Shown: in pieces, positions 1-64,000 of the stretch
Position numbering within the stretch: position 1 is the first letter of the stretch
Layout: each line of letters starts with the position of its first letter
Assembly (NCBI GenBank): GCA_030041545.1
Contig: JASHNQ010000050.1
Coordinates: 22,374-86,373 of the forward strand
DNA: 64,000 nt
Source of the DNA: a candidate division FCPU426 bacterium
GTDB lineage: Bacteria > Oederibacteriota > Muellerivitia > Muellerivitales > Muellerivitaceae
Reading direction: 5' to 3'
Notes under the pieces: generated by a model
The model's input: the letters and a program-made list of their open reading frames with translations, nothing else
Database searches by the model: none
Told to the model about the DNA's origin: nothing
Program-made: the position numbers and the translations under genes

Positions 1-2
1 GC

Positions 3-1340
3 ATGGTTTATGAGAAGCTCCGGGAGGACCTGGAAAGCAAAAAATACCTTATTGACCAATTTTTCGGGCGACCCTTGACCATGGTGTTCCAATTCCTGTC
101 CGCCGAAGGCGGGAAGTTGGGGGCCATCGCCCACCAGAGGGTCACTCACCAGTACCACCTGCACGTGGCCCAGACCCTGGAGCGCAGCGGGCCGGCTGGC
201 GAGGTCATGTGGGTCAGCTTCGCCCGGTTGATGGACCTGCACGCCATGTTCAAGGAAATGAACTACCGTTTCTTCGAGCGCAACATCCGCGCCAGCCTCT
301 CCGAGGACGCCCCCACCAACCGTTCCCTCTACGAGGCCTTCGAGAAGCTGGTGTTGAAAGGGGAGGCCGACCCGTCGGTTTTCGCCTTCCACCACAACGG
401 CGTCACCCTCTTTGCCGAAAAGATCGTGCGCGAAAAAGACCGTTTCGTCCTTACCGAACCCCGCCTCTTGAACGGCGCCCAAAGCATCACCACCTTGGAC
501 CGCTTCCTGAAGGACCACGGCGGCGACCCCGCCTTGAAGGAGCGGGAGGCGTCCCTGGGGGAGCTGTGGGTCATGTGCAAGATCATCACCGACGCCCGCA
601 ACGAGTTCGTGCTGGAGGTGGCCATCAACAACAACCGCCAGAACCCGGTCAAGCCCTGGAACCTGCACGCCAACGACATGATCCAGTTGGAGCTGCAGGA
701 CAAGCTGCGGGAGGACCTGGGGCTTTACTACGAGCGCCAGGAGAAGGCTTTCTCCAACCTGCGGCTGGAGGACCTGGAGGAGATGGAAATCAAGGAAGGA
801 AAGGCCGTGGAGTTGCTCAAACTGGCCCAGGTCTACCTGGCCTCCGACGGGGAGCTGGACAAGATGTCCCGCCTGCAGGAAGTCTTCGAGGAGGAGAAGG
901 ACTACAACGAGGTGTTCAGCCCGGAGCGACTCAGGGCCGACTTCAAGAAGGTCGTCCTTTGTTACAAGGTCCATTACCGCCTGACCCGGCTGATCCGGGA
1001 GATCATGGAGAAGGGCGAGAAGAAATACGCCTACCTGCGCCGGGCCCGCAACCTCATTTGGGCGCTCCTATGCCAGGCCCTCCTCAACGACGAACACCTG
1101 GAGGAATACGCCGGACGGTTCGGCCGGAGCCTCGCCGTCGAGAACGAGTACGTGGAATGGCTGGCCCACCTGTCTTCCTCCAAGGCCCGGTTCCTCATTT
1201 CGGCGGTGGTGGACAAGGAGCCCTACGCCTCCAAGGCCGCCGACGAGCGGTACAGCTTCCTGAGGACCAAGGCGGTTTTCGACCAGTGCATGGACCAGGG
1301 CAAGAAAAGGTTCGGCTGGGTGATGAAAAGGCTGCTATAA
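3..1340 (+). CDS. AIPR-like abortive-infection family protein, 3' part (5' end lies outside window)
   Basis: ORF open to the window edge with no start codon in window. LLNGAQSITTL core and long helical C-terminal region recall AIPR/Abi proteins. Family assignment made from memory only. Confidence 0.35.
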   Translation: MVYEKLREDLESKKYLIDQFFGRPLTMVFQFLSAEGGKLGAIAHQRVTHQYHLHVAQTLERSGPAGEVMWVSFARLMDLHAMFKEMNYRFFERNIRASLSEDAPTNRSLYEAFEKLVLKGEADPSVFAFHHNGVTLFAEKIVREKDRFVLTEPRLLNGAQSITTLDRFLKDHGGDPALKEREASLGELWVMCKIITDARNEFVLEVAINNNRQNPVKPWNLHANDMIQLELQDKLREDLGLYYERQEKAFSNLRLEDLEEMEIKEGKAVELLKLAQVYLASDGELDKMSRLQEVFEEEKDYNEVFSPERLRADFKKVVLCYKVHYRLTRLIREIMEKGEKKYAYLRRARNLIWALLCQALLNDEHLEEYAGRFGRSLAVENEYVEWLAHLSSSKARFLISAVVDKEPYASKAADERYSFLRTKAVFDQCMDQGKKRFGWVMKRLL

Positions 1341-1426
1341 AAGGATCCTTCCCCCTTACCGGACGCCCGGATTTCGGGTAATATTACGGTTCCTTATTAA
1401 AATTGTTTAATTAAAGGAACTGGTTT

Positions 1427-2689
1427 ATGCGTCTTACCTTCCCCCCACTTCTCGCCGCTTCCGCCTTGCTCTTGGCCTTGGCCCAGCAAGGCTGCGGGGT
1501 CAAACAGACCGTGGTCCAACAGGAACCCGCCGAAATCGGCCCCAACGCCTACCAAATCGAGCAGGAAGTGGAATCCCAGCTTGCCCGCATCGGGCAGGCC
1601 CAAAAGACCGGTGATTTCGAGCCCCCCATGGTGGTGGGGCTGGCCGAAAACGACGAGCTGGTGCGCGGCCTTTCCTTGAAATTCCGCGTGGCCAGCCCCA
1701 CCCACGACCTCAGCGGGAACCAGGCCGCTTTCCTCGAAACCCTTTTGAACGGCAACTCGGCCGCCATCGACGACGCCCTGCAACGCCGGGACGCCTGGGT
1801 GCAGGCCTTCGAGGGGAGTTGGAACTACGACTTTAATTCCCCGGGCGACCGCTTGCTCTTCATCACCGTCCTGCAGTTCAACCTCAAGGACCAGGAAAAC
1901 ATCCTGCGCAACAGCGTGCAGGCCGGCAACGTCTCGCCGGACCAATCCCTCTTGGGCAAGCAGCGGATCCAGTCCGTCCGCGACGCCGAAATATCGGATT
2001 TCGGCCAGAACAACGCCCTGGACTTGAGTTCCGATGAAATCCTGGAACTGCAGCAAATGTCCCAGGACAGCGGCAGCTTCATCCGTATGCTCAGCCAACA
2101 AACGGGCGGCGCTTTCGCCCAAGCCCCCCCGCCGGGAGGCGGAGGGGGGGACGCCACCGCCCTATCTTTTTCCGATTTTCCGCCCCCGGGCTCCTATTCG
2201 GCGCCCGCCGCCAACGCGGTCAGCACCCATCCCTATTGGAACAGTCGCTCTCCCAATTCCGGGTTGAAACCGGCCGTGGACGACTCCACGGCTTCGGTTT
2301 CCTCCTCTCCCGTGGCGCCCACAGCCACCCCTGTTCCGCCGCCCACCTTCACCCCCACGCCCGTACCCGCGGCGCCCTCCGCCGAAGACAACCCAGCCAC
2401 CCCCAGCCCCACCGCAGCCCTCCTCCCCCCCGATCCCCTGAAAGCCCGCGATAAGCAGCTGGACCGGCTTTTCGATTCGGCCCGCAAACAAGGCAGGGGG
2501 ACCCAGGAAGAAATAGCCGCCGCTGGGAAGTTGCGCAAAGCCTTCCACCAGGCCTTAAAAGGTTTCCTCCAGCAAAACCAGCAGCAAGGCATCACCCAGG
2601 ACCAGATGGACCAGCTGTCCGGGATGTTGGACGACTTTGAGAAGTCCATCGCCGGCTTGTCGTCCCCCACGCCCGTTCCCGTTAAATAA
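1427..2689 (+). CDS. Pro/Thr-rich lipoprotein, unknown function
   Basis: N-terminal signal peptide ending in LAQQGC (lipobox-like); long PT-rich low-complexity linker; AAGGAA ~9 nt upstream of ATG. Confidence 0.6.
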   Translation: MRLTFPPLLAASALLLALAQQGCGVKQTVVQQEPAEIGPNAYQIEQEVESQLARIGQAQKTGDFEPPMVVGLAENDELVRGLSLKFRVASPTHDLSGNQAAFLETLLNGNSAAIDDALQRRDAWVQAFEGSWNYDFNSPGDRLLFITVLQFNLKDQENILRNSVQAGNVSPDQSLLGKQRIQSVRDAEISDFGQNNALDLSSDEILELQQMSQDSGSFIRMLSQQTGGAFAQAPPPGGGGGDATALSFSDFPPPGSYSAPAANAVSTHPYWNSRSPNSGLKPAVDDSTASVSSSPVAPTATPVPPPTFTPTPVPAAPSAEDNPATPSPTAALLPPDPLKARDKQLDRLFDSARKQGRGTQEEIAAAGKLRKAFHQALKGFLQQNQQQGITQDQMDQLSGMLDDFEKSIAGLSSPTPVPVK

Positions 2690-2738
2690 GTCTCAAAAAC
2701 AGTTCGAAGTCCGCAATGTGATGAAGTGCGAAGTCCTT

Positions 2739-2771
2739 GAAGTTTTGTTTGGCTTTGCCAAACAAAACTTC
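2739..2771. terminator. bidirectional intrinsic terminator hairpin
   Basis: Perfect 15-bp stem gaagttttgtttggc / gccaaacaaaacttc with ttt loop, followed by an A/T-rich tract. Lies between the convergent genes 1427..2689(+) and 2786..3268(-). Confidence 0.6.
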
Positions 2772-2785
2772 AAATTGCATTTTGA

Positions 2786-3268
2786 TTAATCCAGCACCGC
2801 TTCCGCTTCCATGGCTTCCCTCATGCGCTTTTCCATCTCGTTGGGCGCCATGTCCTTGATGTGGGTCCCCAGGGTCCACTTATGGCCGAAGGGATCCTCC
2901 AGGGTTCCCGAACGATCCCCGTAAAATTGGTCCTTCGGGGGCCGCGTCACCTGGGCCCCGGCCGCCATGGCTTGTTGGAACTGATGGTCCACGTCCTCCA
3001 CGTAAACCATGAGGCCCACCGGCGAACCTCCCAGGCTCTTGGGCGACCGGCCCCCCATTTCAGGATTCTCATCGGCCAGCATGATCCGAGAGTCGCCGAT
3101 CTGGATCTCGGCATGGCCGATCCTGCCGTCCGGGGCGGGCATGCGGTACAACTCCTTCGCGCCGAAGGCCTTCTTGTAAAACTCAATGGCCTCCGCGGCG
3201 CCGTCGATGGACAGGTACGGCGTGACGCTGTGATAGCCCTCGGGTATGGGCCTTACATTCGTCGTCAT
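2786..3268 (-). CDS. VOC (glyoxalase/bleomycin-resistance fold) family protein
   Basis: 160 aa with the PhnB/glyoxalase-like pattern HSVTPYLSIDGAAEAIEFYKKAFGA...GHAEIQIGDS. Confidence 0.8.
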   Translation of the reverse strand: MTTNVRPIPEGYHSVTPYLSIDGAAEAIEFYKKAFGAKELYRMPAPDGRIGHAEIQIGDSRIMLADENPEMGGRSPKSLGGSPVGLMVYVEDVDHQFQQAMAAGAQVTRPPKDQFYGDRSGTLEDPFGHKWTLGTHIKDMAPNEMEKRMREAMEAEAVLD

Positions 3269-3379
3269 AAGTTCCTCCTAAAAAATTTCATGAAGTTCTT
3301 GATTTCAACCTAGCACCGAGGCCCGTCGGAAGGAACCACCGTCCGGTGAAATAAGTGTTTAATTTGGGTAAAGACTTTC

Positions 3380-3432
3380 CTAGCAGGTTGCTGAAAAAGT
3401 CCCTAAAACGGACTTTTTCAGCAACCTGCTAG
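3380..3432. repeat. 23-bp perfect inverted repeat with 7-nt spacer in a divergent promoter region
   Basis: ctagcaggttgctgaaaaagtcc ctaaaac ggactttttcagcaacctgctag; no T-tract follows; sits between divergently transcribed 2786..3268(-) and 3559..4158(+). Confidence 0.5.
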
Positions 3433-3558
3433 AGTTCCCTCGAATCGTTTCAAATGCTTTTCCCACCCCACCCACACCCGCTGAAACCGCATCAAGCTTT
3501 GATTAACGGCCCGGTTGGATTTAACATAGAGCTAGGAACTTTTGGAAAAGGGGGAACC

Positions 3559-4158
3559 ATGAAAGCAAGAATACGTCCGTGGATGGCCGTGGTTTTTATC
3601 CTGGCTCTGGGGATTCCGCTCCGTGTCCTGGCCGATGACGACAACCGCGTCATCGCCAAGTTCGACCAAAACAGGCCCCAGGACGCCTTGAGCGCGGCTT
3701 CGGTCTATCTTACCTTGAAGGGCGACCAGGCGGAGGGCCTTCCGGCCCTTGCCTCGGGCGACGAAACCCGTTTTTACATCAAGGTTTGGGACGGCCTCTA
3801 CCTGCAAATCACGACCGAAACGGGCGACAACGGCACCCGGGGTTATATGTTCGCCTTTTCCAGTGACGAAGCGGGCCAGGACCTCCTCCCACCCAAGGAA
3901 AACGCCGATGACCCTGCCCTGCGGGAACTCGCCGCCAGTGATTTCCGCACCGACGACAACTTCGAACCCCGGCCCCTGGTTCCGGGACCCGGAACGCCGG
4001 ACAACCGTGGCCCCTACCGGATCATCCATTACCCCGGCTTTGACGTGGATATGCGGGTCTTGGAATTCAGCATCGGTGACGCCCAATTGGGGAAAAAACC
4101 CTTTTTCAAGTCCGTGTCCTGCCTAGTCACGGTCCAAGAGGTCAAGAAAAAACACTAA
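3559..4158 (+). CDS. secreted hypothetical protein
   Basis: Start reassigned to the internal ATG (MKARIRPWMAVVFILALGIPLRVLADD signal peptide), which is preceded by AAAAGGGGGAACC. Confidence 0.55.
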   Translation: MKARIRPWMAVVFILALGIPLRVLADDDNRVIAKFDQNRPQDALSAASVYLTLKGDQAEGLPALASGDETRFYIKVWDGLYLQITTETGDNGTRGYMFAFSSDEAGQDLLPPKENADDPALRELAASDFRTDDNFEPRPLVPGPGTPDNRGPYRIIHYPGFDVDMRVLEFSIGDAQLGKKPFFKSVSCLVTVQEVKKKH

Positions 4159-4175
4159 TAATATAATGGTTTCCC

Positions 4176-6650
4176 ATGAACCCGGCTTCCCTGCCCATCG
4201 ACGCCCTCCTTCCCCAAATCCGGGGGGCCTTGGATAAAAACAACGCCGCCGTGGTGGTGGCCGAACCCGGAGCCGGTAAAACCACCCGCGTGCCTCCCGC
4301 CCTTCTTTCCACTGCTTTTGTTGGGGAAAAGGAAATCTGGGTCCTCCAGCCCCGTCGCCTGGCGGCCAAGTTGGCGGCCCTGCGCGTGGCCGGGGAACGG
4401 GGTGAGGAAATCGGCCAGAGGGTGGGCTACCAGTTCCGTTTTGAGAAGGTGGCGGGCCCCCAAACCCGGCTAAAGTTCATGACCGACGGCATGCTGCTGC
4501 CCCTGGCGCGTGAGGACTCCGGGCTTTCCCGCGTGGCTGCGGTGGTCCTGGACGAGTTTCACGAGCGTAGCCTGGAGCTGGACTTTACCCTGGGTTTCCT
4601 CCGCCGCCTCCAACTAGGCCCCCGCCCGGACCTCCGTATCTTGGCGATGAGCGCCACCTTGGACGCCCAGTCCCTCTCCGCCTACCTTTCCAACTGCCCG
4701 GTTTTCGAAAGCCGGGGTCGCGCCTTTCCCGTGGCCGTGGAATACCACCCCTTCCCCCAAGAGTCCGATTTGGCCCTCAAGGTCCGGTCGGCCATCCGCC
4801 GCCTAACAGCCCAAGGCGTGAGGGAAACCACCCTGGTTTTCCTGCCGGGCTTACCCGAGATCCGGCAATGCCAAAGAGCCTTGGAGAAGGAACACGCCGA
4901 AATCCATGCTCTTTATGGCGACCTGCCGGTGTCCGAACAACAGGCCGTACTCAAGCCCACGGCCGGAAACAAGGTCATCCTGAGCACCAACGTGGCCGAA
5001 ACGTCCCTCACCGTGCCCGGCGTCACGGCGGTCGTGGATTCGGGCCTCACCCGCCAAGCCCGCGTTTCCGCCTGGTCGGGCCTCACCCGCCTGGTCACGG
5101 TCCCCGCTAGCCAGGCTTCGGCCGCGCAAAGGACAGGCCGGGCCGGCCGCCTCAAAGAAGGCCTATGTTTCCGGCTTTTTACCCAATTCGACTTCGACCA
5201 CCGGGCCGCCTTTGACCTTCCCGAAATCCTTCGCGCCGACCTGTCGCGAAGCCTCCTGGACCTGATGTCCCTGGGCGTTGAGGACCTGGACGCCTTCCCC
5301 TGGTTTTTGAAACCCTCCCCTTCTTCCCTTCTCTCTTCCTTGGCTTTGCTGGAGGGGCTTGGGGCGGTTTCCGGCGGAAATCTCACGGCCCGGGGACGGG
5401 AAATGGCCGGCTTTCCCGTGGCGCCCCGCCTGGCCAAGTTTCTCCTGGAGGCCAGGACCCTGGGGAAGGGAAATTATCCCGTTGTGGAGAAAGCCTGCCG
5501 TTTGGCGGTCCTGGTCGGCGAGGAACGTTCCGAATCCGAGGACTTGCTGGAAGAACTCGCCAAGTACCGACCGGACGCGGAAGCTAAAAAACTAGTGGAA
5601 AAACTTTGGGATTGGGTGGTTAAGAAATTTCCATCTTCCCCGGCGGGAAAGGGAGAAATCCCTGGCATCCTCGCCAAAGCCCTCCTCTCCGCCTTCCCCG
5701 ACCGGGTGGCCAAGGTGAGGCCCGGCGAATCCACCGGCTCGCGGAACCTGGGAGGCCGCAAAAGGGAACTCCTGCTTTCCGGCGGCGGCTCGGCCGTGGC
5801 TTCCGACAGCCCCCTCACCCGCGCCCACGACTATTTCGTGGTGGTGGAGGCCCGGGAATCGACCCAAGGGCTGAAGGACCGGATGGGTGGGGGAGCCCAA
5901 GCCCAGGTGAAGGCCCGGTCGCTGTGCCCCATTGAAATGGATTGGCTCCTGGACCTTTTCCCGGATCGCCTAGCCGAAGGGGTGACCGTGGAGTGGAACG
6001 AAAAGTCCAAGCGGGTGGAGGGTTTCAAGCGGCTGAAATACGGCGAATTGGTCCTAGATGAAAAACCCCTGTCGCCCAAGGACTTCGGCCCCGAAACGCG
6101 GGATTTGTTGTTCAAGGAAGCCCTGGCGGCCGGCCCTTCGGCCTATTGCGATCCCGAGGAACTCCAGGATTTTTTGAATCGGGTGAAATTCGTGGCCGGG
6201 AGGGTGAAGGAATATCCCGGAATGGTTAAAGCCGAGGTGGAAGAAACCTTTAAGGGGCTCTGTGAAGGTTGCCGGAGTTTCGAGGATTTAAAGGCGGCGG
6301 GACTGGTGGCGGCCCTGCGGTCCCGCCTTTCCCCCAAGGAACAATCGTTGCTGGAAAAACTAGCGCCCGCCCAGGTCGCCCTGCCCTTGGGCCGCCGCAT
6401 GGCGATCCACTACGAAGAGGGGAAACCCCCCTGGGGCCAGGCCCGCATCCAGGATTTTTTCGGTTTAAAACAAGGGCCTTCGGTCGCGGGCGGCGAGGTC
6501 CCGGTCGTGTTGCACCTTCTCTCGCCCGCCCAGCGGCCCGTGCAGGTCACCAGCGACCTAGCGGGTTTTTGGAGGAATCATTATCCCCAAGTCCGAAAGG
6601 AACTCTCGCGGCGGTATCCAAAACACAAATGGCCAGAAAATCCCATGTAA
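4176..6650 (+). CDS. hrpB: ATP-dependent RNA helicase HrpB (DEAH-box)
   Basis: 824 aa; Walker A GAGKTTRVP, DEAH-type LDEFHERS, and an HrpB-type C-terminal domain. Confidence 0.85.
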   Translation: MNPASLPIDALLPQIRGALDKNNAAVVVAEPGAGKTTRVPPALLSTAFVGEKEIWVLQPRRLAAKLAALRVAGERGEEIGQRVGYQFRFEKVAGPQTRLKFMTDGMLLPLAREDSGLSRVAAVVLDEFHERSLELDFTLGFLRRLQLGPRPDLRILAMSATLDAQSLSAYLSNCPVFESRGRAFPVAVEYHPFPQESDLALKVRSAIRRLTAQGVRETTLVFLPGLPEIRQCQRALEKEHAEIHALYGDLPVSEQQAVLKPTAGNKVILSTNVAETSLTVPGVTAVVDSGLTRQARVSAWSGLTRLVTVPASQASAAQRTGRAGRLKEGLCFRLFTQFDFDHRAAFDLPEILRADLSRSLLDLMSLGVEDLDAFPWFLKPSPSSLLSSLALLEGLGAVSGGNLTARGREMAGFPVAPRLAKFLLEARTLGKGNYPVVEKACRLAVLVGEERSESEDLLEELAKYRPDAEAKKLVEKLWDWVVKKFPSSPAGKGEIPGILAKALLSAFPDRVAKVRPGESTGSRNLGGRKRELLLSGGGSAVASDSPLTRAHDYFVVVEARESTQGLKDRMGGGAQAQVKARSLCPIEMDWLLDLFPDRLAEGVTVEWNEKSKRVEGFKRLKYGELVLDEKPLSPKDFGPETRDLLFKEALAAGPSAYCDPEELQDFLNRVKFVAGRVKEYPGMVKAEVEETFKGLCEGCRSFEDLKAAGLVAALRSRLSPKEQSLLEKLAPAQVALPLGRRMAIHYEEGKPPWGQARIQDFFGLKQGPSVAGGEVPVVLHLLSPAQRPVQVTSDLAGFWRNHYPQVRKELSRRYPKHKWPENPM

Positions 6651-6689
6651 AAAAACAACCCTGCCCGGCGCATGGCCGGAGAATCCTGT

Positions 6690-7097
6690 TTAATTCGCGG
6701 CCAAACCGGCCGTTTTCCCGTTCGCCTGGAGCCGAACCGTCTTCACCAAATCTTCCCATTTCAAGCCGGTTTTCGGTAGGAAGGCCCGCGCGCCCATTTG
6801 GAGGGCCGAGGAAACAAATCGTTCATCGAAAAAAGAGCTCATGGCGATGACGGGAACGCCGGGATGGGCCTTCGCCATCCGGGAAACACCCTCCAATCCT
6901 TCGACGTCGGGCAGGAAAAGGTCCATCAAGACGGCATCCACCGGATGCGAAACCATCTCGTCGAGGGCGCCTTGGATGCTGGAAGCATGGAGCAGCTGAA
7001 ATTCGCCGTTCCCATAAAGTTTGAACGCTTCCTCGGCCAAGCGCACATCGCCTGGATTGTCTTCCACTAAAAGAACTTGCCGGACTTTAAGGGCCAT
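6690..7097 (-). CDS. single-domain response regulator (CheY-like receiver)
   Basis: VLLVEDNPGDV...VDAVLMDLFLPD receiver motifs; start placed at MALKV, preceded by CAGGGGGAA. Confidence 0.7.
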   Translation of the reverse strand: MALKVRQVLLVEDNPGDVRLAEEAFKLYGNGEFQLLHASSIQGALDEMVSHPVDAVLMDLFLPDVEGLEGVSRMAKAHPGVPVIAMSSFFDERFVSSALQMGARAFLPKTGLKWEDLVKTVRLQANGKTAGLAAN

Positions 7098-7228
7098 GGG
7101 TTCCCCCTGATTTTTAATTTTCCTGGGCACCATTAAAGGCTGCGCGAAAGCCTTATTTCAACCTGTCTCCGAAGATTTTCAGGAGCATCGGGCATATTTC
7201 ACTACCTATGCGGGAATCCTCCGGGAAC

Positions 7229-9007
7229 TTACTTCAACGTCACCGGAAGAGTCAGCCCTTCCTTACCCAATTGGACGGGCACGGTCACGGTTTGGGTACC
7301 CTGGGTGACCGTCACCTCGTAGTCCCCCAAGAAACCCCGGACAAAGTAGGAACCCTGGGTGTCCGTGGCGCCGTCGGCGTTGGTCCACCAGTCATGGAGC
7401 ACCAGGTCCTCGTAAACCTTTTCGGCGGGCTTGGGGGTCCAATCCTGGTTGAAAAGGGGCGCCTTGTGGTGCCAATGGGCGCCGTCCCAGAACCCCCACA
7501 TGAGGAAACCCTCGACCGAGGGATGGCTGAAAACCGCCGTCAGGAAGTCCCTGAAAAACTGGGCATCCAACTGGTCGTCCTTGATATCCGTGTCGTATTC
7601 GGTGATCTCAATCGGAAGACCGTGGGCCCCCAGCTTGTCCAGCGCGGACAATAAGGAAGGGATGGACCAGGGCGAACCGCCCACGTGCCCCTGGAGGCCG
7701 ACGCCCTGCAGGGGCGCGTGGTTGTCCAGTAGGAACTGGATGTCCTGGTCGTAGCCGTCCAAATGACCGGCATCGTCGGGGCTGGGATAGTCGTTCACGA
7801 AAAGAAGGGCCGTGGGATCCGCCTTGCGGGCGGCCCAATACCAGGTCACCATGGCCGACTTGCCCAGTATGTCGGTCAAGTCGTGCTCCGGGACCGGTTC
7901 GTTGACCACGTCCCACTCGATGACGTGCCCTTTCATGGCGCCGCCCACGTCCGCGATACGGCTTTCAATGGCCGCTTCCAGGGCCTTGGGGTCTCCTTGG
8001 AGCTGCTTCATGGAGGTGGGCAGCCACTTCCAGGAACCCCAGACCATGTTGTGACCCCTCACGTCAAAGTGCCGGTCCGAAAGCCACCTTAAGGCGTCCA
8101 TCACGTATTGGCGCCGCCAATAGCCGGTATTGGAGGCGCCATCTTCCCAGGGGCCCCATTTGAGGTCGTTCTCGAAGACGATGCGGTTGAAAAGCCTTTC
8201 CACTTCCTTTTGGTACTGGTCGTTGTCGTCCCCGGCCGTCGCCAGCTTCTGGGCCACCACCGCGGTCCCCCAGCCGAAAGCCTGCTTCTTCATGCGCACG
8301 GAAACTGTGGCGCCGGAAACCGGCTGGCCCGATGCGTCCTTCACCACCACCGTCAGGTCGCCCTTGCGGAGCTTCTCGATGCGGTCCTGGGCTGCCTTGC
8401 GCCAGGGGGCGTCCTCCTCCATGCCTTCGTAGCCGATCTTGGTCTGGGGCATGTCCGAGAGTTTCTTGCTGGTTCCGTAGTCCAGGAGGGTCAGCCCGGC
8501 CAGGTCGAAGGCCTGGGGCTGGTAACCCATGCGGAAACAGATGTGCGATTGGCCCGCGTCCAGGTCCTCCACGGCCGTGAAGGCGATGGAGTATTGTTTC
8601 CACTTGGGGCCTGCCGCAAGGGCGATGGTGGACGCCTTGGTCCATGGGTCGCCGTTGCGCTCGAAGTCGAATTCGCTCTTGGCTTCCCCGCTTTCCACGT
8701 GGGTTTGGTCCGCCCGCATCCAGAACTGGCAAAGGATCACGTCGCCCGCTTTGACCGGTGAGGTGCACACGGCGTCCACCTGGATGTCCCAGGCGTTGGT
8801 GCCAACGGCCAAGGTGGTCAACCGGACGACCTCCTGGCCCTTCACGGTCATCCTGTCCAAGGTTCCCTTGTCCTTCTGGTTGTCCAGTCGGAGCGCGTCC
8901 AAGCCGGGCTTGTCGAAAAGGGATTTTCCACCCGCTGGAGGAGGCGTTTGGGCCAAAAGGGTAAAAGGCAGCAACAACAAGGCTAGGCCCAGGGAAATTT
9001 TCTTCAT
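7229..9007 (-). CDS. secreted glycoside hydrolase family 10 endo-1,4-beta-xylanase with N-terminal carbohydrate-binding region
   Basis: Signal peptide MKKISLGLALLLLPFTLLAQ; GH10 catalytic motifs WDVVNEP and IEITEYD; GGAGG upstream of start. Confidence 0.85.
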   Translation of the reverse strand: MKKISLGLALLLLPFTLLAQTPPPAGGKSLFDKPGLDALRLDNQKDKGTLDRMTVKGQEVVRLTTLAVGTNAWDIQVDAVCTSPVKAGDVILCQFWMRADQTHVESGEAKSEFDFERNGDPWTKASTIALAAGPKWKQYSIAFTAVEDLDAGQSHICFRMGYQPQAFDLAGLTLLDYGTSKKLSDMPQTKIGYEGMEEDAPWRKAAQDRIEKLRKGDLTVVVKDASGQPVSGATVSVRMKKQAFGWGTAVVAQKLATAGDDNDQYQKEVERLFNRIVFENDLKWGPWEDGASNTGYWRRQYVMDALRWLSDRHFDVRGHNMVWGSWKWLPTSMKQLQGDPKALEAAIESRIADVGGAMKGHVIEWDVVNEPVPEHDLTDILGKSAMVTWYWAARKADPTALLFVNDYPSPDDAGHLDGYDQDIQFLLDNHAPLQGVGLQGHVGGSPWSIPSLLSALDKLGAHGLPIEITEYDTDIKDDQLDAQFFRDFLTAVFSHPSVEGFLMWGFWDGAHWHHKAPLFNQDWTPKPAEKVYEDLVLHDWWTNADGATDTQGSYFVRGFLGDYEVTVTQGTQTVTVPVQLGKEGLTLPVTLK

Positions 9008-9132
9008 GGGAATCGGCCTCCGGGATGCGGTTGGATTGTAATGGGAGCGCCATGGTACATGGATTCGGCGTGGAATACGACAAGAAGCGATGGGGGGTAG
9101 TGCATCAGTTTCGTTTCAACAAAAATCTCAGA

Positions 9133-9222
9133 CACCCCTCACCCTACCCTCTCCCCCAAGGGGCGAGGGTTTTTGCGGGTATTTCCCCCTCTCCCTTGAG
9201 GGGAGAGGGAGGGGTGAGGGTG
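9133..9222. repeat. GGGGAGAGGG-core palindromic repeat, copy A (modules X-Y)
   Basis: cacccctcaccctaccctctcccccaaggggcgagggt ... ccccctctcccttgaggggagagggaggggtgagggtg. The same modules recur near 43.3, 46.2, 51.6 and 61.4 kb. Confidence 0.7.
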
Positions 9223-9297
9223 AAGTTGGATTAGGTCATTCAAACTGAGACACTACCCGATCGAGAGGTTAAACTCCCGGAAACTGTTTAAATACGT

Positions 9298-9843
9298 TTA
9301 GGGTGAGGAGGAGGCTTCCAGCTCCTCCAGTTGGGGCCCCATGGCGTTGCCGATTCGGTTCCCCGCCGTGAAAAAAGCGTAGGTGAAAAGGCCCGCCACC
9401 AAGGCCAGGGCCGCAAAGGCCCAAACGTGGCGCGACTCAAAGCGCTCGATGGTGCGGGCATAAGCCACCAGGCCGATCAGGGCCGCCACGCCGATGACCG
9501 CGTCCACGCTGGCCCGCTGCCAATAGCTGCCGCCCAGGTGGAGCCACATGCCGAACTCGTCGAAGGTCAACCCCAGGGCGATGCCGTAAACGAAGGCCGT
9601 GGCCTCGGCTTTCAGGCCCGTGGGCCTTCCCAGGATGCCGTAGCCCGCCACCGCCGACAGCAGGAAGATGCCGTAGTTCAGGTGGTGCACGTGGGTGCCG
9701 CGCATGAACAGGTACATGTTGGGGATCTGATGGGACATGATGAGGAACACCACCGCCCGCGCGATGAGGAAGGCGAGGATAAAGCCGAACAACGACCACC
9801 GGGCCAGCCGGGGGGCGCTCTCGCGGGGATGGGGATGAACCAT
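9298..9843 (-). CDS. hypothetical membrane protein
   Basis: Several hydrophobic helices; the ORF-track start is a TTG, so the first ATG (MVHPHP) is used; start uncertain. Confidence 0.5.
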   Translation of the reverse strand: MVHPHPRESAPRLARWSLFGFILAFLIARAVVFLIMSHQIPNMYLFMRGTHVHHLNYGIFLLSAVAGYGILGRPTGLKAEATAFVYGIALGLTFDEFGMWLHLGGSYWQRASVDAVIGVAALIGLVAYARTIERFESRHVWAFAALALVAGLFTYAFFTAGNRIGNAMGPQLEELEASSSP

Positions 9844-9940
9844 TGCGGCTTTCAATAGATCAATTCGGAGGTTTTTAAGCCAACGGCTCAAAAACCCACT
9901 TTAACTCAAAATTCAGAACTCAAAACTCATAACTGCCTTC

Positions 9941-10564
9941 TTAGGGGTTGATGCAACCCTCGGCCTGGGAAACCACCGTGCGCAGCGGGCGCAGCGTCGG
10001 CCTGCCGGTATTCATGTCGCGGGCGATTTCATAGCGCGGCACTTTGCTGTCCACGTCCTGCGACCAGGCGTCGATTCCCCCGGTCATGGACTTGGCGTTG
10101 GTGAAGCCGTGGCCCGCGAAATAGGCGGCCGCGTCCATGCTGCGGTTGCCGTGGTGGCAGAAAAACACGATGGGAGTGTCCTTGGGCCAGGTGTAGATCT
10201 CCTGGGCCAAATCCTCGGTAATGAGTTGGGAGCTCTCGATGTGGGCCAGTTTGTATTCCTCCGGCGTGCGCACGTCAATCAGCCGTGGTTTTTGTCCGTT
10301 TTCGCTCTTCAGGGCCTCCACCACTTCCTTGGGGCTGACCTTGATCTTTTGATCGATCTGCTCGGCTTCCTCGATGAAAGCAAGCACCTCGTTGACATCG
10401 GCATTGTGGCGGGCCACCACCTCCCCCAAAATTTCGTCGGGCTCGTACCCGCAGCTGTGGCAGCCGCCGATGTGGTAGCGGCGGAAAAGGGCGCGCTGGG
10501 CGCTGGGGTAGTTGTCCAGGACCTCCTGCATGGTGCTTTGGGGGGTGATCTTCGTGGCTGGCAT
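9941..10564 (-). CDS. rhodanese-like sulfurtransferase with N-terminal DUF1858-like Cys-rich domain
   Basis: Active-site loop FFCHHGNRS; N-terminal RYHIGGCHSCGYEP. Confidence 0.75.
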   Translation of the reverse strand: MPATKITPQSTMQEVLDNYPSAQRALFRRYHIGGCHSCGYEPDEILGEVVARHNADVNEVLAFIEEAEQIDQKIKVSPKEVVEALKSENGQKPRLIDVRTPEEYKLAHIESSQLITEDLAQEIYTWPKDTPIVFFCHHGNRSMDAAAYFAGHGFTNAKSMTGGIDAWSQDVDSKVPRYEIARDMNTGRPTLRPLRTVVSQAEGCINP

Positions 10565-10774
10565 CTTTTCGTCTCCTCGCCCGGCCGGTTTCCCCGACCT
10601 TGGGTGAAATGAACTTACGGTTAAACTTTACGCCCTTCCCCGGTCGATGGCAAGGGGGTTGATAACACGGCGTTTTCGCGCGTTGAGAAGCCGGTAAAGC
10701 CGGACGGTCCGGCGACACCCTTGCCGGGGCGCGCCCGTCTTAATGGCATAACCATGATTCAGGGAAGGACGCCC

Positions 10775-11068
10775 ATGACCCCGGCCCACAGAACAACCCC
10801 AGCCGTTGTTGAGAAAGTAATGGTGGCCCACCCATTCGGATTGCACTTGCGGGCCGCCGCCAAGCTCGTTTTGCTCAAGCGCCGGTTCAAAAGCCGAGTC
10901 ACGGTCAGGAAAGGGGCGGAATCCGCCGCAGCGGAAAGCATCCTGGGCCTGATGAACCTGGCCGCAGGCCGCGGGACCGAGTTGGAGGTCCTCTGCGAAG
11001 GGGAGGACGCCGGGGAAGCGGCGGCGGAAATCCGGCGTTTTTTCAACAACCCCCAGGATTGGGCTTAG
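10775..11068 (+). CDS. ptsH: HPr-family phosphocarrier protein
   Basis: VAHPFGLHLRAAAKLV and SILGLMNL...GTELEVLCEGEDA motifs; start set at the ATG preceded by AGGGAAGGA. Confidence 0.7.
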   Translation: MTPAHRTTPAVVEKVMVAHPFGLHLRAAAKLVLLKRRFKSRVTVRKGAESAAAESILGLMNLAAGRGTELEVLCEGEDAGEAAAEIRRFFNNPQDWA

Positions 11069-11092
11069 GGCCTCTAGAAGTTTCGTGAGGGC

Positions 11093-11632
11093 CTAAAACT
11101 TGTTCTCGTTGATCCAGCGCTGGACTTCGGCCTCGACGGAGAAGGCCTGGGTGGGGTCCTTAAAGAATTTCTCCTCCAAAAGGCGTGCGTTGGCTTCCAA
11201 GGGGATTTTCTCATAGCTTCCCCGCGACAGGAGCCCCCGGACGTACTTGTTGGCGAACTGTTTCAAGCCCAACTTTTGATACTGCACCGCGTGCACCAGC
11301 TCGTGAAATTGGATGTTGGGCTCCAGGTCCCGGTAGAAAACCACCATGTCCACAAAGGTGATGGCTTCCAGGCGGTCCCACGAAAAGGCCACGCCACGGT
11401 CATTCAATTCTTTGAGGAATGCCGGTGTTTCCATCGGGCCGTCCGGCTTGCGGGAAAAAAGCGTGGTCCTCAAGATCCCCTCATTAAAAAAGGGCCTGAA
11501 AACTTCCTGCTCCCGGGGGGAAAGGGGCGCGGCATCGGGGAGGTAGGCTTCCCTTTGGGTTTTGATGTAAGTGGCCGTCTCGTTGACGTAACGGGCGATA
11601 TCGTTTTCCGGGAAACTGGTCGTAAAGAGCAT
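11093..11632 (-). CDS. hypothetical protein with HExxH motif (possible zinc metallopeptidase-like)
   Basis: HELVHAVQY motif; no other recognisable family. Confidence 0.45.
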   Translation of the reverse strand: MLFTTSFPENDIARYVNETATYIKTQREAYLPDAAPLSPREQEVFRPFFNEGILRTTLFSRKPDGPMETPAFLKELNDRGVAFSWDRLEAITFVDMVVFYRDLEPNIQFHELVHAVQYQKLGLKQFANKYVRGLLSRGSYEKIPLEANARLLEEKFFKDPTQAFSVEAEVQRWINENKF

Positions 11633-11754
11633 GAGGTTTCAGCCTTTTGGGGTTTAGGGAAGTATACACCCGGCAACCTTCTTTTTTGATCACTGCCCTG
11701 TAAATTATAAAAAAGCCGGGGGCGATTTTCCCTGGCTTTTGAGTAAAAGGTGGT

Positions 11755-11964
11755 TTATTGGTTATTGTTATTGTTGTTGGGGTGGTACTCGTCCCAATGG
11801 TCGCCGTGAGCCCGGTGCCAGTCGTCGTCATGGCCGTCCCGCCAGATCCGGTGTCCGTCATGGTCGTAATAATAGGGGGCAACGCAGGCCAAGTGCAGGA
11901 GGCCCCCGGCGAAAAGGATCAACAGGCCCGTCAAAGCCGCAGCTAGCTTCCGTTTCGGATGCAT
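11755..11964 (-). CDS. small secreted His/Asp-rich peptide
   Basis: 69 aa; signal peptide followed by DHDGHRIWRDGHDDDWHRAHGDHWDEYH and NNNNNNQ. Confidence 0.45.
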   Translation of the reverse strand: MHPKRKLAAALTGLLILFAGGLLHLACVAPYYYDHDGHRIWRDGHDDDWHRAHGDHWDEYHPNNNNNNQ

Positions 11965-12051
11965 GAAAACCTCCTTTTGGGATTAAATCGCCTTGCGACT
12001 ACCGCCAAAGGAAAGCTTACCGGCATTGGGCCCTTCGTCCGTGACCAATGC

Positions 12052-12834
12052 TTAAAAAAGGTTTTTTTCTATTACAAAATCGGTGGTGGTGCCCGTCTGG
12101 CCGGGCGTCACGCCCAGTCCCACCTCGAAAAGCCAGCCCCCGGTTTTGAAGCCCACCTCGGGCACCAGCACCCATTGGCTGGAAGTCCCTCCGTTGTCCG
12201 GAAGCAGGTTGTCGGTCCAATCCCCCTCCACTTGGATGGCCCAATGGGCGCCCAGGGCGTAACCCAGGGCCGTGAAGGCGAACCAGTTGGCAGTGAAGTT
12301 GTTGTCCAAGGCCCCGTTATAGCCGTAGTTCCCCTGGAGGAAAACCCTTCCCATGCGCACGGCGTCCAGCGCCTGGAAGGTGTAGCTGCTTCCAACGCCG
12401 GGAAACCGGCTGTCGGGAGTCGCCCAATAAAATCCCTGGGCTTCCAGGGAGAAAACGCCGCCCGCGCCGCCGTCCGGATCGTGGAAGCGCCCGAAGACCC
12501 AGCGGGGCCCGCCTCCCAAGGGGCCCAAGGCCGCGGGCCCGTGGCCCAGGGGTTCCTCCAGCAAAAGGTCGGGGAAAGTGATGTCCAGCCCCCAATCCCT
12601 GGCCAGATGGATAAGCCCCTCGCCTTGCAGGTTGGTAAAGGTGCCCGCCGCGTTGCTGTTGTCAATGGAACCGGTCACGTAATAAACGCTGGACACCTCG
12701 GCCTCGTCCAGGTTGATGGCGCGCGTGATGGTGGGAACCTCCTGGGCCTTGGCGGCGCCGGCGAAAAACGCAATGGCCGCGGCCAGCCCGAGGGCCCGGG
12801 AAAAGGAACCAAGCCGGCTAAAAAGGTTTTTCAC
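12052..12834 (-). CDS. hypothetical secreted/outer-membrane protein (C-terminal Phe)
   Basis: Signal peptide; beta-rich composition with aromatic C-terminus ...IEKNLF; GTG start with AAGGAAAGG upstream. Confidence 0.5.
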   Translation of the reverse strand: MKNLFSRLGSFSRALGLAAAIAFFAGAAKAQEVPTITRAINLDEAEVSSVYYVTGSIDNSNAAGTFTNLQGEGLIHLARDWGLDITFPDLLLEEPLGHGPAALGPLGGGPRWVFGRFHDPDGGAGGVFSLEAQGFYWATPDSRFPGVGSSYTFQALDAVRMGRVFLQGNYGYNGALDNNFTANWFAFTALGYALGAHWAIQVEGDWTDNLLPDNGGTSSQWVLVPEVGFKTGGWLFEVGLGVTPGQTGTTTDFVIEKNLF

Positions 12835-13019
12835 GCCTTTCCTTTCTTCGGAAGCGGGAGGGACGGGACCATGATAGGGGCGGGAATCCCAAAAAGGAAG
12901 GGCGAAGGACCGGGGGCAGTGACTCGTTTGAGGCTGTTGAAAAAGTCCCGGGGACAGGGTTCCAGGGACAAAAGGCTACGTCACTATTTTTCCTGGTACG
13001 GCCAGTCGCCAGCCGCCCT

Positions 13020-14678
13020 TCACAACTGCTTCACCGGGTAGCCTTTTTGGGAGAGGAGGGCCGGCAGGCCGTAGGAACCCACCAAGTGGCCGCTTCCCAC
13101 GACGATGAAATAGGTGCCCCGGCTCGCCAATATGCGGTCCATTTGCGGGATCCAGTACTGGTTCCGCTGCACAAGGATTTTTTCCATGATGGCACGGTCG
13201 TCCGGCGCCAGGCCGCTGTACATGAGCGAGGCCATGTCCACCGTGTTGCCTGTCTTCCAATCGGCGAAAATCTCGTCCACGAACCGGACTTGGTTGAGGG
13301 AGGCCGCCGAGGACCCGAAAAGGTAATAAACCTGTTCGGGCTCCGGCAGGCTGTCCAGGACCTGGAAGGGTTCGTACCAGAATTCCATCCCGAAGACAGG
13401 CTTGCCGGCCTTAAGGGCCTTGCGCAGGAAGATCGAATCAATGCCGTTTTGCTTCAGGGGCTTGAGGCCCTCCAGCCTCCCCCGGCGGGCCAGGTAGTCG
13501 TTCACGATGCAAGGTTTCAGGTTTTGGATTTCGGAAACGGGCACCCCTTCCATGGCCGCCGCCTTTTGCACGGCCTGCCACTGGCCCAGGGTCAGGTGGT
13601 TCGGAAGGCTGTCGCCCGGGGGGTAGGAAAAATGGTCCCGGACGTACCGGGGATAGTCCCTTTGCACCTCGGCTTGTTGGGAGAGGTCGTACTCAAACCC
13701 GACGTAATCCGAGGCTTCGAAGGCCCTTTCCACGATCTCGGGCACCTGCAGGGGCGTATGGGGCCGCACATGGATGGCGCCCAATAGGTAGACCGTGGCC
13801 GTGGGGGAGCTCACCTTCCAGAAGAAATGCCGGGCGCCCGGGTTTTCGGAAGAGGCCGGAACCACCTGGGTATCTCCGTTGTCGCCGCCCGGCATGAGGG
13901 CGGCGGCCTGCTGGACCTCGTAATCCGCCAGGGTGAAGGTGGCCTGGAAGAGCTGGCCCGGGCTGCGCTGGTAGAAAGTGAGGGACGCGGGAAGTGGGTA
14001 GCCCTCAACAGGCTGGTATTGGATCACCAGGTCCATCGCCACGGGGATGTTGTCCATGGGCATGCGTATCTGCATTCCGATGTGCTGGGGAAGCGCGCCC
14101 TGGGGGGAAGGCAGGAAGTCCAGCTGCAGTTCCCGGGTTTCCCCCAGGACCTGGATCACCATCTTCTTGCCCAGGGACCTTTCATCGAAATCCATAGTCA
14201 CCGTGGTTTTGGGCGTCTTTTGGACGATGGTGAAGGCCGCGCCCCCGTCCCGCGTGATGCGGTAGGAGAACTTTTTCGACGGCGGGACGAACAAGGGCGA
14301 GGCCACGAAGCCCCCCCAGATTTCCAGGAGGGAATTGGCCATGTTGCTCAAAAGCCGCACCCTCTCGGGCGTGGCCTGGGGATCGCCCCCGTTGGAGGAA
14401 AAGCTCAGGATGGGCATGATCCCCGACCCCACGTAGGAAAAATCGAATTGGGGATGGGTCTCCTGCCAGTCGAAGTCCCGCCAGGCGCCGGCCATGCCCT
14501 TGGGCAGCTGGCCCGAAAGGGCCACCGTGGCCTTGGCCTGGAAGCTTTTGAGGCCTTCTCGGGAGAAGCAGTAATAGTAGCGGTCCAGGCGTTGCAGGTA
14601 GGACGCCATGTCGAAGTCGTCGGCCCAGGCCGGGAGGGCGAAGAGGCAGAGGGTCAAGGAAAGGAAACGGGATTTCAT
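13020..14678 (-). CDS. TraB/GumN family protein with N-terminal domain of unknown function
   Basis: Signal peptide; C-terminal half carries TraB/GumN-like YLLGAIHV...FGSGHLVG motifs. Confidence 0.6.
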   Translation of the reverse strand: MKSRFLSLTLCLFALPAWADDFDMASYLQRLDRYYYCFSREGLKSFQAKATVALSGQLPKGMAGAWRDFDWQETHPQFDFSYVGSGIMPILSFSSNGGDPQATPERVRLLSNMANSLLEIWGGFVASPLFVPPSKKFSYRITRDGGAAFTIVQKTPKTTVTMDFDERSLGKKMVIQVLGETRELQLDFLPSPQGALPQHIGMQIRMPMDNIPVAMDLVIQYQPVEGYPLPASLTFYQRSPGQLFQATFTLADYEVQQAAALMPGGDNGDTQVVPASSENPGARHFFWKVSSPTATVYLLGAIHVRPHTPLQVPEIVERAFEASDYVGFEYDLSQQAEVQRDYPRYVRDHFSYPPGDSLPNHLTLGQWQAVQKAAAMEGVPVSEIQNLKPCIVNDYLARRGRLEGLKPLKQNGIDSIFLRKALKAGKPVFGMEFWYEPFQVLDSLPEPEQVYYLFGSSAASLNQVRFVDEIFADWKTGNTVDMASLMYSGLAPDDRAIMEKILVQRNQYWIPQMDRILASRGTYFIVVGSGHLVGSYGLPALLSQKGYPVKQL

Positions 14679-14747
14679 GTTCGTCTTTCACAAACGGGGT
14701 TAGGGAAGCTTGGAGAGGGATCTTCCTTTGGTTCCGGCTCGCCCGGG

Positions 14748-15662
14748 TTAGGGGCTGTACTGCAGGCCCAGGTTGATCGGGATGAACGAGAAATTTTCGT
14801 CCTCGTTGTCGGTCACGTAAAGGGCCCAGTCGTAATCCACCTCAGCGAAGAGATCCCATTCGCGCCCCAAGGGAACGGCCATACCGGCCCCAAACCGGAA
14901 GAGGGGTACGGTCGTGGCGTAAGTGTAGGAATAACCCTCTTCAGATTCCGTGCTCAAGGTCAGGTTGGCCCCCATGCCGACGGAAATATAGGGCCGCACC
15001 GCACCGGAGCCCATGAGGTAGCGGCAAACCGTCAAAAGCTGCCATTCCTGCAGGCTCGTGGATTCGCCGGGGGCGTTTTGCGGGATTCCGTCGTCAACGT
15101 AGGTGTAGGGCAGGTTGTACACGGATAAGTCCAGCGCCACGGAAAAATGGCGGTCGAACTGGCAGCCCACGAAAAACCCCCCGCCCAGGCCCGTACTGAA
15201 ATCCTCGGTTTCCAGTTCGTCCTCTTGGTTGGCGATTCCGCCCCAGAAGGCGGGGCCACCGAACAGGCCCAGGATGGCGTGGGGCCGGTCCGGGTCAAGT
15301 GAATCCCGCGGAGGGGCCGGTGGTGGCGGAGGCGCAACGGGCGTGGGCAAGGGCGGCTGGGATTGGACAAAGGACCTCAAACCGGGATTGTTGGGCTGGA
15401 GGGAGAGGGACAGCTGGTACTCGGCCATGGCCTCGGCCTTCCGGCCCTGGACGAAATAAACGTTGCCTAGCAATTGGTGGGCCGTGGCATTTTGGGGGTC
15501 TAAGCCCAGGGCGGCCTGAAGGGCCTGCTCCGCCCCCGCGTAGTCCTTAACCTGGTAAAGCCTTTTGGCCTGGCCCAGGTAGGCCAGGGCGCTTTCCTGC
15601 GCCCGCGCCGGGAAAACCAAGGCTAGGGCGCCCATAAAAACCCAAACATATTTCTTGATCAT
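14748..15662 (-). CDS. TPR-repeat protein with C-terminal beta-barrel-like domain (putative outer membrane)
   Basis: ATG (MIKKYVWVF signal peptide) preceded by GAGGGGA; TPR motifs AEAMAEYQLSLSLQPNNP; C-terminal aromatic-rich beta region ending YSP. Confidence 0.55.
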   Translation of the reverse strand: MIKKYVWVFMGALALVFPARAQESALAYLGQAKRLYQVKDYAGAEQALQAALGLDPQNATAHQLLGNVYFVQGRKAEAMAEYQLSLSLQPNNPGLRSFVQSQPPLPTPVAPPPPPAPPRDSLDPDRPHAILGLFGGPAFWGGIANQEDELETEDFSTGLGGGFFVGCQFDRHFSVALDLSVYNLPYTYVDDGIPQNAPGESTSLQEWQLLTVCRYLMGSGAVRPYISVGMGANLTLSTESEEGYSYTYATTVPLFRFGAGMAVPLGREWDLFAEVDYDWALYVTDNEDENFSFIPINLGLQYSP

Positions 15663-15848
15663 ACGTCCCCTCAAGAAGACCAGCCTTCAAACAGGCCTAT
15701 TATAGCAAAGGGGATTGCGGCCCAAACCGCCCTCTCAAAGGAACGAAGCAAGGAAACGGCCTTTTACCATTCAACGCACCTGGGTCAGTGGTTCGATGCG
15801 ATTTTGTTGACTGCGTCCTGAGGCTCTCGAAGGGCTCACCATCCCGTA

Positions 15849-16409
15849 TTACCGTACCTGGGTCAAGTAAAGGGGGGTGCCGTCCGGGTCCTTGAAGAAG
15901 GCCAGGATGTTCACTTCGTTCTCCTGGAAATGGAACCGCACGCCCTTGGCTTCCATTTCTTTGGCGGTAGCCCGGATATCCTTAACCTCGAACCCGATGG
16001 ACAAGTTGATGTGGTGCGATGGGGCCACCTGCCCCCCGGCCCTCAAGCCGGGGGGCTCGCTTTGGTTGTGCCCAGCCAAGGCGCCGGAGCCTGCGGAGGC
16101 GCCACTGATGGGCTGGGCATGGCTTGGGTTGTGCCCAGCCCCGGCGCCGGAGCTAGGCGCCGCGCCACCCCCGGGTTGCCCGTGTTGGCGCGGCGTCAAG
16201 GCGCCCCAACCCATTAAGGCCGCGGTATCGGATGGGGTCCCCTGCCTTTGGGGATGCAGGCCGATGGTGATGCCTTGGGCGGTCATCTCCGCCCAGTTAT
16301 CCCCGAAGCGCAGGTCCTCATAGAGTCCCAGGACGTTGGTGTAAAAATCCACCGCGTGGTCCAGGTTATCCACCATAATCGTGACGTAGGCTTTCTTGAT
16401 CTCGGGCAA
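15849..16409 (-). CDS. VOC/glyoxalase-fold protein carrying an in-frame Gly/Ala-rich insertion
   Basis: VOC ends (VTIMVDNLDHAVDFY ... FHFQENEVNILAFFKDPDG) separated by a low-complexity insert encoded by a ~63-bp tandem DNA duplication (~16062..16186); TTG start preceded by AAGGAGAG. Confidence 0.65.
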   Translation of the reverse strand: MPEIKKAYVTIMVDNLDHAVDFYTNVLGLYEDLRFGDNWAEMTAQGITIGLHPQRQGTPSDTAALMGWGALTPRQHGQPGGGAAPSSGAGAGHNPSHAQPISGASAGSGALAGHNQSEPPGLRAGGQVAPSHHINLSIGFEVKDIRATAKEMEAKGVRFHFQENEVNILAFFKDPDGTPLYLTQVR

Positions 16410-16446
16410 GTTTTCTCTCCTTGTTAAGAACCCTAACAAAAATACA

Positions 16447-16575
16447 AACGCTTACCACAAAGTTCACGAAGGACACAAAGTGAAGCATGGAAACGTCGGG
16501 AAAACCTAAGGTTTTTAACTTCGTGTCCTTTGTGCCGATTCACCTTGTGGTGAGCGTTTTTGGTTAGGGACTCTA
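16447..16575. repeat. compound palindromic element P1 (CACAAAGT-family arms within ctaacaaaaa-type outer inverted repeats)
   Basis: cttaccacaaagttcacgaaggacacaaagt ... aacttcgtgtcctttgtgccgattcaccttgtggtgagcg tttttggttagggactc; near-identical reverse-complement copy at 18876..19000. Confidence 0.7.
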
Positions 16576-17544
16576 AGAAAGTTCTTCGCGGGTCACGACC
16601 CGGGGATCGTCATAAAAAGCTCGGATTTCCTCCGGCGTATTCTCCCTTTCCAGGTAGTCGCACCAGATCATGAACCAGGCCCAGCGGGGCTGGCGCTTCA
16701 ACAAGCCGGGGGCGGGCACCTTCCCGATCTCCCCCAAGGCCACGGGCTTTCCCTCCGCCACGGCCAGCAGTTCCTCGTAATGCCGGTCCTGGAAGTCCCC
16801 CTTGTAAACATCCGTGGCCAGGATGTCCACGTAAGCGTGGCCCGGGTAGTAGTCGCGGTAGGGGCCCGCGTTTCCCTCGTCGTTCACCTTGTTGGCGTTC
16901 CATACCCACAGCAGGTTGTTCAAGCCGTATTTCTTCGTGAAAACCTCGATCATCAGGCGGTAGAGCGCCTGGGCGCCGCGGGGGCCGGGGCGGCCGCCCC
17001 ACCAAAACCAGTCACCGTTCCCCTCATGGTAGGGCCTCCAAAGGACGGGGACGCGGGCGTCCCGCAGCTTGGTCAGATGACCCGCCACCACTTTCAAATG
17101 CCTCAGCCAGCGGTTGTGGAGCGGCGTCCCGGGTATGGTCAATTCCCTCCACTCGAGGTCGGTCAGCTTGTTCTGGACGCTTTCCTTCCAGCCATTAGGT
17201 TCCTCGTCCGTGGGCCTCACCGCGTGCCACATGAGGGTGATGATATTCCCCTCCCGGTGGCGCTTAATGGCTTCCTCCATATTGGCCTCGCGGTTCCAAA
17301 CAGCGTCCTTGTCCTCCAACCCGGCCGTGAAGCCGAAATCCTGCCCCCAAATGGCCGGGTAACGGCCGGTGATCCCGCTGGCCTTCTCCGAGTAGCCGGA
17401 ATGGAAGCCGGGGTAGTTGTGCTGGCCCGACAGGGTCTTTTGGCCGGAAATGGAATAAAGATATTCGAGGAGCTTTCGGGCCTCGGGCGAGGCTTGGGGG
17501 TTGACGGGTTCCAAAGACATAAGAGGCCTCAATTGATCCCTCAT
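16573..17544 (-). CDS. glycoside hydrolase family 26 (beta-mannanase-like)
   Basis: WHAVRP and RPYHEGNGDWFWWG GH26 signature motifs; no obvious signal peptide; start could alternatively be the MSLEP ATG at 17520. Confidence 0.8.
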   Translation of the reverse strand: MRDQLRPLMSLEPVNPQASPEARKLLEYLYSISGQKTLSGQHNYPGFHSGYSEKASGITGRYPAIWGQDFGFTAGLEDKDAVWNREANMEEAIKRHREGNIITLMWHAVRPTDEEPNGWKESVQNKLTDLEWRELTIPGTPLHNRWLRHLKVVAGHLTKLRDARVPVLWRPYHEGNGDWFWWGGRPGPRGAQALYRLMIEVFTKKYGLNNLLWVWNANKVNDEGNAGPYRDYYPGHAYVDILATDVYKGDFQDRHYEELLAVAEGKPVALGEIGKVPAPGLLKRQPRWAWFMIWCDYLERENTPEEIRAFYDDPRVVTREELS

Positions 17545-17708
17545 TTTTCACCAACGGAGGCATTGCGGGAAAGGGACGCCCTGCTTTTGTGCCCGGGGAG
17601 ATTTTAGTCGAACGGTGGCGGGTATAAAAGGAAAGAGGTGGAGGTAGGGGGAATCAAAAGGGTTCCCGGGGGGTGGGAACCCCCGGGAGCCGCAACCAGA
17701 CGGAAGGC

Positions 17709-17909
17709 TTAGTTGGCGGGAGTCGGCGTGGGTGTCTCCATGTGATGGTGGTGGTGTCCCCTGCCATGTTTAGGGGTTGGCGTGGTGGAAGGCGTAGCCG
17801 CCACGGAGTCGTCCCCCGAGGCCGTCACGGCCCCGTCCTGCGCCCGGACCAACAGGGCCCCGGAGGCCAAGAAAGCGGCGGTTAAAACCCAAGCGAATTT
17901 CTTTTTCAT
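17709..17909 (-). CDS. small secreted His-rich peptide
   Basis: 66 aa; signal peptide MKKKFAWVLTAAFLASGALLVRA then ...KHGRGHHHHHMETPTPTPAN. Confidence 0.45.
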   Translation of the reverse strand: MKKKFAWVLTAAFLASGALLVRAQDGAVTASGDDSVAATPSTTPTPKHGRGHHHHHMETPTPTPAN

Positions 17910-18198
17910 GAGAACTCCTTTCCCGCAAAAATTGAAACAAAAAGCGTTTCAGTGGGATTAGACGTTGCCGGTTTATTTATCGGGTCACCGGTGGGTGGAC
18001 GATTTCGGATTTCCAGGCGCTTTTTCCGGCTGGGGGGGCTCCCACGGGCAAGGCCTGGAGGGAGCGTCATGACGTTGATTCCATGAATTCATTTTCCCGG
18101 GGGAAAGTCCGGCCGGACCCCTGGACGGAATCAGCATTGGCCGCCGAATAGGCGAGGGTGAGATCCCGCTTTTAAGGATCCCCAAGCGGTGAAACGCC

Positions 18199-18645
18199 TT
18201 AATTCTGCGCCACGGACCGGTTGACCTGCTTGCGTTCGAAAAAGACCTTGCGGAATTCCTGGGCGACGGCCGAGTTCCTCATGAGGACTTCCTCGAAATG
18301 GATCCGGTTCAGCACGAAAAGTGCGGTGTCTTCCTCGGCCACCACGGAAGCGTTGCGGGGTTCTTGGGAAATGAGCGCCATTTCGCCGAAGAACTGGTCG
18401 GGGAAAAGTTCCGCTACCTTGGCCGTGCGGAAGCCCTTTTTGACCCACACCGAAACCCGCCCCGAGGCGATCAGGTAAAGGGAAAGCGCCGGGTCCCCCT
18501 GCCGGATGATGGGATTTCCCTTGGGGACCTTTTGGGTCCGCATGTACTTGGCCAACACATCCAGCTCGAACATTTTCAGGGACTGCAGGATATTGTTCTT
18601 GCGCAAAATACGGCCCAGGCGGGCAATACTGAAAGCATCTTCCAT
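18199..18645 (-). CDS. cyclic nucleotide-binding domain protein
   Basis: cNMP-binding motifs IIRQGDPALSLYLIASGRVSV...FGEMALIS; start set at MEDAFS, preceded by GGAGGA. Confidence 0.7.
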   Translation of the reverse strand: MEDAFSIARLGRILRKNNILQSLKMFELDVLAKYMRTQKVPKGNPIIRQGDPALSLYLIASGRVSVWVKKGFRTAKVAELFPDQFFGEMALISQEPRNASVVAEEDTALFVLNRIHFEEVLMRNSAVAQEFRKVFFERKQVNRSVAQN

Positions 18646-18875
18646 CTTCGTCCTCCAGGAAAAATACGGGATTTGACCTAAAGCCGGTGGGTTCAACCGG
18701 CGCAAGGCGCTCGAGGCTTCAACCTGGATTTTGAATTGAATTGGGGGAAAGAGAAGCGGGGACAGCCGCTGGAAATGACGTCGACTGGGCATGATTCTAC
18801 CTTAAAAATTGGGAAACGCAAGGGCCAAAAGCCGGCGATGAAAGCGTTTTGATGGGCATTTAGAGTCCCTAACCA

Positions 18876-19000
18876 AAAATGCTCACCACAAGGTGAATCG
18901 GCGCAAAGGACACGAAGTTAAAAACCTTAGGTTTTCCCGACGTTTCCATGCTTCACTTTGTGTCCTTCGTGAACTTTGTGGTAAGAGTTTAGAGCGAAGG
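18876..19000. repeat. compound palindromic element P2 (reverse-complement copy of P1)
   Basis: gagtccctaaccaaaaatgctcaccacaaggtgaatcggcgcaaaggacacgaagtt...cactttgtgtccttcgtgaactttgtggtaagag, which is the reverse complement of 16447..16575 with a few substitutions. Confidence 0.7.
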
Positions 19001-19055
19001 AGGATGCCAGGGCGGAGGCGGATGGAAAAAGTCCCTTCCCACGGCCCCAGGGCCG

Positions 19056-20348
19056 CTAATTCTTCCGCCATTCCAGGAAACTGCGGTAATCCATGGTCAC
19101 CTGGTCGGCATAGGCGTGCGCGATGACCTGGAGCATGGAAACGAATTTCCTCTCCCGCCCTTTCAGCCGCTTCCAGGCCTTGCGGGCGAAATGCTCGCGG
19201 GCCCGGCAATGGGCCCGGGCCAGCGCCCCGCCCATTTGGCTCGCCACTCCCGCGTCCACCTTGCGGTAGGGCAGGGCGGCCTTGTAGGGCGACCTCTCCC
19301 GCACGCAATACTCCCCCTCTTTGAGCTTAAGCCATCCCAGCCAGGGGTCCGCGTCGCGGCCCAGGGCTTGGTAGGCCAGCACCACCCTCAAGGCGTGGTT
19401 TCCCCCGCAAGCCTCCTTGGTCTTTTGCTTGGCCCTCTTGGGAAGGTAGGGCCAGGGGCTGGGTTTGGGCTGGAACTTGACGTCCAGGATGCGGTAATTC
19501 CACTTGCCGCCCGACTCCACCTCCACCAGCGCGTAGTAACGGTTGAACCCATAGGAGCCCACGCCCTGGTGCAGCCGAAGCGCGATGTCCTTCACCTCGA
19601 AAAAGCCGATCTGTTTGACGGGCCAGGGCTTGAGCTGCTCCGCGTAGTCCCCCAGGGCCTCGCGCAGGGCCGGCTCCATGCCCGGCGCCACCGTGTCCAG
19701 GTCGGTTTTCCCGCGGTTGAAGGCGAAATCGTCCCCCGCCTCCACGCACCAGCGCTCCAGCATGCGGGCGCGGCCCTGCTTGGATTGGACGTGCTCCAGG
19801 AAATGCTTGAGGGCCCCGTGGGCGCTTTTGCGGTCGAGGGCCTCGCGGGCCCCCTTGGGGTCCTTGGCCAGGCGTCCCACCTCCCGGAAGTATCCCTTGG
19901 CGCAGGCCTTGACCAGGACCCTGCGGTGGTGGGGCTTCATCCGGTTTTCCCGCGCCAACAGGTTCAGGCTCACCACCAGCCGCCAGAGGTCGAACTGGTA
20001 ATCGGCGATGACCGATTCGTCGAAATCGGTCACGTCGTACACCAGCCGGCCTTTGGCGTCGGTGAAGGCGCCGAAATTGCCGCAGTGCATGTCCCCGCAC
20101 AGCCAGGTGCGCGTGCCGTTCTTGCCGCCGAAGGCCTTGGCCAGGTGGGCGCCGCCGAAGTCGGCCCAAAACAGGTGGGCCGTGCCGCGCAGGAACACGA
20201 AGGGCGAAAGGGCCATTTCCTTGAACTTTTCCTCGCGCCGGATGGGCAACAGTTCCTTGTTGAAGAGGGCGACCTGTTCCCTCACCCACTCGGGGCGGGG
20301 TTGGGGAAAAAGCAGGTCGGCTTGGGGGTTCACGAAGGATTTCGACAT
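19056..20348 (-). CDS. DUF2252 domain-containing protein
   Basis: 431 aa resembling DUF2252 proteins (recognised from memory; not confirmed). Start set at the MSKSF ATG. Confidence 0.6.
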   Translation of the reverse strand: MSKSFVNPQADLLFPQPRPEWVREQVALFNKELLPIRREEKFKEMALSPFVFLRGTAHLFWADFGGAHLAKAFGGKNGTRTWLCGDMHCGNFGAFTDAKGRLVYDVTDFDESVIADYQFDLWRLVVSLNLLARENRMKPHHRRVLVKACAKGYFREVGRLAKDPKGAREALDRKSAHGALKHFLEHVQSKQGRARMLERWCVEAGDDFAFNRGKTDLDTVAPGMEPALREALGDYAEQLKPWPVKQIGFFEVKDIALRLHQGVGSYGFNRYYALVEVESGGKWNYRILDVKFQPKPSPWPYLPKRAKQKTKEACGGNHALRVVLAYQALGRDADPWLGWLKLKEGEYCVRERSPYKAALPYRKVDAGVASQMGGALARAHCRAREHFARKAWKRLKGRERKFVSMLQVIAHAYADQVTMDYRSFLEWRKN

Positions 20349-20447
20349 TTTGGCTCCAGGAAGCGGCCCTTGGAAATAAGGATAGTTCAAAAGGCGGATG
20401 GTAGAAGCCGCTTTTTTTGTGGACGGTTTGGCCTTTGGGGGATCCCT

Positions 20448-20915
20448 TCAACCCAGCAGGTCGGGGTCCAACAGCCAGCGAAGGGTCCACGAGCCCGGCT
20501 TCCCCGCCCTTTCCAAGCAGGCCACGCTTCCCTTGGGAAAATCCACGAAGTCCGCGCCCCCGCCGCCCGAGAGAAGTTCCGAGGCCAGGCGCCCCAGGAA
20601 GGGTTGGTGCCCCACTAGCATCAGGTCCTTGTCCATGGCCGAGAGCTGTTTCCGGAAGGCGCCGGTGGATTGGCCCGGCCCCAGCCCGCGGAATTCCCTC
20701 AGCGCCTTCTTGCGGCCCAAGGCCTTGGCCAAGCCCTTGGCGGTTTGGGCGGCCCTCTTCAAGGGACTGTGCCGGATTTCAAAGCCATCCAAGCCCAACT
20801 CGCGGAGGCATGTTCCCACGAGCTTGACTTCCTTGCGCCCGGCCTTGTTCAAGGGCCTTTTGGCGTCGGGCACACCGTCTTTGGCCGTACCGTGACGGAC
20901 TAAATAGAGCCTCAT
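20448..20915 (-). CDS. sixA: phosphohistidine phosphatase SixA (histidine phosphatase superfamily)
   Basis: MRLYLVRHG catalytic motif; ATG preceded by GAAGGAGG. Confidence 0.7.
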   Translation of the reverse strand: MRLYLVRHGTAKDGVPDAKRPLNKAGRKEVKLVGTCLRELGLDGFEIRHSPLKRAAQTAKGLAKALGRKKALREFRGLGPGQSTGAFRKQLSAMDKDLMLVGHQPFLGRLASELLSGGGGADFVDFPKGSVACLERAGKPGSWTLRWLLDPDLLG

Positions 20916-20960
20916 AGTCAACCTCCTTCTTGCGCCTTACCCCGTCCTTTTTTGGAAAAC

Positions 20961-22823
20961 CTATGGGCCGCCCGCCTTTTTATGGAGCATTTGGCGCGTG
21001 GCTTCCAGGATGCGGGCCACCGGCTTTCGCCGGTAGTCCCACCGGGGATCGGGGCCGGGCGGGGTGACGTTCATGCAGGCATTGGCTTCGTAAAGCAGCA
21101 GGTTGCCTTCCCCGTCCAGGCCGAAATCAACGCCAGCGTAATCGAGGGCCAATTGGTCCCGGATAGCCTCCAGGGCCCGGAAGGCCCGTTCCCCGATGGC
21201 GGACCTCGTGTCGCCAAGGAATGCCTGGTCCTCAGCCCGGTTTTCAGGGTGGTCGTCCATGTCGGCGGTGAAATAATGCACCTTCCAATCCCCGGAGAGG
21301 GCCAAGTGGGCCGGGTAAAGTTCCCCGCCGATCATCATGACCCGGTATTTCCGCGTCTTCCCGTCCTTGCCCCGGCCGTCCAGGTAACGCAGGACGGTCA
21401 GCACTGATCCGGGAAGGGACGCCACCGCCAGGGCCAGGTCCTTTTCGTTGGAAACCAGGCGGAAATAACGGCCCAAGTGGTATCCCGGCGAGCGCAGGAG
21501 GAACGGATAGGAAAACCCCCTCCTGGCGACTTCGGTGTAACCGTCCGGTTTCGCCAGCAGCTCCTTGGGCAGGTTGACGATGTCGGGGGTGACGACGCCC
21601 TTAATCCCTCGCAGGCGCACCGCGTTTTCGGCGCGGCCCGTGGCCAGCACCCGGGAAGGCGGGTTGACGACGGGCGCCCTCGACCGGGCCAGGATGGTTT
21701 GGACGGCGCGCAGGGCGGGGCGGCAAAGGTCGGCCTCCCCGACGCAGTTGACCGCCAGGCGGTGCGGGGGAAGGGGCTGGGTGGGGTCGTAAAAATCGGT
21801 CACAATCACGGAGGGAAGGAAAGTCCCGTCGTCCATCATTTTGAGGAAGGGACCGTTGTTGTCGAACGTGGAGGTTAAGAGAAGCACCGGCAAAGGCCGG
21901 GGTTCGCCGCGCCGGGGCTTGGCCCCGGCCGCCGTGTCCCCGGGAGGCCCGCCTTCCGGAGGCGGCAGGAGGGACAGGGCCTGGCGGGCCTCTGGACAAT
22001 CGGCCTGAAGTTCCAGGACCTTCGCGTACTGGGCGCGAGCCGCCTCGGTCTTTCCTTTTTCCCGCAGCAGGCCGGCCAGGGTCAAATGTCCCTGGACGTT
22101 TCCGGGGTGGTGCCTCAGCGCCTCGGGGAGGGCCAACAGGAAAAACCCATCGGGATCGTCCGTCTTTCCCGGCAGGGAGGGCGAAAGTTCCAGGACCCGC
22201 CCATAGGCCAGCCGCGCTTCATCGTCCCGGCCCAGTTCCTTAAGCAGTCGCGCCCGGTAAAAATGGGCTTCCACGTCGTCGGGGGACGCCCTCAGCCGTG
22301 CGTCCGCCTCCTCGAGGGCCGCCAGCCGCGACACCCGCAGCATTTCCTTCGTCGCCTCCGATACGGCTTCAAACCGTTGCCGGGCGGCCGCCGGGTCCTC
22401 GGGCTTTAATTGCACGTTGGAAAGCCGGCGCAACCGCCCCAAAAGCACCTGCCGCCTGACCGCGAAGGCCAGCCTGCGCCCAAGGGAATCCGCGTCCCTG
22501 TCCATCTTGGTCAGGCAGTCCACGGCGCCATCCTGCAGGGCGCGGAAGGACAACTTGACATCCTTGTCCGTGAGGACGATGGAAGGCGCCCCTGGGGCCA
22601 AGGTTTGGACTTCCAGGAAAAAGGGGAGGCTGTCCTGCCCGGGCAGGTCCACGGCGATGAAGTCGGGGGCCCTTTCCCCGATGGCCCGCCGGACGTCCTC
22701 CAGGCCTTGAAGGTGGAGGAATTCCACATCCTCGTCCCTGATCCGGGAAAGGACCTCTTTCCAAAAATCGGCGTCGCGTCCGCTTTCCTGGAGGAAATAG
22801 CACCGAATGGGGCTTGCGTTCAT
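20961..22823 (-). CDS. receiver (REC) + TPR + ATP-grasp (RimK-like) fusion protein, paralogue 1
   Basis: N-terminal CheY-like domain with acceptor context PDFIAVDLPG; central TPR repeats; C-terminal ATP-grasp motifs YRVMMIGGELYPA...VDFGLDGEGNLLLYEANACM. Confidence 0.7.
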   Translation of the reverse strand: MNASPIRCYFLQESGRDADFWKEVLSRIRDEDVEFLHLQGLEDVRRAIGERAPDFIAVDLPGQDSLPFFLEVQTLAPGAPSIVLTDKDVKLSFRALQDGAVDCLTKMDRDADSLGRRLAFAVRRQVLLGRLRRLSNVQLKPEDPAAARQRFEAVSEATKEMLRVSRLAALEEADARLRASPDDVEAHFYRARLLKELGRDDEARLAYGRVLELSPSLPGKTDDPDGFFLLALPEALRHHPGNVQGHLTLAGLLREKGKTEAARAQYAKVLELQADCPEARQALSLLPPPEGGPPGDTAAGAKPRRGEPRPLPVLLLTSTFDNNGPFLKMMDDGTFLPSVIVTDFYDPTQPLPPHRLAVNCVGEADLCRPALRAVQTILARSRAPVVNPPSRVLATGRAENAVRLRGIKGVVTPDIVNLPKELLAKPDGYTEVARRGFSYPFLLRSPGYHLGRYFRLVSNEKDLALAVASLPGSVLTVLRYLDGRGKDGKTRKYRVMMIGGELYPAHLALSGDWKVHYFTADMDDHPENRAEDQAFLGDTRSAIGERAFRALEAIRDQLALDYAGVDFGLDGEGNLLLYEANACMNVTPPGPDPRWDYRRKPVARILEATRQMLHKKAGGP

Positions 22824-23049
22824 TTGGACCGCTCCGGTCCGCCGGCCAAAGGCGGTTTTCAGGTAACAATCATGTTTCGACGGGCGAGAATGGAAAAACC
22901 GCCCGGAAAAACGTCATTTTACCTTGGAGCGGGAAGAAAGGGATCGCGGGTTGGGCCGGTCTCAATAACTCTTTTAGGGAGATGTGGGACATCGGATTTG
23001 ATCGGCGGTTGAGTCTTTTTTGTTTACTTATTTTTAGGAGATAATCACC

Positions 23050-25137
23050 ATGTTTACCTGCCAAACGCTATATCGGGAAAAGCGTTTGGTGCAACTCGAC
23101 AACGCGAACATGGGTAAGCGGCTTCATTTTGGGGGCCAACCACCCGCGTCTGGGGATGGCGCTTGGGCCGGGTCCAAGCCAGGTAAGGGTTCCACTTTTG
23201 GGGGAACTGGCCAGCCGGACGGGTTTGGCGAGGCGGAAATCATCGAAATCCTCAACAGGCTCAAAACGAAACGGGAACCATCCTTCCCCGCCCTTTCTTC
23301 CATCCCGTCATGGGAGCCGGTAGGGGCTGCCTGCTTTCTCTTGGTTTCGGCGGTTTTCCTCTTTTATCTTCCCGTCTTAAGGAACCCCTTCGTCAACTGG
23401 GACGACATGGATTGCATCGCGGGCAACCCCCACCTCCGCCGCTTGGATATTCAAAACCTGTCATGGATGTTGACGACCTACTACTCGGGGAATTGGCTGC
23501 CGCTGACTTGGCTTTCTTTCGCGATGGATTACCTCTGGGGCGGGCTGGATCCCCGGGCTTACCACGCCACGAACGTCGTCCTCCACGGCCTTAATACCCT
23601 CCTTGTTTTCCTTGTTTGCCGGAAAATCCTCGAACAGGCGGTGGACGGAAAAAAGGAGGATGCCGGCCCCAAAGTCCCCGCTTATCCGGCGGCTTTCCTG
23701 GCGGCCCTTTTATTCGGGTTGCACCCCATCCACGTGGAGTCCGTGGCTTGGGCCGCCGAGCGAAAGGATGTGCTTTACGCTTTTTTCTACCTGGCGGCCA
23801 TGGGGCTTTATCTCCAGGGCCCCTCCCCACTGGATTGGAAAAAACCCAAGCCCTGGGCCTTGTTGGGGCTTTACTCGCTGGCCCTGATGTCCAAACCCAT
23901 GGCCGTCACCCTTCCCTTGGTCTTTTTAATCCTGGATTATTGGCCGCTGGCGCGCCCCTCAACGGACGGCTTAAAACCCCTCGCCGAAAAAGCGCCCTTT
24001 TTCGCCTTGGGCCTAGCGGACGGGCTGGCGGCGATCCAATCCCACGGAAGCGCGATCGTATCCACCGGCGGCTCGGCCCAGGTCCTATGGTCGTTCAACG
24101 CCTTTCGCGCCCCGGTCTTTTATCTGTGGAAAATGGCCGTGCCCCGCCACCTGGTTCCGTTGTACCCCTTCCCCCCCGGGACCAACCCCGCGTTCCAATG
24201 GGAATCCTACGCGGCCGCACTGCTGGTGGCCGGGACCGCCGCCGTCCTCTACCGTTTCCGAAAGCAAATCCCTTATGCCGCGGCCGCGGGGCTGTACTAC
24301 CTGGCGACCCTGGCGCCTGTTTTGGGTTTCCTGCAAATCGGAAGCCAGGCGGCGGCGGACCGTTATACTTACCTTCCCAGTTTGGGCGTCTTCCTTCCTT
24401 TTTCCGCCGGCGTGGCGTTCCTGCTGCGCAGGCGCCGGTGGGCGCTGGGATTTCTCACGGCCCTTTTGGCCTTGGCGCTGGGGCTGGCAACCATGGCCCA
24501 AATCAGCCTTTGGAGAAATTCGGAAATCCTTTGGGAAAGCGTGGTTCGGGCCTATCCCGGCTGGTCATCGGTGGCCTATACCTACTTGGGCGTCACCTAC
24601 ACGCGGGAGAAAAAATGGCCGCAAGCCCAGGCGGCGCTGCGGCAGGCCCTTTCCATTCCCCCTCCCCTGGCCGTCACCCACCAGGCTTATGGCCTCCTTC
24701 TTCTTTATTTAGGGAGGTTGGACGACGCCATCGGTGAATTCAAGGAAGCCCTTGCGCTCAACCCCGAATTCGTCCTGGCTTACCAAAACCTATGGGTGGT
24801 CTATGAGCACCTGGGAAGGCATGGGGAAGCCCTGGCCCAGATCAAGGAGGCGGTCCGGCTGGAGCCCCAAAACGCGGATTTTACCCGCGATATGGGGGAA
24901 AGCAACCTGGCATTGGGGCGCTATGGGGAGGCGGAGACGGCCTTTCAACGGGCCCTGGAGCTGGACGCCCATTCCGCGCAGAGCCTGGTGGATTTGGCAA
25001 CGCTTCGCCTCCAACAAGGCCGCCCCGGGGAAGCCCGGGGCTTGCTCAAGGCCGCGTCGGCCTTGAACCCCCAGGACCCCCGGACCCTCCGGGAAATGGA
25101 GGAGGATTCCCAAAAAGCCGGCCCTGCCACCCGCTGA
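23050..25137 (+). CDS. TMTC/PMT-like (GT39-type) integral membrane glycosyltransferase with C-terminal TPR repeats
   Basis: Multiple TM helices; NPFVNWDDMDCIAGNPHL motif (DUF1736/TMTC-like); C-terminal TPR array; AGGAGA 8 nt upstream of ATG. Confidence 0.65.
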   Translation: MFTCQTLYREKRLVQLDNANMGKRLHFGGQPPASGDGAWAGSKPGKGSTFGGTGQPDGFGEAEIIEILNRLKTKREPSFPALSSIPSWEPVGAACFLLVSAVFLFYLPVLRNPFVNWDDMDCIAGNPHLRRLDIQNLSWMLTTYYSGNWLPLTWLSFAMDYLWGGLDPRAYHATNVVLHGLNTLLVFLVCRKILEQAVDGKKEDAGPKVPAYPAAFLAALLFGLHPIHVESVAWAAERKDVLYAFFYLAAMGLYLQGPSPLDWKKPKPWALLGLYSLALMSKPMAVTLPLVFLILDYWPLARPSTDGLKPLAEKAPFFALGLADGLAAIQSHGSAIVSTGGSAQVLWSFNAFRAPVFYLWKMAVPRHLVPLYPFPPGTNPAFQWESYAAALLVAGTAAVLYRFRKQIPYAAAAGLYYLATLAPVLGFLQIGSQAAADRYTYLPSLGVFLPFSAGVAFLLRRRRWALGFLTALLALALGLATMAQISLWRNSEILWESVVRAYPGWSSVAYTYLGVTYTREKKWPQAQAALRQALSIPPPLAVTHQAYGLLLLYLGRLDDAIGEFKEALALNPEFVLAYQNLWVVYEHLGRHGEALAQIKEAVRLEPQNADFTRDMGESNLALGRYGEAETAFQRALELDAHSAQSLVDLATLRLQQGRPGEARGLLKAASALNPQDPRTLREMEEDSQKAGPATR

Positions 25138-25178
25138 TGGGTTGGGAAAGTACAAGCCTTGAGGGGTGACTCCGCGAC

Positions 25179-27041
25179 CTATGGGCCGGCCGCCCTTTGA
25201 TGGAGCATTTGGCGCGTGGCTTCCAGGATTCGGGCCACCGGCTTTCGCCGGTAGTCCCACCGGGGGTCGGGCTCGGGAGGGGCGACCGTCATGCAGGCAT
25301 TGGCTTCGTAAAGCAGCAGGTTGCCTTCCCCGTCCAGGCCGAAATCAACGCCCGCGTAATCGAGGGCCAATTGGTCCCGGATAGCCTCCAGGGCCTGGAA
25401 GGCCCGCTCCCCGATGGCGGACCTCATGTCGCCAAGGAAAGCCTCGTCCTCGGCCCGGTTTTCAGGGTGGTCGTCCATGTCGGCGGTGAAATAATGCACC
25501 TTCCAATCCCCGGAGAGGGCCAAGTGGGCCGGGTAAAGCTCCCCGCCGATCATCATGACCCGGTATTTCCGCGTCTTCCCGTCCTTGCCCCGGCCGTCCA
25601 GGTAACGCAGGACGTTCAGCTCCTTTCCGGGAAAGGACGCCACCGCCAGGGCCAGGTCCCTTTCATTGGAAACCATGCGGAAATAACGGCCCAGGTGGTA
25701 GCCCGGTGAGCGCAGCAGGAAGGGATAGGAAAACCCCCTCTGGACGACTTCGGCGTAACCGTCCGGTTTCGCCAACAGGTCCTTGGGCAGGCTGACGATG
25801 TCGGCAGTGACGACGCCCTTAATCCCACGCAGGCGCACCGCGTTTTCGGCGCGGCTGGTGGCCAGCACCAAGGAGGGCGGGTTGACGACGGGCGCCTTGG
25901 ACCGGGCCAGGATGGCTTGGGCGGCGCGCAGGGAGGGGCCGCAAAGGTCCGCGTCCCCGACGCAGTTGACCGCCAGGCGGTGCGGGGGGAGAAGCTTGTC
26001 GGGGTCATAAAATTCGGTCACGATCGCCAAGGGGAGGAAGGTCCCGTCGCCCAGCATTTGGTACAAGGGACAATTGCCGTCGAGCGTGGTTAACAACAGC
26101 ACCGGCAAAGGCCGGGGTTCGCCGCGCCGGGGCTTGGCCCCGGCCGCCGTGTCCCCGGGAGGCCCGCCTTCCGGCGGCGGCAGGAGGGCCAGGGCCTGGC
26201 GGGCCCCTGGACAATCGGCCTGAAGTTCCAGGACCTTCGCGTACTGGGCGCGAGCCGCCTCGGTCTTTCCTTTTTCCCGCAGCAGGCCGGCCAGGGTCAA
26301 ATGTCCCTGGACGTTTCCGGGGTGGTGCCTCAGCGCCTCGGGGAGGGCCGACAGGAAAAACCCGCCGGGATCGCCTGTCGTTCCCAACCAGGAAGGCGCA
26401 AGTTCCAGGACCCGCCCATAGGCCAGCCGCGCCTCATCGTCCCGGCCCAGTTCCTTAAGCAGTCGCGCCCGGTAAAAATGGGCTTTCACGTCGTCGGGGG
26501 ACGCCGCCAGCCGCGATTCCCTCTCTTCGAGGGCCGCCAGCCGCGTCACCCGCATGGTTTCCTTCGCCGCCTCCAATACGGCCTCCCTCCATTGCCGGGC
26601 GGCCGCCGGGTCCGCCGGCCTCGCTTCTGGGGTGTAAAGCCGGTACAAACGCCTCAAAAGGACCTGCCGCCGGGCCCAAAGGGCCAGCCTACGCCCAAGC
26701 GAATCCACCTCCCCTTCCCCCATGACCAGGCAGTCCTCGGCGCCCTCCTGTCGGACGTGGAAGGACAACTTAGGATCGCCATTTTCCGTGACGGCGATGA
26801 AAGGCGACTCGGGGGCCAAGGTTTGGACTTCCAGGAAAAAGGGGAGGCTTTCCTGCCCGGACAGGTGCACGGCGATGACGTCGGGGGTCCTTTCCCCGAT
26901 GGCCCGCCGGGCATCCTCCAGGCCTTGGAGGTGGGGGAATTCCATGTCCTCGTCCCTGATCCGGGAAAGGACTTCTTTCCAAAATTCGGTGTTGCGTCCG
27001 CTTTCCTGGAGGAAATAGCACCGAATGGGGTTTGCGCGCAT
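25179..27041 (-). CDS. receiver (REC) + TPR + ATP-grasp fusion protein, paralogue 2 (acceptor Asp replaced by His)
   Basis: About 95% nucleotide identity to 20961..22823 over most of its length; N-terminal region diverged (PDVIAVHLSG instead of PDFIAVDLPG); start set at MRANPIRCYFL by homology to paralogue 1. Confidence 0.7.
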   Translation of the reverse strand: MRANPIRCYFLQESGRNTEFWKEVLSRIRDEDMEFPHLQGLEDARRAIGERTPDVIAVHLSGQESLPFFLEVQTLAPESPFIAVTENGDPKLSFHVRQEGAEDCLVMGEGEVDSLGRRLALWARRQVLLRRLYRLYTPEARPADPAAARQWREAVLEAAKETMRVTRLAALEERESRLAASPDDVKAHFYRARLLKELGRDDEARLAYGRVLELAPSWLGTTGDPGGFFLSALPEALRHHPGNVQGHLTLAGLLREKGKTEAARAQYAKVLELQADCPGARQALALLPPPEGGPPGDTAAGAKPRRGEPRPLPVLLLTTLDGNCPLYQMLGDGTFLPLAIVTEFYDPDKLLPPHRLAVNCVGDADLCGPSLRAAQAILARSKAPVVNPPSLVLATSRAENAVRLRGIKGVVTADIVSLPKDLLAKPDGYAEVVQRGFSYPFLLRSPGYHLGRYFRMVSNERDLALAVASFPGKELNVLRYLDGRGKDGKTRKYRVMMIGGELYPAHLALSGDWKVHYFTADMDDHPENRAEDEAFLGDMRSAIGERAFQALEAIRDQLALDYAGVDFGLDGEGNLLLYEANACMTVAPPEPDPRWDYRRKPVARILEATRQMLHQRAAGP

Positions 27042-27140
27042 TTTGAGCGTTCCGGTCCGCCGTTGAGGGTGGTTTTCAGGTAACATCCATGTTTCGGGAA
27101 ACCGCCCTGGAAAACCTTATTTTACTTTCCGGCAAGAGGA

Positions 27141-27587
27141 CTAGGACGGAAAATCTCCGATCCACCTGAGGGCCACCGGAGCGCCCTTGAGCCGCTTGAG
27201 GAGTTTTTGGTCCGCAGTCACCAGGGGCGCCTTCAGTTCCTCGGCCAGGGCCAGGTAGCAGGCGTCATAGGCCGTCACTTCCCATTCAAGGGCCAGGTCC
27301 AGGGCCCGGGGCGCCAGCAGGGCGGTGGAAACGGCCTTCAACCCCAACTGCCGCAAGGCGGAAATGTCCTTGAGGGCGTCCGAGGGGGAATAACCCGAAT
27401 GGCGGACATATTTCCAAAGGATATTAGCGCACTCCGCGTAGAACAGGTCGGGAACATGGGGCTGGAAATGGGGTTCCCCCCCAATGGCCTGGAAAAGCGT
27501 TTTAGCCTGGGGCGAATGTTCCTCCGCCACAAAAAGCTTGGCCCCCACGCTGGCGTCCACCACTAGATGGGGCGGGAGGCCGCTCAC
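27141..27587 (-). CDS. vapC: type II toxin VapC (PIN domain ribonuclease)
   Basis: PIN-domain acidic residues (LVVDASV...AYDACYLALAEEL...VTAD); overlaps the upstream antitoxin gene by 4 nt. Confidence 0.75.
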   Translation of the reverse strand: MSGLPPHLVVDASVGAKLFVAEEHSPQAKTLFQAIGGEPHFQPHVPDLFYAECANILWKYVRHSGYSPSDALKDISALRQLGLKAVSTALLAPRALDLALEWEVTAYDACYLALAEELKAPLVTADQKLLKRLKGAPVALRWIGDFPS

Positions 27588-27832
27588 CGTCCCCTGTCTT
27601 CCCTCAAAAGGTCCAAGCTGGTGGGAGCCCCTGGTTTCAGTTTCCGCTTGGCCCTTCGTTTGAGGATTCCATCAAGGGCCTTCTTATGGTTGTAAACGGC
27701 CTGTTCCTCATGCACGGCGTTGCCCAGCAAATGGACGACTTCCGAGTTGAAGGAACGGCTTTGTTCCTCGGCTAATTTTTTGATGTCCCGGTAAAGTGGC
27801 TCAGGGACGTTTCGCACGTGTAAGATCGGCAT
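27584..27832 (-). CDS. vapB: ribbon-helix-helix antitoxin (VapB/FitA-like)
   Basis: MPILHVRNVPEPLYRDIKKLAEEQSRSFNSEVVHLL RHH fold; ATG preceded by AAGGAGA. Confidence 0.65.
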   Translation of the reverse strand: MPILHVRNVPEPLYRDIKKLAEEQSRSFNSEVVHLLGNAVHEEQAVYNHKKALDGILKRRAKRKLKPGAPTSLDLLREDRGR

Positions 27833-28020
27833 GGCGTCTCCTTTCCTGGAAGTTAGGGCCATTATCGGGGGTTTGGTTGCATTATGCAACCAGGAAGAGG
27901 GCCCGCCGATCGCGCATGGGAAATCAACGGCAAAAGATGTTTTGGGCCAAGAGGATTATCTTATTTCTTTTTTCAGGCCCGACCCTTTTCCCCCGCCTTG
28001 AGGAGCGAGGCTGAGCCCTT

Positions 28021-28392
28021 TTATTGGCTCTCGCCGCCGGGGGTGCCGTGATAAAGGCCGGTGGTCAGGAACCAGCCGCTGACCGTGGCGCCCGCGGAAT
28101 TCACCCCGGTCTGCTGGTTCAAATCGTAGTGGTACACCGGAACCCCGCCACTGTAGGGCGTCACGGTGGTCTCACCCCCACAGGCATAACGGATTTCGGG
28201 AACAAATAAAATTACCTGTAATCCCCAACCATGATCCATGGATTGGGGCGTATCAAACCCCAGTACCTCCGACCCGGTATCCAAACGGCCGGCGGAATAC
28301 GCCAAATCCGGGAATTGGCCCTCCAGGACAGGTTTTACAGCCTCCTGAAAAAATCCCTCGCAAAGCCGCATCCCTTTTTCAAACCTCGGCAT
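28021..28392 (-). CDS. hypothetical protein with degenerate minimal nucleotidyltransferase-like motif
   Basis: GSEVLGFDTPQSMDHG resembles the GS..G....SD.D MNT motif with substitutions; AGGGAG RBS present; possibly a truncated remnant. Confidence 0.4.
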   Translation of the reverse strand: MPRFEKGMRLCEGFFQEAVKPVLEGQFPDLAYSAGRLDTGSEVLGFDTPQSMDHGWGLQVILFVPEIRYACGGETTVTPYSGGVPVYHYDLNQQTGVNSAGATVSGWFLTTGLYHGTPGGESQ

Positions 28393-28439
28393 TTTGGCTC
28401 CCTGAAAACTACCTGTTCTACGACTTTTCCTGTAGAGTA

Positions 28440-29310
28440 GGGCACTGGCGCATATGCGTTAGAATCCGGTGGCTTTTCCAACCCTTTAGGATTGGGCCTC
28501 AGTCCGGCTTTCTTGGCTATGTTTCCAGCGCCCCCTCATCAGTACGTGACCTTTTCGATCATACGGCTTTCCGACAACCTTTCCTCCGTCGGCTTTGCGG
28601 GTTCTGCTTTCTCTTGGCCGCTCGGCATAGTTCTTGTTGAAGATTACGCGCTTTTGTCCTTCAGAGTTGTTAGCCGTTTCCGGCATTCTCCAGCGCCACC
28701 CTTCTTGAATGCACGTGGTTGAAGCAGGGGACCTTCCCTCGGGAGAGGTTTTGTTGTCCTCCCCCTCTAAGCGGTACTATTTCCCCCTCCGACTTCCTCC
28801 CGTCACGCCTCCCTTTCGGTCGCCCTTATAGGAGCCGCTCTTTTAACGGGTAGGATCTCCCAGGTTGATGCATGAGCCTTTTCAGCGTTCCGCTCCCCAT
28901 ACGCCGGAGGATTTGCCTCACCCAATCCTGTTTCAGGGTGAGATTGTTGCCTTCGCCGGTGGACACGCGGCTCGGCCTCCCCTGTAGCCTTTCGGCGGAC
29001 TCTTCACGACGCGGCAGGATTCACTTCATGTTGCGGACTGCGGAGTTGTTCCCTTCCTTTCGAAGGTTTATGACCTCGTTTCGGACAAAGCCTCTCGACT
29101 TTGCCACGGAGGCTGACTTCGGGGCCCTCAGGCGGTTACCCCGTCAGGACTTGGTCCATATCGAACCTCACCTGCTGGCTACTGCACCCTTGTTCCTGGC
29201 ACACTGTCCACGACGGGTCCCAATCGTGGACACTCAAAATCAGCTGTACCTTTTTACAACTTCCTCCGTCTCTTTTGAGGCTCATTCCCATCAATAGCTA
29301 TTTTCCAAAT
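28440..29310 (-). other. ORF-free, lower-GC region; candidate structured RNA or degenerate group II intron fragment (unresolved)
   Basis: ~0.9 kb with only short low-complexity ORFs; plus strand pyrimidine-rich, so the minus transcript would be purine-rich; reverse complement of ~28548..28582 reads AAGCCGUAUGAUCGAAAAGGUCACGUACUGAUG, partly matching the group II domain V consensus GAGCCGUAUGCGAUGAAAGUCGCACGUACGGUUC. Confidence 0.3.
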
Positions 29311-29312
29311 AT

Positions 29313-30389
29313 TTATCGGCTTCTCCTCAACGACCTTTTGACGGCCCCTTCCACCAGGTCCACGGTCAAGTCCATCATGCATTTGAAATGGCCCAACGGA
29401 CACCTGTTTTTACCGTGCGCGTCGCAGGGACGGCAGGGCAGGTTGGCGGCCTCCACCACCGTGTGGGGGCCCCAGGGCTCGAAACCCAATGAAGGGGTGG
29501 TGGAACCGTAAATCACCACCACCCGGCATCCGCGGCCCGAAGCCAGGTGGATGAGGCCCGAATCGTTGCCGACGAAAAGGTCGCAACGCCCTAAAAGCGT
29601 GATGGCCTGTTCCAAGGAATATTCTCCGGCCAGGTTGAGGCCCCGTTCCAAGGGCGTGCCGCGCATCTTGGCCTTGATGGACTCGATCAAGGGGGCTTCC
29701 TCCGGGCTTCCGAACCATAAAAGGGCGCAGCGGTAGTCCTCCACCAGGCGGGAGGCTAGCTCCGCGTACCGTTCGGGCATCCAGCGCTTGGTGTTCCACC
29801 TGGCGCCCGGCCCTAATCCGACAACCAGTTGGGAAGGGGAGATCCTTCGCCGTTCCAAGAACTCCCTTAAAAAAGACTGGTCCTTCCGGGAAACTGGGAG
29901 CTCGAATTTGATCTTCAGGTGGGGTTTCACCCCCAAGGGTTCCAGGATACGCAGGTATTTTTGGATCGTGTGGAGCCCCGCGCCGCCCGTCCGTTTTTTC
30001 ACCAGCAGCCTGCGCCGCGCCGCCTCGCTGTCATAGACCCAAAGCCGCGCCTTCCGGAGGAAAAGGGAAACGAGATGGCTCCTCCAAGAGTCGTGCAGGT
30101 CCAAAACCAGCGTGGGGTCCATGCGCCGGATTTCCTGGACATGCTCCCAAAAACGGAAGGGGCCCGGCCCTTCCAGGGGAATCACGCGGGTCAGGGCCGG
30201 ATGGTTCTGGAGGACGGGAACATACCGCCTTTTAGTGGCGAAATAAACCTGGGCGCGGGGGAAAGCCGCCAAAAGGCCGTCCAAGACTGGGTTGGCCAAA
30301 GCCACGTCGCCGAGGGAAGAGTACCTCATGACCAATATTCTGGGAATAGGGGCAGACACGGTTTTGTCGGCTTGGGATTTCGGAACCAT
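29313..30389 (-). CDS. glycosyltransferase family 9 (LPS heptosyltransferase-like)
   Basis: ILVMRYSSLGDVALANPVL N-terminal GT9 motif and GT9-like C-terminal half. Confidence 0.75.
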   Translation of the reverse strand: MVPKSQADKTVSAPIPRILVMRYSSLGDVALANPVLDGLLAAFPRAQVYFATKRRYVPVLQNHPALTRVIPLEGPGPFRFWEHVQEIRRMDPTLVLDLHDSWRSHLVSLFLRKARLWVYDSEAARRRLLVKKRTGGAGLHTIQKYLRILEPLGVKPHLKIKFELPVSRKDQSFLREFLERRRISPSQLVVGLGPGARWNTKRWMPERYAELASRLVEDYRCALLWFGSPEEAPLIESIKAKMRGTPLERGLNLAGEYSLEQAITLLGRCDLFVGNDSGLIHLASGRGCRVVVIYGSTTPSLGFEPWGPHTVVEAANLPCRPCDAHGKNRCPLGHFKCMMDLTVDLVEGAVKRSLRRSR

Positions 30390-30396
30390 CGCCTCT

Positions 30397-30430
30397 CTCG
30401 AATTTTAAATTTAAGAATTCAAAATTTTTC
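30397..30430. repeat. short AT-rich palindrome of the GAATTTTGAATT family
   Basis: cgaattttaaatttaagaattcaaaatttttcg, between the GT9 gene start and the lpxK end. Confidence 0.45.
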
Positions 30431-30431
30431 G

Positions 30432-31553
30432 TCAGGTGTTTGAGCAGGTCAGCGATATATTTTTCAGCACCGACTCCCAGTGGTTCTTCCCTCCGGTCAC
30501 CTCCCACTTGATCTCCAGCACCAGGATGGGGATTTCCAACTCCATTTCCCGGGGAAGTTTCACTTCGTCTTTCTGCGTCGTGACAAGGTATTGCAGGCCC
30601 CGGAGTTTAGCGTCCCCCAAAATATCCTTTAATTTCTCCTCCGTATAGGGGTAATGGTCGCGTAGGGTATAGGCATGCCGGATGAGCACCTTGAACTCCG
30701 CCAGGGAGCGGATAAAGGACAGGGGGTTGGCCACGCCCGAGAAGGCTCCCACCGAGGCCCGGTCCAGGGAGGACGGTTTCACTTCCTTCCCGCTTTGAAA
30801 ATCCTTCAAAACAATGGGTTTGTAACGGGATTCCACGACATAGGCCCGTGGGTTGTGCCGGTGAAGGACGGTGCGGATATCCTCCGGGCTTCGCGCCAGG
30901 TTCACCTTGTTCAAGACGAACACGTCGGCCTCGGCCAGGGCGCCCAGGGGCTCCCGCAGGAGTCCCGCCGGAAGGACCCACCCCGTGCTGAAGGGGTTGA
31001 TGCCGTCCACGATCAGGATGTCCAAATCCCGGTGGAGTTCGAATCGCCGTTGGTAGCCGTCATCCAGGATAAAAAGGTCGGGTTTGAATTCCCGTATCGC
31101 CTCCTTTCCCGCCTCATACCGATTCTTGGCCACCAGCACGGCCGCCTCCGGCACGCTTTGGGCGATTAAAAGGGGTTCGTCACCCCCGTCCTTCGCGTCC
31201 ACCAGCAACTTTCGGCCGTTGGACACCCAAACCACGGGGGAACGATTCCGAAGCCGCCGGTAACCCCGGCTTAAAACCGCGACTCGCCGGCCTTCCTTGG
31301 AGAAATGCCGGGCCAGGGAAATGACCACCGGCGTCTTTCCCGTCCCCCCCGTGGTGAGATTGCCAACGCTCACCACCGGGCAGGTCAGCCTTTTGCGGCG
31401 TAAAAGGCCCGAGCGATAGGACGTTTTTTTGGTCCACCAGCCCGCCAGGAATATAAAGGAAAAAACTTTCAAGATCGAGAACAGGACCTTGTCCCCCAAC
31501 TTATGGGGTTTGTCATGGAGGAATTTAAGGTAGGAGGTTTCAAAATCGCTCAT
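30432..31553 (-). CDS. lpxK: tetraacyldisaccharide 4'-kinase
   Basis: VVSVGNLTTGGTGKTPVVISLARHF P-loop and LpxK-like length. Confidence 0.85.
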   Translation of the reverse strand: MSDFETSYLKFLHDKPHKLGDKVLFSILKVFSFIFLAGWWTKKTSYRSGLLRRKRLTCPVVSVGNLTTGGTGKTPVVISLARHFSKEGRRVAVLSRGYRRLRNRSPVVWVSNGRKLLVDAKDGGDEPLLIAQSVPEAAVLVAKNRYEAGKEAIREFKPDLFILDDGYQRRFELHRDLDILIVDGINPFSTGWVLPAGLLREPLGALAEADVFVLNKVNLARSPEDIRTVLHRHNPRAYVVESRYKPIVLKDFQSGKEVKPSSLDRASVGAFSGVANPLSFIRSLAEFKVLIRHAYTLRDHYPYTEEKLKDILGDAKLRGLQYLVTTQKDEVKLPREMELEIPILVLEIKWEVTGGKNHWESVLKNISLTCSNT

Positions 31554-31570
31554 TCACACTTCCAGACCGC

Positions 31571-31672
31571 CCTCACCACGAAGTACACGAAGACCACGAA
31601 GTAAAATCAATGTTGTTCAATACATTTTCGACCTACTTTGTGTACTTTGTGCCCTTTGTGGTAAGAGTTTTA
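31571..31672. repeat. compound palindromic element P3 (CACrAAG tandem-unit arms)
   Basis: cctcaccacgaagtacacgaagaccacgaagt ... actttgtgtactttgtgccctttgtggtaagag, in the lpxK-waaA intergenic gap. Confidence 0.7.
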
Positions 31673-31687
31673 GTTTTGAGACAGCTT

Positions 31688-32959
31688 CTAGTCATGGTCC
31701 ATCGGCCAGTGGGCGAGGACTTGCTGCACCGTCCGTTCCGTGGCCCCGCGCATGGAAACCACCGAATCATGGGCCCTATTGCCCGCTTCCCTAGCCGTGT
31801 CCGAGTCCATGAATTTTTGGAAGGCCTTCAACAAGTCGGGCCCGTCATCCACCAGGACCCCTCCACCTGACTCGATCAAGGCCTGGGCCGCCTCCCCCAC
31901 GTTTTGCGTGTAACGGCCGAAGCAAACCGGCACGTGGGACAAGGCCGGCTCCATCACGTTGTGCCCTCCGATGGGAACCAGGGTGCCGCCCACGAAGGCG
32001 GCCCGAGACAGGGCGTAAGCTAAAGATAACTCCCCCACCGTATCCAGCACAATGACCCGTTCGGGCCCGAGGCCTTTTTCCAGCTCGCCGCGGAAAACAT
32101 GGCTGATGCCGAGGGCCTTTAATTTTTGCCGGTAAATTTCGACATTCTTCAAATGGCGGGGCGCGATGAGGACCTTCACATCCGGGGAAAAACGCAACAT
32201 TTCAGGCACAAGGGGAAGCAATGGGTCCTCCTCCCCGCCGCGCAAGCTGCCCAAGGTAAAAAGGATATCCCGGTTCAACAGCCGCAATTTTTCCTTGAAA
32301 TTCTGGGCGGTCAAGGCCTCCGGGGCCTGGAGGTCGTACTTCATTTGGCCCATCACCTGGATGCGCTCGCGGGAAACCCCCAAGGATTCGAGGCGGTCGG
32401 CGTCCTGGCGGGTTTGCACCAGGCAGGCGTTGAAGCGGTTCAACGCCGGGGCGAAAAGTCCCCTCAAGCGGCGGTAGGAAGGGAAACTCCTGTCCGATAT
32501 CCGGCCGTTGACCAAAAGGAGGGGAATGCCGTTTTGCCCGGTCCGAAGAAACCAATTGGGCCAAAATTCAGTTTCCGCCACCAAGACCATTAGCGGCCGG
32601 AAGGCTTGGAAGGCCCTTTTCAAAGCGGGGGTCATGTCCAGGGGCGCCAAAAAAACGGCGTCCGCCACTTCCTTTTCCAGGGCGACCTTTTTCCCCGTTT
32701 CCGAGGTGGTGGTAAGGACGATGCGGGCTTCCGGTTTGGCCTTGCGCAAAGCCTGGCAAAAGGGCCTGATGGCGTTCACTTCCCCGGCCGAGGCCGCGTG
32801 CAGCCAGACGTTGTAACCCACGGCTAGTTTTTGGCGGCTTTCGGGGGAGTAGGAACCCAAGCGTTCCCGGAAAGAATCCTGGCGATTAAAAAAAGAAACC
32901 AGCCTTGCCGGGAAATAAAGGAAAACCATGAGGCACCGATAAATCCAGGGCAAACCCAT
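31688..32959 (-). CDS. waaA: 3-deoxy-D-manno-octulosonic acid (Kdo) transferase
   Basis: 423 aa with KdtA/WaaA family architecture, sitting inside the lipid A gene cluster. Confidence 0.85.
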   Translation of the reverse strand: MGLPWIYRCLMVFLYFPARLVSFFNRQDSFRERLGSYSPESRQKLAVGYNVWLHAASAGEVNAIRPFCQALRKAKPEARIVLTTTSETGKKVALEKEVADAVFLAPLDMTPALKRAFQAFRPLMVLVAETEFWPNWFLRTGQNGIPLLLVNGRISDRSFPSYRRLRGLFAPALNRFNACLVQTRQDADRLESLGVSRERIQVMGQMKYDLQAPEALTAQNFKEKLRLLNRDILFTLGSLRGGEEDPLLPLVPEMLRFSPDVKVLIAPRHLKNVEIYRQKLKALGISHVFRGELEKGLGPERVIVLDTVGELSLAYALSRAAFVGGTLVPIGGHNVMEPALSHVPVCFGRYTQNVGEAAQALIESGGGVLVDDGPDLLKAFQKFMDSDTAREAGNRAHDSVVSMRGATERTVQQVLAHWPMDHD

Positions 32960-32989
32960 GTTAAAGAAACCTTCCTTAATTTAAAAGTT

Positions 32990-33643
32990 CTAACGGTTAA
33001 AAAAATTCTCCGCTTCTTGGGTTACCCGGTCCATTTCGTTTTGGATCTTTCGAAAGTATTCCTGGTCATTCCCTTCCTCGGCCGGGATGCGGATGGGCTC
33101 GCCATAGACGAAAACCGCCCTGGAAAAAGGCTTGGGGATGATGAATTGGTCCCAGCTCTTGAGGCGCCAGCAACGCTCGGCCGCGAAGCCGAAGGGCACT
33201 ACCGGGCAGCCCGCCAGCCGGGCGATCTGCACTACGCCCATTTTCATCCGCCGGCGGGGCCCCCGGGGGCCGTCCGGGGTGATGGCGCAGCGCTTTCCCG
33301 CTTTCAAGTCATCCACCATTTCCCGCGTGGCTTCCTGTCCCCCTTTGGAGCTGGAGCCCCGGACGGCCGTGTACCCGAAAAATTTGCCGATGGCGGTGAT
33401 CAGCTCGCCGTCCCGGCTGGCCGAGATCATCACGTGCACGTCCTGGTCCCGGTGGTGCCAGACGCTCATCAGGATCGTCTCGTGCCAGAGGGCCCAAAGG
33501 GGCGGCTCAGGCTGCCGGGCCCGGGGGCCCCAGTCGGCCCTCCCCTGCTCCTGCATCCTCAAGGTCAAACCCAACAAGTGGACGAGCGGCGTGGCCAGGA
33601 GGACGATCAGCCAGTCCATCGGGGATAGTCGATGGGTTCTCAA
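32990..33643 (-). CDS. DUF374 / lysophospholipid-acyltransferase-like protein commonly adjacent to waaA
   Basis: LWHETILMSVWHHRDQDVHVMISASRDGELI pattern typical of DUF374; position next to waaA. Confidence 0.6.
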   Translation of the reverse strand: MRTHRLSPMDWLIVLLATPLVHLLGLTLRMQEQGRADWGPRARQPEPPLWALWHETILMSVWHHRDQDVHVMISASRDGELITAIGKFFGYTAVRGSSSKGGQEATREMVDDLKAGKRCAITPDGPRGPRRRMKMGVVQIARLAGCPVVPFGFAAERCWRLKSWDQFIIPKPFSRAVFVYGEPIRIPAEEGNDQEYFRKIQNEMDRVTQEAENFFNR

Positions 33644-33660
33644 GAAATCGTTCCCAAAAA

Positions 33661-33772
33661 CGAATTATGAATTATGAATTTTGAATTTTGAATTGCGGTT
33701 GGTTTCGCTTCCAAATTCGAATCGAAATTCTTCTTACTATAATTCAAAATTGAGAATTCAAAATTCAAAATT
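33661..33772. repeat. AT-rich compound palindrome Q1 (GAATTWTGAATT tandem-unit arms)
   Basis: gaattatgaattatgaattttgaattttgaatt ... aattcaaaattgagaattcaaaattcaaaatt, between the DUF374 gene start and the lpxB end. Confidence 0.65.
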
Positions 33773-34922
33773 AGCCTTTCAACAGCTTCAGGATTTCCCG
33801 GGCGACATTTTCAGAGGCTTTGGGCGGGCGGGCAATGCTCTTTTTGATTTTTTGGAAGGCCTTGGTTTGGCGGTCCCGGAAAGCCTTTTGGTCCAAAAGC
33901 CGGTGGGTTTCCTCGACGAGGCGCTTGGCCGTGGCCTTTTCCTGGAGAAGCTCGGTGACCACCGTCTGGCCCGCCAAGAGGTTGACCAAAGAGACGTTTT
34001 TTACCCTCAAAAGCCCCTTCACCAGCCAACCCGTGACGGCCGCCACCTTGTAAACCACCACCATGGGCGTTTTTAAAAGAGCCGTTTCCAGGGTGCTAGT
34101 GCCGGATTTAACCCAAGCCACATCGCAGGCCTTGCGTAGGTCGTAGGCCGGCCCCTCCACGAAAAAAAAAGGGTCGTCGGGGGTCAAGCCGTGAAAATCG
34201 TCCTGCTCCAACCCATGGGATTTGGGCACGATAAAGGCCGCGTCCGGGCAGGCCTTGCGCAGCAGCCGGGAGGCCTTTAAAAATAGCGGCCAAAGCCTTT
34301 CGATCTCGTCCTTGCGGCTTCCGGGCATGGCGCAAACCACGGGAAAGCGGGAATAGGAAATGCCCTTTTCCTCCAAAACAGCCTTTCGGTGGATGGGCCC
34401 AAGGTCTATCTCCTCCACCAACGGGTTTCCCACGTAAACCGCTTGGATGCCATGCTTGCGGAAATAAGCCGTCTCAAAAGGGAAAATGACAAGGAGCTTC
34501 CGCAGGATTTTTTTCATCACCTTGACCCGGCCCTCGTTCCAGGCCCAGACCTTGGGCGCGATGTAATAGCAAACGGGCACCTTGAGCCGGTAGGCGGCTT
34601 GCGCCAGCCGCAGGTTGAAACCGGGGTAATCCACTAGGAAAAGGAGGTCGGGTTTTTCGGCCTTCAGCCAGTTTTCGCAATCCCTGAGGCGCCTCAAACT
34701 GGCCGGAAGGTGCCGGAGGACCTCCGCGAAACCCATCACGGCCTTGGAGGTGAGGTCTTCCCGCGCTTCCATGCCCGCTTTCGCCATGCGGGGACCGCCA
34801 AAGCCGAAAATCCTTAATTTTTTATTCTTTCCAAGGAGCGCCCGAATGACCCTGGACGCGTGAAGGTCGCCGGAGGCTTCGCCGGCGACCATCAGGATGG
34901 ATCGGGGTTGGGGAGAGCGCAT
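33771..34922 (-). CDS. lpxB: lipid-A-disaccharide synthase
   Basis: ILMVAGEASGDLHASRVIRAL N-terminal motif and LpxB length. Confidence 0.85.
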   Translation of the reverse strand: MRSPQPRSILMVAGEASGDLHASRVIRALLGKNKKLRIFGFGGPRMAKAGMEAREDLTSKAVMGFAEVLRHLPASLRRLRDCENWLKAEKPDLLFLVDYPGFNLRLAQAAYRLKVPVCYYIAPKVWAWNEGRVKVMKKILRKLLVIFPFETAYFRKHGIQAVYVGNPLVEEIDLGPIHRKAVLEEKGISYSRFPVVCAMPGSRKDEIERLWPLFLKASRLLRKACPDAAFIVPKSHGLEQDDFHGLTPDDPFFFVEGPAYDLRKACDVAWVKSGTSTLETALLKTPMVVVYKVAAVTGWLVKGLLRVKNVSLVNLLAGQTVVTELLQEKATAKRLVEETHRLLDQKAFRDRQTKAFQKIKKSIARPPKASENVAREILKLLKG

Positions 34923-34956
34923 GCGGGCCTTCCAGGGATGGGACCTGCCCCCGGAT

Positions 34957-36156
34957 TCACGGGAGCGCGGCTTTCTTTTCTTCCAGGAGTTGCCGATACC
35001 ACTGGAGGTGCCGCTCCACCCAGGGTTCCAGGCTGAAACGCAGCGCTATTTTACGGGTTTCCCGCCGGAATTTCGCCATTAAAGCTTTAGACCCTAAAAC
35101 CTTCTCCAAAGCGTTCGCCCATTCCTGGGGATCGTCCGTGTCAAGCACCAAACCGCCTTGGGCCTTGCCGGGCTTTGACTCGAGTATCTCCGCCAATCCT
35201 CCGCCCCGGCGCGCGACCACCGGCCGGCCGCAGGCCATGGCTTCCACCACCGCCATGCCGAAGGATTCGGCCTCGGCCGCGTGCACCGCCAAATCCAACG
35301 CGGAAAGGAAACCGGCCACATCCTGAACGTAACCTTCATAGATGAACGCCTTTTCAATCCCCAGCTTCTTACGGAGGTCCAGGCACCGGTCGAAATACCA
35401 TTTTTCGTCGAGAGTATGTTTTCCGATGACCCTGAAGCGCACTTTCGGCCTTTGGGCGATCAGCTTGGCGGCGCAACGCAGCAAGAGTTCGTGGCCTTTG
35501 CCGGGTGTGACGCGGGAAACCATGCCGATCACCTCGTTCGGGCCCCAACCCCAGGCTTTCCGGAGCCTCTTGCGGGCGTCCGCCTTGAGCCGGAACTCCC
35601 GGAGGTCCACCGGCATGAAGGAGGTTTGGACCTTTTCCGGCTCAACAGGACAGGTTTCAACGACGTTTTGCCGGATGAATTCGGAACAGGTAAGCAAAAG
35701 GTCGACTCGTCCGTAAAGCCGCCGGTGGAGCAAGTCCTTTTTAGCGACGCCGGAAGCCACGTGTTTGGTGAGGAAGAGAGGCCCCTTCCAGCCCGCGAGG
35801 GCCAAGGCGGGAACCACCGACCACAAATCCTTCGTGTGGTGGAGGTGAATCACGTCCGGCGCCTCTTTCCGGAGGGCCTTCAGGATTTCCAGTGCGCTGG
35901 GAGGGCTGAAATGTCCGTGGAAGTGGAAAGCCTCGGTCAAAAGGCCCGCTTCCTGGGCTTTTTTCCCTAGGAACGAGCCGGGGTCGGCCCAAATGGAAAC
36001 TTCGTGTCCCTTTTTCCGCAAGGCCCGGGCCAGCAGGAGGGGGGCCAGTTCCCGGCCTCCCTCGCCCCGGGATGCGAGCGCTTGGACGATGCGGTAGCGG
36101 GAATGACGGTTCACGAAAACCCCTGGGCGCGGATTAAAAACATTTAACAAAACCAT
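34957..36156 (-). CDS. glycosyltransferase family 4 (GT-B fold)
   Basis: C-terminal GT4 motif ...ESFGMAVVEAMACGRPVVA. Confidence 0.75.
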   Translation of the reverse strand: MVLLNVFNPRPGVFVNRHSRYRIVQALASRGEGGRELAPLLLARALRKKGHEVSIWADPGSFLGKKAQEAGLLTEAFHFHGHFSPPSALEILKALRKEAPDVIHLHHTKDLWSVVPALALAGWKGPLFLTKHVASGVAKKDLLHRRLYGRVDLLLTCSEFIRQNVVETCPVEPEKVQTSFMPVDLREFRLKADARKRLRKAWGWGPNEVIGMVSRVTPGKGHELLLRCAAKLIAQRPKVRFRVIGKHTLDEKWYFDRCLDLRKKLGIEKAFIYEGYVQDVAGFLSALDLAVHAAEAESFGMAVVEAMACGRPVVARRGGGLAEILESKPGKAQGGLVLDTDDPQEWANALEKVLGSKALMAKFRRETRKIALRFSLEPWVERHLQWYRQLLEEKKAALP

Positions 36157-36159
36157 AAA

Positions 36160-36256
36160 CTCTTACCACAAAGTTCACAAAGGACACAAAGTAAAGACTC
36201 ATTCTTTGGAAAAATCATCGGTTTTACTTCGTGATCTTCGTGTACTTCGTGGTGAG
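36160..36256. repeat. compound palindromic element P4 (CACAAAG tandem-unit arms)
   Basis: ctcttaccacaaagttcacaaaggacacaaagt ... acttcgtgatcttcgtgtacttcgtggtgagaaa. Confidence 0.7.
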
Positions 36257-36273
36257 AAATTTTTTTAAGGCCT

Positions 36274-37389
36274 CTAATAAGGCGGGGGCACGGGGATGAT
36301 GGTGAACCGGAAATTGAAGTAACCCAACACCGCGTAGCCGCTGTCCCACCTCTCATAGCCCAAGTTGAAGGCGAAAAGCCCGTCAATCTGCGAATCCAAC
36401 ATGACCGGGTTATATTCCATGGGGAAGGGCTTCCAAATCTCGAATTTCATGTTGGTACCCAAAAGCCTTGTGTTGAAACCGGTGTAAAAAATGTTGGGCG
36501 GCGAGTTTTGGACGTTGGACAAAGTCGGGCTGGTGGTTGTCAGGGGGATCAGTTGGGAATAGGTCATGCTGGGCCCCAATCCCCAATCGTTGTTGGACGT
36601 GGCTTGGCCGAACCCGTAAATATAGCCGAAATGGACCGCCGAAGTCCGCGACACGCTCTTGCTCATGACCGTATAGACGCCGCCCATCGAACTGCCGGTC
36701 AACGTGAAAGTATTGCTGCCCGCCGACCCTGAGGAGCTGGGGGTGCCCCCGTTGAGGAGCATGGATAAGAGGAGTCCGGAGGCGAAAGCCGGCGTGTCCC
36801 CCTTCTCGTCCAGCCAGGCGTATTTCACGTCGCTGGTCAAGAGCCACAGCCTCAACGGATTCAGGTAGTTCGTCGGCTGGCCGATATCCTTTTCCGCGAT
36901 GGTCCCGATGAGGTAAGTGAAGGCGATGTCCCAATTGAAGCCGTCCCAACGCTGCCAGTCGTTGGAATAGGCCGTGGGCCAAAGGGCCAGGGACGCCCGT
37001 GAAATGCTGGGCGTGTCGGTCATGGTGGGGGTGTTCGTGGGGATGGTCCCCGTGACCGTGGGGGTGAAGGTGTAGGTGATGGTCGGCGTGGCGGTCGGGG
37101 ATCCCGGCGTGGGGGTGTCGGTGTAAAAGGAGGCAAAGGGATCCCAAGTCGGAGTCCATGTGGGGGTGGCGAAGGGGTTTTCGGTGAAGGTGGACGTGGG
37201 AGTCGCGGTGGGCGTGTCGGCAACCGTCGGGGTGTCAGTGTTGGGCGCGGCGGCGGTGAAGGTGGGCGTGGGAGTGCCCGTGGGGGGGAAGGTAGGCGTC
37301 GGGACCGCGGACTGCGCCCATAGCCAGCCGGCCGCGGAAAACGCCAAAAGCTCAACGCAAAATATAAACCTTAACTTTTTTGCGCCCAA
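36274..37389 (-). CDS. secreted Thr/Pro-rich repeat protein with conserved C-terminal domain
   Basis: TTG start; signal peptide; TPTxT repeats; aromatic-rich C-terminal region. Confidence 0.5.
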
Positions 37390-38203
37390 ACTGGACCGCC
37401 TGTTCGTAAGTGTCGAAGCACAGATCTATCTTCCCACCCTTGATGGCCCCGCCCGTGTCCGCCGCGATGGCGTAGCCGTAACCCTCGATGTAAAGCGGGG
37501 TCCTCAGCCGGATAAACCGTGGGTCCACCGCCGCCACCCCGTAACCCGCCTTGAGTCCCGATGCCGTGGTGCCCGAGGCGTAAGGCCAGGTATCCTCCGG
37601 CCCGGGATAATAAGCCGTGGCCTCCAGGGTTACGACCTTGCGGACCCTCGCCCTGTTCTTCAGGGAATAAAGTTTTTGCCGGAAACCGGTTCCTTCCACC
37701 ACTTGGGCGTCATGCGCCGGCTCCAATATGGTGCATTGGAGGACTTTTTCAAAGGCCTCCTCGCCGTTCAAGGTGTAGGATTCGGTTTGAAGCTCCTCGA
37801 GGCCGTCCTGGCCCGGCTCCACGTCGATGATCTCCCCCACGTTCAAGGTGTCCGTGTAGTCCGTGTGCGTCGTGAAGGGAACGGTCTTCTTGACGTCTTT
37901 CACGTGGCGCTCGACGATCCCCAAATCAATTTCCATTCCCTCGGTGACCGGCTCCGAGGGATCGGGCGCCACCACGTCCCGGGGTTTCAGGCGGATGCCT
38001 TGGTCCCAAAGCGCCTCGCCGACGGTCTTACCGGCGGCCAAAACCCCGGAAGCCTTCCCCGATTCATAAAAAACGAGATGATGGTAATCCGTGTGCGCCC
38101 TTTGATGCCCATACCAGCCCACCAGGCTAAAAACGACGGCAAGCACGGTGAAGGCCGCCATGGAATAGACGTTTCGCCATCCCTTTTGTTTCACCTGAAC
38201 CAT
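37352..38203 (-). CDS. 3D-domain protein (YabE-like; G5-like + 3D domains)
   Basis: N-terminal TM anchor; C-terminal 3D-domain motifs ATAYYPG...YASG...AVDP...[18 protein letters not shown]. Confidence 0.65.
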
Positions 38204-38288
38204 TGTCTGATTTTAAGCCCCTGGAAAGGAGAATAAACCGCAAACCGACGCCCCAAGCTGTCCAGTGGTCGAAAAGGGGTCTTTACCG

Positions 38289-38867
38289 TCAACGACGGAT
38301 CAGGGAGGATTCCAAAAAATTCTTCAATAAGGCCTTTCCCGACTCGGTCAGGATGGATTCGGGGTGGAACTGGACCCCTTCCACCGGAAGCGTTTTGTGG
38401 CGCACCCCCATGATTTCCCCGTCCTCGCTGGTAGCGGTGACCTCCAGGCATTCCGGCAAGGTTTTTTTTTGGATGACCAGGGAATGGTACCGGGTCGCGC
38501 GGAAGGGATTGGGCAGGCCCTTGAACACGCCCTTTCCGTCATGGGTGATCTGGCTGGTCTTGCCGTGCATGAGCTTTTGGGCCCGAACGATGTCTCCCCC
38601 AAAGGCGTAACCGATGCTCTGGTGCCCCAAACAAACCCCCAGGATGGGGATTTTACCGGCTAGTTCCTTGATGGTTTCCACCGATATGCCGGCCTCTTTG
38701 GGCGAGCAAGGCCCCGGCGAGATGAGGATATGGGTCGGCTGGCGCTTTAAGATCTCCTCCACCGGGATCTCATCGTTGCGCGCGACTTGGATATCCGCGC
38801 CAAGTTCGCCCAGATATTGCACCAGGTTGTAGGTGAAGGAGTCGTAGTTATCGATCACGAGGATCAT
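38289..38867 (-). CDS. trpG: anthranilate synthase component II / glutamine amidotransferase
   Basis: [18 protein letters not shown]...GVCLGHQ class-I GATase motifs; overlaps trpE end by 4 nt. Confidence 0.8.
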
Positions 38868-40537
38868 TTGCGTCCTCCTTTCGCGGGAGAAACCCTTTTT
38901 CTTTTTTTGTTTTTCCCAAGCTTTGGCTTTCTTAGTGCCTTGGTGCCTTGGTGGTTGGAGGTTATCTTTTCCGCCTGTCCCACCGCCATCAACACCGCTC
39001 GGGCCTTATTGCAGGATTCCATATACTCGGCTTCCGGAACCGAGTCCGCTACCAGACCGGCCCCGGCCTGAACGTAGGCTATTTGCGTTGTTACCGAACC
39101 CGTCTTACGGGTTCGCCCCGAGCGAGCGGAGCGAGTCGAATGGGCCTTTTTGAGGACTACGGAGCGGATGGTGATGGCCGAGTCCATGTTTCCGTCGAAC
39201 CCGAAAGCCACTACCGCCCCACCGTAAATCCCCCGGCGGGAGGGCTCCAGTTCCTCGATGATCTCCATGGCGCGGATCTTAGGCGCCCCCGAAAGGGTGC
39301 CCGCTGGGAAGCAGGATTGGAACGCGTCATAGGCGGTTTTGTTTTTTTGCAGCCGCCCCGCCACGTCGGAGACGATGTGCATGACGTGGGAATAACGCTC
39401 GACGCGCTTGAAATGCCCCACCTTGACCGTGCCGAAATCGCAGACTCGTCCCAGGTCGTTGCGGGCCAGGTCCACCAGCATCACGTGTTCGGCCAGTTCC
39501 TTCTCGTCGGCTAGGAGGTTTTCCTCCAGTTGTTTATCTTCCTCCGGTGTCTTTCCCCGGGGCCTGCTCCCGGCGATAGGCCGGGTCTCCACCACGCCGT
39601 TCTGCACCTTGATCATCATCTCGGGCGAGGAGCCCACCAATTCCAAACCTCCCATCCTCAGGATGAACATGTAGGGGGATGGATTCAATCTCCTTAAAAC
39701 CCGGTAAATGGAAACCGCATCGGCTGAAACATCCCTTTCGAATCGCTGGGAGCCCACCACCTGGATGATGTCCCCCGCCTTGATGTATTCCTTGGATATA
39801 TCCACCATTCGCATGAAATTCTCGGGAGTCATGTTGGAGGAGAACCCAAAAAGGTCGTTAGGGCCCATCTTGACCGCGGAAGTCACGGGGATTTCCCTCA
39901 CTCCTTTTAATGGTTTTTCCATTTTTTGGGCCAAGGCGGCCAATCGCCGTATGGCGCCCAGGTAAGCCTTGAGCCGGTTGGTCCCAGGGCCGACTTCCAC
40001 ATTGACCACCAAGCGGAGCGTCCTTTTCAGGTGGTCGAAGAGGGCCAGTTGGTCGGTCACCATCAGGTAAAGGTCCGGGAGGTCCAGGATATCTGGTTTT
40101 TGGGACGGAAGTTTCTCGAAATACCGGACGGCGTCATAGCCGACGAAACCGACCAGCCCTCCCAGGAACCCTTGTGTCCCCGCCAGGGGGGCTTGCCGGA
40201 TGCCCGAGACCTCTTTTTGAATGACTTGCAACGGGTTGGCCGCCTTCTGGGACAACTTTTTCTTGCCCCGGCGGTGGGTAAGCATGCCGTTCTTGGCCTC
40301 ATAGACCGCGGTGGGCTCGAACCCCACAATGGAGAACCGGGCGACCTGCTCGTTCTTTTCCACGCTTTCCAGCAGGAACCCGTTCTCGCCTTGAGCCAGT
40401 TTCAAATAGACCGAAAGCGGGGTTTCCAAATCCGATTGGAAAACCATGGACACCGGAACGCGATTGTAAGATTCGGCGAGTTGGACGAAAGAATCGATGG
40501 AAGAAGGAACAATGTTTGAGGAAATTGCGGTTTTCAT
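38864..40537 (-). CDS. trpE: anthranilate synthase component I with unusual Lys-rich C-terminal extension
   Basis: Chorismate-binding domain conserved to ...[12 protein letters not shown]; an extra ~40 aa basic tail (..[22 protein letters not shown]) is encoded by palindrome-element-like DNA. Confidence 0.8.
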
Positions 40538-40651
40538 GGAAGAAACCCCCTTGGTTTGAAATTTAAATCGAGACGGCGGCGGCTATCCTGGGCTCTCAGG
40601 CGAGCCAAGAGAAGCGACGCCAATGACTTAAATTCGCAACCAAAGCAGGTT

Positions 40652-41038
40652 TCATTTGTGGCCGTAAACCTTTTCGGGATCAAACACCTGGACCCCCACT
40701 TCCTTCCAGTTGTCCCCCGACAATTCATTGAAGAAACAGGAGCGCTTGCCCGTGTGGCAGGCGGCTTCCCCGACTTGCTCTATTTTTACCAGAATCACGT
40801 CCTTATCGCAATCGGTATAAAGGGCCTTGAGCTTCTGGACATTCCCCGATTCCTCGCCCTTTTTCCACAGCTTTTTGCGGCTGCGGCTCCAATAGGTCAC
40901 GTTGCCGGTCTTAAGGGTATGCTCGAGGGCCTCTCGGTTGGCGAAGGCGAACATCAGGATCTCGCCGGTCTTCGCGTCCTGCGCGATGACGGGGATCAAA
41001 CCGTCTTCTTGGAATTTCAAGGTGTCAATCCAGCCCAT
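40652..41038 (-). CDS. hisI: phosphoribosyl-AMP cyclohydrolase
   Basis: LIPVIAQD...YWSRSR..LW.KGE.SGN..CD.D..L..V.Q.G.ACHTG..SCF. Confidence 0.85.
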   Translation of the reverse strand: MGWIDTLKFQEDGLIPVIAQDAKTGEILMFAFANREALEHTLKTGNVTYWSRSRKKLWKKGEESGNVQKLKALYTDCDKDVILVKIEQVGEAACHTGKRSCFFNELSGDNWKEVGVQVFDPEKVYGHK

Positions 41039-41217
41039 GAGTTTCCTCCAAAAATTAAATCGCTGTCATTGCGACCTGGCTTCGCTAAAGCTACGCCAGG
41101 CGGGGGAATAAGGATGACGACTTGTCCCCATAGCTCGAAGAGCGAAGGGGGAAGCAACCCCAGTTAAAGTTAGGGAGAGGCGATATTACCCGAAGGTAGG
41201 ATGGGATGCAAATTGAT

Positions 41218-41772
41218 TCAATGGCGGCTTCGGGGATCGCTTTCCAAAATGGCGTAAAGATAAGAATCCCGCCATGCGCCTTTTTGAAAAACATTTTTAC
41301 GAAGCAGCCCTTCCCTTTTCATGCCAGCTTTTTCCAGGACACGGGCCGAGGCCCTGTTCCGGGTGTCGCAGGTGGCCCAAATGCGATGCAGCTTGAGTTT
41401 GGAAAAGCCAAAATGAATCAAGGCCATGGCCGCTTCGGTGGCGTAGCCGTATCCCCAATAGCGCCGGTTGAGAACGTAACCCAAGCCGGCATCCATTTGC
41501 GTCGAGTTGAGGCAGTTAAGTCTGCACGCGCCAATAATCCGGTTTTCCCCCTTTAAAAAAATCGCTGTTGGAAAATCCTTCCTGGTTTTCGGCCGATGGG
41601 TCGCCAATACCTTTTTGGCGTAGGCCTTGGTCTGGGACACTGTATTGGGGCCAAAGGGAACGTAACGAACAACTTCCGGGTCGGAAGCATATTCGTGCAT
41701 AAACTTCCATTCCCCCGGGGCAAAATCCCTGAGGATCAACCGTTTCGTTTCAATCCATGTTGTTTTTTTCAT
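41218..41772 (-). CDS. GNAT family N-acetyltransferase (RimJ/RimL-like)
   Basis: GNAT core motifs (...IGACRL...GYGYATEA...). Confidence 0.75.
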   Translation of the reverse strand: MKKTTWIETKRLILRDFAPGEWKFMHEYASDPEVVRYVPFGPNTVSQTKAYAKKVLATHRPKTRKDFPTAIFLKGENRIIGACRLNCLNSTQMDAGLGYVLNRRYWGYGYATEAAMALIHFGFSKLKLHRIWATCDTRNRASARVLEKAGMKREGLLRKNVFQKGAWRDSYLYAILESDPRSRH

Positions 41773-41797
41773 ATGAGTCGCAGGACTTAAAAACCTG

Positions 41798-42376
41798 TTA
41801 TTTATTCGCTCGAGGCCAAACTCCCAATTCAGGCCAAGGATCGTTACAAAGTCGTTCCACCAGTTTCTTAGGTTCCGCCTCCAAAACTAGGGCCTCCACC
41901 AGTCCTGGTTTTACGAAACCTTCCTCTTCTGTGGTGGCAAGAAAATGAAAAAGACGGTCGTAAAAGCCTTCCACGTTGAGGAACCCGATGGGCTTGGCCT
42001 GGAAACCCAGTTGGTTCCAGGTGACCATTTCCATGGTCTCATCCAAGGTGCCGAACCCGCCCGGCAAGGCAATGAAGGCGTCGGCCAGATCCGCCATTTT
42101 GGCTTTTCGCGCGTGCATACCCTTGACGATATGCAGTTCACTCAACCCGGGATGGGCCACTTCATTGGTTTTTAAGGCCTCAGGCAGGACGCCGATCACC
42201 CGCCCGCCCCTGGCCAAAACCGCGTCCGCCACTTGTCCCATGAGGCCGATCCGGGAGCCGCCATACACCAAGGACAGCCCTTGTTCCACCAAGGCTTCCC
42301 CCAATTGCTTCGCCTTTTCAGCGTAGCAGGGCTTCATTCCCGGACTGGAGCCGCAATAAACGCATATCGCTTTCAT
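41798..42376 (-). CDS. LOG family protein (TIGR00730; cytokinin riboside 5'-monophosphate phosphoribohydrolase-like)
   Basis: KAICVYCGSSPG...GGFGTLDE motifs; ATG overlaps the upstream gene stop (ATGA). Confidence 0.8.
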   Translation of the reverse strand: MKAICVYCGSSPGMKPCYAEKAKQLGEALVEQGLSLVYGGSRIGLMGQVADAVLARGGRVIGVLPEALKTNEVAHPGLSELHIVKGMHARKAKMADLADAFIALPGGFGTLDETMEMVTWNQLGFQAKPIGFLNVEGFYDRLFHFLATTEEEGFVKPGLVEALVLEAEPKKLVERLCNDPWPELGVWPRANK

Positions 42377-42834
42377 GGATTCAGTGGGACCTTTGCCTTT
42401 TTCTTGCCGAATAATCGCTCCAGCGCCAGCACAATGCCGGTCGCTACCGAGCATCCGATGAAAAACCAGTGCCCCACCGTCTTAAGGCCGCCGGGCGGGC
42501 AAAAAATCCAAAGGGCCAGGCTCCAGGGAAGCGGATTCGTGACCACCAGCCCAAGCGAAAAACCGGCCATAGCGCCCACCCTTTTCGTTCCTTGGGGTAT
42601 TTCCTTGATGCGCTCGTGGATGCGGTGGACGGAATGAAAATAGATAAAGCCGGCGATCAGCCCTAAAATCCAGAAGGCCCCGGTCCCAAAACCGGCCAAC
42701 CATATCCTCAGCTTGAAGAATCCCCAATAGGCCTGGATCCCCAGCCATCCGAGGCCGACAAGGGCAAGCAGGTAGAGGGTTAGTTTGAATTTGGTGAACC
42801 GCTTTTGGGGAGCGGTAGGGATGGGGTCGTTCAT
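42373..42834 (-). CDS. hypothetical integral membrane protein
   Basis: 153 aa with 4-5 predicted TM helices. Confidence 0.5.
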   Translation of the reverse strand: MNDPIPTAPQKRFTKFKLTLYLLALVGLGWLGIQAYWGFFKLRIWLAGFGTGAFWILGLIAGFIYFHSVHRIHERIKEIPQGTKRVGAMAGFSLGLVVTNPLPWSLALWIFCPPGGLKTVGHWFFIGCSVATGIVLALERLFGKKKAKVPLNP

Positions 42835-42864
42835 AGTGCCGCTTAGTTTACAGGAGGTTGGACT

Positions 42865-43146
42865 TTAATACTTCCCAGGCTCTTTTTCCACGATCTGGAT
42901 CGCAAATTCCAGGGTTTCCTTGTTGATGGCGGCCTTGGCGATAAAGGGATTCTTTCCCCGCCAGGCCCGGAACACCTCCGGCGATTGTTTCATCATGCCA
43001 TCGATGAAGAAATCCAGCTGTTTTTGCGCGAAGGCTTCCACTTTCTCAAGGGTCTTTTCCTCGGAAGGGCGGTTGGCGAAATACAGGATGACGTTCTTGC
43101 GGATGAGTTTTTCGATCTCGGTGAGCATCCCCTTGGATTCAGGCAT
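42865..43146 (-). CDS. small conserved hypothetical protein (paralogue of 43427..43699)
   Basis: Shares the FAQKQLDFFIDG core with its neighbour; AAGGGAAA upstream. Confidence 0.5.
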   Translation of the reverse strand: MPESKGMLTEIEKLIRKNVILYFANRPSEEKTLEKVEAFAQKQLDFFIDGMMKQSPEVFRAWRGKNPFIAKAAINKETLEFAIQIVEKEPGKY

Positions 43147-43282
43147 AATTTCCCTTTTTCGTCATCGCAGGGGGGGGCCGCAAAACCCGGCGCGGCGACC
43201 CAAAACAATCGAAAAACGGCCGCCGGTGGAATGATTTGGATGGCTTCGTCGGGCTAAAAGCCCCCTATGAAACAACCCCAGG

Positions 43283-43366
43283 CACCCCTCATCCCCCCCT
43301 CTCCCCCAAGGGGCGAGGGTGACGAGTACCCCTTCTCCCTTGAGGGGAGAAGGATGGGATGAGGGT
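43283..43366. repeat. GGGGAGAGGG-core palindromic repeat, copy B (modules X-Y)
   Basis: cacccctcatccccccctctcccccaaggggcgagggt gacgagta ccccttctcccttgaggggagaaggatgggatgagggtg. Confidence 0.7.
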
Positions 43367-43426
43367 GATTTTTTCTGGTTCAAATCACCCGGCGCCTTCC
43401 GGCGGGCCCTGGCTCACAATGACGCC

Positions 43427-43699
43427 TTACTTCTCATCTTCGCTTATTTCGATTTCAAACTTATTGGCTTCGGGCGACATCCGCAGGTGGACGTGATAGG
43501 GATGGCCCTGGGCCCATCTCACCCGCAGTTCGGGCATTTCCTTGACGATGCCGTTGATGAAGAAATCAAGTTGTTTCTGGGCGAAAAACTTCACCTTATC
43601 GGGGGTCTTCTCAGCGGGCTTCAATGGCCCGAAATACCGGTTCACGTTGTCTTGGACGAGTTTTTGAAGCTGGTGGAGGGCGGGTTGGGGTAGGCTCAT
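43427..43699 (-). CDS. small conserved hypothetical protein (paralogue of 42865..43146)
   Basis: FAQKQLDFFINGIVKEMPEL core. Confidence 0.5.
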   Translation of the reverse strand: MSLPQPALHQLQKLVQDNVNRYFGPLKPAEKTPDKVKFFAQKQLDFFINGIVKEMPELRVRWAQGHPYHVHLRMSPEANKFEIEISEDEK

Positions 43700-43736
43700 G
43701 AAGGCTCCTTAATAACCCTAGGGGTGCGGCTACAGG

Positions 43737-44507
43737 TTAAATCCTAACCGGTATCCCCTTTTTCTGTAAATATTCCTTGGCCTGTTTCACCGAATATTCC
43801 CGGTAATGGAAGATGGAAGCGGCCAAAACGGCGTCCGCCCTTCCCTGGAGGATTCCCTCAGCCAGGTGCTCCAAATTCCCTACGCCTCCCGAGGCGATGA
43901 CCGGCACCGAAACCGCCTCGGAGATGGCCCGGGTCAGCTCCAAATCATAGCCGTTTTTGGTGCCGTCCCGGTCCATGCTGGTCAAAAGGATTTCCCCCGC
44001 TCCCAAGGCAGCCCCCTGTTGGGTCCATTCCAGCGCGTCCTTACCCGTCGCGGTGCGGCCTCCATGGGTGTAAACCTCCCACCCCTTCGAGGGGTCGTTG
44101 GCGTTCCTGCGCTTGGCATCGATCGCTAAAACAATACATTGGGCCCCAAATTTTTCCGCGCCTTCTTTGAGTACCTGGGGGTTTTCAACAGCGCGGGTAT
44201 TCAGGGAAACCTTGTCGGCGCCGGATTTCAAGAGGGTTCGGATGTCATCGGTGGTGCGCACTCCCCCACCCACGGTCAAGGGCATAAAGACCGCTTCCGC
44301 CGTTCGGGTGACCACGTCCAGGAGGATATTCCGTTTCTCGTACGAGGCGGTGATATCGAGGAAAACCAGCTCGTCGGCGCCCTCGGCGTCGTATTGCTTG
44401 GCGATCTCCACCGGGTCGCCCGCGTCGCGGAGGTTCTCAAATTTGACGCCCTTGACCACCCGGCCTTCTTTAACATCCAAACAAGGAATAATCCTTTTCG
44501 CCAACAT
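43737..44507 (-). CDS. hisF: imidazole glycerol phosphate synthase cyclase subunit
   Basis: Canonical HisF sequence; ATG preceded by GGAGG. Confidence 0.9.
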
Positions 44508-44555
44508 CAAAAAACCTCCGGCAATTTAGCCACAGATACGTGGGGTACATATGAA

Positions 44556-45314
44556 TTATTTCTTTTTCTTTTTGGTCCGTGGCGCAAGGGGTTCCTTGGC
44601 GATCTTGATGGCCTGCTTGAGGTCGATCTTGCCCGTGTAAAGGGCCTTGCCGATGATGACGGAAGTGATCCCGTATTTTTCCAGCCGCTTGGCGTGCTCG
44701 ATGTCTTTGTAGCTGGACATGCCGCCGGAGGCGATGACCGGCACTTTAACCGCCACGGCCAGTTCCTTGGTACTTTTGAAATTGGGCCCTTCCAGCATTC
44801 CATCCCTTTGTATGTCGGTAAAGATGATCTGGCCCACGCCAAGATCCACCATTTCCTTGGCCAGGTCGATGGCGTTCACCTTGGTGACCTGCTTCCAACC
44901 CTTGATGGCCACCATTCCTTTCTTGGCGTCGATCCCCGCGATGATGGACTTTCCGTATTCCTTGACCGCGTCCCTGACGAAGTCCTTGTTCTGCACCGCC
45001 GAGGTACCCAGGATGACGAAATCCACCCCGATTGAAAGGACTTTCTCGATGGTTTTCAGGTCCCGGATGCCTCCGCCCACCTGCACCTTCAGGTCGGTGG
45101 CCTTGATGATGTCCTTCACGTAATCCAGGTTCGCTAGCTTGCCGGAAAAAGCGCCATCCAGGTCGATGACATGCAGGCGCTTGGCGCCCTTGAGTTTCCA
45201 CAGTTTGGCGACGGAAACAGGCTCTTGGGAATAAACGGTTTCGTCCCTCAGGTCCCCTTGGACCAGCCGCACGCAGCGGCCCTTGCGGATATCTATAGCC
45301 GGGATTACATACAT
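44556..45314 (-). CDS. hisA: 1-(5-phosphoribosyl)-5-[(5-phosphoribosylamino)methylideneamino]imidazole-4-carboxamide isomerase
   Basis: Canonical HisA (VIPAIDIRKGRCVRL...); ATG preceded by AAGAGG. Confidence 0.9.
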   Translation of the reverse strand: MYVIPAIDIRKGRCVRLVQGDLRDETVYSQEPVSVAKLWKLKGAKRLHVIDLDGAFSGKLANLDYVKDIIKATDLKVQVGGGIRDLKTIEKVLSIGVDFVILGTSAVQNKDFVRDAVKEYGKSIIAGIDAKKGMVAIKGWKQVTKVNAIDLAKEMVDLGVGQIIFTDIQRDGMLEGPNFKSTKELAVAVKVPVIASGGMSSYKDIEHAKRLEKYGITSVIIGKALYTGKIDLKQAIKIAKEPLAPRTKKKKK

Positions 45315-45332
45315 CAAAAACCTCTTTTACCC

Positions 45333-45418
45333 CGAAGACACGAAGTACGCAAAGAACGACTAAAAGTTTTATTTTTAACCACTTTTTGCCTTTTTCGCGT
45401 GCTTCGCGCTTTCGCGGT
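45333..45418. repeat. compound palindromic element P8 (CGCGAAG/CACGAAG tandem-unit arms)
   Basis: cgaagacacgaagtacgcaaagaacg ... ttcgcgtgcttcgcgctttcgcgg, in the hisA-hisH gap. Confidence 0.6.
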
Positions 45419-46044
45419 TAATTTATTTCGACTAAGGTTTTGAAGTTTTCGTAAATCTTGAGCCCGACCGTTTGGCTCTTTTCGGGGTGGAACTGGGTGC
45501 CGAACACGTTCTTTTCCCAAACCATGCAGGTGAAATCCACTCCATAGGAGCATTGGGCGGCGACAATGGATGGGTTTTCCGGAACCACGTAATAAGAGTG
45601 AACGAAATAAAGGAAATCGCCGTCTTTAACCCCTTTTAGCAGGGGATTCCCGTTTTTCTTGACCTGGATTTGGTTCCAACCCATATGAGGTACTTTTTGG
45701 CCCTGGGCAAACTTTACGACCCTGCCTGGAAAGACGCCCAGGCCCTTCGATAAGCCGAATTCCTCGCTTTCGGCGAAAAGCATCTGCAGCCCCACGCAAA
45801 CCCCCAAGAAAGGCTTTCCCGAAGCGATATAAGACTTGATAGCCTTAGCCAGGTCTGACCGGTTCATGGCGTCCATGGAATCCTTGAAGGCCCCCACGCC
45901 GGGCAAAACCACGCCGTCGGATTTTTCCACGTCCCTCCAGTCGGACGTCACATGGGTCTTGGCCCCAACCTTTTCCAGGGCCTTGGCCACGCTGTGCAGG
46001 TTGCCCACGCCGTAATCCACGACAGTTATCATTAAAAACCCCAT
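45418..46044 (-). CDS. hisH: imidazole glycerol phosphate synthase glutamine amidotransferase subunit
   Basis: Canonical HisH (ITVVDYGVGNLHSVAKAL...GVCVGLQ). Confidence 0.9.
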   Translation of the reverse strand: MGFLMITVVDYGVGNLHSVAKALEKVGAKTHVTSDWRDVEKSDGVVLPGVGAFKDSMDAMNRSDLAKAIKSYIASGKPFLGVCVGLQMLFAESEEFGLSKGLGVFPGRVVKFAQGQKVPHMGWNQIQVKKNGNPLLKGVKDGDFLYFVHSYYVVPENPSIVAAQCSYGVDFTCMVWEKNVFGTQFHPEKSQTVGLKIYENFKTLVEIN

Positions 46045-46290
46045 CTCTTACCACAAAGTAGACGAAGTACACAAAGTAAAGAATGAAAAACCTTTATGTT
46101 TTACTTCGTGGACTTAGAGACTCTAACAAAACCCTGTTTTTAAGGAATATCTCCCTCTCCCTTGAGGGGAGAGGGATGGGGTGAGGGTGGCAACTGCAGG
46201 GTTTTCCACACCTCTCACCCTACCCTCTCCCGCAAGGGGCGAGGGTCTGCGGCGGTTTTGTTAGAGTCTCTTAGTGTACTTTGTGGTGAG
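46045..46290. repeat. compound palindromic element P5 interrupted by a nested MITE-like insertion
   Basis: Left arm tcttaccacaaagtagacgaagtacacaaagt...ttttacttcgtggactta, then the insertion, then right arm ttagtgtactttgtggtgagag. Confidence 0.65.
46117..46270. mobile_element. MITE-like element copy C (GAGACTCTAACAAAACC terminal inverted repeats, GGGGAGAGGG core, modules Y-X) with TTA target duplication
   Basis: gagactctaacaaaaccctgttttt...core...ggttttgttagagtctc flanked by tta/tta; near-identical to copy D at 61389..61542. Confidence 0.65.
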
Positions 46291-46302
46291 AGTTATTAAT
46301 TG

Positions 46303-46896
46303 TTACAAGTTGCCTTTGGTGGAAGGGATTCCCTTCACCTTGGCGTCGTGCGCCACCGCCATCTTGAATGCCCGGGCGAAACTCTTGAAGGCCGCTTCCA
46401 CAATATGATGGCTGTTGCGGCCGTGTATCTTCTCCAGGTGCAGGTTGAACTTGCCGTTGTCCGCCACCGCCCGGAAGAAATCCTCCACCAGTTCGGCGTC
46501 GAAGTGGCCGATGCGTTTCTTGACCGCCAGGTCCAGGGCGAAGTTGATGTAGTTGCGGCCACCCAGGTCCACCACGGCCCGCACCAGGGCCTCGTCCAGG
46601 GGCACGTAAAAGAAACCGAACCGGGAAATGCCGGCCTTGTCCCCCAAGGCCTTTTCCAAGGCCATCCCCAGGCAGATGCCGATGTCCTCCACCGTGTGGT
46701 GGTCATCGATATGGGTGTCGCCCTTGGCCGCGACTTTCAGGTCGAACCCGCTGTGTTTGCTGAAGGCCTCCAGCATGTGGTTGAGGAAGGGCACGGGCGA
46801 CTTGACCTGGTGGGCGCCGGTCCCGTCCAAATCCAGCACAAGGTCTATCTGGGTCTCTTTTGTTTTTCGGCTGATTTTTCCGATGCGGTGTGACAA
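46303..46896 (-). CDS. hisB: imidazoleglycerol-phosphate dehydratase
   Basis: Canonical HisB motifs (HIDDHHTVED...). Confidence 0.9.
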   Translation of the reverse strand: MSHRIGKISRKTKETQIDLVLDLDGTGAHQVKSPVPFLNHMLEAFSKHSGFDLKVAAKGDTHIDDHHTVEDIGICLGMALEKALGDKAGISRFGFFYVPLDEALVRAVVDLGGRNYINFALDLAVKKRIGHFDAELVEDFFRAVADNGKFNLHLEKIHGRNSHHIVEAAFKSFARAFKMAVAHDAKVKGIPSTKGNL

Positions 46897-46907
46897 AGGA
46901 AACTTCC

Positions 46908-46983
46908 TTAAGTTAGGGGTTAGGAATGAGGAGTTAGGAGTTTACGGATTTCACTCCTCACTTCTAACTCCCAACTCATAACT
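46908..46983. repeat. palindromic element R1 (GAGTTAGGA-type arms) overlapping the hisC 3' end
   Basis: gttaggggttaggaatgaggagttaggagt ttacggatttc actcctcacttctaactcccaactcataac. Confidence 0.6.
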
Positions 46984-48032
46984 TCCTTTAATGCTTTTAA
47001 AAACCGGTGGTTTTGGGCCGGTGTTCCCACTGTAATCCTCAAGGAATCCTTGAGCCTCGGATGGGGGAAGTATCTTACCAAAACGCGCTTTTTTTTGAGA
47101 TTTTTGTAAAGTCCTTCCGATGAAGGGCTTCCACGGCGGGTGGCAAGGATGAAGTTGGACTGGCTGTCGGGGACGGTGAAGCCGAGATTGCGCAGTTCCT
47201 TGGTGAGGCTGTTGCGGTCGAGCCGGATCCTGCGGACGTTCTTTCGCATGTCCGCCAATCCGGCGGGCGAAAGGGCCGCAAGCCCTACGGCTTGGGTTAT
47301 CCGGTTCACATTGTAGGAATCCTTCACTTTCATCAGTTCAGCGATGACCCAAGGATGGCCAAAAACAAAACCCAACCGGGCTCCGGCCAATGAGAAGGAC
47401 TTGGATAGGGTGCGAAGAACCAGCACATTCGGACAGGCCTTGGCGATGTCCAGGCAGTGGTCCTTGGCGAAATCCACGTAGGCCTCGTCGATCAGCACGA
47501 GCCCTTTGGCTTTCCGGCAAAAAGCCTTTATGTCGGTTTGGGGAAAGCAATTTCCAACCGGCGGATTCGGGTAACCCCAAAGGGTCAGCCGGGCGGCGGG
47601 GGAAAACTTTTTAAAGTCCAGGCCCCAGTCGGGCTTTAACTTCACCTCTTTGATTTTGGCTTCACGGAGTCGGGCCAAAACCGGGTAAAGGCTGTAAGTG
47701 ATGTCCGGATATTGGACGAGGTCGTCCTTCCCCACTGAGGCGTGAAAAAGGATGGAAAGGATTTCGTCCGACCCATTCCCCACCAGGATTCCCTCCACCG
47801 GCCAGCGGTAAACCTGGGACAGGCGCTTCCGGAGGGTGTCGGCGGCCGGTTCGGGATAAAGGCGCAGGCGCTGGTCAGCCTGGTCGCGGACCGCCTTGAG
47901 GACTTCAGGGGAGGGTGGATATGGATTTTCGTTGGTATTGAGTTTGACAGTGGTCGTGTCTTTGGGTTGTTCACCCGGAACATAACCCTTCATTTTTAAA
48001 ACAGCCGGCCTGAACCAGTTTTCTAAGTTCAT
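46920..48032 (-). CDS. hisC: histidinol-phosphate aminotransferase
   Basis: Canonical HisC PLP-fold; the last ~20 codons (..SWELEVRSEIRKLLTPHS) are encoded by palindromic element R1. Confidence 0.85.
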   Translation of the reverse strand: MNLENWFRPAVLKMKGYVPGEQPKDTTTVKLNTNENPYPPSPEVLKAVRDQADQRLRLYPEPAADTLRKRLSQVYRWPVEGILVGNGSDEILSILFHASVGKDDLVQYPDITYSLYPVLARLREAKIKEVKLKPDWGLDFKKFSPAARLTLWGYPNPPVGNCFPQTDIKAFCRKAKGLVLIDEAYVDFAKDHCLDIAKACPNVLVLRTLSKSFSLAGARLGFVFGHPWVIAELMKVKDSYNVNRITQAVGLAALSPAGLADMRKNVRRIRLDRNSLTKELRNLGFTVPDSQSNFILATRRGSPSSEGLYKNLKKKRVLVRYFPHPRLKDSLRITVGTPAQNHRFLKALKEVMSWELEVRSEIRKLLTPHS

Positions 48033-48099
48033 AAATCTCTTTCGTCGCGAAGGCCTTCAAAAAAACGACTTAAAAGGGCAATGTTTTACGCGTAGCGGA

Positions 48100-48127
48100 A
48101 AACCATCCACAATTTAAAATTCAAAAT
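48100..48127. repeat. single-arm AT-rich GAATTTTGAATT-family unit array (Q2)
   Basis: ccacaatttaaaattcaaaattcacgattcaaaatt in the hisC-hisD gap; partner arm not evident. Confidence 0.4.
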
Positions 48128-49489
48128 TCACGATTCAAAATTATCTTTCTTACCCATCCTAAACAACACGCTTTGGGCGTGGGCGCCCAAACCCTCTTCG
48201 TTGGCAAAATCCACCGTGGCCTTGCCCAGCGCCTTCACGCCGGGTTTCTTGATCTCCAGCAGGTTGGTGCGTTTGAGGAAGTCGAACACCGAAAGCCCCG
48301 ATGAATAGCGGGCCGTGCCGCCCGTGGGCAGGACATGGTTGGTGCCCGCCGTGTAGTCGCCGAAGGCCTCGGCGCTGTGGGGGCCGATGAAGAGCGCGCC
48401 CGCGTGCTTGATGTCCGGCAGCCAGGCACGGGCGTCTTTGGCCAATATTTCGAGATGTTCGGGCGCGAAACGGTTGGCGAACTCGATGGCTTGCCTCCGG
48501 TTCTTCACCACGAGGATGGCCCCACGGCTCTTGATGGAATCGGCCGCGATTTGCTCCCGTTCCAGGAGTTCCAACTGCAATTCCACTTCCTTGGCCACTT
48601 CCTTGGCGTAAGGGGCGGAAGTGGTCGCCAAAAGGGGCATGGCCATTTCGTCGTGTTCCGCTTGGGCCAGAAGGTCCGCCGCCGCCCAGGAGGCCGGCAC
48701 TGTGCCGTCGGCCAGGATCAGCACCTCGCTGGGCCCCGGAAAACCGTCGATTCCAACTTGTCCGAAAACCTTGCGCTTGGCCAAGGCCACGAAGAGGTTG
48801 CCTGGTCCCGTAATCTTGTCCACGGCCGGGACTGACTTGGTACCATAAGCCAGGGCCGCGACGGCCTGGGCTCCACCGATCTTGAGAATGGTATCGGCTC
48901 CCGCGAAATAGGCAGCGGCCAGCACAATGGGGTTCACCTTGCCATCTTTCTTGACCGGCGTGACCACCACCACTTCCTTAACCCCCGCCACCTTGGCCGG
49001 AATGACATTCATGATGACCGAAGAAGGATAGGCGGCCAGGCCGCCCGGCACATAAAGTCCAACCCGGTCCAGGGGCGTCCAGCGCTGGCCTAGGGCCACC
49101 TGCGGGCCGTTGTGGAACCACCGGGATGGTTTTTCCTTGGCATGGAAAAAGCGGACGTTGCGGATGGCCGTGCGAATGGCGAATTCCACGGGAACTTCAA
49201 GATGATTGAGTGCCTGCTGGATTTCAGCTTGGGTGACGCGGATGTTTTTGGCGTTGGCGGCGAAGCCGTCCAGTTTACGGGTATAGCTGAAGAGGGCCGT
49301 GTCGCCTTTCTCCTTCACGTCTTCCACGATGCGCTCCACGGCCTGTTCAGGTGTCAGCTCCCGCCCGAAGACCTTCTTGGTCAAGGACGCCCGGCTGCCC
49401 GCGCCCTTTAAGGCGAAGATGGGTTCACGCTTAATAAGCTTTTCGACCAAAAAGCGGTCTTTATTCTTCGAATAGTTCAAGATTCGCAT
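48128..49489 (-). CDS. hisD: histidinol dehydrogenase
   Basis: Canonical HisD; ATG preceded by GAAGAGG. Confidence 0.9.
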   Translation of the reverse strand: MRILNYSKNKDRFLVEKLIKREPIFALKGAGSRASLTKKVFGRELTPEQAVERIVEDVKEKGDTALFSYTRKLDGFAANAKNIRVTQAEIQQALNHLEVPVEFAIRTAIRNVRFFHAKEKPSRWFHNGPQVALGQRWTPLDRVGLYVPGGLAAYPSSVIMNVIPAKVAGVKEVVVVTPVKKDGKVNPIVLAAAYFAGADTILKIGGAQAVAALAYGTKSVPAVDKITGPGNLFVALAKRKVFGQVGIDGFPGPSEVLILADGTVPASWAAADLLAQAEHDEMAMPLLATTSAPYAKEVAKEVELQLELLEREQIAADSIKSRGAILVVKNRRQAIEFANRFAPEHLEILAKDARAWLPDIKHAGALFIGPHSAEAFGDYTAGTNHVLPTGGTARYSSGLSVFDFLKRTNLLEIKKPGVKALGKATVDFANEEGLGAHAQSVLFRMGKKDNFES

Positions 49490-49500
49490 CACAACCTCTT

Positions 49501-49606
49501 CGCCAATTTTGAATTTTTAGTTTTAAATTTTAAATATTGGTGGTTTTCGATCAAAGATCGAAAACTTCCACAATTTAAAATTCAAAATTCATAATTCAAA
49601 ATTTCA
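49501..49606. repeat. AT-rich compound palindrome Q3 with perfect inner hairpin
   Basis: aattttgaatttttagttttaaattttaaatatt ... ggttttcgatcaaagatcgaaaac ... aatttaaaattcaaaattcataattcaaaattt, in the hisD-murA gap. Confidence 0.65.
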
Positions 49607-50863
49607 GTTTATCCTTTGAATATCCGCGCCCAAAACCAAAAGCTTCTGTTCGATTTTCTCATATCCCCGGTCCAAGTGGTAAATGCGCTGCACCAGGGTT
49701 TCCCCTTCCGCCACCAGTCCCGCCAGGATCAGGGCCGCGCTGGCCCGAAGGTCCGAGGCCATGACCGGCGCGCCGGTCAATTGTTTCACGCCTTTCACCA
49801 CCGCGTGGCTGCGGTCGATATTGATGTCCGCGCCCATGCGGTTCAGTTCGAAGACATGCATGAAGCGGTTCTCCCAGATGGTTTCGGTGATGACGCTGAT
49901 ACCCGGCACCACGGCCAAAAGCGCCATGATCTGGGCCTGCATGTCCGTGGGGAAACCGGGATAAGGAAGGATCCAGACATCCGCCGGTTTGTAGTCTCCC
50001 CCGCCCTTTACCCTTAGGCCCTCGGCGGTCCCTTCGACCGTTACTCCGATCTGCTTCAACTTGTCGGTAACCGCCGTTAAGTGGGTTGAATCGGCTTTCT
50101 TGAGCAGGACGTCGCCCCGGGTGATGGCGGCGGCCGCCATGAAGGTTCCCGCTTCCACCCGGTCGGGGATCATCGAATAATCGGTGCCCTTCAGGGTCTT
50201 TTTTCCGTCGATGACCAGGCGGGAGGTTCCCCCGCCCTCGATATGGGCTCCCATGGCCTTAAGGAAATTGACCAAATCCCCCACTTCGGGTTCGGTGGCG
50301 GCGGATTCGATGACCGTGGTTCCCTCGGCGGCCGTGGCGGCCATAAGCACGTTCACCGTAGCGCCCACGCTGGGGCCGTGCGGGCCGGCCAGGTAAATGG
50401 TGGTCCCCTTGAGTTTGGAAGCCTTGGCGTGGATGTAGCCGTGCTCGATGGTCACCTTGGCGCCCAACTGCTCCACGCCCTTCAGGTGAAGGTCAATGGG
50501 CCTTGCGCCGATGGCACAGCCCCCGGGCAGGGAAACCTTCGCTTCCCCCAGGCGGGCCAGGCAGGCGCCCAATGAGTAAATGGAGGCCCGCATGGTCTTG
50601 ACCAGCTCGTAAGGCGCCTCGAACTTATTGAACCCTTTGGGGTCGATATGCAGCCGGTGGTCTTCCAGGACGGCGGAAGCGCCCAGCTTGCGCAGCACCT
50701 CACCCATGGTCTTGATGTCGTTCAAGTAGGGCACGTTATGGATGACCGAGGGAGACTCGCCCAAAAGGGCGGCGGTCATGACGGGCAGGGTGGCGTTCTT
50801 GGAGCCGCTGATCTCAACCGTGCCCCGGAGGGTCTTACCGCCCTTGACGGAAATCTTTTGCAT
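49604..50863 (-). CDS. murA: UDP-N-acetylglucosamine 1-carboxyvinyltransferase
   Basis: Canonical MurA from MQKISVKGGKTLRGTVEISGSKNATLP onward. Confidence 0.9.
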   Translation of the reverse strand: MQKISVKGGKTLRGTVEISGSKNATLPVMTAALLGESPSVIHNVPYLNDIKTMGEVLRKLGASAVLEDHRLHIDPKGFNKFEAPYELVKTMRASIYSLGACLARLGEAKVSLPGGCAIGARPIDLHLKGVEQLGAKVTIEHGYIHAKASKLKGTTIYLAGPHGPSVGATVNVLMAATAAEGTTVIESAATEPEVGDLVNFLKAMGAHIEGGGTSRLVIDGKKTLKGTDYSMIPDRVEAGTFMAAAAITRGDVLLKKADSTHLTAVTDKLKQIGVTVEGTAEGLRVKGGGDYKPADVWILPYPGFPTDMQAQIMALLAVVPGISVITETIWENRFMHVFELNRMGADINIDRSHAVVKGVKQLTGAPVMASDLRASAALILAGLVAEGETLVQRIYHLDRGYEKIEQKLLVLGADIQRIN

Positions 50864-50885
50864 GAAAACCCCCAAAATCAAATGG

Positions 50886-51010
50886 AACCACAAAGGCACT
50901 AAGGGCACAAAGTAAATCCAAAACGATTTTGAGTTAAAACTAAAAAAGCCGTCCTAAGACGGCCTTTCAATGTTTAGAAAATTTTCGACTTTCTTGGTGC
51001 CCTTGGTGCC
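50886..51010. repeat. compound palindromic element P6 with perfect inner hairpin
   Basis: ggaaccacaaaggcactaagggcacaaagt ... gccgtcctaagacggc ... cttggtgcccttggtgcctttgtggttc, between the rnpB 3' end and the murA start. Confidence 0.65.
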
Positions 51011-51040
51011 TTTGTGGTTCAATGCCTTTGAAAATAAAAA

Positions 51041-51507
51041 AAGAAGCAGGTCATAAGCCGAATTCTGTTAAGTGTGATCATTTCTCTCGCGGGGTCCGTT
51101 GCCGGCCCCGTCGATGCGATCTTACCCGAAGGCCTCCCCTTCCCGTGAAGGAAAGGGATGGGACGGACCGCCCCAAAGCCTCCCTATTTGATCTTGCTCC
51201 GGATGGGGTTTGCCATGCCGCCCCACTTGCGTGGGGGCGCGGTGGGCTCTTACCCCACCTTTTCACCCTTACCCTTCGACTCGGCCTTACGGCCTCGCTC
51301 AGGGCGGGCCCCTTTAGGGAACCTGCTCTGGTCTCGCCAACGGGCGGTTTGTTTTCTGTGGCACTTTCCTTCAACCCAGTCCTCATCACCAAAGGTTAGA
51401 GGAAGGCTGGGCCGACCGGGCGTTACCCGGCATCCTGTCCTGCGGAGTTCGGACTTTCCTCACCCCCGGGCCCAAAAGGCCGGGAGCGCGATCACGGACC
51501 TGCTTCC
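51041..51507 (-). ncRNA. rnpB: RNase P RNA (bacterial type A)
   Basis: Minus-strand transcript: P1 GGAAGCAGGUCC pairs with GGACCUGCUUC; P4 5' strand GAGGAAAGUCCGAACUCC; GGGUAACGCC; P4 3' strand ACAGAAUUCGGCUUAUGACC; U-tract after the 3' end. Only spurious ORFs overlap. Confidence 0.85.
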
Positions 51508-51591
51508 AAGGGCATAATAGGGGTAAATCCGGCTGAAATCCAGCTTGGCAAACCCGCGGTAGTGGTTCAGTTTGAATGAACCAATCCAGCT

Positions 51592-51700
51592 TCACCCTCA
51601 CCCCGCCCTCTCCCCTCAAGGGAGAGGTGGAAATACACACAAAACCCTCGCCCCTTGAGGGAGCCCTTCGAGGGCCTCAGGGCAGGAGGGTAGGCTTGCG
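51592..51700. repeat. degenerate GGGGAGAGGG-family repeat, copy E
   Basis: caccctcaccccgccctctcccctcaagggagaggtgg ... ccctcgccccttgagggagccc. Confidence 0.5.
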
Positions 51701-51809
51701 GTGAGCGACTCGTGGTGAGCAAAGTCGAACCACCGAAGGGAGTCGAAACCGGTGAGGGGTGTCTAGATGTTTGTGCTGAAATGAAACTGATACACCACCC
51801 AAACCCCTT

Positions 51810-52277
51810 TCAGGCTTTGGATTTGGGCTTGCGCGGAAGAGGACTGGAAAACAGTTGGAGGTCGGACCGTTCGACCCAGCCCATCCGTTTCCAAAACCGC
51901 CGGCCTTCCGCGTTGTTTTTGAAAACCATGAGATGGGTGCGCAAAACACCAGACCTTTCGAGTTTTTGGAGGCAAATCGAAGTCAGCCTCCTTCCCAAAC
52001 CACGGCGGCGGAAAGCCCTTGCCACGGCCAAGTGAAAGATGAACCCGCGCCTTCCATCGTGCCCCCCCAGGATGGTTCCCACCACCTTACGGCCCGATAC
52101 CGCCACCAGGCTGAGACCGGGATTGCGCTTGAGGTAACGGGCCAGGTTGGCCCGACTGTCCCCCCACAGTCCGATCCCTTTGGATTTCCGCCAGAGGTCG
52201 AAGGCCTGCGGGTAGTCGCCCGCCCTCATGAGCCGGATGGAAACGGGAGGATTTTCAGGCTTTCTCAAAGTGCCCAT
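51810..52277 (-). CDS. GNAT family N-acetyltransferase
   Basis: GNAT core motifs (..IFHLAVARAFRRRGLGRRL..); the start may instead be the internal ATG at 52229. Confidence 0.7.
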   Translation of the reverse strand: MGTLRKPENPPVSIRLMRAGDYPQAFDLWRKSKGIGLWGDSRANLARYLKRNPGLSLVAVSGRKVVGTILGGHDGRRGFIFHLAVARAFRRRGLGRRLTSICLQKLERSGVLRTHLMVFKNNAEGRRFWKRMGWVERSDLQLFSSPLPRKPKSKA

Positions 52278-52662
52278 CGATGCCCCGGTTGGCCAACTTG
52301 TCCGCGTGTTTGTTCAATTCGCGGGGCACATGTTTGTAACCCGTAATCTTCAGGTGGACCAGGTACTCCCGGGCCCTTTGGTAGAGGGGCTTGATGTTCT
52401 CGTGTTTCACCCGGTATTCCCCGGACAATTGCTTGATCATGAGCTGGCTGTCGGCCAGGATCTCCACCGGCGAGAGCTTCTTCTTCACGCAATAGTCGAG
52501 GGCCTCCAACAGCGCCTCGTATTCCGCCACGTTGTTGGTGGTGGTTCCGATATACCTCGCGATCTCATGGACGACCTGGCCATCCTTCAGGATCACCGCC
52601 CCGATGCCCGCCGGGCCCGGGTTCCCCCGCGAAGCGCCGTCGCTGTAGATCTGGTAGCTCAT
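52255..52662 (-). CDS. rnhA: ribonuclease HI
   Basis: YSDGASRGNPGPAGIGAV...E.EAL...HVPRE.N..AD.LA. Confidence 0.85.
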   Translation of the reverse strand: MSYQIYSDGASRGNPGPAGIGAVILKDGQVVHEIARYIGTTTNNVAEYEALLEALDYCVKKKLSPVEILADSQLMIKQLSGEYRVKHENIKPLYQRAREYLVHLKITGYKHVPRELNKHADKLANRGIDGHFEKA

Positions 52663-52688
52663 GGCCTTAAACCCCTAAACAAAATCCC

Positions 52689-52795
52689 TCTTACCACAAA
52701 GTACACAACGGACACGAAGTTTAAACCTTTACTTTTTCCCAAATGTTCTACTTCTTTAAACTTTGTGTACTTCGTGAACTTGGTGGTGAGAGTTT
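52689..52795. repeat. compound palindromic element P7 (CACAAAG/CACGAAG arms)
   Basis: ctcttaccacaaagtacacaacggacacgaagttt ... aaactttgtgtacttcgtgaacttggtggtgagag. Confidence 0.7.
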
Positions 52796-52815
52796 AAAGG
52801 TGTTGTTACAGTCTT

Positions 52816-53550
52816 TTATTTCAAAAAAACGATGTCGTCCACCCGCAGGTCGAAGTTGGCTTCGTGTAATTCGGGCGCGAAGGCCAGGTTGGTCACATCC
52901 TTCCAATCGCGGTCCAGGTGGGATCCCCAGTTGGGCTGGTTGAAATCGCTCAAGGGGATCTTGATGAGCCCCCAATCCTTGGGAGCGGTAAAATCCGCCT
53001 GGAACTGGGCGTAATCCTTCACGGCTTGGCGCTCCAAGCGCACGGCATAGGCTTTTCCGTCTCCCTTGGCGTAGAACATCAGGGCGCCGTAAGAGCTTAA
53101 ATCCGTGACCCCGCCCTGGCTGGCCAGGGAAGTCAGGAGGGCGACCCAGGTATAGGGGTCTTCATTAGGCCCTAGGTAGCCCTTGAAACCGGCGCAATAG
53201 CCCGGGGTGGCGGGCGACCCGCCTTCCAGTCGCTGGTAGGAGGAAGGCGTGACGGTGGTGCCCATGTTGTTCTGGTCGCAGCCCAGCCACCAATTCCGGT
53301 CCTGGGTTTCGAAATCGTCGATAACCCATGTGCCAGCGGGATATTTCACTTCCTTGCCTTCCTTCTTTACCAGGGGGGCAAGGGAGGCTTGCAGTTTGTC
53401 GCGCAGTTCCTGGTTTTCGCGCCGGAGGCGCAGGATTTCATATTTCAACTGGTCCTCGGTCCAGCCCTGGAATGAGTCGTCCGTTTGGGCCCAAACCGCC
53501 AAACCGGACATGAAAAAAAACAATGGCAAGGCCGTCTTGAAAAAGCGCAT
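52816..53550 (-). CDS. secreted CIA30/CBM-like domain protein
   Basis: ATG (MRFFKTALPLFFFMSGLAVWAQ signal peptide) preceded by GGAGG; coiled-coil then a beta-sandwich-like domain resembling CIA30. Confidence 0.5.
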   Translation of the reverse strand: MRFFKTALPLFFFMSGLAVWAQTDDSFQGWTEDQLKYEILRLRRENQELRDKLQASLAPLVKKEGKEVKYPAGTWVIDDFETQDRNWWLGCDQNNMGTTVTPSSYQRLEGGSPATPGYCAGFKGYLGPNEDPYTWVALLTSLASQGGVTDLSSYGALMFYAKGDGKAYAVRLERQAVKDYAQFQADFTAPKDWGLIKIPLSDFNQPNWGSHLDRDWKDVTNLAFAPELHEANFDLRVDDIVFLK

Positions 53551-53650
53551 AAAGCCTCCGCAAAAGGTGGGCCCATTATGGCCCAACCCCACCCCGATTT
53601 CAGCAGCGAAAGCCTTGAGGACATCCGTGGGATGGGTCTATCCTTGTTCC

Positions 53651-55267
53651 ATGTCCAACCGACCTTGGTCCGCCCTGTTCCTGGCCTTCGGAATCGTCCT
53701 GTGGGGGGCTGCCTCGCCTTCCCACTCCCAAACCTCCCTTCCCCCCCTGACCGAAGACCAGCAATGCCTCCAGGCCCTCAACCGCATCACCTTCGGTCCC
53801 CAACCCGGCGACCTGGACAGGGTGAGGCGAATGGGCGTCCAGGCCTTTATCGAAGAGCAGTTGGCCCCGGAAAAGATCGACGATTCCGCCTGCGAAAAGG
53901 ACCTGGCGCGTTTTCCCGTGCTTCGGGATTCCATCCTCGCCCTTTACCTGGAATACCCGCACCCCGCCATCCGCCTTTTCCGCCCCGACCTGAGGAACAA
54001 GGTCTACACGCCCTCGGAAGAAAGCATGGGCTATGAGCATATCAACGGGATCGCTTCCCAACTAGCCGCGGCCAAGCTGACCCGCGCGGTGGAGAGCAAG
54101 CGCCAGCTTTACGAGGTGATGGTGGATTTTTGGTACAACCATTTCAACGTGGATTTCGACAAGGACGGCGTCCAATGGCTCGTGCCTTCCTATGAGAAGG
54201 AAGCCATCCGCCCCTATGCCATGGGCAAGTTCCTGGACCTCCTGACCGCCGTGGCTAAAAGCCCCGCCATGCTCATCTACCTGGACAACAACACCAGTTT
54301 GGCCGATCCGAAGTTCAAACCGCAGCCGGCGCCCGGCGGACCTGGGGGCTCGGGCGGCATGATGATGCAAAGCCCCCCCGGGAAGGGCATGCGCCTGAAC
54401 GAGAACTACGCGCGGGAGCTGATGGAGCTTCACACCCTGGGCGTGGACGGCGGCTACACGCAGAAGGACGTGATCGAGGCCGCCCGGGTCTTGACCGGAT
54501 GGGGGGTCAGGGGCCTCAATACCGACACCGCGCCGGTGCCCATCGCCTTTGAATTCAAGCCTTGGCACCATGACACGAACCTGAAAACCGTCCTGGGCCA
54601 CAGCTTCGGGCCGGATGACGGCGTCAAGGAGGGCGAGGAGCTCCTGGCCATGCTCAGCCTCGAGCCCGCCACGGCCCGATTCATCGCCAAAAAGCTCTGT
54701 CAGCGGTTCGTGGCCGACGACCCGCCGCCCGCCCTGGTCCGGAAGGTCGCGGAAAAATTCCTGGAAACCGGCGGGGATATCCGGGAGACCTTGAGGGCCC
54801 TTTTGGAGTCGCCCGAGTTCCTGGATCCCCGGTATTACCGGGCCAAGGTCAAGACGCCTCTCGAGTACGCGGCCAGCGCCCTGAGGGCCGTCGGCGCCCA
54901 ATCCACGGACTGGGGCTGGGTGAACCAGAACCTGGAAGCCATGGGCGAACCCCTTTACCGCTGCGAGCCTCCCACGGGTTATCCCCAAGTGGCCTCCCTC
55001 TGGGTGAGTTCCTCGGCGGTCCTGGCCCGCGCCAACTTCGCCACCCGGCTCTTCGCCTACCCGGACAAGGGTTCGCAGCGCTTCAACCTGGAGCCTTTCA
55101 AGCCCAAAGGGCCGGAAAACAGCCTGGACCGGGCTTTTGGCTTTCTTTTGGAGGACCAGGTTTTCGATTCCACCCGGAAGGCACTGGCGGCCGGCGACGT
55201 TTCTTCGCTGGACCCCCAAAAAGCCGGGGCCTTGGTTTTGGCCTCGCCCGATTTCCAAAGGAGGTAG
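53651..55267 (+). CDS. DUF1800 domain-containing protein
   Basis: Signal peptide; DUF1800-like sequence; located immediately upstream of a DUF1501 gene. The ORF-track 5' extension looks spurious. Confidence 0.75.
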   Translation: MSNRPWSALFLAFGIVLWGAASPSHSQTSLPPLTEDQQCLQALNRITFGPQPGDLDRVRRMGVQAFIEEQLAPEKIDDSACEKDLARFPVLRDSILALYLEYPHPAIRLFRPDLRNKVYTPSEESMGYEHINGIASQLAAAKLTRAVESKRQLYEVMVDFWYNHFNVDFDKDGVQWLVPSYEKEAIRPYAMGKFLDLLTAVAKSPAMLIYLDNNTSLADPKFKPQPAPGGPGGSGGMMMQSPPGKGMRLNENYARELMELHTLGVDGGYTQKDVIEAARVLTGWGVRGLNTDTAPVPIAFEFKPWHHDTNLKTVLGHSFGPDDGVKEGEELLAMLSLEPATARFIAKKLCQRFVADDPPPALVRKVAEKFLETGGDIRETLRALLESPEFLDPRYYRAKVKTPLEYAASALRAVGAQSTDWGWVNQNLEAMGEPLYRCEPPTGYPQVASLWVSSSAVLARANFATRLFAYPDKGSQRFNLEPFKPKGPENSLDRAFGFLLEDQVFDSTRKALAAGDVSSLDPQKAGALVLASPDFQRR

Positions 55268-55269
55268 CC

Positions 55270-56499
55270 ATGGAAAGTAAAACACCCAACCTATCCCGTA
55301 GGGATTTCCTCAAGCTCAGCGGCGCGGCCATGGCGGGCCTGGCCTATTGGTCCATGCCCCCCTGGCTCCACGCTGCGGCCAGCCTTTCGGCAAGCAAGTC
55401 CAAAACCCTGGTGGTGCTCTTCCAAAGGGGCGCGGCCGACGGGTTGAATATCCTGGTGCCCTTCAAGGACCCCCTCTACCAAAAGGCCCGGCCCACCCTG
55501 GGTTTGGCCTATGCCGGGGGAGGGGTGCTGGATCTGGATGGTTCTTTCGGGCTTCACCCTTCCCTTGCCCCGCTTTTGCCGCTTTGGAAATCCGGCCAGC
55601 TGGCCTTTGTCCATGCCGCCGGATCCCCCAACCCCACCCGGTCCCATTTCGACGCCCAAGACAACATGGAATCCGGGACTCCCTTCAACAAGGGGACTTC
55701 CGACGGATGGCTCAACCGAAGCCTCACTTGCCTGCCCTCGGCGGGCACCGACCCCCTTTGCGCCATCGCCTTTTCCGCCCGCCAGCCCCGTATCTTGCAG
55801 GGAGGGTTTCCGGTGGCGTCCATTGACAACCTGGAAAACTACGGCTTCACCCACGGCCCCATGGACCTGGACGCGCTGCAAAGGATGTACGGGGATGCTT
55901 CCGGTTCCCTGCTTTCCAAAGCTGGGCGCCAAACCTTTGATACCGTGAGCCGCGTGCGGGACATCCTGAAATCAAGCCCGGCCGCCCCCGAATCCGCGGG
56001 TTACGGCTATGGCGACTTCAACCACAGGCTTTCGGACCTGGCCCGGATCCTCAAATCCGGGGCGGGCGTCAAGGCCGCTTTCCTGGATATCGGCGGCTGG
56101 GACCACCATAACGAGGAAGGTTACCGGCTCGACTACTTGTTAAGGGAATGGTCGAAGGGGTTGGCGGCCTTTTGGAGGGACTTGGGCGACAAGGCTTCCG
56201 GCGTGGTGATGGTTTCCATGACCGAATTCGGCAGGACCCTGGCGGAAAACGGCGCCCGGGGCACGGACCACGGGAGGGGCGGAGTGATGTTCCTGATGGG
56301 CGGCCCGGTCAAGGGCGGCAAGGTTTACGGGAAATGGCCGGGCTTGGAGACGGAAAACCTGGAGGATGGCCGCGACCTGAAGGTGACCACCGACTTTAGG
56401 CAGGTGCTCTCCGAGGTGCTCGCCGGTCATTTGGGGATTCAAAGGCAGGCCTCGGTATTCCCGGATTTCAATCCGGGTCCGGCCTTGGGGTGGATTTGA
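55270..56499 (+). CDS. DUF1501 domain-containing protein (Tat signal)
   Basis: SRRDFLKLSGAAMAGLA twin-arginine signal; AGGAGG 5 nt upstream; canonical DUF1800-DUF1501 pairing. Confidence 0.8.
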   Translation: MESKTPNLSRRDFLKLSGAAMAGLAYWSMPPWLHAAASLSASKSKTLVVLFQRGAADGLNILVPFKDPLYQKARPTLGLAYAGGGVLDLDGSFGLHPSLAPLLPLWKSGQLAFVHAAGSPNPTRSHFDAQDNMESGTPFNKGTSDGWLNRSLTCLPSAGTDPLCAIAFSARQPRILQGGFPVASIDNLENYGFTHGPMDLDALQRMYGDASGSLLSKAGRQTFDTVSRVRDILKSSPAAPESAGYGYGDFNHRLSDLARILKSGAGVKAAFLDIGGWDHHNEEGYRLDYLLREWSKGLAAFWRDLGDKASGVVMVSMTEFGRTLAENGARGTDHGRGGVMFLMGGPVKGGKVYGKWPGLETENLEDGRDLKVTTDFRQVLSEVLAGHLGIQRQASVFPDFNPGPALGWI

Positions 56500-56511
56500 T
56501 AAATGAAGTCT

Positions 56512-57501
56512 TTATTCAGTCGCTTTTAGGATATTTTTAGCTAATTTCTTAAAATCTTCGTAACAATCTTTAACAGCACTAACATGAGCACCTATTGCAC
56601 CATCAGCAGGTTTTAAAAAAAACATCGGCTTACGAGCTTCCATTGCCATTGGCATCAAGCTTCGATAATGTTTAATAGTAGAAAAACGATACGGATCATT
56701 GTCGGTGGCGGGGGCAGAATTTTCGCTTTGTTCCAAAATATAACTTCGATAGTACATTGGAACTTTTTTTATCCATCTGTCATAAGCTTTAACTGGACGA
56801 TCCTGACGAATCGCATGTTGCATTACAACATAACCAATAGGCTTCATCGTACCTTTCGGTATTAATAAGTCTTTTGATATTTTCTTTTGATTTTTTACTT
56901 TTTGACGGCTTGCCCATTCTTCACGCCAATTGACTAGTGTAGGGCCCAAATTTCTCAACCCTTGAAGCGAAAACAAATCGGGAGCCAATGGGATAACAAC
57001 AAATTCTGCAGAAATAAGAGCCGATCTGTTTATAGCACCAAGATTTGGCCCAACATCAACCAATACTAAATCCGCTTTATTTTCATTCGATGCTTTTAAC
57101 AAAATTCTATAAAAAGCGGAAACTGCTCTAAAGGATGCTTCGTCTCCATCCATACAACGCGGCCAAGCATCTGACAATTTCGCTTCAAAATTCGACAATT
57201 CTAGGTCACCAGGTATGATCCCTAAATGTTTATTGATTCTCTCAACGTTGGGATCACCTATATCACCCGTCCCCTTTTGAATCGGATTTACCGCACCTTG
57301 AATGCTCAAATAGTGAGGGCCATCTGGCCACAATTCTTCCAACCGATTTTCTGCCAAAAACATGGATGTCAAATTTGCTTGGGGATCCAAATCTGCCGCT
57401 ATCACATTCAAACCCAATTCGGTGTACATCCAAGCCAAGTGATATACCAAAGAAGTTTTTCCGACACCTCCCTTGTTGTTAAAGAATGCAATGGTTTTCA
57501 T
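56512..57501 (-). CDS. ParA/MinD-family ATPase with ~100-aa C-terminal extension (low-GC island)
   Basis: MKTIAFFNNKGGVGKTSLVYHLA deviant Walker A; AT-rich codon usage unlike the rest of the window. Confidence 0.75.
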   Translation of the reverse strand: MKTIAFFNNKGGVGKTSLVYHLAWMYTELGLNVIAADLDPQANLTSMFLAENRLEELWPDGPHYLSIQGAVNPIQKGTGDIGDPNVERINKHLGIIPGDLELSNFEAKLSDAWPRCMDGDEASFRAVSAFYRILLKASNENKADLVLVDVGPNLGAINRSALISAEFVVIPLAPDLFSLQGLRNLGPTLVNWREEWASRQKVKNQKKISKDLLIPKGTMKPIGYVVMQHAIRQDRPVKAYDRWIKKVPMYYRSYILEQSENSAPATDNDPYRFSTIKHYRSLMPMAMEARKPMFFLKPADGAIGAHVSAVKDCYEDFKKLAKNILKATE

Positions 57502-58688
57502 TTTTTCCCTCTCAAGATTGCTAGAACATAAGTATCTTCAAAAGAAAAATCAGCTACTGGATTTCCGTTCTTTATCAATGACTCTTGTGCTCTCTCAACC
57601 CCACGGCCAAACTTGTTAACATAACCCAGATTATTCATGGCTTCCGCAATTATCGGATTCCTGTAGGCGGTTTGTTTCGGAAAATTTTTGGGAGTGGCTT
57701 CCCCGTACAAGCCACCTGGACTTTGAATTTCTATTCTATCTTCGAACCAATAAAATCGAACAGGGGCGGTAGCCTCATAATCTCTGTGCATCATCCCGTT
57801 CATAAGTATTTCTCGTATCGCTATTTCGGGATAATCTTTTATATCTTTATCTCGTAGAGCATCTTCCCTAACAACAGACTTAGTAATTTGAATTGAAACA
57901 AAAGAATTTAAATCTTTTAGAACCGTCAACAAATCCCCAGAAAATCTTTTGTTATCCAATACGTCATCAGAAAGTTTTTTCCCATTAAAACGGACAAACT
58001 CAACATAGGCGCCAGGAAACCAGTTTAGTGGGTTTTTACCAAATAGAAGCATTCCAGCATTTGTGGGGCAAGATTTTGAGAGGTTAAAAAAACGCAAAGA
58101 AGCCAACTGTAAATCTACGGAACGATGATTTTCAGCGAGCACATCAGAAGCAACCGCAGTTTCTCGATATCCAACCACAAACAGCTCTTGAGATAAATCA
58201 GTGATTGATGAGCCAACACATGGACGAGCATCAAGTGTTTTTGCAGAATCGGTATTTTTCTCAGTTAATCTTCGCTCTTCTTGTAAGGTTGCAAAACCTC
58301 TCCTTGGACCAACGCGAATACACGTCCTGCCTTTGTACCGAACCGGAGTTAATTCCGATGGAAGCACCTCAACAATTGCAATTTCTCCAGTTCTCATTGG
58401 ATGTTCAAGTTTATATACACTCATGATTGGAAATGGTTGGATATTTGCATCGGATCTTAAACTTCCAAGTTGTTCCAATAATAGTTCAGTAACTTTTAAT
58501 CCAGATGCGGTTCCATCTGGATTCACACCAATAAGCAAATATCCGGGTAATCCGTGGTTCGGCAAGTCATTTGAAAATGAACATATAGCTTCACAAAATT
58601 TATCTATATCCTCAGTTGAAATGGTTTTTTCAACTCGATCTTGTTCATCGCTCTTAAGAAGTTTTTTCAATTCTTTGGGAGTTAGCAA
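57498..58688 (-). CDS. Schlafen-like AlbA_2 domain + HATPase_c_4 domain protein (annotated elsewhere as ATP-binding protein / putative regulator)
   Basis: N-terminal ...GYLLIGVNPDGTASGLKV (AlbA_2-like); C-terminal IREILMNGMMHRDYEATAPVRFYWFEDRIEIQSPGGL (HATPase_c_4-like); overlaps the ParA-like gene by 4 nt; low GC. Confidence 0.7.
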   Translation of the reverse strand: MLTPKELKKLLKSDEQDRVEKTISTEDIDKFCEAICSFSNDLPNHGLPGYLLIGVNPDGTASGLKVTELLLEQLGSLRSDANIQPFPIMSVYKLEHPMRTGEIAIVEVLPSELTPVRYKGRTCIRVGPRRGFATLQEERRLTEKNTDSAKTLDARPCVGSSITDLSQELFVVGYRETAVASDVLAENHRSVDLQLASLRFFNLSKSCPTNAGMLLFGKNPLNWFPGAYVEFVRFNGKKLSDDVLDNKRFSGDLLTVLKDLNSFVSIQITKSVVREDALRDKDIKDYPEIAIREILMNGMMHRDYEATAPVRFYWFEDRIEIQSPGGLYGEATPKNFPKQTAYRNPIIAEAMNNLGYVNKFGRGVERAQESLIKNGNPVADFSFEDTYVLAILRGKK

Positions 58689-58763
58689 TTGGACTCCAGT
58701 GAATCAATAAAATGTTAAACATTCATTATCAAATTGTAGTAATCCGATTACAAATTATTAAGG

Positions 58764-59576
58764 TTATCTATTTTTTAAAAGAATTTTTTGGATAGCAAGA
58801 CTATCCCTGAGGACCTGACGGAAGGTCTCGAAGGTGATTTGGGTGGCGGCGTCGGACTTGGCTTTGGGCGGGTCCGGGTGCACCTCCATGAAAAGGCCGT
58901 CCACTCCCACGGCCACCGCCGCCCGCATGAGGTCCGGCGCGTGCTCGCGGGTTCCGCCGCTGGAAGTCCCCTTGGCCGCGGGCTGCTGCACGCTGTGGGT
59001 GCCGTCGAATATAACCGGGCAGCCGGTCTTTTTCATTTCCGGGATGCCCCGGAAATCCACCACCAGGTTGTTGTAGCCGAAGGAAGTTCCCCGTTCGGTA
59101 AGCCAGATGTTCTTCTGGCCCACTTCCATCATCTTGCCGATCACATGGATCATTTCCAAGGGAGCCATGAATTGCGCCTTTTTCACGTTGACCACTTCCC
59201 CATGCCGGGCCGCCTCCCTTAAAAGGCTGGTTTGGCGGGAAAGAAAAGCGGGGATTTGGAGTACGTCAGCCACCTTGGCGGCCGCCTTCACCTCGCCGAT
59301 CTCGTGGATATCCGTTAAAACGGGGATGTTGAATTTCTTTTTCACTAAAGCCAGGTCGGCCAGGCCCTTCTTGAGTCCGGGCCCCCGGAAACCCTTCATC
59401 GAAGTGCGGTTGGCCTTGTCGTAGGAGGATTTGAAGACCAGGGGCACGCCGAACTCGTCCGCGATACCCTTGATGGTCCTGGCGGTCTTTAAAAGAAAAT
59501 CCGTGCCCTCGATCACGCAGGGCCCCGCGATCACGAAGAACTTGCCGTTTTTGCCTAACTGTTTTACGTCGATCAT
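58764..59576 (-). CDS. kdsA: 3-deoxy-8-phosphooctulonate synthase
   Basis: Canonical KdsA; ATG (MIDVKQ) preceded by AAGGGG. Confidence 0.9.
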   Translation of the reverse strand: MIDVKQLGKNGKFFVIAGPCVIEGTDFLLKTARTIKGIADEFGVPLVFKSSYDKANRTSMKGFRGPGLKKGLADLALVKKKFNIPVLTDIHEIGEVKAAAKVADVLQIPAFLSRQTSLLREAARHGEVVNVKKAQFMAPLEMIHVIGKMMEVGQKNIWLTERGTSFGYNNLVVDFRGIPEMKKTGCPVIFDGTHSVQQPAAKGTSSGGTREHAPDLMRAAVAVGVDGLFMEVHPDPPKAKSDAATQITFETFRQVLRDSLAIQKILLKNR

Positions 59577-59587
59577 AAAACCCCTTA

Positions 59588-59697
59588 TCACCGCGAAGAC
59601 ACGAAAACCGCGAAGGAAGATTTAAAAAGGAAAAATGATGTTTTTCAAAACAAAATTTTTTTGCTTTTCTTCGCGAACTTCGCGCCTTCGCGGTTCA
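59588..59697. repeat. compound palindromic element P9 (CGCGAAG tandem-unit arms)
   Basis: caccgcgaagacacgaaaaccgcgaaggaag ... cttttcttcgcgaacttcgcgccttcgcggttca, in the kdsA-pyrG gap. Confidence 0.6.
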
Positions 59698-61314
<1,617 letters not shown>

Positions 61315-61324
61315 TCACTTCCTC

Positions 61325-61610
61325 CCATTGAGTATCGATACCCGTCGCGTCCAATAGTTGTGAGTTTCGAGTGTTGAGTTTTGAGTCAGAGACTCTAACA
61401 AAACCCTGTTTTTAAGAAATATCCCCCTCTCCCTTGAGGGGAGAGGGACGGGGTGAGGGTGGCAACTGCAGGGTTTTCCACACCCCTCACCCTACCCTCT
61501 CCCGCAAGGGGCGAGGGTCTTGGGAGGTTTTGTTAGAGTCTCTTAATGAAATTTTCGGATTCACGGATGAATCCGAAAACACCCACAACTCAAAACTTTT
61601 TTCTCCTCAG
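61325..61610. repeat. palindromic element S1 (GAGTTTTGAGT-type arms, inner hairpin ttttcggattcacggatgaatccgaaaa) interrupted by MITE copy D
   Basis: Left arm gttgtgagtttcgagtgttgagttttgagtca | insertion | right arm ...acccacaactcaaaactttt. Confidence 0.55.
61389..61542. mobile_element. MITE-like element copy D (GAGACTCTAACAAAACC terminal inverted repeats, GGGGAGAGGG core)
   Basis: Near-identical to copy C (46117..46270); flanks tca / tta. Confidence 0.65.
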
Positions 61611-62411
61611 GTACTTTTCAACCTTTCTCACGTCCGCCGGGACATCCACTGCGATGGATTCGACCTTCCGAATGGCCGCGCGGATCACCACCCCGTTCTC
61701 CATGGCCCGCAATTGTTCCAGTTTTTCGGTTAATTCCAGGGGCGTGGGTTTCAAGGTCGCCATCAGTTGAAGCCAGGCGGGCCGGTAGCCGTACAGTCCC
61801 ATGTGTTTATAGGCTTTAGGCATACCGCCGCCCGCGGTGAGCCTAGCCCGCCCTGATCTGCCCCGCGGTGAGCCTGCCTGCCCTGAACTTGTCGAAGGGG
61901 TCGAACCGTCGCGAGGGTAAGGAATAGGCGCCCGCGAGAAATAAAGCACGCCCCCCTTGGGGCCCAAAACCGCCTTGACCACGTTGGGGTCCAGCCATTC
62001 CCTCTTGTCCGCCAGGGGAATCACCACGGTGGACATCAAAACCCTCGGGTCCTTTTGAAGCACTTCCACGACCGCGTCCACGGCCGCCGGAGCCATGACC
62101 GGCTCGTCGCCCTGGATGTTCACGATGATATCGGCCTTTTGATTCCGTACGGCGAAGGCGATCCGGTCCGTGCCGGACTTCAGGGAAGAAGGGGTCATGA
62201 CCGCCTTGGCCCCGGCCTTTTCCACCGCGTCGGCGATCCGCCGGTCGTCCGTGGCGACCCAGACTTCGCTCAATCTTTTGGCTTTTTGGGCCCGGCGGAC
62301 GACCCGGACGATCATGGGCACGCCCGCAATCAACGCGAGGGGCTTTCCGGGGAATCTCTGCGCGCCATATCTCGAAGGAATAACGCCAATAACCTTTTCT
62401 TTGCCCGCCAC
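61590..62411 (-). CDS. kdsB: 3-deoxy-manno-octulosonate cytidylyltransferase with in-frame low-complexity insertion
   Basis: MAGKEKVIGVIPSRYGAQRFPGKPL... canonical KdsB; a ~25-aa insert (DGSTPSTSSGQAGSPRGRSGRARLTAGGG) is encoded by a ~30-bp tandem duplication at ~61831..61890. Confidence 0.85.
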   Translation of the reverse strand: MAGKEKVIGVIPSRYGAQRFPGKPLALIAGVPMIVRVVRRAQKAKRLSEVWVATDDRRIADAVEKAGAKAVMTPSSLKSGTDRIAFAVRNQKADIIVNIQGDEPVMAPAAVDAVVEVLQKDPRVLMSTVVIPLADKREWLDPNVVKAVLGPKGGVLYFSRAPIPYPRDGSTPSTSSGQAGSPRGRSGRARLTAGGGMPKAYKHMGLYGYRPAWLQLMATLKPTPLELTEKLEQLRAMENGVVIRAAIRKVESIAVDVPADVRKVEKYLRRKKF

Positions 62412-62430
62412 TTGTTTCGCCCTTCGAATC

Positions 62431-62925
62431 CTAGATTTTAAAATTTGATTTTCCGAATCTCTGAACCACCATTTGGATCAGGTTGGTCGTCGAACGGCCC
62501 TCCACCACGGGAATGTTCAGGACCTTGCCGCCCCAGGACTGAACCAAGTCGCTTCCGATGATCTTGTCCACGGCCCAGTCGCCGCCCTTGATGAGGACGT
62601 CAGGGCGCAAAATTCGGATCAGGTGATGCGGATTGTCTTCTTCAAAAAAGGTCGCGTAATCCACGCAGGAAAGGGCCAGGAGCATTTCGGCCCGTTCCTC
62701 CAAGGGAAGGAGGGGTTTCAAGGGGCCTTTGATGCGCCGGACGGAGGCGTCGCTATTGAGGCCCACCACCAATAAATCCCCTTGTTTGCGGGCTTCCTGA
62801 AGATAAGTGACATGGCCCAGGTGGAGGAGGTCGAAGACCCCGTTGGTGAAGACTACTTTCTGACCTTGGTTTTGAAGGTTTTTGAGGACCGGCGCTAACT
62901 TGGCGGGTTCTAAAAAGTGATCCAA
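62431..62925 (-). CDS. D-glycero-beta-D-manno-heptose 1-phosphate adenylyltransferase (RfaE domain II / HldE C-terminal type)
   Basis: VVFTNGVFDLLHLGHVTYLQEARKQGDLLVVGLNSD cytidylyltransferase-like motif. Confidence 0.8.
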   Translation of the reverse strand: MDHFLEPAKLAPVLKNLQNQGQKVVFTNGVFDLLHLGHVTYLQEARKQGDLLVVGLNSDASVRRIKGPLKPLLPLEERAEMLLALSCVDYATFFEEDNPHHLIRILRPDVLIKGGDWAVDKIIGSDLVQSWGGKVLNIPVVEGRSTTNLIQMVVQRFGKSNFKI

Positions 62926-62946
62926 TTCATCTCAATCTCAATGCGG

Positions 62947-62965
62947 CCAACCGCGAGTTGGCCCG
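62947..62965. terminator. short hairpin downstream of the RDD gene (possible terminator)
   Basis: ggccaac cgcga gttggcc, 7-bp stem; weak T-tract. Confidence 0.3.
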
Positions 62966-63060
62966 CGTTGTGCCGAAGCTCAAGGAACTTCGGCCACTTG
63001 GGATGGGTAATTATAGGAGATGCCCTTCCACCTGGCAAGGATGACGTCAAAACGCGGGAA

Positions 63061-63882
63061 TTATTTTAAAGGGCCCCTGTTGTAAAGGACATCCACCGTA
63101 TTGCGCACATACTGCTCATCCGAAAGACCTTCCACGGCTTCCTCGGGAAACTTCGCTAAGGGCCTTAGGTGATCGGCGATGGTTTTGAACAATTCCACGC
63201 GCGGTTCGGATAAAAGATCGTTGCGCTTCAAGAGGGCCTGGAGCACTATTCTCGCCTGCACCGGCGAGATGTTTTTCCGGAGTTTGGCGCAAAGATGGGG
63301 ATATTTGCGGAAGGAATTGTACTTACCAGCCATGAGTTGGCGGAAATCCGGCTCAAAAACCGGGGCGTAACGGATGACCACCGTATTCGCCACCAAATCG
63401 CCCAGTCTCTGGGCCTTGCGGCTGGACAGGGAAACGACTCCTCCCACCATGTAAAAAATCGGCAGGGAATCCACAACCCGGAAAAGATTGCGGATGACCA
63501 CCTGACTGAAGTGTAGTTTAAGTCCCTGCTCATCCACGACGCGCAATCGAAAAAGCCGCTTACCCAAGGTCTGCCCGCGCCATCCCCATTCGCAGAGGAT
63601 CCCGTATCCAATGGCGATGACAAAGTTGCCGAAGATCAATGCCGCAAACGCCGCGTCCGCGCTGATCAGCCGCAGGAGGGCCACAATGGTTCCCAATGCG
63701 GTAAGAATGGTGCTAATACAGGCCAAATCGATAAGCCAAGCCATGAACCGTGTGATCGGTCCGGCCAAAAGCAGGGAAAAGGTGATTCCTTCCGGCGTCT
63801 GAATCTCCAAGTGGTTGGTTTTTTCCTGGTTCATGGGAACTGGTTTTTCCCCTCCCGGCGCCCTGAAAAGCCGAGGAAACAA
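63061..63882 (-). CDS. RDD family membrane protein
   Basis: RDD motif region (FMAWLIDLACIS...LCEWGWRGQTLGKRLFRLRVVD). Confidence 0.7.
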   Translation of the reverse strand: MFPRLFRAPGGEKPVPMNQEKTNHLEIQTPEGITFSLLLAGPITRFMAWLIDLACISTILTALGTIVALLRLISADAAFAALIFGNFVIAIGYGILCEWGWRGQTLGKRLFRLRVVDEQGLKLHFSQVVIRNLFRVVDSLPIFYMVGGVVSLSSRKAQRLGDLVANTVVIRYAPVFEPDFRQLMAGKYNSFRKYPHLCAKLRKNISPVQARIVLQALLKRNDLLSEPRVELFKTIADHLRPLAKFPEEAVEGLSDEQYVRNTVDVLYNRGPLK

Positions 63883-64000
63883 ATTAATAACACCAATTCC
63901 ACGCAGCCAAAAGCGATCTTCAAGGGATAAGGCAAGGCCGGCTCATGGTACTGGGATAAGAAAGATTCCACAAAACCGGCCCAGACCAGCATCAAAGCCG

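Follow-up and report, generated by a model that had tools for sequence, protein, structure and literature searches.

Nested palindromes in operon spacers of a candidate division FCPU426 bacterium and their possible kinship with GxxExxY gene cassettes

Short spacers between housekeeping genes of this bacterium contain long nested palindromes, raising the question of whether these are mobile elements, host RNA signals or hairpins that have grown in place.

Nine palindromes in the window

In the window, that is, the whole 64,000-nucleotide stretch analysed, the original prediction listed at least nine compound palindromes (P1 to P9), and all nine are located at the expected positions, exactly or within a few bases. 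The window contains 12 matches to CTCTTACCACAAAGT with up to three mismatches (0.98 expected), 19 to ACCACRAAGNNCACRAAG with up to two (0.12 expected) and 23 to CACRAAGNNCACRAAG with up to one (0.09 expected). As described before, each arm comprises three 9-nt units (nnCACRAAG), and the loops of 20–60 nt possess a small inner hairpin of their own in several copies. Every copy is situated in a short gap between minus-strand genes, the setting being spacers between co-directional housekeeping genes (his, lpx/kdtA, kdsA-pyrG and rnpB). Each copy folds into one long hairpin on both strands, with z-scores of −4.7 to −11.5, far past those of shuffled controls. Two expectations hold in part: the conserved termini exist in P1–P5 and P7, while P6, P8 and P9 utilize other units; matched changes between the arms occur within the 7-nt unit cores but not in the 2-nt spacers.

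The core palindrome of P1 (16447–16560) has the left arm ACCACAAAG-TT-CACGAAG-GA-CACAAAG, a partly degenerate right arm and the inner hairpin AAAACCTAAGGTTTT in its loop, with folding energies of −49.1 and −44.0 kcal/mol on the two strands (z −7.3 and −5.7). The outer inverted-repeat layer resembling a MITE terminal repeat, also foreseen, is present on P1 and P2. Around P1 this layer extends from 16425 to 16576, with the terminal inverted repeats (TIRs) GAACCCTAACAAAAA (16428–16442) and TTTTTGGTTAGGGACTC (16557–16573) and a TAA target duplication on both sides (16425–16427 and 16574–16576), and its TIR resembles that of the MITE at 46117–46270. P2 (18876–18990) is an inverted copy of P1; the two represent one 131-nt unit, 98% identical (18860–18990 versus 16446–16576), and P2 has just one of the two outer TIRs. 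P3 (31570–31667), between lpxK and kdtA, has three CACGAAG units on the left and three CTTTGTG units on the right, forming G-U pairs on the plus strand and A-C mismatches on the minus strand. P4 (36160–36258) belongs to the same subfamily in the opposite orientation; 3 nt separate its end from the start codon (ATG, 36156) of the GT4 glycosyltransferase gene downstream. The strand-biased pairing originally proposed is thus borne out for P3 and P4, but without a consistent tie to the direction of transcription.

P5 (46045–46292) is located between hisB and hisH; a TIR-MITE of 154 nt (46117–46270; ends GAGACTCTAACAAAACC...GGTTTTGTTAGAGTCTC) has inserted into its right arm. The MITE has TTA duplications at 46114–46116 and 46271–46273 and a 93% identical copy at 61383–61554. 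This MITE is an element family other than the palindromes, and nesting exists in both directions, with the MITE within P5 and P1 within MITE TIRs. P7 (52688–52792) has an RNase H gene on one side and a CIA30-domain gene on the other, and its loop is homologous to those of P1, P4 and P5. P6 (50884–51023) adjoins the RNase P RNA gene and consists of CACCAAG/CACAAAG units with an 8–9-nt period, folding at −61.0 and −68.5 kcal/mol; its arms surround the conserved rnpB terminator hairpin (50943–50968, minus strand). P8 (45326–45422), between hisH and hisA, has CGCGAAG/CACGAAG units, and P9 (59586–59697), between pyrG and kdsA, has CGCGAAG units. P6, P8 and P9 are loosely related to the other copies, with the architecture alone in common.

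A common founder, with gain and loss among relatives

P1–P5, P7 and an orthologue in relative L122 align over their full length, including homologous loops. The asymmetry of the palindrome is likewise conserved throughout this alignment: the left side carries CTCTTACCAC and the innermost unit CACAAAG, and the right side carries the innermost unit CTTCGTG and the end GTGGTGAGAG. On the evidence of this alignment, P1–P5 and P7 form one repeat family descended from one founder, since they have their loops and left/right polarity in common.

The hisB–hisH spacer, which is 270 nt here, is 110 nt in L122, where the palindrome orthologous to P5 is uninterrupted (9891–10000); 112 nt in L124, where the palindrome is of another, AATT type; 63 nt in L125, with a right-arm remnant; and 27 and 24 nt in L126 and L127, respectively. 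In L127, the closest of the syntenic relatives compared, elements are absent at three his-operon spacers, and the site of P8 contains the mini-hairpin ACCGCGC..GCGCGGT alone. The spacer of P9 holds a degenerate orthologue with CACGGAG/CACAGAG units in L127 and measures 31 nt in L122 and 11 nt in L124; in L125 pyrG and kdsA overlap. With the element present, absent or replaced at the same spacers, orthologous comparison indicates that closely related genomes have gained or lost copies, or had them replaced, at particular operon spacers. No target-site duplication was found at the core palindromes. In addition, the lineage has palindromes built in the same way from unrelated units (AATTCAA, GGAGTTA and GATGAAC); part of the architecture may therefore stem from a general process.

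Matching arms around GxxExxY genes

The copies are not confined to the window, being found in syntenic relatives and in many phyla. Arms of the form T[TC][CA]ACCACGAAG-RR-CACGAAG-RR-CACGAAG, together with their inverse, occur in Chloroflexota, Desulfobacterota, Acidobacteriota, Planctomycetota, Verrucomicrobiota, Proteobacteria and others. In a cross-phylum arm scan with one genome per species, among the matches listed (at least 120), 29 loci have exact plus/minus matches, 28 of them as convergent pairs within 450 nt, and the exact-match loci listed represent at least eight phyla. Elsewhere, such arms bracket genes of the GxxExxY family (TIGR04256, PF13366, PD-(D/E)XK fold). At locus L115 the gene lies exactly between the arms, and the same arrangement is seen at L209, L210 and in the cultured Lacimicrobium alkaliphilum. 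Among 74 evaluable metagenome GxxExxY genes, 45 have both arms, defined as no fewer than two forward units immediately upstream and no fewer than two reverse units immediately downstream, and 71 carry one arm or both; these genes constitute one subfamily (68–95% identity), so that the 45 cases are phylogenetically non-independent, though their flanks differ. GxxExxY alone was found as the gene between CACRAAG-type arms, and its direction follows that of the neighbours in 14 of 15 cases with co-directional flanking genes. Related CACCGAG arms at L063 surround an unidentified 157-aa ORF.

The full-length cassette has arms of about 31 nt with the ends ACCAC and GTGGT, in which each of the three 9-nt units combines a 7-nt core, CAC[G/A]AAG, with a 2-nt purine-rich spacer. 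A 123-aa GxxExxY protein is encoded between the arms; the third unit ends 1 nt before the ATG, and the right arm begins a few bases past the stop codon. The AAGGA of the arm could serve as a candidate ribosome-binding site for this gene. The unit cores are paired in nearly every case, and the 2-nt spacers are unpaired in about 35–40% of elements. One whole protein clade has switched to CATGAAG in place of CACGAAG in all six units, the pairing partners compensating fully, and a further element has CACAGAG throughout. All 34 protein sequences compared have D61, D67, E77 and K79, and identities of 80–95% are observed across Gammaproteobacteria, Desantisbacteria, Bipolaricaulota and Desulfobacteraceae; the structure model, with a pLDDT of 47, is of too low a quality to be used. 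Pfam PDDEXK_3 is described as a family of unknown function with multiple transfers (PMC3424549).

An nhmmer profile built from the GxxExxY-flanking arms only matches P4 (E 1.6e-8 and 8e-4), P3 (3.8e-8 and 2.4e-5), P1 (3.3e-5), P2, P7 and P5, the six spanning E-values from 1.6e-8 to 0.03. Every match in the 64 kb with E<1 falls inside a P element, and P1–P5 and P7 alone are significant, P8 reaching E 0.97 and P6 giving no significant match. A HMM search of the window and about 110 kb of syntenic relatives (about 175 kb of the lineage) detected no GxxExxY gene. Internally deleted cassettes exist beside full ones (L132 versus L134, and L208); no gene-less copies lie within 20 kb on two long gene-bearing contigs, L209 and L210. 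Except in L065, the gene-less palindrome loops contain no remnants of GxxExxY gene ends, which argues that these palindromes are not recent internal deletions.

Origin of the palindromes

P1–P5 and P7, whose arms match those flanking GxxExxY genes, are best read as gene-less and non-autonomous, MITE-like elements within a GxxExxY cassette family that spans phyla, and they would also function as hairpins in operons. We give this reading a probability of roughly 0.5; P6, P8 and P9 probably belong to the family more distantly. The copies may have spread as DNA into transcribed spacers. A GxxExxY-type nuclease, encoded at another place in the genome, would recognise the arms and use them as homology modules, and the mode of copying could be homing-like or transposon-like. 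When transcribed, the arms would form a 27–33-bp hairpin insulating the neighbouring cistrons, and this folding would explain why copies are tolerated in spacers. Host RNases, RNase III among them, could cleave this hairpin or use it to stabilise 3' ends, by analogy with 23S rRNA intervening sequences and Correia elements.

Growth in place, in which short intergenic hairpins lengthen by slippage of 7–9-nt units during replication and by strand-switch (quasi-palindrome) copying of one arm onto the other, without element-encoded machinery or transposition, would account for the several unit types sharing one architecture in the lineage and for the homogeneous arms, all three units being G-type in one arm and A-type in the other in P3 and P4, and mostly CGCGAAG in P9. 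Furthermore, relatives possess the rnpB terminator without arms, and a single insertion fits poorly with P6, whose arms enclose this ancestral terminator, and with the mini-hairpin of L127 at the P8 site. Such growth is nevertheless unlikely as the general origin, failing on the same 31-nt arms in many phyla with their tight tie to one protein family, on the common loop and polarity of P1–P5 and P7 at unrelated loci and on the 98% identity of P1 with P2; moreover, the 2-nt spacers vary within arms, where slippage should have made them uniform. We consider equally improbable a purely host-serving role as non-mobile RNA elements conserved for function (RNase III sites, mRNA 3' stabilisers or inter-cistron terminators). 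The location of all copies between co-directional genes of housekeeping operons, the very stable hairpin on the transcribed strand in every copy and the retention of the hisB–hisH copy in L122 agree with this role, as does a crude flank survey of gene-less copies elsewhere (13 convergent, 20 co-directional and 5 divergent spacers). It is opposed by the absence of copies at three his-operon spacers of L127 and by the orientation of P1–P5 and P7 relative to transcription, three one way and three the other. The transcribed strand is more stable in only six of nine copies, which is not significant, the rnpB terminator within P6 is the one terminator-like feature of the copies, an Rfam search gave no family match, and sequence is kept more than pairing, with fixed cores and often mismatched spacers.

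Ordinary MITEs of a DDE transposon, moved by an IS transposase binding the repeated sub-terminal units, would likewise be about 100 nt long, multicopy and variably present, with terminal inverted repeats containing repeated sub-motifs, and a true TIR-MITE with TTA/TAA duplications co-occurs and nests with the palindromes. This origin is improbable given core palindromes without flanking target-site duplication, the absence of an IS with such ends from all 210 loci and GxxExxY as the sole gene found between CACRAAG-type arms (the CACCGAG arms of L063 holding the ORF noted above); no transposase was detected among the 40 window ORFs scanned against Pfam (mostly 15.8–61.3 kb). Even less credence is due to REP/REPIN elements moved by a RAYT (Y1/HUH) transposase, which would share the interspersed palindromes in intergenic operon spacers, the inverted doublets and the missing target duplication; L122 also carries GTAG-headed REPIN-like palindromes of another type (12237–12325 and 19613–19704). 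In the present elements the GTAG head and the self-palindromic REP unit are absent, the arms are direct tandem repeats and the scanned ORFs include no Y1 transposase. The original view that the architecture differs from REP, BIME and ERIC and cannot be assigned to a named family is upheld, and no description of a GxxExxY palindrome cassette was found in the literature.

Read as gene-less members of the cassette family, the palindromes still resemble the REPIN–RAYT system (REP/BIME) in having two inverted halves and many intergenic copies per genome inside operons, and in forming a non-autonomous population linked to a single small nuclease-type gene, domesticated or selfish, with the repeats on its own flanks. 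The gene here, however, has a PD-(D/E)XK fold and does not encode a Y1/HUH transposase, each half consists of three direct repeats instead of a small palindrome, and one arm sequence is found in different phyla, unlike REP sequences, which are lineage-specific. The Correia/NEMIS elements of Neisseria, and comparable MITEs (ERIC, RUP and Nezha), are also about 100–150 nt long with inverted ends, lie next to or between genes and are co-transcribed into long hairpins, which in Correia are cut by RNase III. These MITEs have target duplications (TA for Correia), non-repetitive TIRs and a single-genus range, in contrast to the lack of duplication, the tandem-unit arms and the cross-phylum range observed here. 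Cyanobacterial STRR heptamers and small dispersed repeats comprise intergenic tandem 7-nt units often forming hairpins and small palindromes nested in one another; they differ in sequence, in having no associated gene reported and in their restriction to cyanobacteria. For 23S rRNA intervening sequences, RNase III excision is documented. Those with 23S_rRNA_IVP genes likewise hold a tiny gene of unknown function in a long stem formed by the gene's flanks; they lie within a host transcript, occur sporadically and have spread horizontally. Their sites, however, are rRNA helices, and the encoded protein has a different fold, a four-helix bundle. The IVP protein is still uncharacterised (bioRxiv 10.1101/2024.02.27.582315). 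Free-standing homing endonuclease genes are similarly small, intergenic, highly conserved across distant hosts and present in single or few copies per genome; the cassettes differ from them in lacking an intron or intein context, and in their palindromic arms and large gene-less population.

Nine palindromes and a common founder of six

All nine palindromes of the original prediction are present where they had been placed: P1 (16447), P2 (18876), P3 (31570), P4 (36160), P5 (46045–46292), P6 (50884–51023), P7 (52688–52792), P8 (45326–45422), and P9 (59586–59697). In each, roughly three tandem 9-nt units (CACRAAG preceded by a 2-nt spacer) make up the left arm and their inverted counterparts the right arm, with a loop of 20–60 nt between them; P6, P8, and P9 have the common architecture, but their units are CACCAAG or CGCGAAG. 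The repeats far exceed chance, with CTCTTACCACAAAGT (up to three mismatches) matched 12 times in the window against 0.98 expected, ACCACRAAGNNCACRAAG (up to two mismatches) 19 times against 0.12, and CACRAAGNNCACRAAG (up to one mismatch) 23 times against 0.09. Folding of both strands yields a single long hairpin per copy, at −31 to −68 kcal/mol and with z-scores of −4.7 to −11.5 relative to dinucleotide shuffles, in line with the predicted pairing of the arms. As for strand asymmetry as a sign of an RNA role, the transcribed strand is the more stable one in 6/9 copies, which is not significant. At the Rfam gathering threshold the palindromes match no family, the only matches in the window being the RNase P RNA (51039–51506, minus strand) and a group II intron domain. 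At P4 and an AATT-type palindrome, a permissive search of 31.5–36.3 kb matched nothing but miRNA-precursor hairpins, all below threshold, and at P3 it matched nothing.

The elements also occupy same-strand gaps, as claimed, with minus-strand genes of housekeeping operons as neighbors. P8 and P5 are situated in the order hisA–P8–hisH–P5–hisB, P3 between lpxK and kdtA, P9 between kdsA and pyrG, and P6 between a murA-like gene and rnpB; P4 follows a GT4 glycosyltransferase gene and P7 an RNase H gene. A Pfam scan of 40 window ORFs, mostly from 15.8–61.3 kb, revealed no transposase, RAYT (Y1 transposase), or GxxExxY gene.

Once oriented, P1, P2, P3, P4, P5 (insert removed), P7, and the orthologue from one relative align from end to end, including their loops. 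They have the termini CTCTTACCAC on the left and GTGGTGAGAG on the right in common, and their innermost units, CACAAAG in the left arm and CTTCGTG in the right arm, are invariant. Because this polarity is common to all, P1–P5 and P7 derive from one founder and not from independent local origins, forming one repeat family that is polymorphic among relatives. Relative to the minus-strand genes, three of these six copies point one way and three the other; P1 and P2 are 98% identical across 131 nt.

Five syntenic relatives (L122 and L124–L127), with HisH identities of 89–72%, were compared at three spacers. The hisB–hisH spacer, 270 nt in the window (P5 plus a MITE), measures 110 nt in L122, where it contains an orthologous CACGAAG palindrome, 112 nt in L124 with an AATT-type palindrome (9889–10000), 63 nt in L125 with a right-arm remnant, 24 nt in L127, and 27 nt in L126. 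The hisH–hisA spacer, approximately 100 nt in the window (P8), is 29 nt in L127, with a mini-hairpin (ACCGCGC..GCGCGGT), 0 nt in L122, 172 nt in L124, 31 nt in L125, and 61 nt in L126. Between pyrG and kdsA, the 106 nt of the window (P9) correspond to 96 nt with a degenerate version in L127, 31 nt in L122, and 11 nt in L124; the two genes overlap in L125, and the L126 locus lacks pyrG. Furthermore, the relatives contain palindromes of the same design made of other units, namely CACAGAG, CACCAAG, CACGGAG, GATGAACGCA, and TTTGAAT. This varying occupancy, together with the other unit types, indicates that the elements turn over fast at fixed operon spacers. In the close relative L122, GTAG-headed REPIN-like palindromes (TGTAGGGGC...GCCCCTACA) are situated at 12237–12325 and 19613–19704, so this lineage harbors a classical REP-type family alongside its tandem-unit palindromes.

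The GxxExxY gene between tandem-unit arms

The arms are not specific to one lineage, and the outcome in which copies would be confined to the window did not occur. A scan with ACCACRAAGNNCACRAAG, taking one genome per species, returned at least 120 loci, where chance alone would give about 1100 matches across the full 596 Gb. Of the 120 loci listed, 29 have exact matches on both strands; in 28 of these the two matches converge at a distance of no more than 450 nt, mostly 45–240 nt. A looser detector found arm pairs in 53 sources. The hosts include Anaerolineales, Thermoflexus, Oscillochloris, Syntrophobacteraceae, Desulfobacterales, Acidobacteriota, Planctomycetota, Verrucomicrobiota, Flavobacteriales, Alpha-, Beta-, and Gammaproteobacteria, and Schekmanbacteria, and the cross-phylum consensus arm is T[TC][CA]ACCACGAAG-RR-CACGAAG-RR-CACGAAG.

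In the Desulfobacteraceae locus L115, the convergent pair is 413 nt apart with a gene between, and the 376-nt inter-arm space is exactly this gene, a member of the small nuclease-fold family GxxExxY (TIGR04256, E 6.5e-45; PF13366 PDDEXK_3). Metagenomes were searched with the L115 protein and the flanks of the best 80 loci were read, giving 74 evaluable genes. At least two inward-oriented units are present on both sides in 45 of the 74 genes, at least one arm in 71, and none in three. The third CACGAAG unit stops 1 nt short of the ATG (CACGAAG[G/A]ATGGAATTTGA), and the reverse units begin 3–6 nt past the stop codon. The same arrangement exists upstream of hutC in the complete genome of Lacimicrobium alkaliphilum, a cultured gammaproteobacterium whose GxxExxY gene occupies 89164–89535 of CP013650.1, and on two long contigs. 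Where neighboring genes are co-directional, the GxxExxY gene has the same direction in 14/15 cases (binomial p ~5e-4, with crude ORF calls), which suggests that it relies on read-through transcription. In eight loci (L161, L163, L174, L176, L181, L201, L204, and L206), a left arm and GxxExxY gene are directly followed by another left arm, forming tandem arrays in which the second GxxExxY reading frame is possibly defective.

This very large GxxExxY subfamily is 80–95% identical across Gammaproteobacteria, Desantisbacteria, Bipolaricaulota, and Desulfobacteraceae, and the GxxExxY/PDDEXK_3 family comprises at least 8000 clusters at 90% identity. D61, D67, E77, and K79 are invariant, the pattern that would be expected of an active D...ExK nuclease. 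No solved structure matches the protein in sequence, a search of viral contigs found no relatives, and an AlphaFold model built from a shallow 34-sequence alignment has a pLDDT of 47. A 2012 survey of the PD-(D/E)XK superfamily described the function of PDDEXK_3 as unknown and its horizontal transfer as frequent (PMC3424549). The searchable literature yielded no later functional assignment and no account of the arms or of any link between them and GxxExxY, although database entries or subscription journals could still contain one.

In a de novo screen of all loci, GxxExxY was the only cargo between tandem-unit arms, apart from one odd case. In this Vicinamibacterales MAG (L063, 2021–2589), inverted arms of tandem 8-nt CACCGAG units enclose a 157-aa ORF of unknown family, which may be another cargo of such arms.

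What the arms conserve was analyzed in register for 59 elements, comprising P3, P4, the orthologue of P5, gene-less copies of other phyla, and gene-bearing copies. The proposal that changes are matched between the two arms holds for the 7-nt cores, which pair almost perfectly, but not for the 2-nt spacers, where covariation is unconvincing (65/133 matches against 55.9 ± 5.2 permuted, p = 0.05). In one GxxExxY protein clade, all six units have changed from CACGAAG to CATGAAG with the partners fully compensating to CTTCATG, and one divergent member has CACAGAG/CTCTGTG units throughout. On the CACGAAG strand, the spacers of both arms consist largely of purines, and in approximately 35–40% of the elements they are unpaired. 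With paired cores and loose spacers, the stem is a series of three perfect 7-bp helices with loosely paired purine–pyrimidine positions between them, a pattern better explained by sequence-specific recognition of a repeated 7-mer than by pairing alone. The A/G and C/T unit variants would represent the two CpG-transition products of CACGAAG.

Gene-less copies and the candidate cassette

The cassette is defined by inverted arms of two to three tandem 9-nt units with the core CAC[G/A]AAG and ACCAC / GTGGT ends. A profile derived solely from arms flanking GxxExxY genes, with zero window sequence included, matches P4 (E 1.6e-8), P3 (3.8e-8), P1 and P2 (3.3e-5 each), P7 (1.7e-3), and P5 (0.03), and every match with E < 1 in the window falls inside a P element. 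On this formal basis, P1–P5 and P7 are placed in the same arm family as the GxxExxY cassettes; P6, P8, and P9 are below significance with this profile. No GxxExxY gene lies between the window arms, whose loops of 20–60 nt contain no coding remnant, and none was found elsewhere in the 64-kb window or in approximately 110 kb of relatives. The copies in the window would be derivatives of the cassette, or its relatives, that lack the gene.

Loops of gene-less copies were searched as decayed GxxExxY genes with an HMM on six-frame translations and with gene-end position matrices, and the result was negative except in L065. Internally deleted cassettes do exist directly beside full-length copies. L132 equals L134 plus an extra copy (1273–1440) that retains, between a left arm and a right-arm stub, 35 nt from the 5′ end and 50 nt from the 3′ end of the coding sequence; L208 (4430–4480) contains a similar remnant. 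On the two long contigs (L209 and L210), no gene-less copy lies within 20 kb of a gene-bearing one. The typical gene-less palindromes either derived from the cassette long ago or form a lineage of their own consisting of arms only; possibly, they are the target into which the GxxExxY gene inserts.

We put at roughly 35% the probability that the triple-9-mer arms and the GxxExxY PD-(D/E)XK nuclease together constitute an unrecognized, cross-phylum class of miniature mobile cassettes, similar to RAYT–REPIN with a different fold. It is a real possibility that the cassette is a mobile element of a new class; the pairing of interspersed intergenic palindromes with a nuclease gene is of a kind already known. 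In such a class, the CACGAAG units would be what the nuclease recognizes, and it would copy either the whole cassette or its arms alone into transcribed intergenic spacers. The window elements would have spread at the DNA level, with the arms serving as recognition or homology modules and the GxxExxY nuclease, acting in trans, as the most plausible mobilizer. Where the gene is present, its ribosome-binding site (AAGGA, approximately 8 nt before the ATG) would come from the left arm. Copies in operon spacers may be tolerated because the transcribed stem insulates neighboring cistrons, and, by way of the arm stem, host RNases would be able to cut the cassette out of the operon transcript or insulate it. 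RNase III processes Correia elements and rRNA intervening sequences, and the stem may undergo similar processing.

The closest functional analogue is REPIN–RAYT, and membership in REP/BIME itself fails on several features. The GTAG-type head is absent in 9/9 copies, whose termini are (CTC)TTACCAC / GTGGTGA(GAG); REP/BIME halves are imperfect palindromes, whereas the arms here are three direct 9-nt repeats and not self-palindromic; and the partner gene belongs to another family. With no Rfam family at threshold either, the original statement that the elements could not be assigned to a named family stands. MITEs of DDE transposons possess terminal inverted repeats, as do these elements with inverted arms of approximately 31–33 nt, but this reading fails on target duplication, as no direct repeat flanks the core palindromes and TAA/TTA occurs solely at the outer TIRs of P1 and the MITE of P5. 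No parent IS with CACRAAG ends was found in the window or in the 210 loci compared. An intrinsic terminator has a short G+C-rich stem, a small loop, and a U-tract, and a scan for these flags only the rnpB terminator inside the P6 loop and none of the palindromes. Integron attC sites have R″/R′ core sites and carry their cassette genes between successive palindromes; this reading fails, as RYYYAAC/GTTRRRY cores are absent and the gene is inside one palindrome in 45 cases and between a right arm and a left arm in one. The 23S rRNA intervening sequences are inserted in a 23S rRNA helix and excised by RNase III, whereas the window copies are all in mRNA spacers; resemblances to DnaA boxes, parS, and CsrA/Hfq sites are not borne out by the sequences.

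Growth of hairpins by slippage and strand switching stays in play, at least as a contributor, because three observations are poorly explained by a mobile cassette: the P6 arms surround a terminator that in relatives stands without arms, a mini-hairpin is present in L127 where the window has P8, and unit families unrelated to one another share the architecture.

If the arms and the nuclease do form a new mobile class, the window would represent a genome where the gene-less form has multiplied to roughly one copy per 7 kb, and the large GxxExxY/PDDEXK_3 family would gain its first function. If the gene-less palindromes are non-autonomous offspring of GxxExxY, they would constitute a second nuclease–palindrome system beside RAYT–REPIN, spanning many phyla and including the cultured, testable L. 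alkaliphilum. The fixed DNA signature around the gene provides a direct experimental handle on arm binding and cleavage, and the arm profile offers a simple and specific way to detect the family in any genome. Operon spacers marked by the elements are places where mRNA processing is probably shaped by long double-stranded RNA stems.

Nested palindromes and other window features

P5 is split by a 154-nt TIR-MITE (46117–46270) with a TTA duplication, and the P1 core is enclosed by similar TIRs with a TAA duplication. This MITE family, separate from the CACRAAG palindromes, has the ends GAGACTCTAACAAAACC ... GGTTTTGTTAGAGTCTC, a 3-bp TTA/TAA target duplication, and an interior of hairpins (CCCTCTCCC..GGGAGAGGG). 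A second member is located at 61383–61554, with related pieces at 9132–9257, 43282–43358, and 51558–51647. An Anaerolineales MAG (L083, ~7450–7740) has the same composite, with a CACRAAG palindrome nested inside an outer TIR. The elements of the window also explain contig breaks in annotation, as in L121, a contig with an exact HisH match (MAG GCA_030051685.1) that ends within the MITE of P5.

AATT-type palindromes, with arms of tandem 7-nt units (AATTCAA / AATTTTG), are located at 33656–33786, 48100–48142, 49505–49603, and 9892–9939, the second and third in his-operon spacers. A GGAGTTA-type palindrome with heptamer arms (46909–46985) occupies the hisB–hisC spacer, and a palindrome akin to it is found in the relative L126 (18669–18799). 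Every spacer of the his operon in the window contains a palindrome with tandem-unit arms. The P6 loop contains the intrinsic terminator of the RNase P RNA (50943–50968, minus strand); the rnpB terminator hairpin has no flanking arms in L124 and L125 and is surrounded by degenerate arms in L127.

In addition, a duplication (20959–22844 and 25177–27062, offset 4.2 kb, 90–95% identity) spans two TPR-repeat protein genes, which flank a third TPR gene in divergent orientation (23050–25137). The group II intron D1–D4 RNA domain lies at 29026–29162 on the minus strand (64 bits), and it may be an intron fragment or a gene-less intron since the adjacent small ORFs (28021–28392 and 28872–29297) have no Pfam match. 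Adjoining the TPR duplication is a minus-strand PIN-domain gene (27141–27587), possibly the toxin of a toxin–antitoxin pair.

Follow-up and report, generated by a model that had tools for sequence, protein, structure and literature searches.

The block at 28393-29312 of the 64-kb stretch of DNA analysed here (the window) very likely holds, on its minus strand (29204..28432), a group II intron that is complete yet non-autonomous, belongs to an ORF-less lineage and was probably crippled by a later loss of the bases GGUU from its domain V. The analysis established the identity of the element, its architecture and lineage, the junction of the deletion that removed its coding sequence, the pairing of its EBS1 with IBS1 in the 5' exon, and a lesion in domain V that is private to this copy. 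It is a whole intron rather than a fragment, with six domains and both splice sites present and one small lesion visible. This is in agreement with the lead candidate of the initial annotation, a degenerate ORF-less group II intron remnant, which is supported by a match to Rfam family RF02003, alignment across all six domains, precise loss of the RT/maturase gene and the damaged domain V. In more detail, the intron is complete, its ORF-less lineage has spread to other sites, and its domain V is imperfect through a single private 4-nt deletion rather than general decay. As domain V is canonical in every sibling, the window copy is a damaged member of the group II introns and not a non-member. 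An unannotated 0.9-kb intergenic block is thereby explained, and it does not represent a new RNA class.

The block is the exact gap between two ORFs on the minus strand, a family-9 heptosyltransferase gene (29313..30389) and a 123-aa ORF (28021..28392). None of the short ORFs inside 28393-29312 exceeds 141 aa or matches Pfam, consistent with its initial description as ORF-free, and the pyrimidine-rich plus strand noted at the same time is equally real: purines make up 60.7% of the element's minus strand, and 60% or more is reached in just 4 of 633 windows of equal size across the 64 kb. The block had also been called lower in GC, and at 54-56% it is below the window mean of 58%, but the drop is merely slight. 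Of the two kinds of RNA proposed initially for comparison with Rfam, a group II intron and a large ncRNA, the first was found above threshold on the minus strand, where the full model of RF02003 (group II intron D1-D4-4) matches 29162..29026 with 64 bits (gathering score 49, E = 1e-11). A permissive scan added a match of RF00029 (domains V and VI) at 28571..28432 on the same strand, with 21.3 bits against a gathering score of 40. It is exceedingly improbable that the block is instead a different large structured ncRNA (GOLLD, HEARO, ROOL, OLE or an unknown class) with a hairpin that happens to resemble domain V. The purine-rich RNA strand, the ORF-free region and a fold more stable than that of shuffled sequences (z = -2.7) would suit such a molecule, but GOLLD, HEARO/omega RNA, ROOL, OLE and raiA gave no match in 27900-29800, either at gathering score or at E<=10, and the full length of the element is collinear with group II introns, RT-encoding ones included. 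The end-to-end alignment with full-length group II introns led us to reject any other large ncRNA.

The intron is 773 nt long, begins with GUGUGCC and ends in ...CCCUACUCUAC. It aligns end to end with its siblings L039, L044A, L040 and L042, and both of its ends coincide with those of the relatives. Domain I (28860..29199, minus strand as for all intron features given here), closed by the helix CCAGG/CCUGG, was delimited by the RF02003 match, helices and co-variation, and includes a lineage-specific hairpin insert, GGUUCGAUAUGGACC (29167..29153), in the GGUGA|AAGUCC motif. Domain II (28791..28859) is defined by consensus helices with compensatory changes. The following J2/3 and domain III (28721..28790) form the most conserved block among distant relatives, with 82% identity to an intron of an E. 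coli plasmid, and the inner helix of domain III, GGGGGAGG/CCUCUCCC, co-varies. Domain IV (28575..28720) is an ORF-less segment of 146 nt made up of a stump of the RT/maturase gene and a basal stem, the 3' strand of which (GGUUG, 28579..28575) co-varies among distant relatives as judged by eye. Domain V (28538..28570) retains an intact upper stem, GAAAA loop and AC bulge but lacks GGUU. Domain VI (28435..28537), assigned by alignment and co-variation, carries a distal expansion of ~75 nt and a branch-point A that is bulged, in agreement with the relatives, and lies at 28438, 7 nt short of the 3' splice site between 28432 and 28431; all 13 basal pairs of the domain are canonical, and 11 of these occur as more than one pair type among the relatives. 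The expansion is also present in L042, L044A, L040 and L039, and since both it and the domain I hairpin are common to close relatives, these are features of the lineage and not damage. The termini are those of a group II intron, with 5' GUGUG at 29204 and 3' ...UAC at 28432. Sibling introns start with GCGUG or UCGUG, such that the first two bases vary among copies (GU, GC, UC), which leaves a small chance that the 5' boundary is off by 2 nt.

Co-variation, also proposed initially as a test, could be assessed because homologues align: the family alignment of close relatives (A3) has 156 consensus pairs, 28 of them with compensatory double changes, and the window copy forms 153 of the 156, like its siblings. 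A second consensus structure, derived from six distant relatives alone, has 125 pairs, and the window copy forms 100 of the 114 that can be scored (88%; 87-98% in the relatives themselves). Just one helix fails against this distant consensus, the domain V lower stem, in which the window copy has gaps in four alignment columns.

Relatives occur outside this genome in plasmid records and on other contigs, and are up to 93% identical. Searching plasmid records by blastn gave partial matches in unannotated DNA beside ltrA (group II RT/maturase) genes of Streptomyces, E. coli, Paraburkholderia, Paenibacillus and Bacillus, and a Planctomycetaceae intron came from a separate scan. These distant introns are 1.93-1.99 kb long with a ribozyme part of 640-790 nt, and six of them, full-length and with their ORFs removed, align with the window element from 5' end to 3' end (domains I to VI). 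The DNA just 3' of domain III in the window copy shows homology to the beginning of the gene for the intron-encoded protein (IEP) of these relatives, from its ribosome-binding site and start codon through ~30 codons, and is frameshifted; for the 66-aa ORF, protein alignment with IEPs was uninformative and nucleotide alignment informative.

Close relatives were recovered with a protein query, the translation of a spurious 141-aa ORF that lies on the plus strand (28872..29297) opposite domain I, which matched seven 'hypothetical proteins' at 69-88% identity. A translated artefact thus found homologues of an RNA element that pattern scans of DNA had missed. Those scans, run on genome and metagenome contigs with AGCCGTATGN{10,15}CACGTACTGA, gave 25 loci, and blastn showed no relationship between any of them and the element; the pattern required the private domain V deletion, and so intact siblings, in which domain V follows the pattern GGAAAGCCGTATGATCGAAAAGGTCACGTACGGTTTGATGAGGGGG, could not be found in this way. 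Phage records searched by blastn and viral contigs scanned with the intact upper part of domain V yielded nothing. Two of the close relatives, L040 and L042, are introns of full length that share 83-85% identity with the window copy, each with an IEP of 431 aa that has RVT_1 and GIIM domains and lacks an endonuclease domain. This IEP is inserted exactly between positions 605 and 609 of the window intron, and cutting 1213 nt from either L040 or L042 recreates the ORF-less architecture. Alignment with these two copies places the deletion junction in domain IV of the window copy at ~28600/28596. L039 is an ORF-less copy, 93% identical, located between unrelated genes on a 338-kb contig; L044A is an ORF-less copy, 84% identical, that directly abuts the 5' end of a full-length copy on L044; and L043 and L041 are partial 5' ends.

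The stump of the RT/maturase gene in domain IV (~90 nt, ATG at 28686) is frameshifted and homologous to the N-terminus of the IEP. It lends something to the view that the block is a decayed protein-coding gene, which, taken together with the proposal of a hammerhead ribozyme at 28521..28542 that is weighed below, we regard as very improbable. The ORFs inside the block match nothing in Pfam, the RT remnant makes up only ~12% of its length, and tblastn with four IEPs found nothing else in the window. A frameshifted protein gene had been named initially as a finding that would change the interpretation, and the only decayed coding sequence is this stump inside domain IV, so that a decayed host gene was rejected. 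The 64-kb window contains neither an IEP gene nor a second copy of the intron. Two short blastn matches at 51978-52048, considered as a possible second copy near rnpB, are not significant and lie inside a 155-aa ORF (51810..52277, minus); rnpB itself, which the initial annotation had put at 51.0-51.5 kb, is placed by Rfam at 51039..51506.

The three ORF-less copies (window, L039 and L044A) have the same deletion junction, lie in different flanking DNA and come from three samples. Their domain IV stumps are 81-91% identical to each other and 60-69% identical to those of the full-length copies, the two full-length copies being 91% identical to each other over this part, while identity across domains I to III is 84-94% in every pair. 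The shared junction and these stump identities point to a single origin of the ORF-less clade, with the coding remnant likely to have decayed later. As the ORF-less form is present at no fewer than three sites, in three samples, it is likely to be mobile without a protein of its own, and the tandem of ORF-less and full-length copies on L044 fits with help in trans from IEP-encoding copies. Bacterial group II introns that lack an ORF are rare; as a rule, related copies that encode an IEP and are able to act in trans are present alongside them (PMC4424553, PMC2504315).

Recognition of the insertion site involves an EBS1 loop in domain I (UGUCCAC, 28959..28965) that is complementary at 7/7 positions to IBS1 (GUGGACA, 29211..29205), the 7 nt with which the 5' exon ends. 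The same EBS1 and IBS1 are found in L042, and the pairing co-varies in the other copies: UGUCCAA with UUGGACA in L039, UGUCAUA with UAUGACA in L044A, UGUCUUA with UAAGACA in L043, and UGUCAUA with UGUGACA, including one G.U pair, in L040. The 5' end of the intron abuts IBS1 in all six copies, and the pairing is seen in two distant relatives as well (L007 and L029). Since this pairing co-varies and ends right at the intron boundary, the 5' splice site can be placed firmly between 29205 and 29204, and the preserved match of the guide indicates that the window copy came in by reverse splicing. IBS1 in the window copy is the descending arm of a stable hairpin in the 5' exon, GUCCACGA-UUGGGACCCG-UCGUGGAC-A (29205..29232), which folds at -15.7 kcal/mol. 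A near-identical hairpin precedes L042 and a diverged version precedes L039; at L043, L044A and L040 the target hairpin is absent.

The insertion point is 108 nt downstream of the heptosyltransferase gene. In two related genomes, more GT9 genes come straight after the orthologous KdtA-LpxK-heptosyltransferase block, and homology to the window ends at the heptosyltransferase stop codon; in the window this gene is followed by the intron, the 123-aa ORF, a FitA-like/PIN toxin-antitoxin pair and TPR proteins. The 123-aa ORF resembles an N-terminal piece of a longer protein family and has just three distant, truncated homologues. Loss of synteny at the stop codon places the intron at a synteny break, among accessory or decayed DNA. 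No empty target site was recovered among orthologues of the heptosyltransferase or homologues of the 123-aa ORF. A MAG contig (GCA_030051685.1) that is 100% identical to the region breaks off within the intron, at 28768, which hints weakly at an assembly confused by similar copies. There are no promoter-like sites, and no terminator-like sites on the minus strand, in 27900..29500, and with no promoter there, transcription of the intron would be by read-through.

The initial annotation had singled out a domain V-like motif with an imperfect lower stem, and both observations proved sound. The string concerned, AAGCCGUAUGAUCGAAAAGGUCACGUACUGAUG (28569..28537), is aligned as domain V by RF00029, and comparison with relatives identifies it as a real group II domain V. 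Its lower stem is imperfect because of one private 4-nt deletion, the GGUU missing between 28542 and 28541 in the 3' strand. Five siblings and six distant relatives (11/11) read ...CACGUACGGUUUGAUGAG here, where the window copy reads ...CACGUAC, a four-base gap and then UGAUGAG; over a fuller stretch every relative has ...CACGUACGGUUUGAUGAGG, and the window copy has ...CACGUAC, the same gap and UGAUGAGG. Domain V is otherwise identical between the window copy and its siblings. GGUU is the partner of AGCC, so its loss leaves the AGC triad (28568..28566) without partners, and the bases that follow the gap, UGAU, are those of the J5/6 linker. RF00029 scores the window copy at 21.3 bits and siblings with the same domain VI expansion at 43.7-45.6 bits, and the lower helix of domain V is not predicted to form (-8.4 kcal/mol, against -17.5 with GGUU restored in silico). 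We considered rescue by the GGUU of the domain IV stem, which lies upstream and can pair with AGCC in a local fold; this was treated as coincidence, since the GGUUG of domain IV is committed to its co-varying basal stem.

Group II ribozymes hold their catalytic metal ions by means of the bulge of domain V and its paired triad. Having lost this pairing, the window copy is probably catalytically crippled and likely dead, the lesion being expected to abolish or strongly cut catalysis. The match that EBS1 retains to the exon implies that the deletion most likely took place after insertion. As such, the window copy is a natural single-lesion mutant of domain V. The deletion also bears on a hammerhead-like string, CUGAUGAG...GAAAC (28542..28521), to which the initial annotation drew attention. 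This string does exist and is the basis for proposing a hammerhead, but in every relative its bases make up the J5/6 linker and the beginning of domain VI, with GAUGAG and GGAAAC conserved. Its leading CU stands beside GAUGAG only because of the 4-nt deletion, helix II cannot form, and hammerhead families have zero Rfam matches at E<=10 in 27900-29800.

A second interpretation of the lesion, which we consider unlikely, is that the shortened domain V is functional and the window copy still active, either as a HYER-like hydrolytic endonuclease or as an intron that can be mobilised in trans. Outside domain V the copy is as well preserved as its siblings (153 of 156 pairs), and its EBS1 matches the exon at 7/7 positions. 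Hydrolytic activity of group II ribozymes does not require a properly placed domain VI, and would not depend on its correct placement here. Moreover, the helix that would form after the deletion (A-U, G.A, C-G, C.U) is the same as in two unrelated natural lineages, with domains I of RF02005 type and RF01999 type, found among the loci of the pattern scan. Both have AGCC opposite UGA(U/C) in domain V, and in both the non-canonical C.U and G.A pairs persist across members with differing upper stems and domain VI; these loci score 34-55 bits with RF00029, mostly above the gathering score. Both lineages appear to be mobile and such a helix can apparently be functional, and its conservation in two natural lineages argues that it is not necessarily lethal. 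However, the window copy differs from these lineages in having neither the closing pairs below the helix nor a J5/6 linker: no pairs close the helix below A-U, and the linker has been consumed. Further, the canonical AAGCC/GGUUU helix is present in 11/11 relatives of the family, the deletion is private to the window copy, its lower helix is not predicted to form, and RF00029 scores it ~23 bits below its siblings. Less likely again is the combined proposal that the ORF-less clade (window, L039, L044A) is an undescribed HYER-like non-autonomous family of uncultured Gram-negatives with a retargetable 7-nt guide, and that domain V of the window copy is still competent. If the shortened domain V did work, the triad helix and J5/6 linker would be far more plastic than textbook models allow.

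The history that we favour for the crippled intron begins with a full-length relative of ~1.98 kb, with the 431-aa endonuclease-less RT/maturase in domain IV, which would have lost ~1213 nt of that gene. The resulting ORF-less element may have retained a working ribozyme and reached new sites, presumably via RT/maturase supplied in trans by full-length copies, and targeted by pairing of the 7-nt EBS1 guide with the final 7 nt of the 5' exon. The window copy would have entered by reverse splicing at its site downstream of the heptosyltransferase gene, at the synteny break. In a later step GGUU was probably lost from the 3' strand of domain V, removing the partners of the catalytic AGC triad along with the J5/6 linker and leaving what may now be a stranded fossil within an intergenic transcript. 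It should be noted that mobilisation in trans and the order of these events are what we infer from the comparison of copies.

Judged from indirect features, the intron is likely a member of class IIC. These features are an IEP without endonuclease, the matches of this protein to IIC RTs, a single EBS1, insertion of some copies next to hairpins or terminators, and a tandem arrangement with little dependence on the 3' exon. Against proteins of solved structure, the sibling IEP scores 229 and 219 bits with the IIC RTs GsI-IIC and E. rectale and 183 bits with a IIB RT, a modest margin. By eye, a GNRA hairpin occupies the position at which an EBS2 loop would be expected. The catalytic triad counts against this class: it is CGC in the O. 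iheyensis-type IIC ribozyme, unlike the AGC of the present element.

With regard to systems described previously, the element has features in common with several. Co-resident ORF-less derivatives include those of B.c.I7 in B. cereus E33L, which retain no more than 13 bp and 28 bp of the RT ORF, and ORF-less introns of Thermosynechococcus and Trichodesmium (PMC2504315, PMC2882425, PMC4424553). The present lineage resembles these in the internal deletion of its IEP, the short 5' and 3' stumps and the conserved ribozyme, and also in its near-identical junctions at several sites, implying mobility in trans, with L044A directly beside a full-length copy. In contrast to B.c.I7-type derivatives, it is older and more diverged (83-93% identity among ORF-less copies) and resides in uncultured Gram-negative bacteria, and no helper copy encoding an IEP was seen in the 64 kb and one 2.8-kb contig available for the genome of the window. 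Degenerate group II intron remnants are represented in bacteria by those of RmInt1 in Sinorhizobium (PMC4181065). The window copy is similarly a stranded, probably non-functional intergenic copy near a truncated gene and a toxin-antitoxin pair, but unlike those remnants it has six domains, both splice sites and only one small lesion. Class IIC introns are described as inserting after terminator or attC stem-loops, as far as the papers citing Robart et al. 2007 report (PMC2504315, PMC4424553). In a similar way, a stable hairpin directly precedes the window copy, which follows a gene and shares its orientation. Terminator hairpins with T-runs come just before the distant relatives L029 and L032, and the tandem insertion of L044 shows little dependence on the 3' exon. 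Unlike introns that target stem-loops, however, its 7-nt IBS1 is inside the arm of the hairpin rather than after it, and its siblings L043, L044A and L040 lack a target hairpin.

Set beside published examples by description, the closest known kind would be the ORF-less class IIC introns termed HYERs, which, in the account cited here, have a recognition site of ~7 bp (Liu et al., Science 2024, via PMC12990946, bioRxiv 10.1101/2024.08.31.610620). Like these, the element is an ORF-less bacterial group II ribozyme, within a range of 640-780 nt, with a single recognition site of ~7 nt; several ORF-less copies exist at different sites, here from three samples; and the autonomous relatives encode an endonuclease-less RT/maturase closest to the IIC RTs GsI-IIC and E. 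rectale. Unlike HYERs, the window copy has a private 4-nt deletion in domain V, and this lesion makes it unlikely, as far as its sequence can tell, to be an active endonuclease. Rare as they are, bacterial group II introns without an ORF have gained interest as compact, protein-free, programmable nucleases of the HYER kind. L039 and L044A, in which domain V is intact, make up a small set of natural variants together with the full-length L040 and L042; their 7-nt guides co-vary, and they could be tested as such nucleases.

The insertion region coincides with a break in synteny, extending over window positions ~25000-29312, when it is compared with the L034 and L036 loci. In both of these loci the orthologous heptosyltransferase gene is immediately followed by 2-3 more GT9 heptosyltransferase genes, whereas in the window homology to them stops at the heptosyltransferase stop codon (29313), and in place of further GT9 genes the window has the group II intron and a gene fragment, together with a toxin-antitoxin pair and TPR proteins. 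Directly downstream of the intron, on the minus strand, is a 123-aa ORF (28021-28392) for which a Pfam search gave no match. Its likeness to its few homologues, with which it has the motif GFDTPQSxDH in common, is confined to their first ~60 residues and is followed by divergent sequence, and from these comparisons the ORF appears to be a gene fragment, truncated or decayed. The toxin-antitoxin pair adjoining the intron (27141-27889, minus strand) comprises a FitA-like RHH antitoxin (27584..27889) and a PIN-domain toxin (27141..27587), and its presence there is consistent with a patch of accessory or mobile DNA. A MAG contig with 100% identity to the window (L001; GCA_030051685.1, JASIPF010000242.1) terminates at 28768, within domain III of the intron, possibly because the assembly broke at a repeat.

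At L044 (1-1460, minus strand) two related intron copies lie in tandem, an ORF-less copy followed by an IEP-encoding copy, with the last bases of the first (…CUCUGC) directly abutting the start of the second (GCGUGCC…). The 5' exon is common to both, and is matched by EBS1, the domain I guide loop, at 7/7 positions for the upstream copy and 6/7 for the downstream copy. The abutting copies and the EBS1 matches to their shared 5' exon suggest that introns inserted repeatedly at this one site, with hardly any need for the 3' exon. At L041 (525-2117, minus strand) a 530-aa RVT_1 gene lies just upstream of the 5' end of a sibling intron and on the same strand. A hairpin resembling a terminator, with a T-run (GGGGTGATT…, with AAACCCCTTATTTTTGAAGGGG before it), precedes the intron, which may have inserted behind another retroelement.

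The 5' ends of the close relatives (L039, L040, L041, L042, L043, L044 and L044A) read GCGUG or UCGUG where the canonical sequence is GUGYG; the window copy alone starts with GUGUG. GCGUG is also the start of the distant relatives L029 and L032.

Two unrelated group II lineages keep C.U and G.A mismatches in the domain V lower helix, with AGCC opposite UGAU or UGAC (L006, L008, L013, L015 and L018; L007, minus strand, L010, L020, L022 and L026). The introns of L015 and the L007 minus strand look ORF-less too, because only ~100-700 nt separate domain V from the D1-D4 match upstream of it. The E. coli plasmid relative has an isrN sRNA match in Rfam (L028:4525-4638; 54 bits) that overlaps the intron 3' end and its downstream flank.

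Follow-up and report, generated by a model that had tools for sequence, protein, structure and literature searches.

An enzyme of tryptophan synthesis, TrpE, ends in a lysine-rich tail that lies beyond every alignment to solved structures of its family, and the tail runs directly into the start of the next gene, trpG. This raises the question of where the additional coding sequence originates from and how a conserved operon could accommodate it. A sequence-only reading of the locus had proposed that one arm of an intergenic palindromic element was taken up into the trpE reading frame. This proposal was followed up in the whole stretch of 64,000 nucleotides that was analysed (hereafter the window) and in relatives of its TrpE. 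Probably, an arm of a dispersed inverted-repeat family lies between the last helix of TrpE and the ATGA junction with trpG, and is read there as a disordered, basic passenger tail of the enzyme.

The host gene is trpE according to its Pfam matches, Anth_synt_I_N and Chorismate_bind (E = 6e-87), to the alignment of solved TrpE structures (E = 8e-113), and to the adjoining trpG; the gene order hisI-trpE-trpG-G5/3D is conserved in relatives. The Chorismate_bind match stops at aa 511, and alignments to the solved TrpE structures 7bvd and 5cwa stop at aa 523-526 (..AVGQAEKIT), which agrees with the earlier placement of the end of conservation near GQAE. The same reading had given the lysine-rich tail about 40 aa. 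A basic tail past the TrpE homology does indeed exist, but it comprises 34 aa, with ten lysines, four arginines and no acidic residue (Table 1). At its end, the overlap with the trpG start was confirmed: the trpE TGA (38864-38866) overlaps the trpG ATG (38865-38867) to give ATGA at 38864-38867, and the AGGAGG Shine-Dalgarno sequence of trpG (38874-38879) lies within the last trpE codons (KGGRK), the mRNA of the junction reading ..AAAGGAGGACGCAAATGATCCTC. Coupling by overlapping genes is a well-known feature of trp operons. No promoter-like site was found at the trpE-trpG junction in a promoter scan.

Table 1 Positions of the trpE-trpG features and of the paired copies of the inverted-repeat family in the window
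Feature	Position	Strand	Remarks
trpG (class-I glutamine amidotransferase)	38289-38867	minus	192 aa; Pfam GATase, E=1e-66, match from residue 3
trpE (anthranilate synthase component I)	38864-40537	minus	557 aa; ORF list, Pfam and structure matches
Ancestral trpE/trpG junction	38864-38881	minus	codons KGGRK, AGGAGG and ATGA; read from the sequence
C-terminal tail of TrpE	38867-38968	minus	aa 524-557, 34 aa; past all solved-structure alignments
A-rich inner flank of element	38882-38929	minus	read as Lys/Arg-rich codons, 17 aa
Solo arm of inverted-repeat family	38922-38964	minus	outer flank AACCTCCAACC, heptads CACCAAG/CACCAAG/CACTAAG (38930-38952), then AAAG
Second in-frame insertion in trpE	39083-39148	minus	aa 464-485, 22 aa; unrelated to tail arm
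Intergenic copy	16446-16560		paired profile match
Intergenic copy	18877-18991		paired profile match
Intergenic copy	31569-31671		paired profile match
Intergenic copy	36156-36262		paired profile match
Intergenic copy	45320-45421		paired profile match
Intergenic copy	46042-46294		paired profile match
Closest complete intergenic copy	50879-51022		right arm is 'P6'; just downstream of RNase P RNA
Intergenic copy	52688-52796		paired profile match
Intergenic copy	59585-59701		paired profile match

The family to which the tail was compared has the layout 5'-ACC(CACNAAG)x3, A-rich ... T-rich, (CTTNGTG)x3GGT-3'. Each arm of about 30-45 nt consists of (A/T)ACC, three CACNAAG heptads at 8-9-nt spacing and an A-rich flank, and the elements as a whole are AT-rich, intergenic and 95-145 bp long, with 81-95% complementarity between the arms of an element and an interior that varies from copy to copy. 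The window contains 12 clusters of two or more heptads, while 0.05 are expected in shuffles. A hidden Markov model of the arm (55 model positions) was built from 12 strong arms with the trpE site left out. This profile recovers nine elements as inverted pairs in the 64-kb window and yields 19 accepted hits including the tail. The paired copies have a GC content of 0.36-0.47 against 0.54-0.62 in their flanks, and three of the nine, for which the gene ends were checked, start about 6-20 nt from the stop or start of a neighbouring gene. The copy at 50879-51022 encloses a terminator-like hairpin (50943-50968) and borders on the RNase P RNA identified by Rfam at 51039-51506; apart from this RNA and a piece of a group II intron, the Rfam search found nothing, and the elements had no match in it.

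Eight copies were inspected at their ends for target-site duplications without a consistent direct repeat being recognised, and the 64-kb window yielded no parent insertion sequence whose ends match, so that the family is at best putatively mobile. In the relative L167, ATGA stands on both sides of part of an element. The window is rich in short repeats generally. Its only long inverted repeat, of 131 nt (16446-16576 with 18860-18990), was also considered as the ends of a transposon; this reading was rejected, as the repeat flanks ORFs of 323 and 197 aa, neither of which was recognised as a transposase by sequence inspection.

Without exception, pairs in the window and in relatives have CACNAAG as their first arm and CTTNGTG as their second, and since the element equals its own reverse complement, either strand shows this order. 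An ORF entering from either side hence reads His/Gln/Gly/Thr/Lys codons (CAC-CAA-GGC-ACC-AAG..) followed by Lys/Arg codons, and the consensus CACCAAG repeat is free of stops in all three frames. That a captured peptide always turns out hydrophilic and basic is thus explained by the fixed polarity of the element.

The end of trpE carries three CTTNGTG heptads at 8-nt spacing (38930-38952), and the leave-out profile matches it at 38922-38964 on the coding strand with E = 0.009 and 12 bits, over model positions 3-47 of 55. The match extends from the outer flank through the heptads into the inner flank and corresponds to codons ~526-545 of trpE. Among the 19 accepted hits it ranks last, the intergenic copies scoring between E = 1e-13 and 1e-3; in a 603-kb search with the arm profile, the tail arm of the closest relative, L081, reached E = 0.001. 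The likeness to an arm called 'P6' in the sequence-only reading was borne out as well: P6 is real (50993-51020) and shares with the tail 19 nt at 95% identity (51001-51019; blastn, E = 0.005). Moreover, an intergenic arm of the relative L101, AACCACCAAGGCACCAAGGCGCCAAG, agrees with the window's tail arm at each of its first 20 nt. The tail arm has a heptad spacing of 8/8 nt compared to 9/9 or 8/9 in the intergenic arms of the window, and arms with 8/8 spacing are found intergenically in the relatives L098 and L101. Behind the heptads follows an A-rich stretch of the kind also seen after intergenic arms (AAGAAAGTCGAAAA and AAGAAAAGAAAACAAAA among others). The arm is read as HQGTKALRK, succeeded by a Lys/Arg run up to the ATGA junction; the A-rich flank, read as Lys/Arg codons, makes the tail basic, just as had been suggested. 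A partner arm was not found near the tail arm.

The distribution of the tail was examined among 92 close relatives from a protein search (54-94% identical, 324-574 aa, full-length members 508-574 aa), which were ordered by UPGMA on core identity. A scan of a genome collection by full-length TrpE alignment gave relatives of 42-48% identity among the matches listed and was uninformative on the tail. For the TrpE of the window itself, an exact look-up found no database record. Variation among the relatives is confined to two places, the loop before AYVQAGAG and the stretch from ..QAE to (KGV)RKGGR[SKP] and the stop codon, and it is in the latter that the element piece sits, between ..QAE(K) and the junction. 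Tails of up to 16 aa are found in 37 of 88 relatives and tails of more than 25 aa in 42, so the tail is not a common property of the orthologues. Neither is it private to the window genome: H-type tails, in which a CACNAAG arm is read as H-x-G/D-T-K-x-x-R-K, occur in about 20 of the 88 relatives with lengths of 34-39 aa. Two other motifs fill the same place, namely the S type (TTCGACTCGCTCCGCTCGCTCAGGG plus a hairpin, read STRSARSG) in about 12 proteins and a GTGAAAAG-type motif, read KVKRFES, in three. Tailed and untailed proteins stand side by side as sisters, as far as the approximate ordering allows, in P0012 versus P0019/P0021, in P0005/P0008 versus P0018/P0023/P0025/P0026, in P0041 versus P0042 and in P0037 versus P0046.

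These comparisons also bear on how the element became part of the gene. The ending ..RKGGR[SKP] with its stop codon and ATGA is common to relatives with and without insertions; the last five to nine residues of the tail, (KGV)RKGGR[SKP], which encode the Shine-Dalgarno sequence and start of trpG, are thus ancestral and not derived from the element. Outgroups at 58-63% identity have short tails and a short overlapping junction as well, which indicates that this junction is the ancestral state and that the long tails are insertions upstream of it. Of the earlier notion that the element was absorbed, the part that places it in the coding sequence therefore holds, while an insertion upstream of the conserved ATGA fits better than the loss of a stop codon.

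Direct support for an origin from the element comes from L167 (P0003, 85% identical in the core), as it has a complete two-armed element at the same junction. Here, the left arm is read as QNEATKSQRK in the tail, the trpE stop falls within the element interior, and the 73-nt spacer that precedes trpG contains the right arm, cttccttcgtgtctttgtgtcttcgtg. Together with the leave-out profile match, this upholds the central claim of the sequence-only reading, that the C-terminus of trpE is an arm of an intergenic element. In L084, a CGCCAAGA x3 arm is frameshifted relative to the old junction, and the stop of the tail is 13 nt short of trpG. The relatives L090, L098, L101, L112, L165, L166 and L167 possess intergenic copies of the family as well.

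It could be argued that the tail is an artefact of assembly or sequencing, such as a frameshift masking a stop close to ..GQAE, or chimeric assembly across a repeat. Repeats can give rise to chimeras, and one trpE in the data set, L085, with both arms inside the ORF followed by citrate-synthase-like sequence, is probably a chimera formed at the repeat. For the window gene, an artefact is nevertheless extremely improbable: both the open frame and the tail, the latter with three amino-acid changes, recur in P0001, the 94% identical protein of L081, which was assembled independently (GCA_030052315.1); in dozens of relatives an open tail likewise runs to this ATGA junction, and the gene order around the locus is conserved.

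Alternatively, the heptad array might have grown locally from a native 8-nt unit through slippage or duplication, its likeness to the family being coincidence or convergence. Untailed relatives read ..IATN(V/A)KGVR at this position, and the corresponding DNA of L165, GCCACAAATGCTAAAGG, loosely resembles a single unit; the perfect triples in the tails of L081 (CACCAAGG x3) and L084 also look as if made by slippage. Such an origin is very improbable, however, as the match extends to the outer flank, which is not repeated, and to the A-rich inner flank, the identical arm architecture recurs at dozens of unrelated intergenic sites, and L167 possesses a matching right arm at the same site.

The other variable place holds a second in-frame insertion, residues 464-485, which are missing from solved TrpE structures (a 20-aa gap) and from L167, L084 and L165. 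It begins with the S-type motif TTCGACTCGCTCCGCTCGCTCGGGG and contains a 9-bp hairpin (39095-39115); in other relatives the same motif occupies the tail position, directly before the Shine-Dalgarno sequence of trpG. The pairing of the S-type hairpin is kept by compensatory changes (TCGAACGC/GCGTTCGA, CCGAAGGC/GCCTTCGG, CGAACCCGT/ACGGGTTCG). Outside trpE, the S-type motif was not found in the window or in about 603 kb of close-relative and metagenome loci, a set that also included distant genome-collection loci, and it is therefore at most a candidate dispersed repeat.

As to the peptide itself, an AlphaFold2 model of TrpE (pTM 0.85, from a 39-sequence alignment) has pLDDT values below 50 only at residues 467-481, located between the strands 457-464 and 485-495, and at residues 531-557, past the last predicted helix (501-528). 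Accordingly modelled, the tail is predicted to be disordered and strongly basic, and to be surface-exposed and compatible with the TrpE fold. Compared with L081, the tail shows four nonsynonymous changes and one synonymous change and a dN/dS of about 1.2, the core a dN/dS of 0.10. The mRNA of the tail region is not significantly structured in RNA folding (z = -1.26). Because of the predicted disorder, the elevated dN/dS, and the lack of both mRNA structure and a promoter-like site, the tail would best be regarded as a tolerated passenger and not as a functional domain.

Some observations would be expected if the basic tail were instead a selected functional extension, which binds RNA, DNA or polyphosphate or tunes TrpE-TrpG, with the element providing only the raw material. 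Many lineages retain H-type tails of like length, long tails are almost without exception strongly basic (on average 35% Lys+Arg and 3% Asp+Glu), and the adjoining surface loop of the clade is Lys-rich too (KKKGKKTT). The H-type tails keep very similar lengths across lineages that are themselves only about 75-80% identical, which suggests long retention; since a purely neutral passenger does not predict this, their similar lengths count against strict neutrality. Yet the basic composition follows automatically from the A-rich DNA of the element, close sisters manage without any tail, and the sequences are hypervariable and stem from at least three unrelated DNA motifs. Taken with the disorder prediction and the dN/dS against the 94% relative, this renders a selected function rather unlikely.

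Another possibility concerns the nucleic acid. The synonymous divergence of the tail from L081 is low, with one change on 23 sites (P = 0.004 against the core rate, for this one sequence pair), and in the same single pair codons 464-557 show 7.3 synonymous changes on 70.6 sites compared to 96.7 on 335 in the core (P = 1e-4). At the same time, the intergenic element at 36156-36262 is wholly replaced in L081, whereas the tail arm is nearly unchanged there. The low synonymous divergence could reflect constraint at the nucleotide level, with the solo arm acting as a binding site in the trpEG mRNA or DNA for a factor that recognises the other heptad arms, or as a pairing partner of transcripts from complementary arms, to the effect of altering trpG coupling or mRNA stability, and the peptide as a mere by-product. 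The heptads are peculiar, too, in being alike within an arm and different between copies and lineages; arms with uniform heptads number 5 of 12 in the window against 2.1 expected (P = 0.05). Such a pattern is beyond what the mere decay of a single insertion can yield and points to slippage, gene conversion, re-insertion or selection. A role as nucleic acid is still distinctly unlikely, given that the divergence argument comes from a single sequence pair, that neither a partner arm nor significant local RNA structure was found at the tail, that many relatives have no arm at the junction, and that no binding factor is known. A broader version, in which the heptad elements form an undescribed kind of repeat with arms kept uniform or selected, the trpE-trpG junction is a recurrent landing or retention site (three motifs, dozens of species), and the solo arm is a working cis-element, is unlikely as well. 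If the cis-element reading were true, the low synonymous divergence would reflect function and the tail would be more than a fossil. The behaviour of the heptad arrays poses a small puzzle, and function at the nucleotide level stays a minority hypothesis.

Returning to the passenger tail of element origin, the following course of events may be envisaged. A copy of the element would have come between the last helix of TrpE (..AVGQAE) and the ancestral gene end RKGGR(S/K), of which the left arm and the A-rich inner flank alone remain, in frame and stop-free. The right arm was presumably lost afterwards, and L167 may represent the earlier state; a plausible cause of the loss is that a long hairpin and a T-rich arm coding for hydrophobic residues would break the coupling to trpG. 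The tail is presumably translated, so that ribosomes would read the arm as HQGTKALRK and the Lys/Arg run up to the ATGA junction. The frame would have been kept since ribosomes arrive at the ATGA coupling trpG to trpE only if the remnant is open and in frame; the overlapping trpG start thereby explains the kept frame.

While the finding leaves knowledge of tryptophan synthesis unchanged, it offers a clean and well-controlled example of intergenic repeat DNA becoming bacterial protein sequence. For annotation, it means that a Lys-rich C-terminal extension or an odd loop in a protein from this lineage's metagenome-assembled genomes ought not to be taken for a domain. In addition, the relatives form an evolutionary series with no tail, half an element, one full element and one frameshifted tail, which can be used to study the taming of repeat insertions.

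Among known systems, the junction itself resembles translationally coupled trpE-trpG pairs, with the trpE stop over the trpG start and the Shine-Dalgarno sequence inside the last trpE codons. In contrast to the usual ATGA-coupled pair, the junction serves here as a fixed anchor upstream of which variable repeat-derived DNA piles up. The repeat family shares with the REP/BIME sequences of E. coli and Pseudomonas, whose usual roles are transcript 3'-end protection or termination, that multi-copy inverted repeats lie just after stop codons, some copies with terminators. Its arms, however, measure 30-35 nt and are three spaced heptads with a long variable interior and not GC-rich stem-loops of 20-40 bp. 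Strict REP identity was rejected: by definition, a REP is a palindrome of 20-40 bp, one end of which carries a GTAG or CGTC tag (PMC3733652), while the present elements measure 95-145 bp and no such tag was seen on inspecting the aligned arms.

With bacterial MITEs, such as Correia/NEMIS, ERIC, BOX and RUP, the family shares its length of 95-145 bp, terminal inverted repeats, AT-richness, intergenic preference and occasional fusion to ORFs (PMC10969869). It also falls within the MITE size range of 50-500 bp; it differs in that no target-site duplications were recognised, no matching insertion sequence was found in the window, and the interior is unconserved, and it is at most a candidate MITE family. 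The closest known kind are the Rickettsia palindromic elements (RPEs), palindromic repeats documented to fuse in frame with host ORFs, as ERIC, BOX and other MITEs do now and then (PMC10969869). As with RPEs, a palindromic repeat of the genome itself is read in frame in a housekeeping enzyme, and the extra peptide, which orthologues lack, is external to the conserved fold and fits the structure, here as predicted (PMC10969869). The inserted DNA of trpE belongs to a dispersed family with nine paired copies in 64 kb, is read in the host ORF and open to the ATGA junction with the conserved domain uninterrupted, and is absent from the 37 short-tailed of 88 relatives and from the outgroups. The two are likened by the description of the phenomenon and not by sequence homology, and several differences exist: trpE keeps only half an element, its arm sits at the extreme C-terminus against the start of an overlapping downstream gene, and the host is an uncultured, free-living lineage of soil or peat. 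With no sign of a function of its own, the trpE tail is a new example of a known way in which repeat DNA enters proteins.

In the comparison of the window with L081, the corresponding locus of the independent assembly GCA_030052315.1, whose TrpE is 94% identical, the solo arm encoding the TrpE tail was found to differ by a single base. The intergenic heptad-family element at 36156-36262, on the other hand, is replaced in L081 (4975-5340) by a different, much longer sequence with degenerate arms, located downstream of the same gene. A second in-frame insertion of 22 aa (aa 464-485) is located within trpE itself and contains a 9-bp hairpin at 39095-39115. Across codons 464-557 (38867-39148), synonymous divergence is roughly threefold lower than in the remaining gene (P=1e-4), as calculated from the single sequence pair of window and L081. 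In other relatives, a 25-nt motif of this internal insertion occupies the position of the tail; outside trpE, a search of the window together with some 603 kb of loci from close relatives and metagenomes yielded no copy of the motif.

Nine paired, AT-rich copies of the heptad family, each arm consisting of three CACNAAG heptads, are present in the window (see table); the copies share no conserved interior, and Rfam matched none of the nine. In some copies the arms are unequal, e.g. at 31569-31671, where the left arm (31578) carries three CACGAAG units and the right arm the complement of three CACAAAG units, and pairing would then proceed via G-U on one strand only. One element directly follows the RNase P RNA and displays a terminator-like hairpin at its centre (50943-50968, minus strand).

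Features of the window outside the TrpE tail
Feature	Positions	Strand	Score
CCCTCTCCCTTGAGGGGAGAGGG/CCCTCTCCCCCAAGGGGCGAGGG hairpin family	9132-9257		
same family	43282-43358		
same family	46111-46282		
same family	51558-51647		
same family	61383-61554		
AATTCAAAATTCAAAATT-unit palindromic family	9892-9939		
same family	33656-33786		
same family	48100-48147		
same family	49505-49617		
Heptad family, paired copy	16446-16560		
same family	18877-18991		
same family	31569-31671		
same family	36156-36262		
same family	45320-45421		
same family	46042-46294		
same family	50879-51022		
same family	52688-52796		
same family	59585-59701		
Group II intron D1-D4-4 segment	29026-29162	-	Rfam, 64 bits
ORF downstream of G5/3D-domain gene	36274-37389	-	
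trpE internal insertion	39083-39148	-	
RNase P RNA, class A	51039-51506	-	258 bits

Additionally, a separate repeat family comprises hairpins of CCCTCTCCCTTGAGGGGAGAGGG and CCCTCTCCCCCAAGGGGCGAGGG type, including a 172-nt copy that occurs twice (46111 and 61383, 93% identity), and a further AT-rich palindromic family is built from 7-nt units of AATTCAAAATTCAAAATT type. A duplication of about 1.9 kb (20959-22844 and 25177-27062, 4.2-kb spacing, 90-95% identical) looks like tandem paralogous genes. An ORF with a long, Pro/Thr-rich N-terminal half containing TPTPTF repeats lies downstream of the G5/3D-domain gene and keeps this location throughout the clade; in relatives, Pfam returned no match for it.

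Elements were also encountered at the trpE ends of relatives. In L167, a locus whose TrpE core is 85% identical, the trpE-trpG junction holds a complete heptad element (11540-11700), within which the ancestral-looking AGGAGGGGGAAATGA is found; ATGA recurs 73 nt later, at the true trpG start, and this repetition may represent a target duplication. In L085, a 2-kb metagenome contig, the trpE tail comprises both element arms and continues in frame into citrate-synthase-like sequence (45-480), a join that is probably a chimera or a rearrangement at the repeat.

Follow-up and report, generated by a model that had tools for sequence, protein, structure and literature searches.

The 64,000-nucleotide stretch of DNA analysed here (the window) was found to possess two dispersed copies, C and D, of a non-coding element which is very probably an IS5-family MITE, mobilised in trans by an IS427/IS1031-like DDE transposase from an IS of ~0.89 kb with two frameshifted ORFs. 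The anatomy of the copies, the target site and duplication across the whole family, the autonomous relatives with an identical terminal inverted repeat (TIR) and the absence of the element from the orthologous spacers of related genomes were all observed. A formerly unclassified repeat can thereby be described, on its TIR kinship, as an IS5-family MITE with a CTWAG/TWA target. It is a mobile element of an ordinary and well-understood kind, and the understanding of transposition is unchanged by it.

Anatomy and genomic setting of copies C and D

Copies C and D (Table 1) are each 154 bp long, have a G+C content of 56% and are 95.5% identical when aligned over their full length (E = 4e-69), with ~15 kb separating them. 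Both possess perfect 17-nt TIRs (17/17) of the sequence GAGACTCTAACAAAACC, and the similarity between the copies ends exactly at the TIR tips, the flanking sequences being unrelated. The exact GAGACTCTAACAAAACC sequence occurs at four sites in the window, namely both ends of C and both ends of D; the chance expectation for the window, with up to three mismatches allowed, is 0.16 sites. The sequence-only reading had described two nearly identical copies with terminal inverted repeats, flanked by TTA/TTA in the case of C and by TCA/TTA (one mismatch) in the case of D, and this description was confirmed. A further sequence, AAGACTGTAACAACACC (52799-52815, minus strand), agrees with the TIR at 14/17 positions and is situated 6 nt past a P5-like palindrome, with TTA adjoining it on the outside. 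This could be what remains of a lost copy, a solo relic TIR, or a chance match (0.16 such sites expected).

At 154 bp, the element is within the size limit of MITEs (below ~300-500 bp). No coding capacity was found in it, all six frames being interrupted or without a start codon. As single-stranded DNA it is predicted to fold into one long hairpin of -46 kcal/mol (z = -8.6). Searches of Rfam at the gathering threshold over the whole window returned only RNase P and a group II intron, both away from the element, and a search of 46000-46350 at a relaxed E-value threshold gave no family for the element but only sub-threshold matches to generic miRNA-like hairpins. The intron match is to the group II intron D1-D4 domain (RF02003, 64 bits) at 29026-29162 on the minus strand.

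Table 1. Features of the two MITE copies, their host palindromes and the related core copies in the window
Feature	Position	Strand	Remarks
Host palindrome P5, 5' arm, loop and proximal 3' arm	46045-46116		hisB-hisH spacer
Left TSD of C, TTA	46114-46116		with its neighbours reads gaC-TTA-Gtg, i.e., a CTTAG target
Copy C	46117-46270		154 bp
Left TIR of C, GAGACTCTAACAAAACC	46117-46133	+	exact; the IS5-family ISs L100 and L041 have the same TIR
Module X (M') of C	46153-46189	+	hairpin CCCTCTCCC-TTGA-GGGGAGAGGG, then GGGGTGAGGGTG
Module Y (M) of C	46209-46245	+	CACCTCTCACCC, then hairpin CCCTCTCCC-GCAA-GGGGCGAGGG; inverted counterpart of X
Right TIR of C	46254-46270	-	17/17 complementary to left TIR
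Right TSD of C, TTA	46271-46273		
Host palindrome P5, distal 3' arm	46274-46292		cut off from the rest by the MITE
Predicted MITE-free junction			flanks joined directly: ...ggacTTAgtgtac...
Host structure S1	61357-61596		kdsB-pyrG spacer; outer arms 61357-61385 and 61580-61596, inner hairpin 61552-61579
Left flank of D, TCA	61386-61388		differs from right flank
Copy D	61389-61542	+	154 bp, perfect TIRs; X 61425-61461, Y 61481-61517
Right flank of D, TTA	61543-61545		
Copy A	9096-9257	+	Y 9133-9169, X 9187-9222; enclosed by another inverted repeat, GGTAGTGCATCAGTTT.../...AAACTGAGACACTACC
Copy B	43283-43367	+	Y-X order, more diverged; without both TIR types; possible CGTCATYGYRAG-type inverted repeat further out
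Copy E	51558-51799	-	same second family as A; ~85-nt insertion within module Y

Copy C is located in the 258-nt spacer between hisB (46303-46896) and hisH (45418-46044), within a minus-strand his operon of the order hisD-C-B-H-A-F. Copy D occupies a 275-nt spacer flanked by the minus-strand genes kdsB (61590-62411) and pyrG (59698-61314), so that both copies lie between co-directional genes. A 4-kb stretch at 56001-60000 was observed to have a G+C content of 0.445-0.488, compared with ~0.58, and may have been horizontally acquired.

When C and one TTA were removed in silico, an imperfect hairpin of ~90 nt, P5, was restored, with the TTA lying within its 3' arm. Removal of D restored the nested hairpin S1, the insertion point being the internal loop between the outer arms and the inner hairpin. 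Both results agree with the original view of the element as nested in pre-existing palindromes.

The nearest relatives are MAGs with 84-92% protein identity in HisB and PyrG (next-best PyrG matches, 66%) and with the same gene order around both spacers. Their hisB-hisH spacers measure 87, 127, and 156 nt and their kdsB-pyrG spacers 102 and 106 nt, with a palindrome present and the MITE absent at both loci, while the window spacers of 258 and 275 nt equal 101 and 118 nt plus 157. Since the spacers of the relatives are unalignable with those of the window, they demonstrate absence of the MITE rather than a base-exact empty site. The comparison with empty sites in relatives which had been proposed gave the expected absence of the element, and not the exact junction. 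The two insertions, into the his operon and the kdsB-pyrG spacer, are recent and could serve as strain markers.

Transposase family and target site

A scan for the 17-mer identified 52 loci in 185,579 species genomes and at least 120 further loci in metagenome contigs. At most loci among the matches listed, an inverted partner copy was found 77-320 bp away, which identifies them as MITEs, and at least eight unrelated cores were seen between GAGACTCTAACAAAACC TIRs in those matches. The hosts include Planctomycetota, Latescibacterota, Acidobacteriota, Bacillota, and others, with ~12 copies in one Brocadiaceae MAG. In uncultured phyla (Planctomycetota, Latescibacterota, and the lineage of the window), a very widespread set of small ISs and MITEs could be annotated with the 17-mer TIR and its TWA flanks as the signature. 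One IS with these TIRs is very abundant in a single metagenome (Ga0315280/Ga0315282), dozens of whose contigs break ~100-125 nt inside either of its ends (L060, L062, L066, L068, L069, and ~40 more loci). A separate MITE of 88 bp (core ccgcattccgccgtttgcggcggg...) with the flanks CTAA...TAAG is abundant in the Ga03073xx samples.

At four loci among the matches listed (L100, L041, L065, and L130) the partner repeat lies 886-888 bp away. The element at L100:34-920 is 887 bp long, with both TIRs matching at 17/17 positions, and contains orfA and orfB, which overlap at a slippery run and match the NCBIfam model NF033580, "IS5 family transposase" (5.5e-31 and 1.5e-29, respectively). The last codons and the stop codon of its transposase lie within the right TIR (..GGG TTT TGT TAG). 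The element at L041:540-1427 is 888 bp long; its frame-fused protein matches NF033580 at 2.8e-65 and its ORFs match DUF4096 and DDE_Tnp_1. Both elements thus carry the exact 17-mer together with a transposase matching NF033580, DUF4096, and DDE_Tnp_1. The two transposases are only 48-50% identical, with an identical TIR, which indicates that the TIR is far more conserved than the protein across phyla. The nearest annotated plasmid relatives are all frameshift-split "IS5 family transposase" genes, and one of them, in an IS5-family IS of Burkholderia cenocepacia (NZ_CP011920), has a TIR which begins GAGAC and the flanks TAA/TAA.

Judged by these shared ends, the superfamily of the C/D element is IS5 (IS427/IS1031-type). 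The GAG end and 3-bp repeat fit the IS1031 group. Size and frameshift fit the IS427 group, of which the published accounts (PMC3281130) agree in size, two ORFs, and short repeats, and the subgroup is regarded as provisional. The element had been proposed to be a transposase-mobilised MITE, which is upheld by a TIR common to IS5-family ISs, a family-wide 3-bp T-N-A duplication and the lack of coding capacity. An accompanying suggestion, to search for an IS630/Tc1-mariner or other transposase, names a family which does not fit, as ISs with the same TIR encode IS5-family DDE transposases and the flanks are unlike a TA duplication.

No IS5-family transposase was detected in the 64-kb window by tblastn with the two matching transposases (best E = 0.44). 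A 22-mer specific to the C/D subfamily had no matches in the metagenome contigs, and none of the species-genome loci share more than the TIR and the module with C and D. A matching transposase would be present in this genome now, or would have been so earlier.

The target site was derived from the flanks of the family. Save for about a dozen matches evidently due to chance, the 17-mer is preceded by T-W-A among the matches listed, with T at -3 in 162 of 176 flanks and A at -1 in 161 of 176. Perfect 3-bp duplications were found in 39 of 51 unique complete elements outside the window in these matches (20 TAA, 17 TTA, and 2 TCA). Pairs of TWA/TWA flanks in the matches listed are identical in 37 cases and not so in three; as only about half would be identical without duplication, the TWA triplet is a true duplication. 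The flank consensus is Y-T-W-A, element, T-W-A-R, with outer bases which are mostly C...G, giving a target of YTWAR, at best CTWAG. The IS5-type target is YTAR, and that found here is one base longer. Copy C sits in a perfect CTTAG, one of only eight intergenic CTWAG sites in the window.

The outer bases of D are non-canonical (G...A, in g-TCA...TTA-a), and its flank mismatch is the weakest point of the TSD reading. Given a divergence of 4.5% between C and D, one substitution among the six flank bases of D is unremarkable. A short duplication, given as T[CT]A in the sequence-only reading, is seen at C and, when the flanking triplets are compared over all complete elements, as TAA, TTA or TCA in most of the family, though not in the mismatched D. 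A few family members possess TAA/TTA flanks, contrary to what a strict 3-bp duplication would give.

The same flanks bear on the alternative of an IS630/Tc1-mariner MITE with a TA duplication. IS630 uses CTAG-like targets and the flanks do contain TA. However, the dinucleotides which abut the element are TA/TT in the TTA type and AA/TA in the TAA type, so that a TA-only reading fails, one TIR being abutted by TT or AA. The 3-bp reading fits the 39 elements counted above, and the autonomous elements with this TIR among the matches listed all encode IS5-family transposases, which makes an IS630/Tc1 origin extremely improbable.

In the mechanism proposed for the IS5-family MITE, the transposase would bind the 17-bp TIRs and excise or copy the element, which would integrate at 5'-YTWAR-3', preferably CTWAG, through a 3-nt staggered cut, and repair of the stagger would leave the central TWA duplicated. 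C would have integrated at CTTAG within a subrepeat of the host palindrome, and D at a less canonical site in the kdsB-pyrG spacer, with one of its flanks altered since. The cargo would be an inverted pair of a GC-rich hairpin module of ~37 nt, which is also carried in other TIR frames, and the whole element would fold as a long hairpin and be co-transcribed with the his operon.

Host palindromes and site choice

Nearly all spacers between co-directional genes in this lineage hold a long imperfect palindrome with arms made up of degenerate subrepeats of 7-9 nt (types include CACRAAG, CGCGAAG, CGCCAAG, AATTTTG, and GAGTTAG/GTTGAGT). Such palindromic spacers were observed in the window at 16465-16534, 33656-33779, 46911-46982, 49505-49603, 50882-51023, 52688-52792, and 59590-59694, and in relatives at L053:4591-4679, L055:1799-1927, L056:4594-4751, L179:2898-3001, and L180:9894-10001. 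The orthologous spacers of the relatives carry other palindrome types at the same place, suggesting that the architecture is conserved and the sequence is not.

It had been suggested from the two copies that the element prefers hairpin DNA. Empty sites were reconstructed for 49 family insertions, with the non-coding YTWAR sites of the same contigs (n = 77) as controls. The median fold z was -0.48 for the family insertion sites compared with -0.55 for the non-coding controls, and about three quarters of the family insertions are hosted by unstructured DNA. Values of z <= -2 were obtained for 13 of the 49 empty sites and for 9 of the 77 non-coding controls (OR 2.7, p = 0.052), or for 9 of 109 when all YTWAR sites are taken (p = 0.005). 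The main determinant of site choice is the sequence YTWAR/CTWAG; hairpins are not required for insertion, and the enrichment in structured flanks is borderline. With a YTWAR motif, a largely unstructured set of insertions and an excess of this size, the suggested preference for hairpins is not established.

In the window itself, the empty sites of the two copies have z = -2.2 and -3.7. Between 20 and 23% of the intergenic TWA sites are as structured as site C and 9% are as structured as site D, and the joint chance of both window copies lying in such structure is ~0.03-0.05 (n = 2). This figure, with the family-wide excess at z <= -2, would favour a transposase or element that recognises structure and targets hairpins or cruciforms, hence the location of both copies in palindromes. 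However, the median z is the same as that of the controls, most insertions are unstructured and the strong YTWAR motif accounts for site choice. Furthermore, the CTTAG target of C exists because the arms of P5 consist of degenerate CAC-R/T-AAG subrepeats, with CACTAAG among their natural variants, and P5-type palindromes contain about half of the eight intergenic CTWAG sites. As CTTAG arises from the palindrome subrepeats, sequence specificity alone can place C, and as the spacers of the lineage are almost all palindromic, survivorship in neutral DNA yields the same picture. The hairpin- or REP-targeting elements of the IS200/IS605 and IS110 type also differ in being without TIRs and TSDs. Structure targeting is thus regarded as unlikely, and an apparent "hairpin targeting" can result where a palindromic repeat contains the target motif in its sequence.

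An IS200/IS605 or IS110/IS1111 type for the element itself was ruled out by the perfect TIRs and TSD and by the location of most family insertions outside hairpins.

Core modules, RNA structure and comparison with known systems

Between their TIRs, C and D hold one GC-rich module of ~37 nt twice, as an inverted pair in the order X...Y. Module Y reads CACCYCTCACCC-TA-CCCTCTCCC-GCAA-GGGGCGAGGG, and X, the inverted form, has TTGA in the loop. Partial core matches with the modules in the opposite order were found at 9132-9222, 43297-43367, and 51593-51663 (copies A, B, and E, respectively), as the sequence-only reading had reported. In the X...Y order of C and D, X pairs with Y in a long hairpin, whereas the Y...X order of A, B, and E leads to two small hairpins enclosed by an outer stem of the CACCCCTCACCC/GGGGTGAGGGTG parts.

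The label "core-only", which had been given to these three copies, does not apply to A and E. The latter align with each other end to end and are both bounded by a second inverted repeat, GGTAGTGNNTCAGTTT, for which four exact or near-exact sites were found compared with 0.21 expected. A and E form a second MITE-like family with the same GC-rich cargo and a different TIR; no target duplication is evident at either. Copy E is a near neighbour, at ~50 nt, of the gene for RNase P RNA (51039-51506, minus strand). Recombination between the modules had been invoked for the two orders and is not established, as X-Y and Y-X are simply the two possible arrangements of an inverted dimer, here in different TIR frames, and recombination within the MITE need not be invoked.

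The hisA-hisF spacer of the closest relative (L053:6207-6300) also has a GC-rich module of this type, with an arm of a CGCGAAT-type palindrome on either side; the window has a hisA-hisF spacer of only 45 nt. Planctomycetota MITEs with the same TIR and module type were also identified, in the arrangements TIR-X-Y-TIR (L015) and TIR-X-TIR (L046 and L017). The module pair is thus known from IS5-type TIRs (C and D), a second TIR (A and E), a third context (B) and the Planctomycetota IS5-type MITEs, which suggests that the cargo is a widely shared, exchangeable hairpin module. A bolder proposal, that the module pair (CACCCCTCACCC plus CCCTCTCCC-N4-GGGGNGAGGG plus the inverse) is a cassette moving between unrelated transposon frames, in which case the weak structure enrichment would reflect real structure-assisted integration, is doubtful and rather unlikely. 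If it were true, these uncultured lineages would draw their MITE cargo from a common pool of REP-like hairpins, and selection could act on those hairpins themselves, for example because they stabilise mRNA or attenuate, or because landing and recombination occur preferentially at them.

The modules also raise the alternative of a REP/BIME/REPIN-like system, in which mobility or selection would act on the module pair, its spread would be due to a RAYT-type tyrosine transposase or to recombination, and the outer repeats would be incidental. The cargo does resemble the REPIN/BIME architecture in that a short GC-rich hairpin module is present as an inverted dimer, which occurs in both orders and in several spacers; the pair is found at three other places in the window in opposite order and other frames, and the module recurs in the hisA-hisF spacer of the relative. 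However, C and D share all 154 bp including the TIRs, their similarity stops at the TIR tips, and the repeated unit bears the TIR and TSD signature of a DDE transposon, common to real ISs. No conserved GTAG-type head was seen before the module hairpin and a RAYT gene was not identified here in a non-exhaustive search. A REPIN-like origin is accordingly considered very unlikely, and the IS5-family MITE is retained as the explanation.

On the transcribed strand, the RNA of the hisB-hisH spacer is predicted to adopt a Y-shaped fold of -119 kcal/mol (z = -11), in which a poor U-tract (GAUAUUCCUU) comes after one of the hairpins, and this hairpin has a weak terminator-like score. Owing to the weakness of this site and its poor U-tract, the element is, on this model, probably read through in the his mRNA. 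By analogy with Chunjie and other operon-borne MITEs, for which attenuation and message stabilisation have a precedent (PMC10969869), it could attenuate his transcription or stabilise the upstream message, and may modulate read-through in the operon.

The stable fold, the weak terminator-like hairpin on the transcribed strand and the position of both copies between co-directional genes are also consistent with a reading without mobility, in which a functional structured RNA, or a regulatory hairpin acting as attenuator, terminator or mRNA stabiliser, was duplicated at two loci. This is highly improbable, however, as no Rfam family beyond the generic miRNA-like matches was returned and the relatives are without the element at the same loci; its conservation there throughout the lineage with compensatory changes is not seen. 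The TIR, TSD, and IS kinship of the MITE account for its presence, and any function would be secondary (exaptation).

Among described elements, Chunjie of Geobacter uraniireducens is likewise an operon-borne MITE which leaves the operon intact and forms a very stable RNA hairpin (PMC3184786, PMC10969869). It is AT-rich, however, measures 178-235 bp and has 21-bp TIRs and 9-bp direct repeats (PMC3184786), compared with 17 and 3 bp here, which implies a different transposase family and rules it out as a relative. The Correia elements (CREE) of Neisseria are MITEs of similar size (~100-160 bp) which also lie between genes, are co-transcribed and have target flanks containing TA, but differ in their 26-bp TIR, TA duplication, and core. 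A putative resemblance was noted between the Correia repeat TATAGTGGATTAACAAAAACCGG (also given as TATAGTGGATTAACAAAAACCGGTACGG; PMC5039591) and TWA-GAGACTCTAACAAAACC, which share TA...TAACAAAA(A)CC, a stretch of 10-11 nt. This likeness may hint that the Correia elements are of IS5-type origin.

The eukaryotic Tourist/PIF-Harbinger elements possess an IS5-related DDE transposase, a TTA/TAA 3-bp duplication and short TIRs, comprise many unrelated non-autonomous families with only their TIRs in common and are often nested in repeats. They need a second, Myb-like protein and have another TIR, so that the likeness is one of mechanism and not of membership.

The IS427-group IS5 elements are 832-865 bp long with 13-21-bp inverted repeats and two ORFs (PMC3281130), and those of Paracoccus produce 2-bp repeats (PMC3281130), compared with mostly 3-bp repeats in the GAGACTCTAACAAAACC family. 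The window MITE is without a transposase, and its interior of GC-rich hairpin modules is unrelated to that of IS5 ISs. It is nevertheless with the IS427/IS1031 elements of IS5 (IS1248 and ISPaes1 of Paracoccus; the Burkholderia element of NZ_CP011920) that the family shares a TIR starting GAGAC, a 3-bp TWA/TNA duplication in a YTWAR target, autonomous relatives of ~0.85-0.89 kb in which a frameshift joins two overlapping ORFs and, in the elements with the same TIR, a transposase of the NF033580, DUF4096, and DDE_Tnp_1 type.
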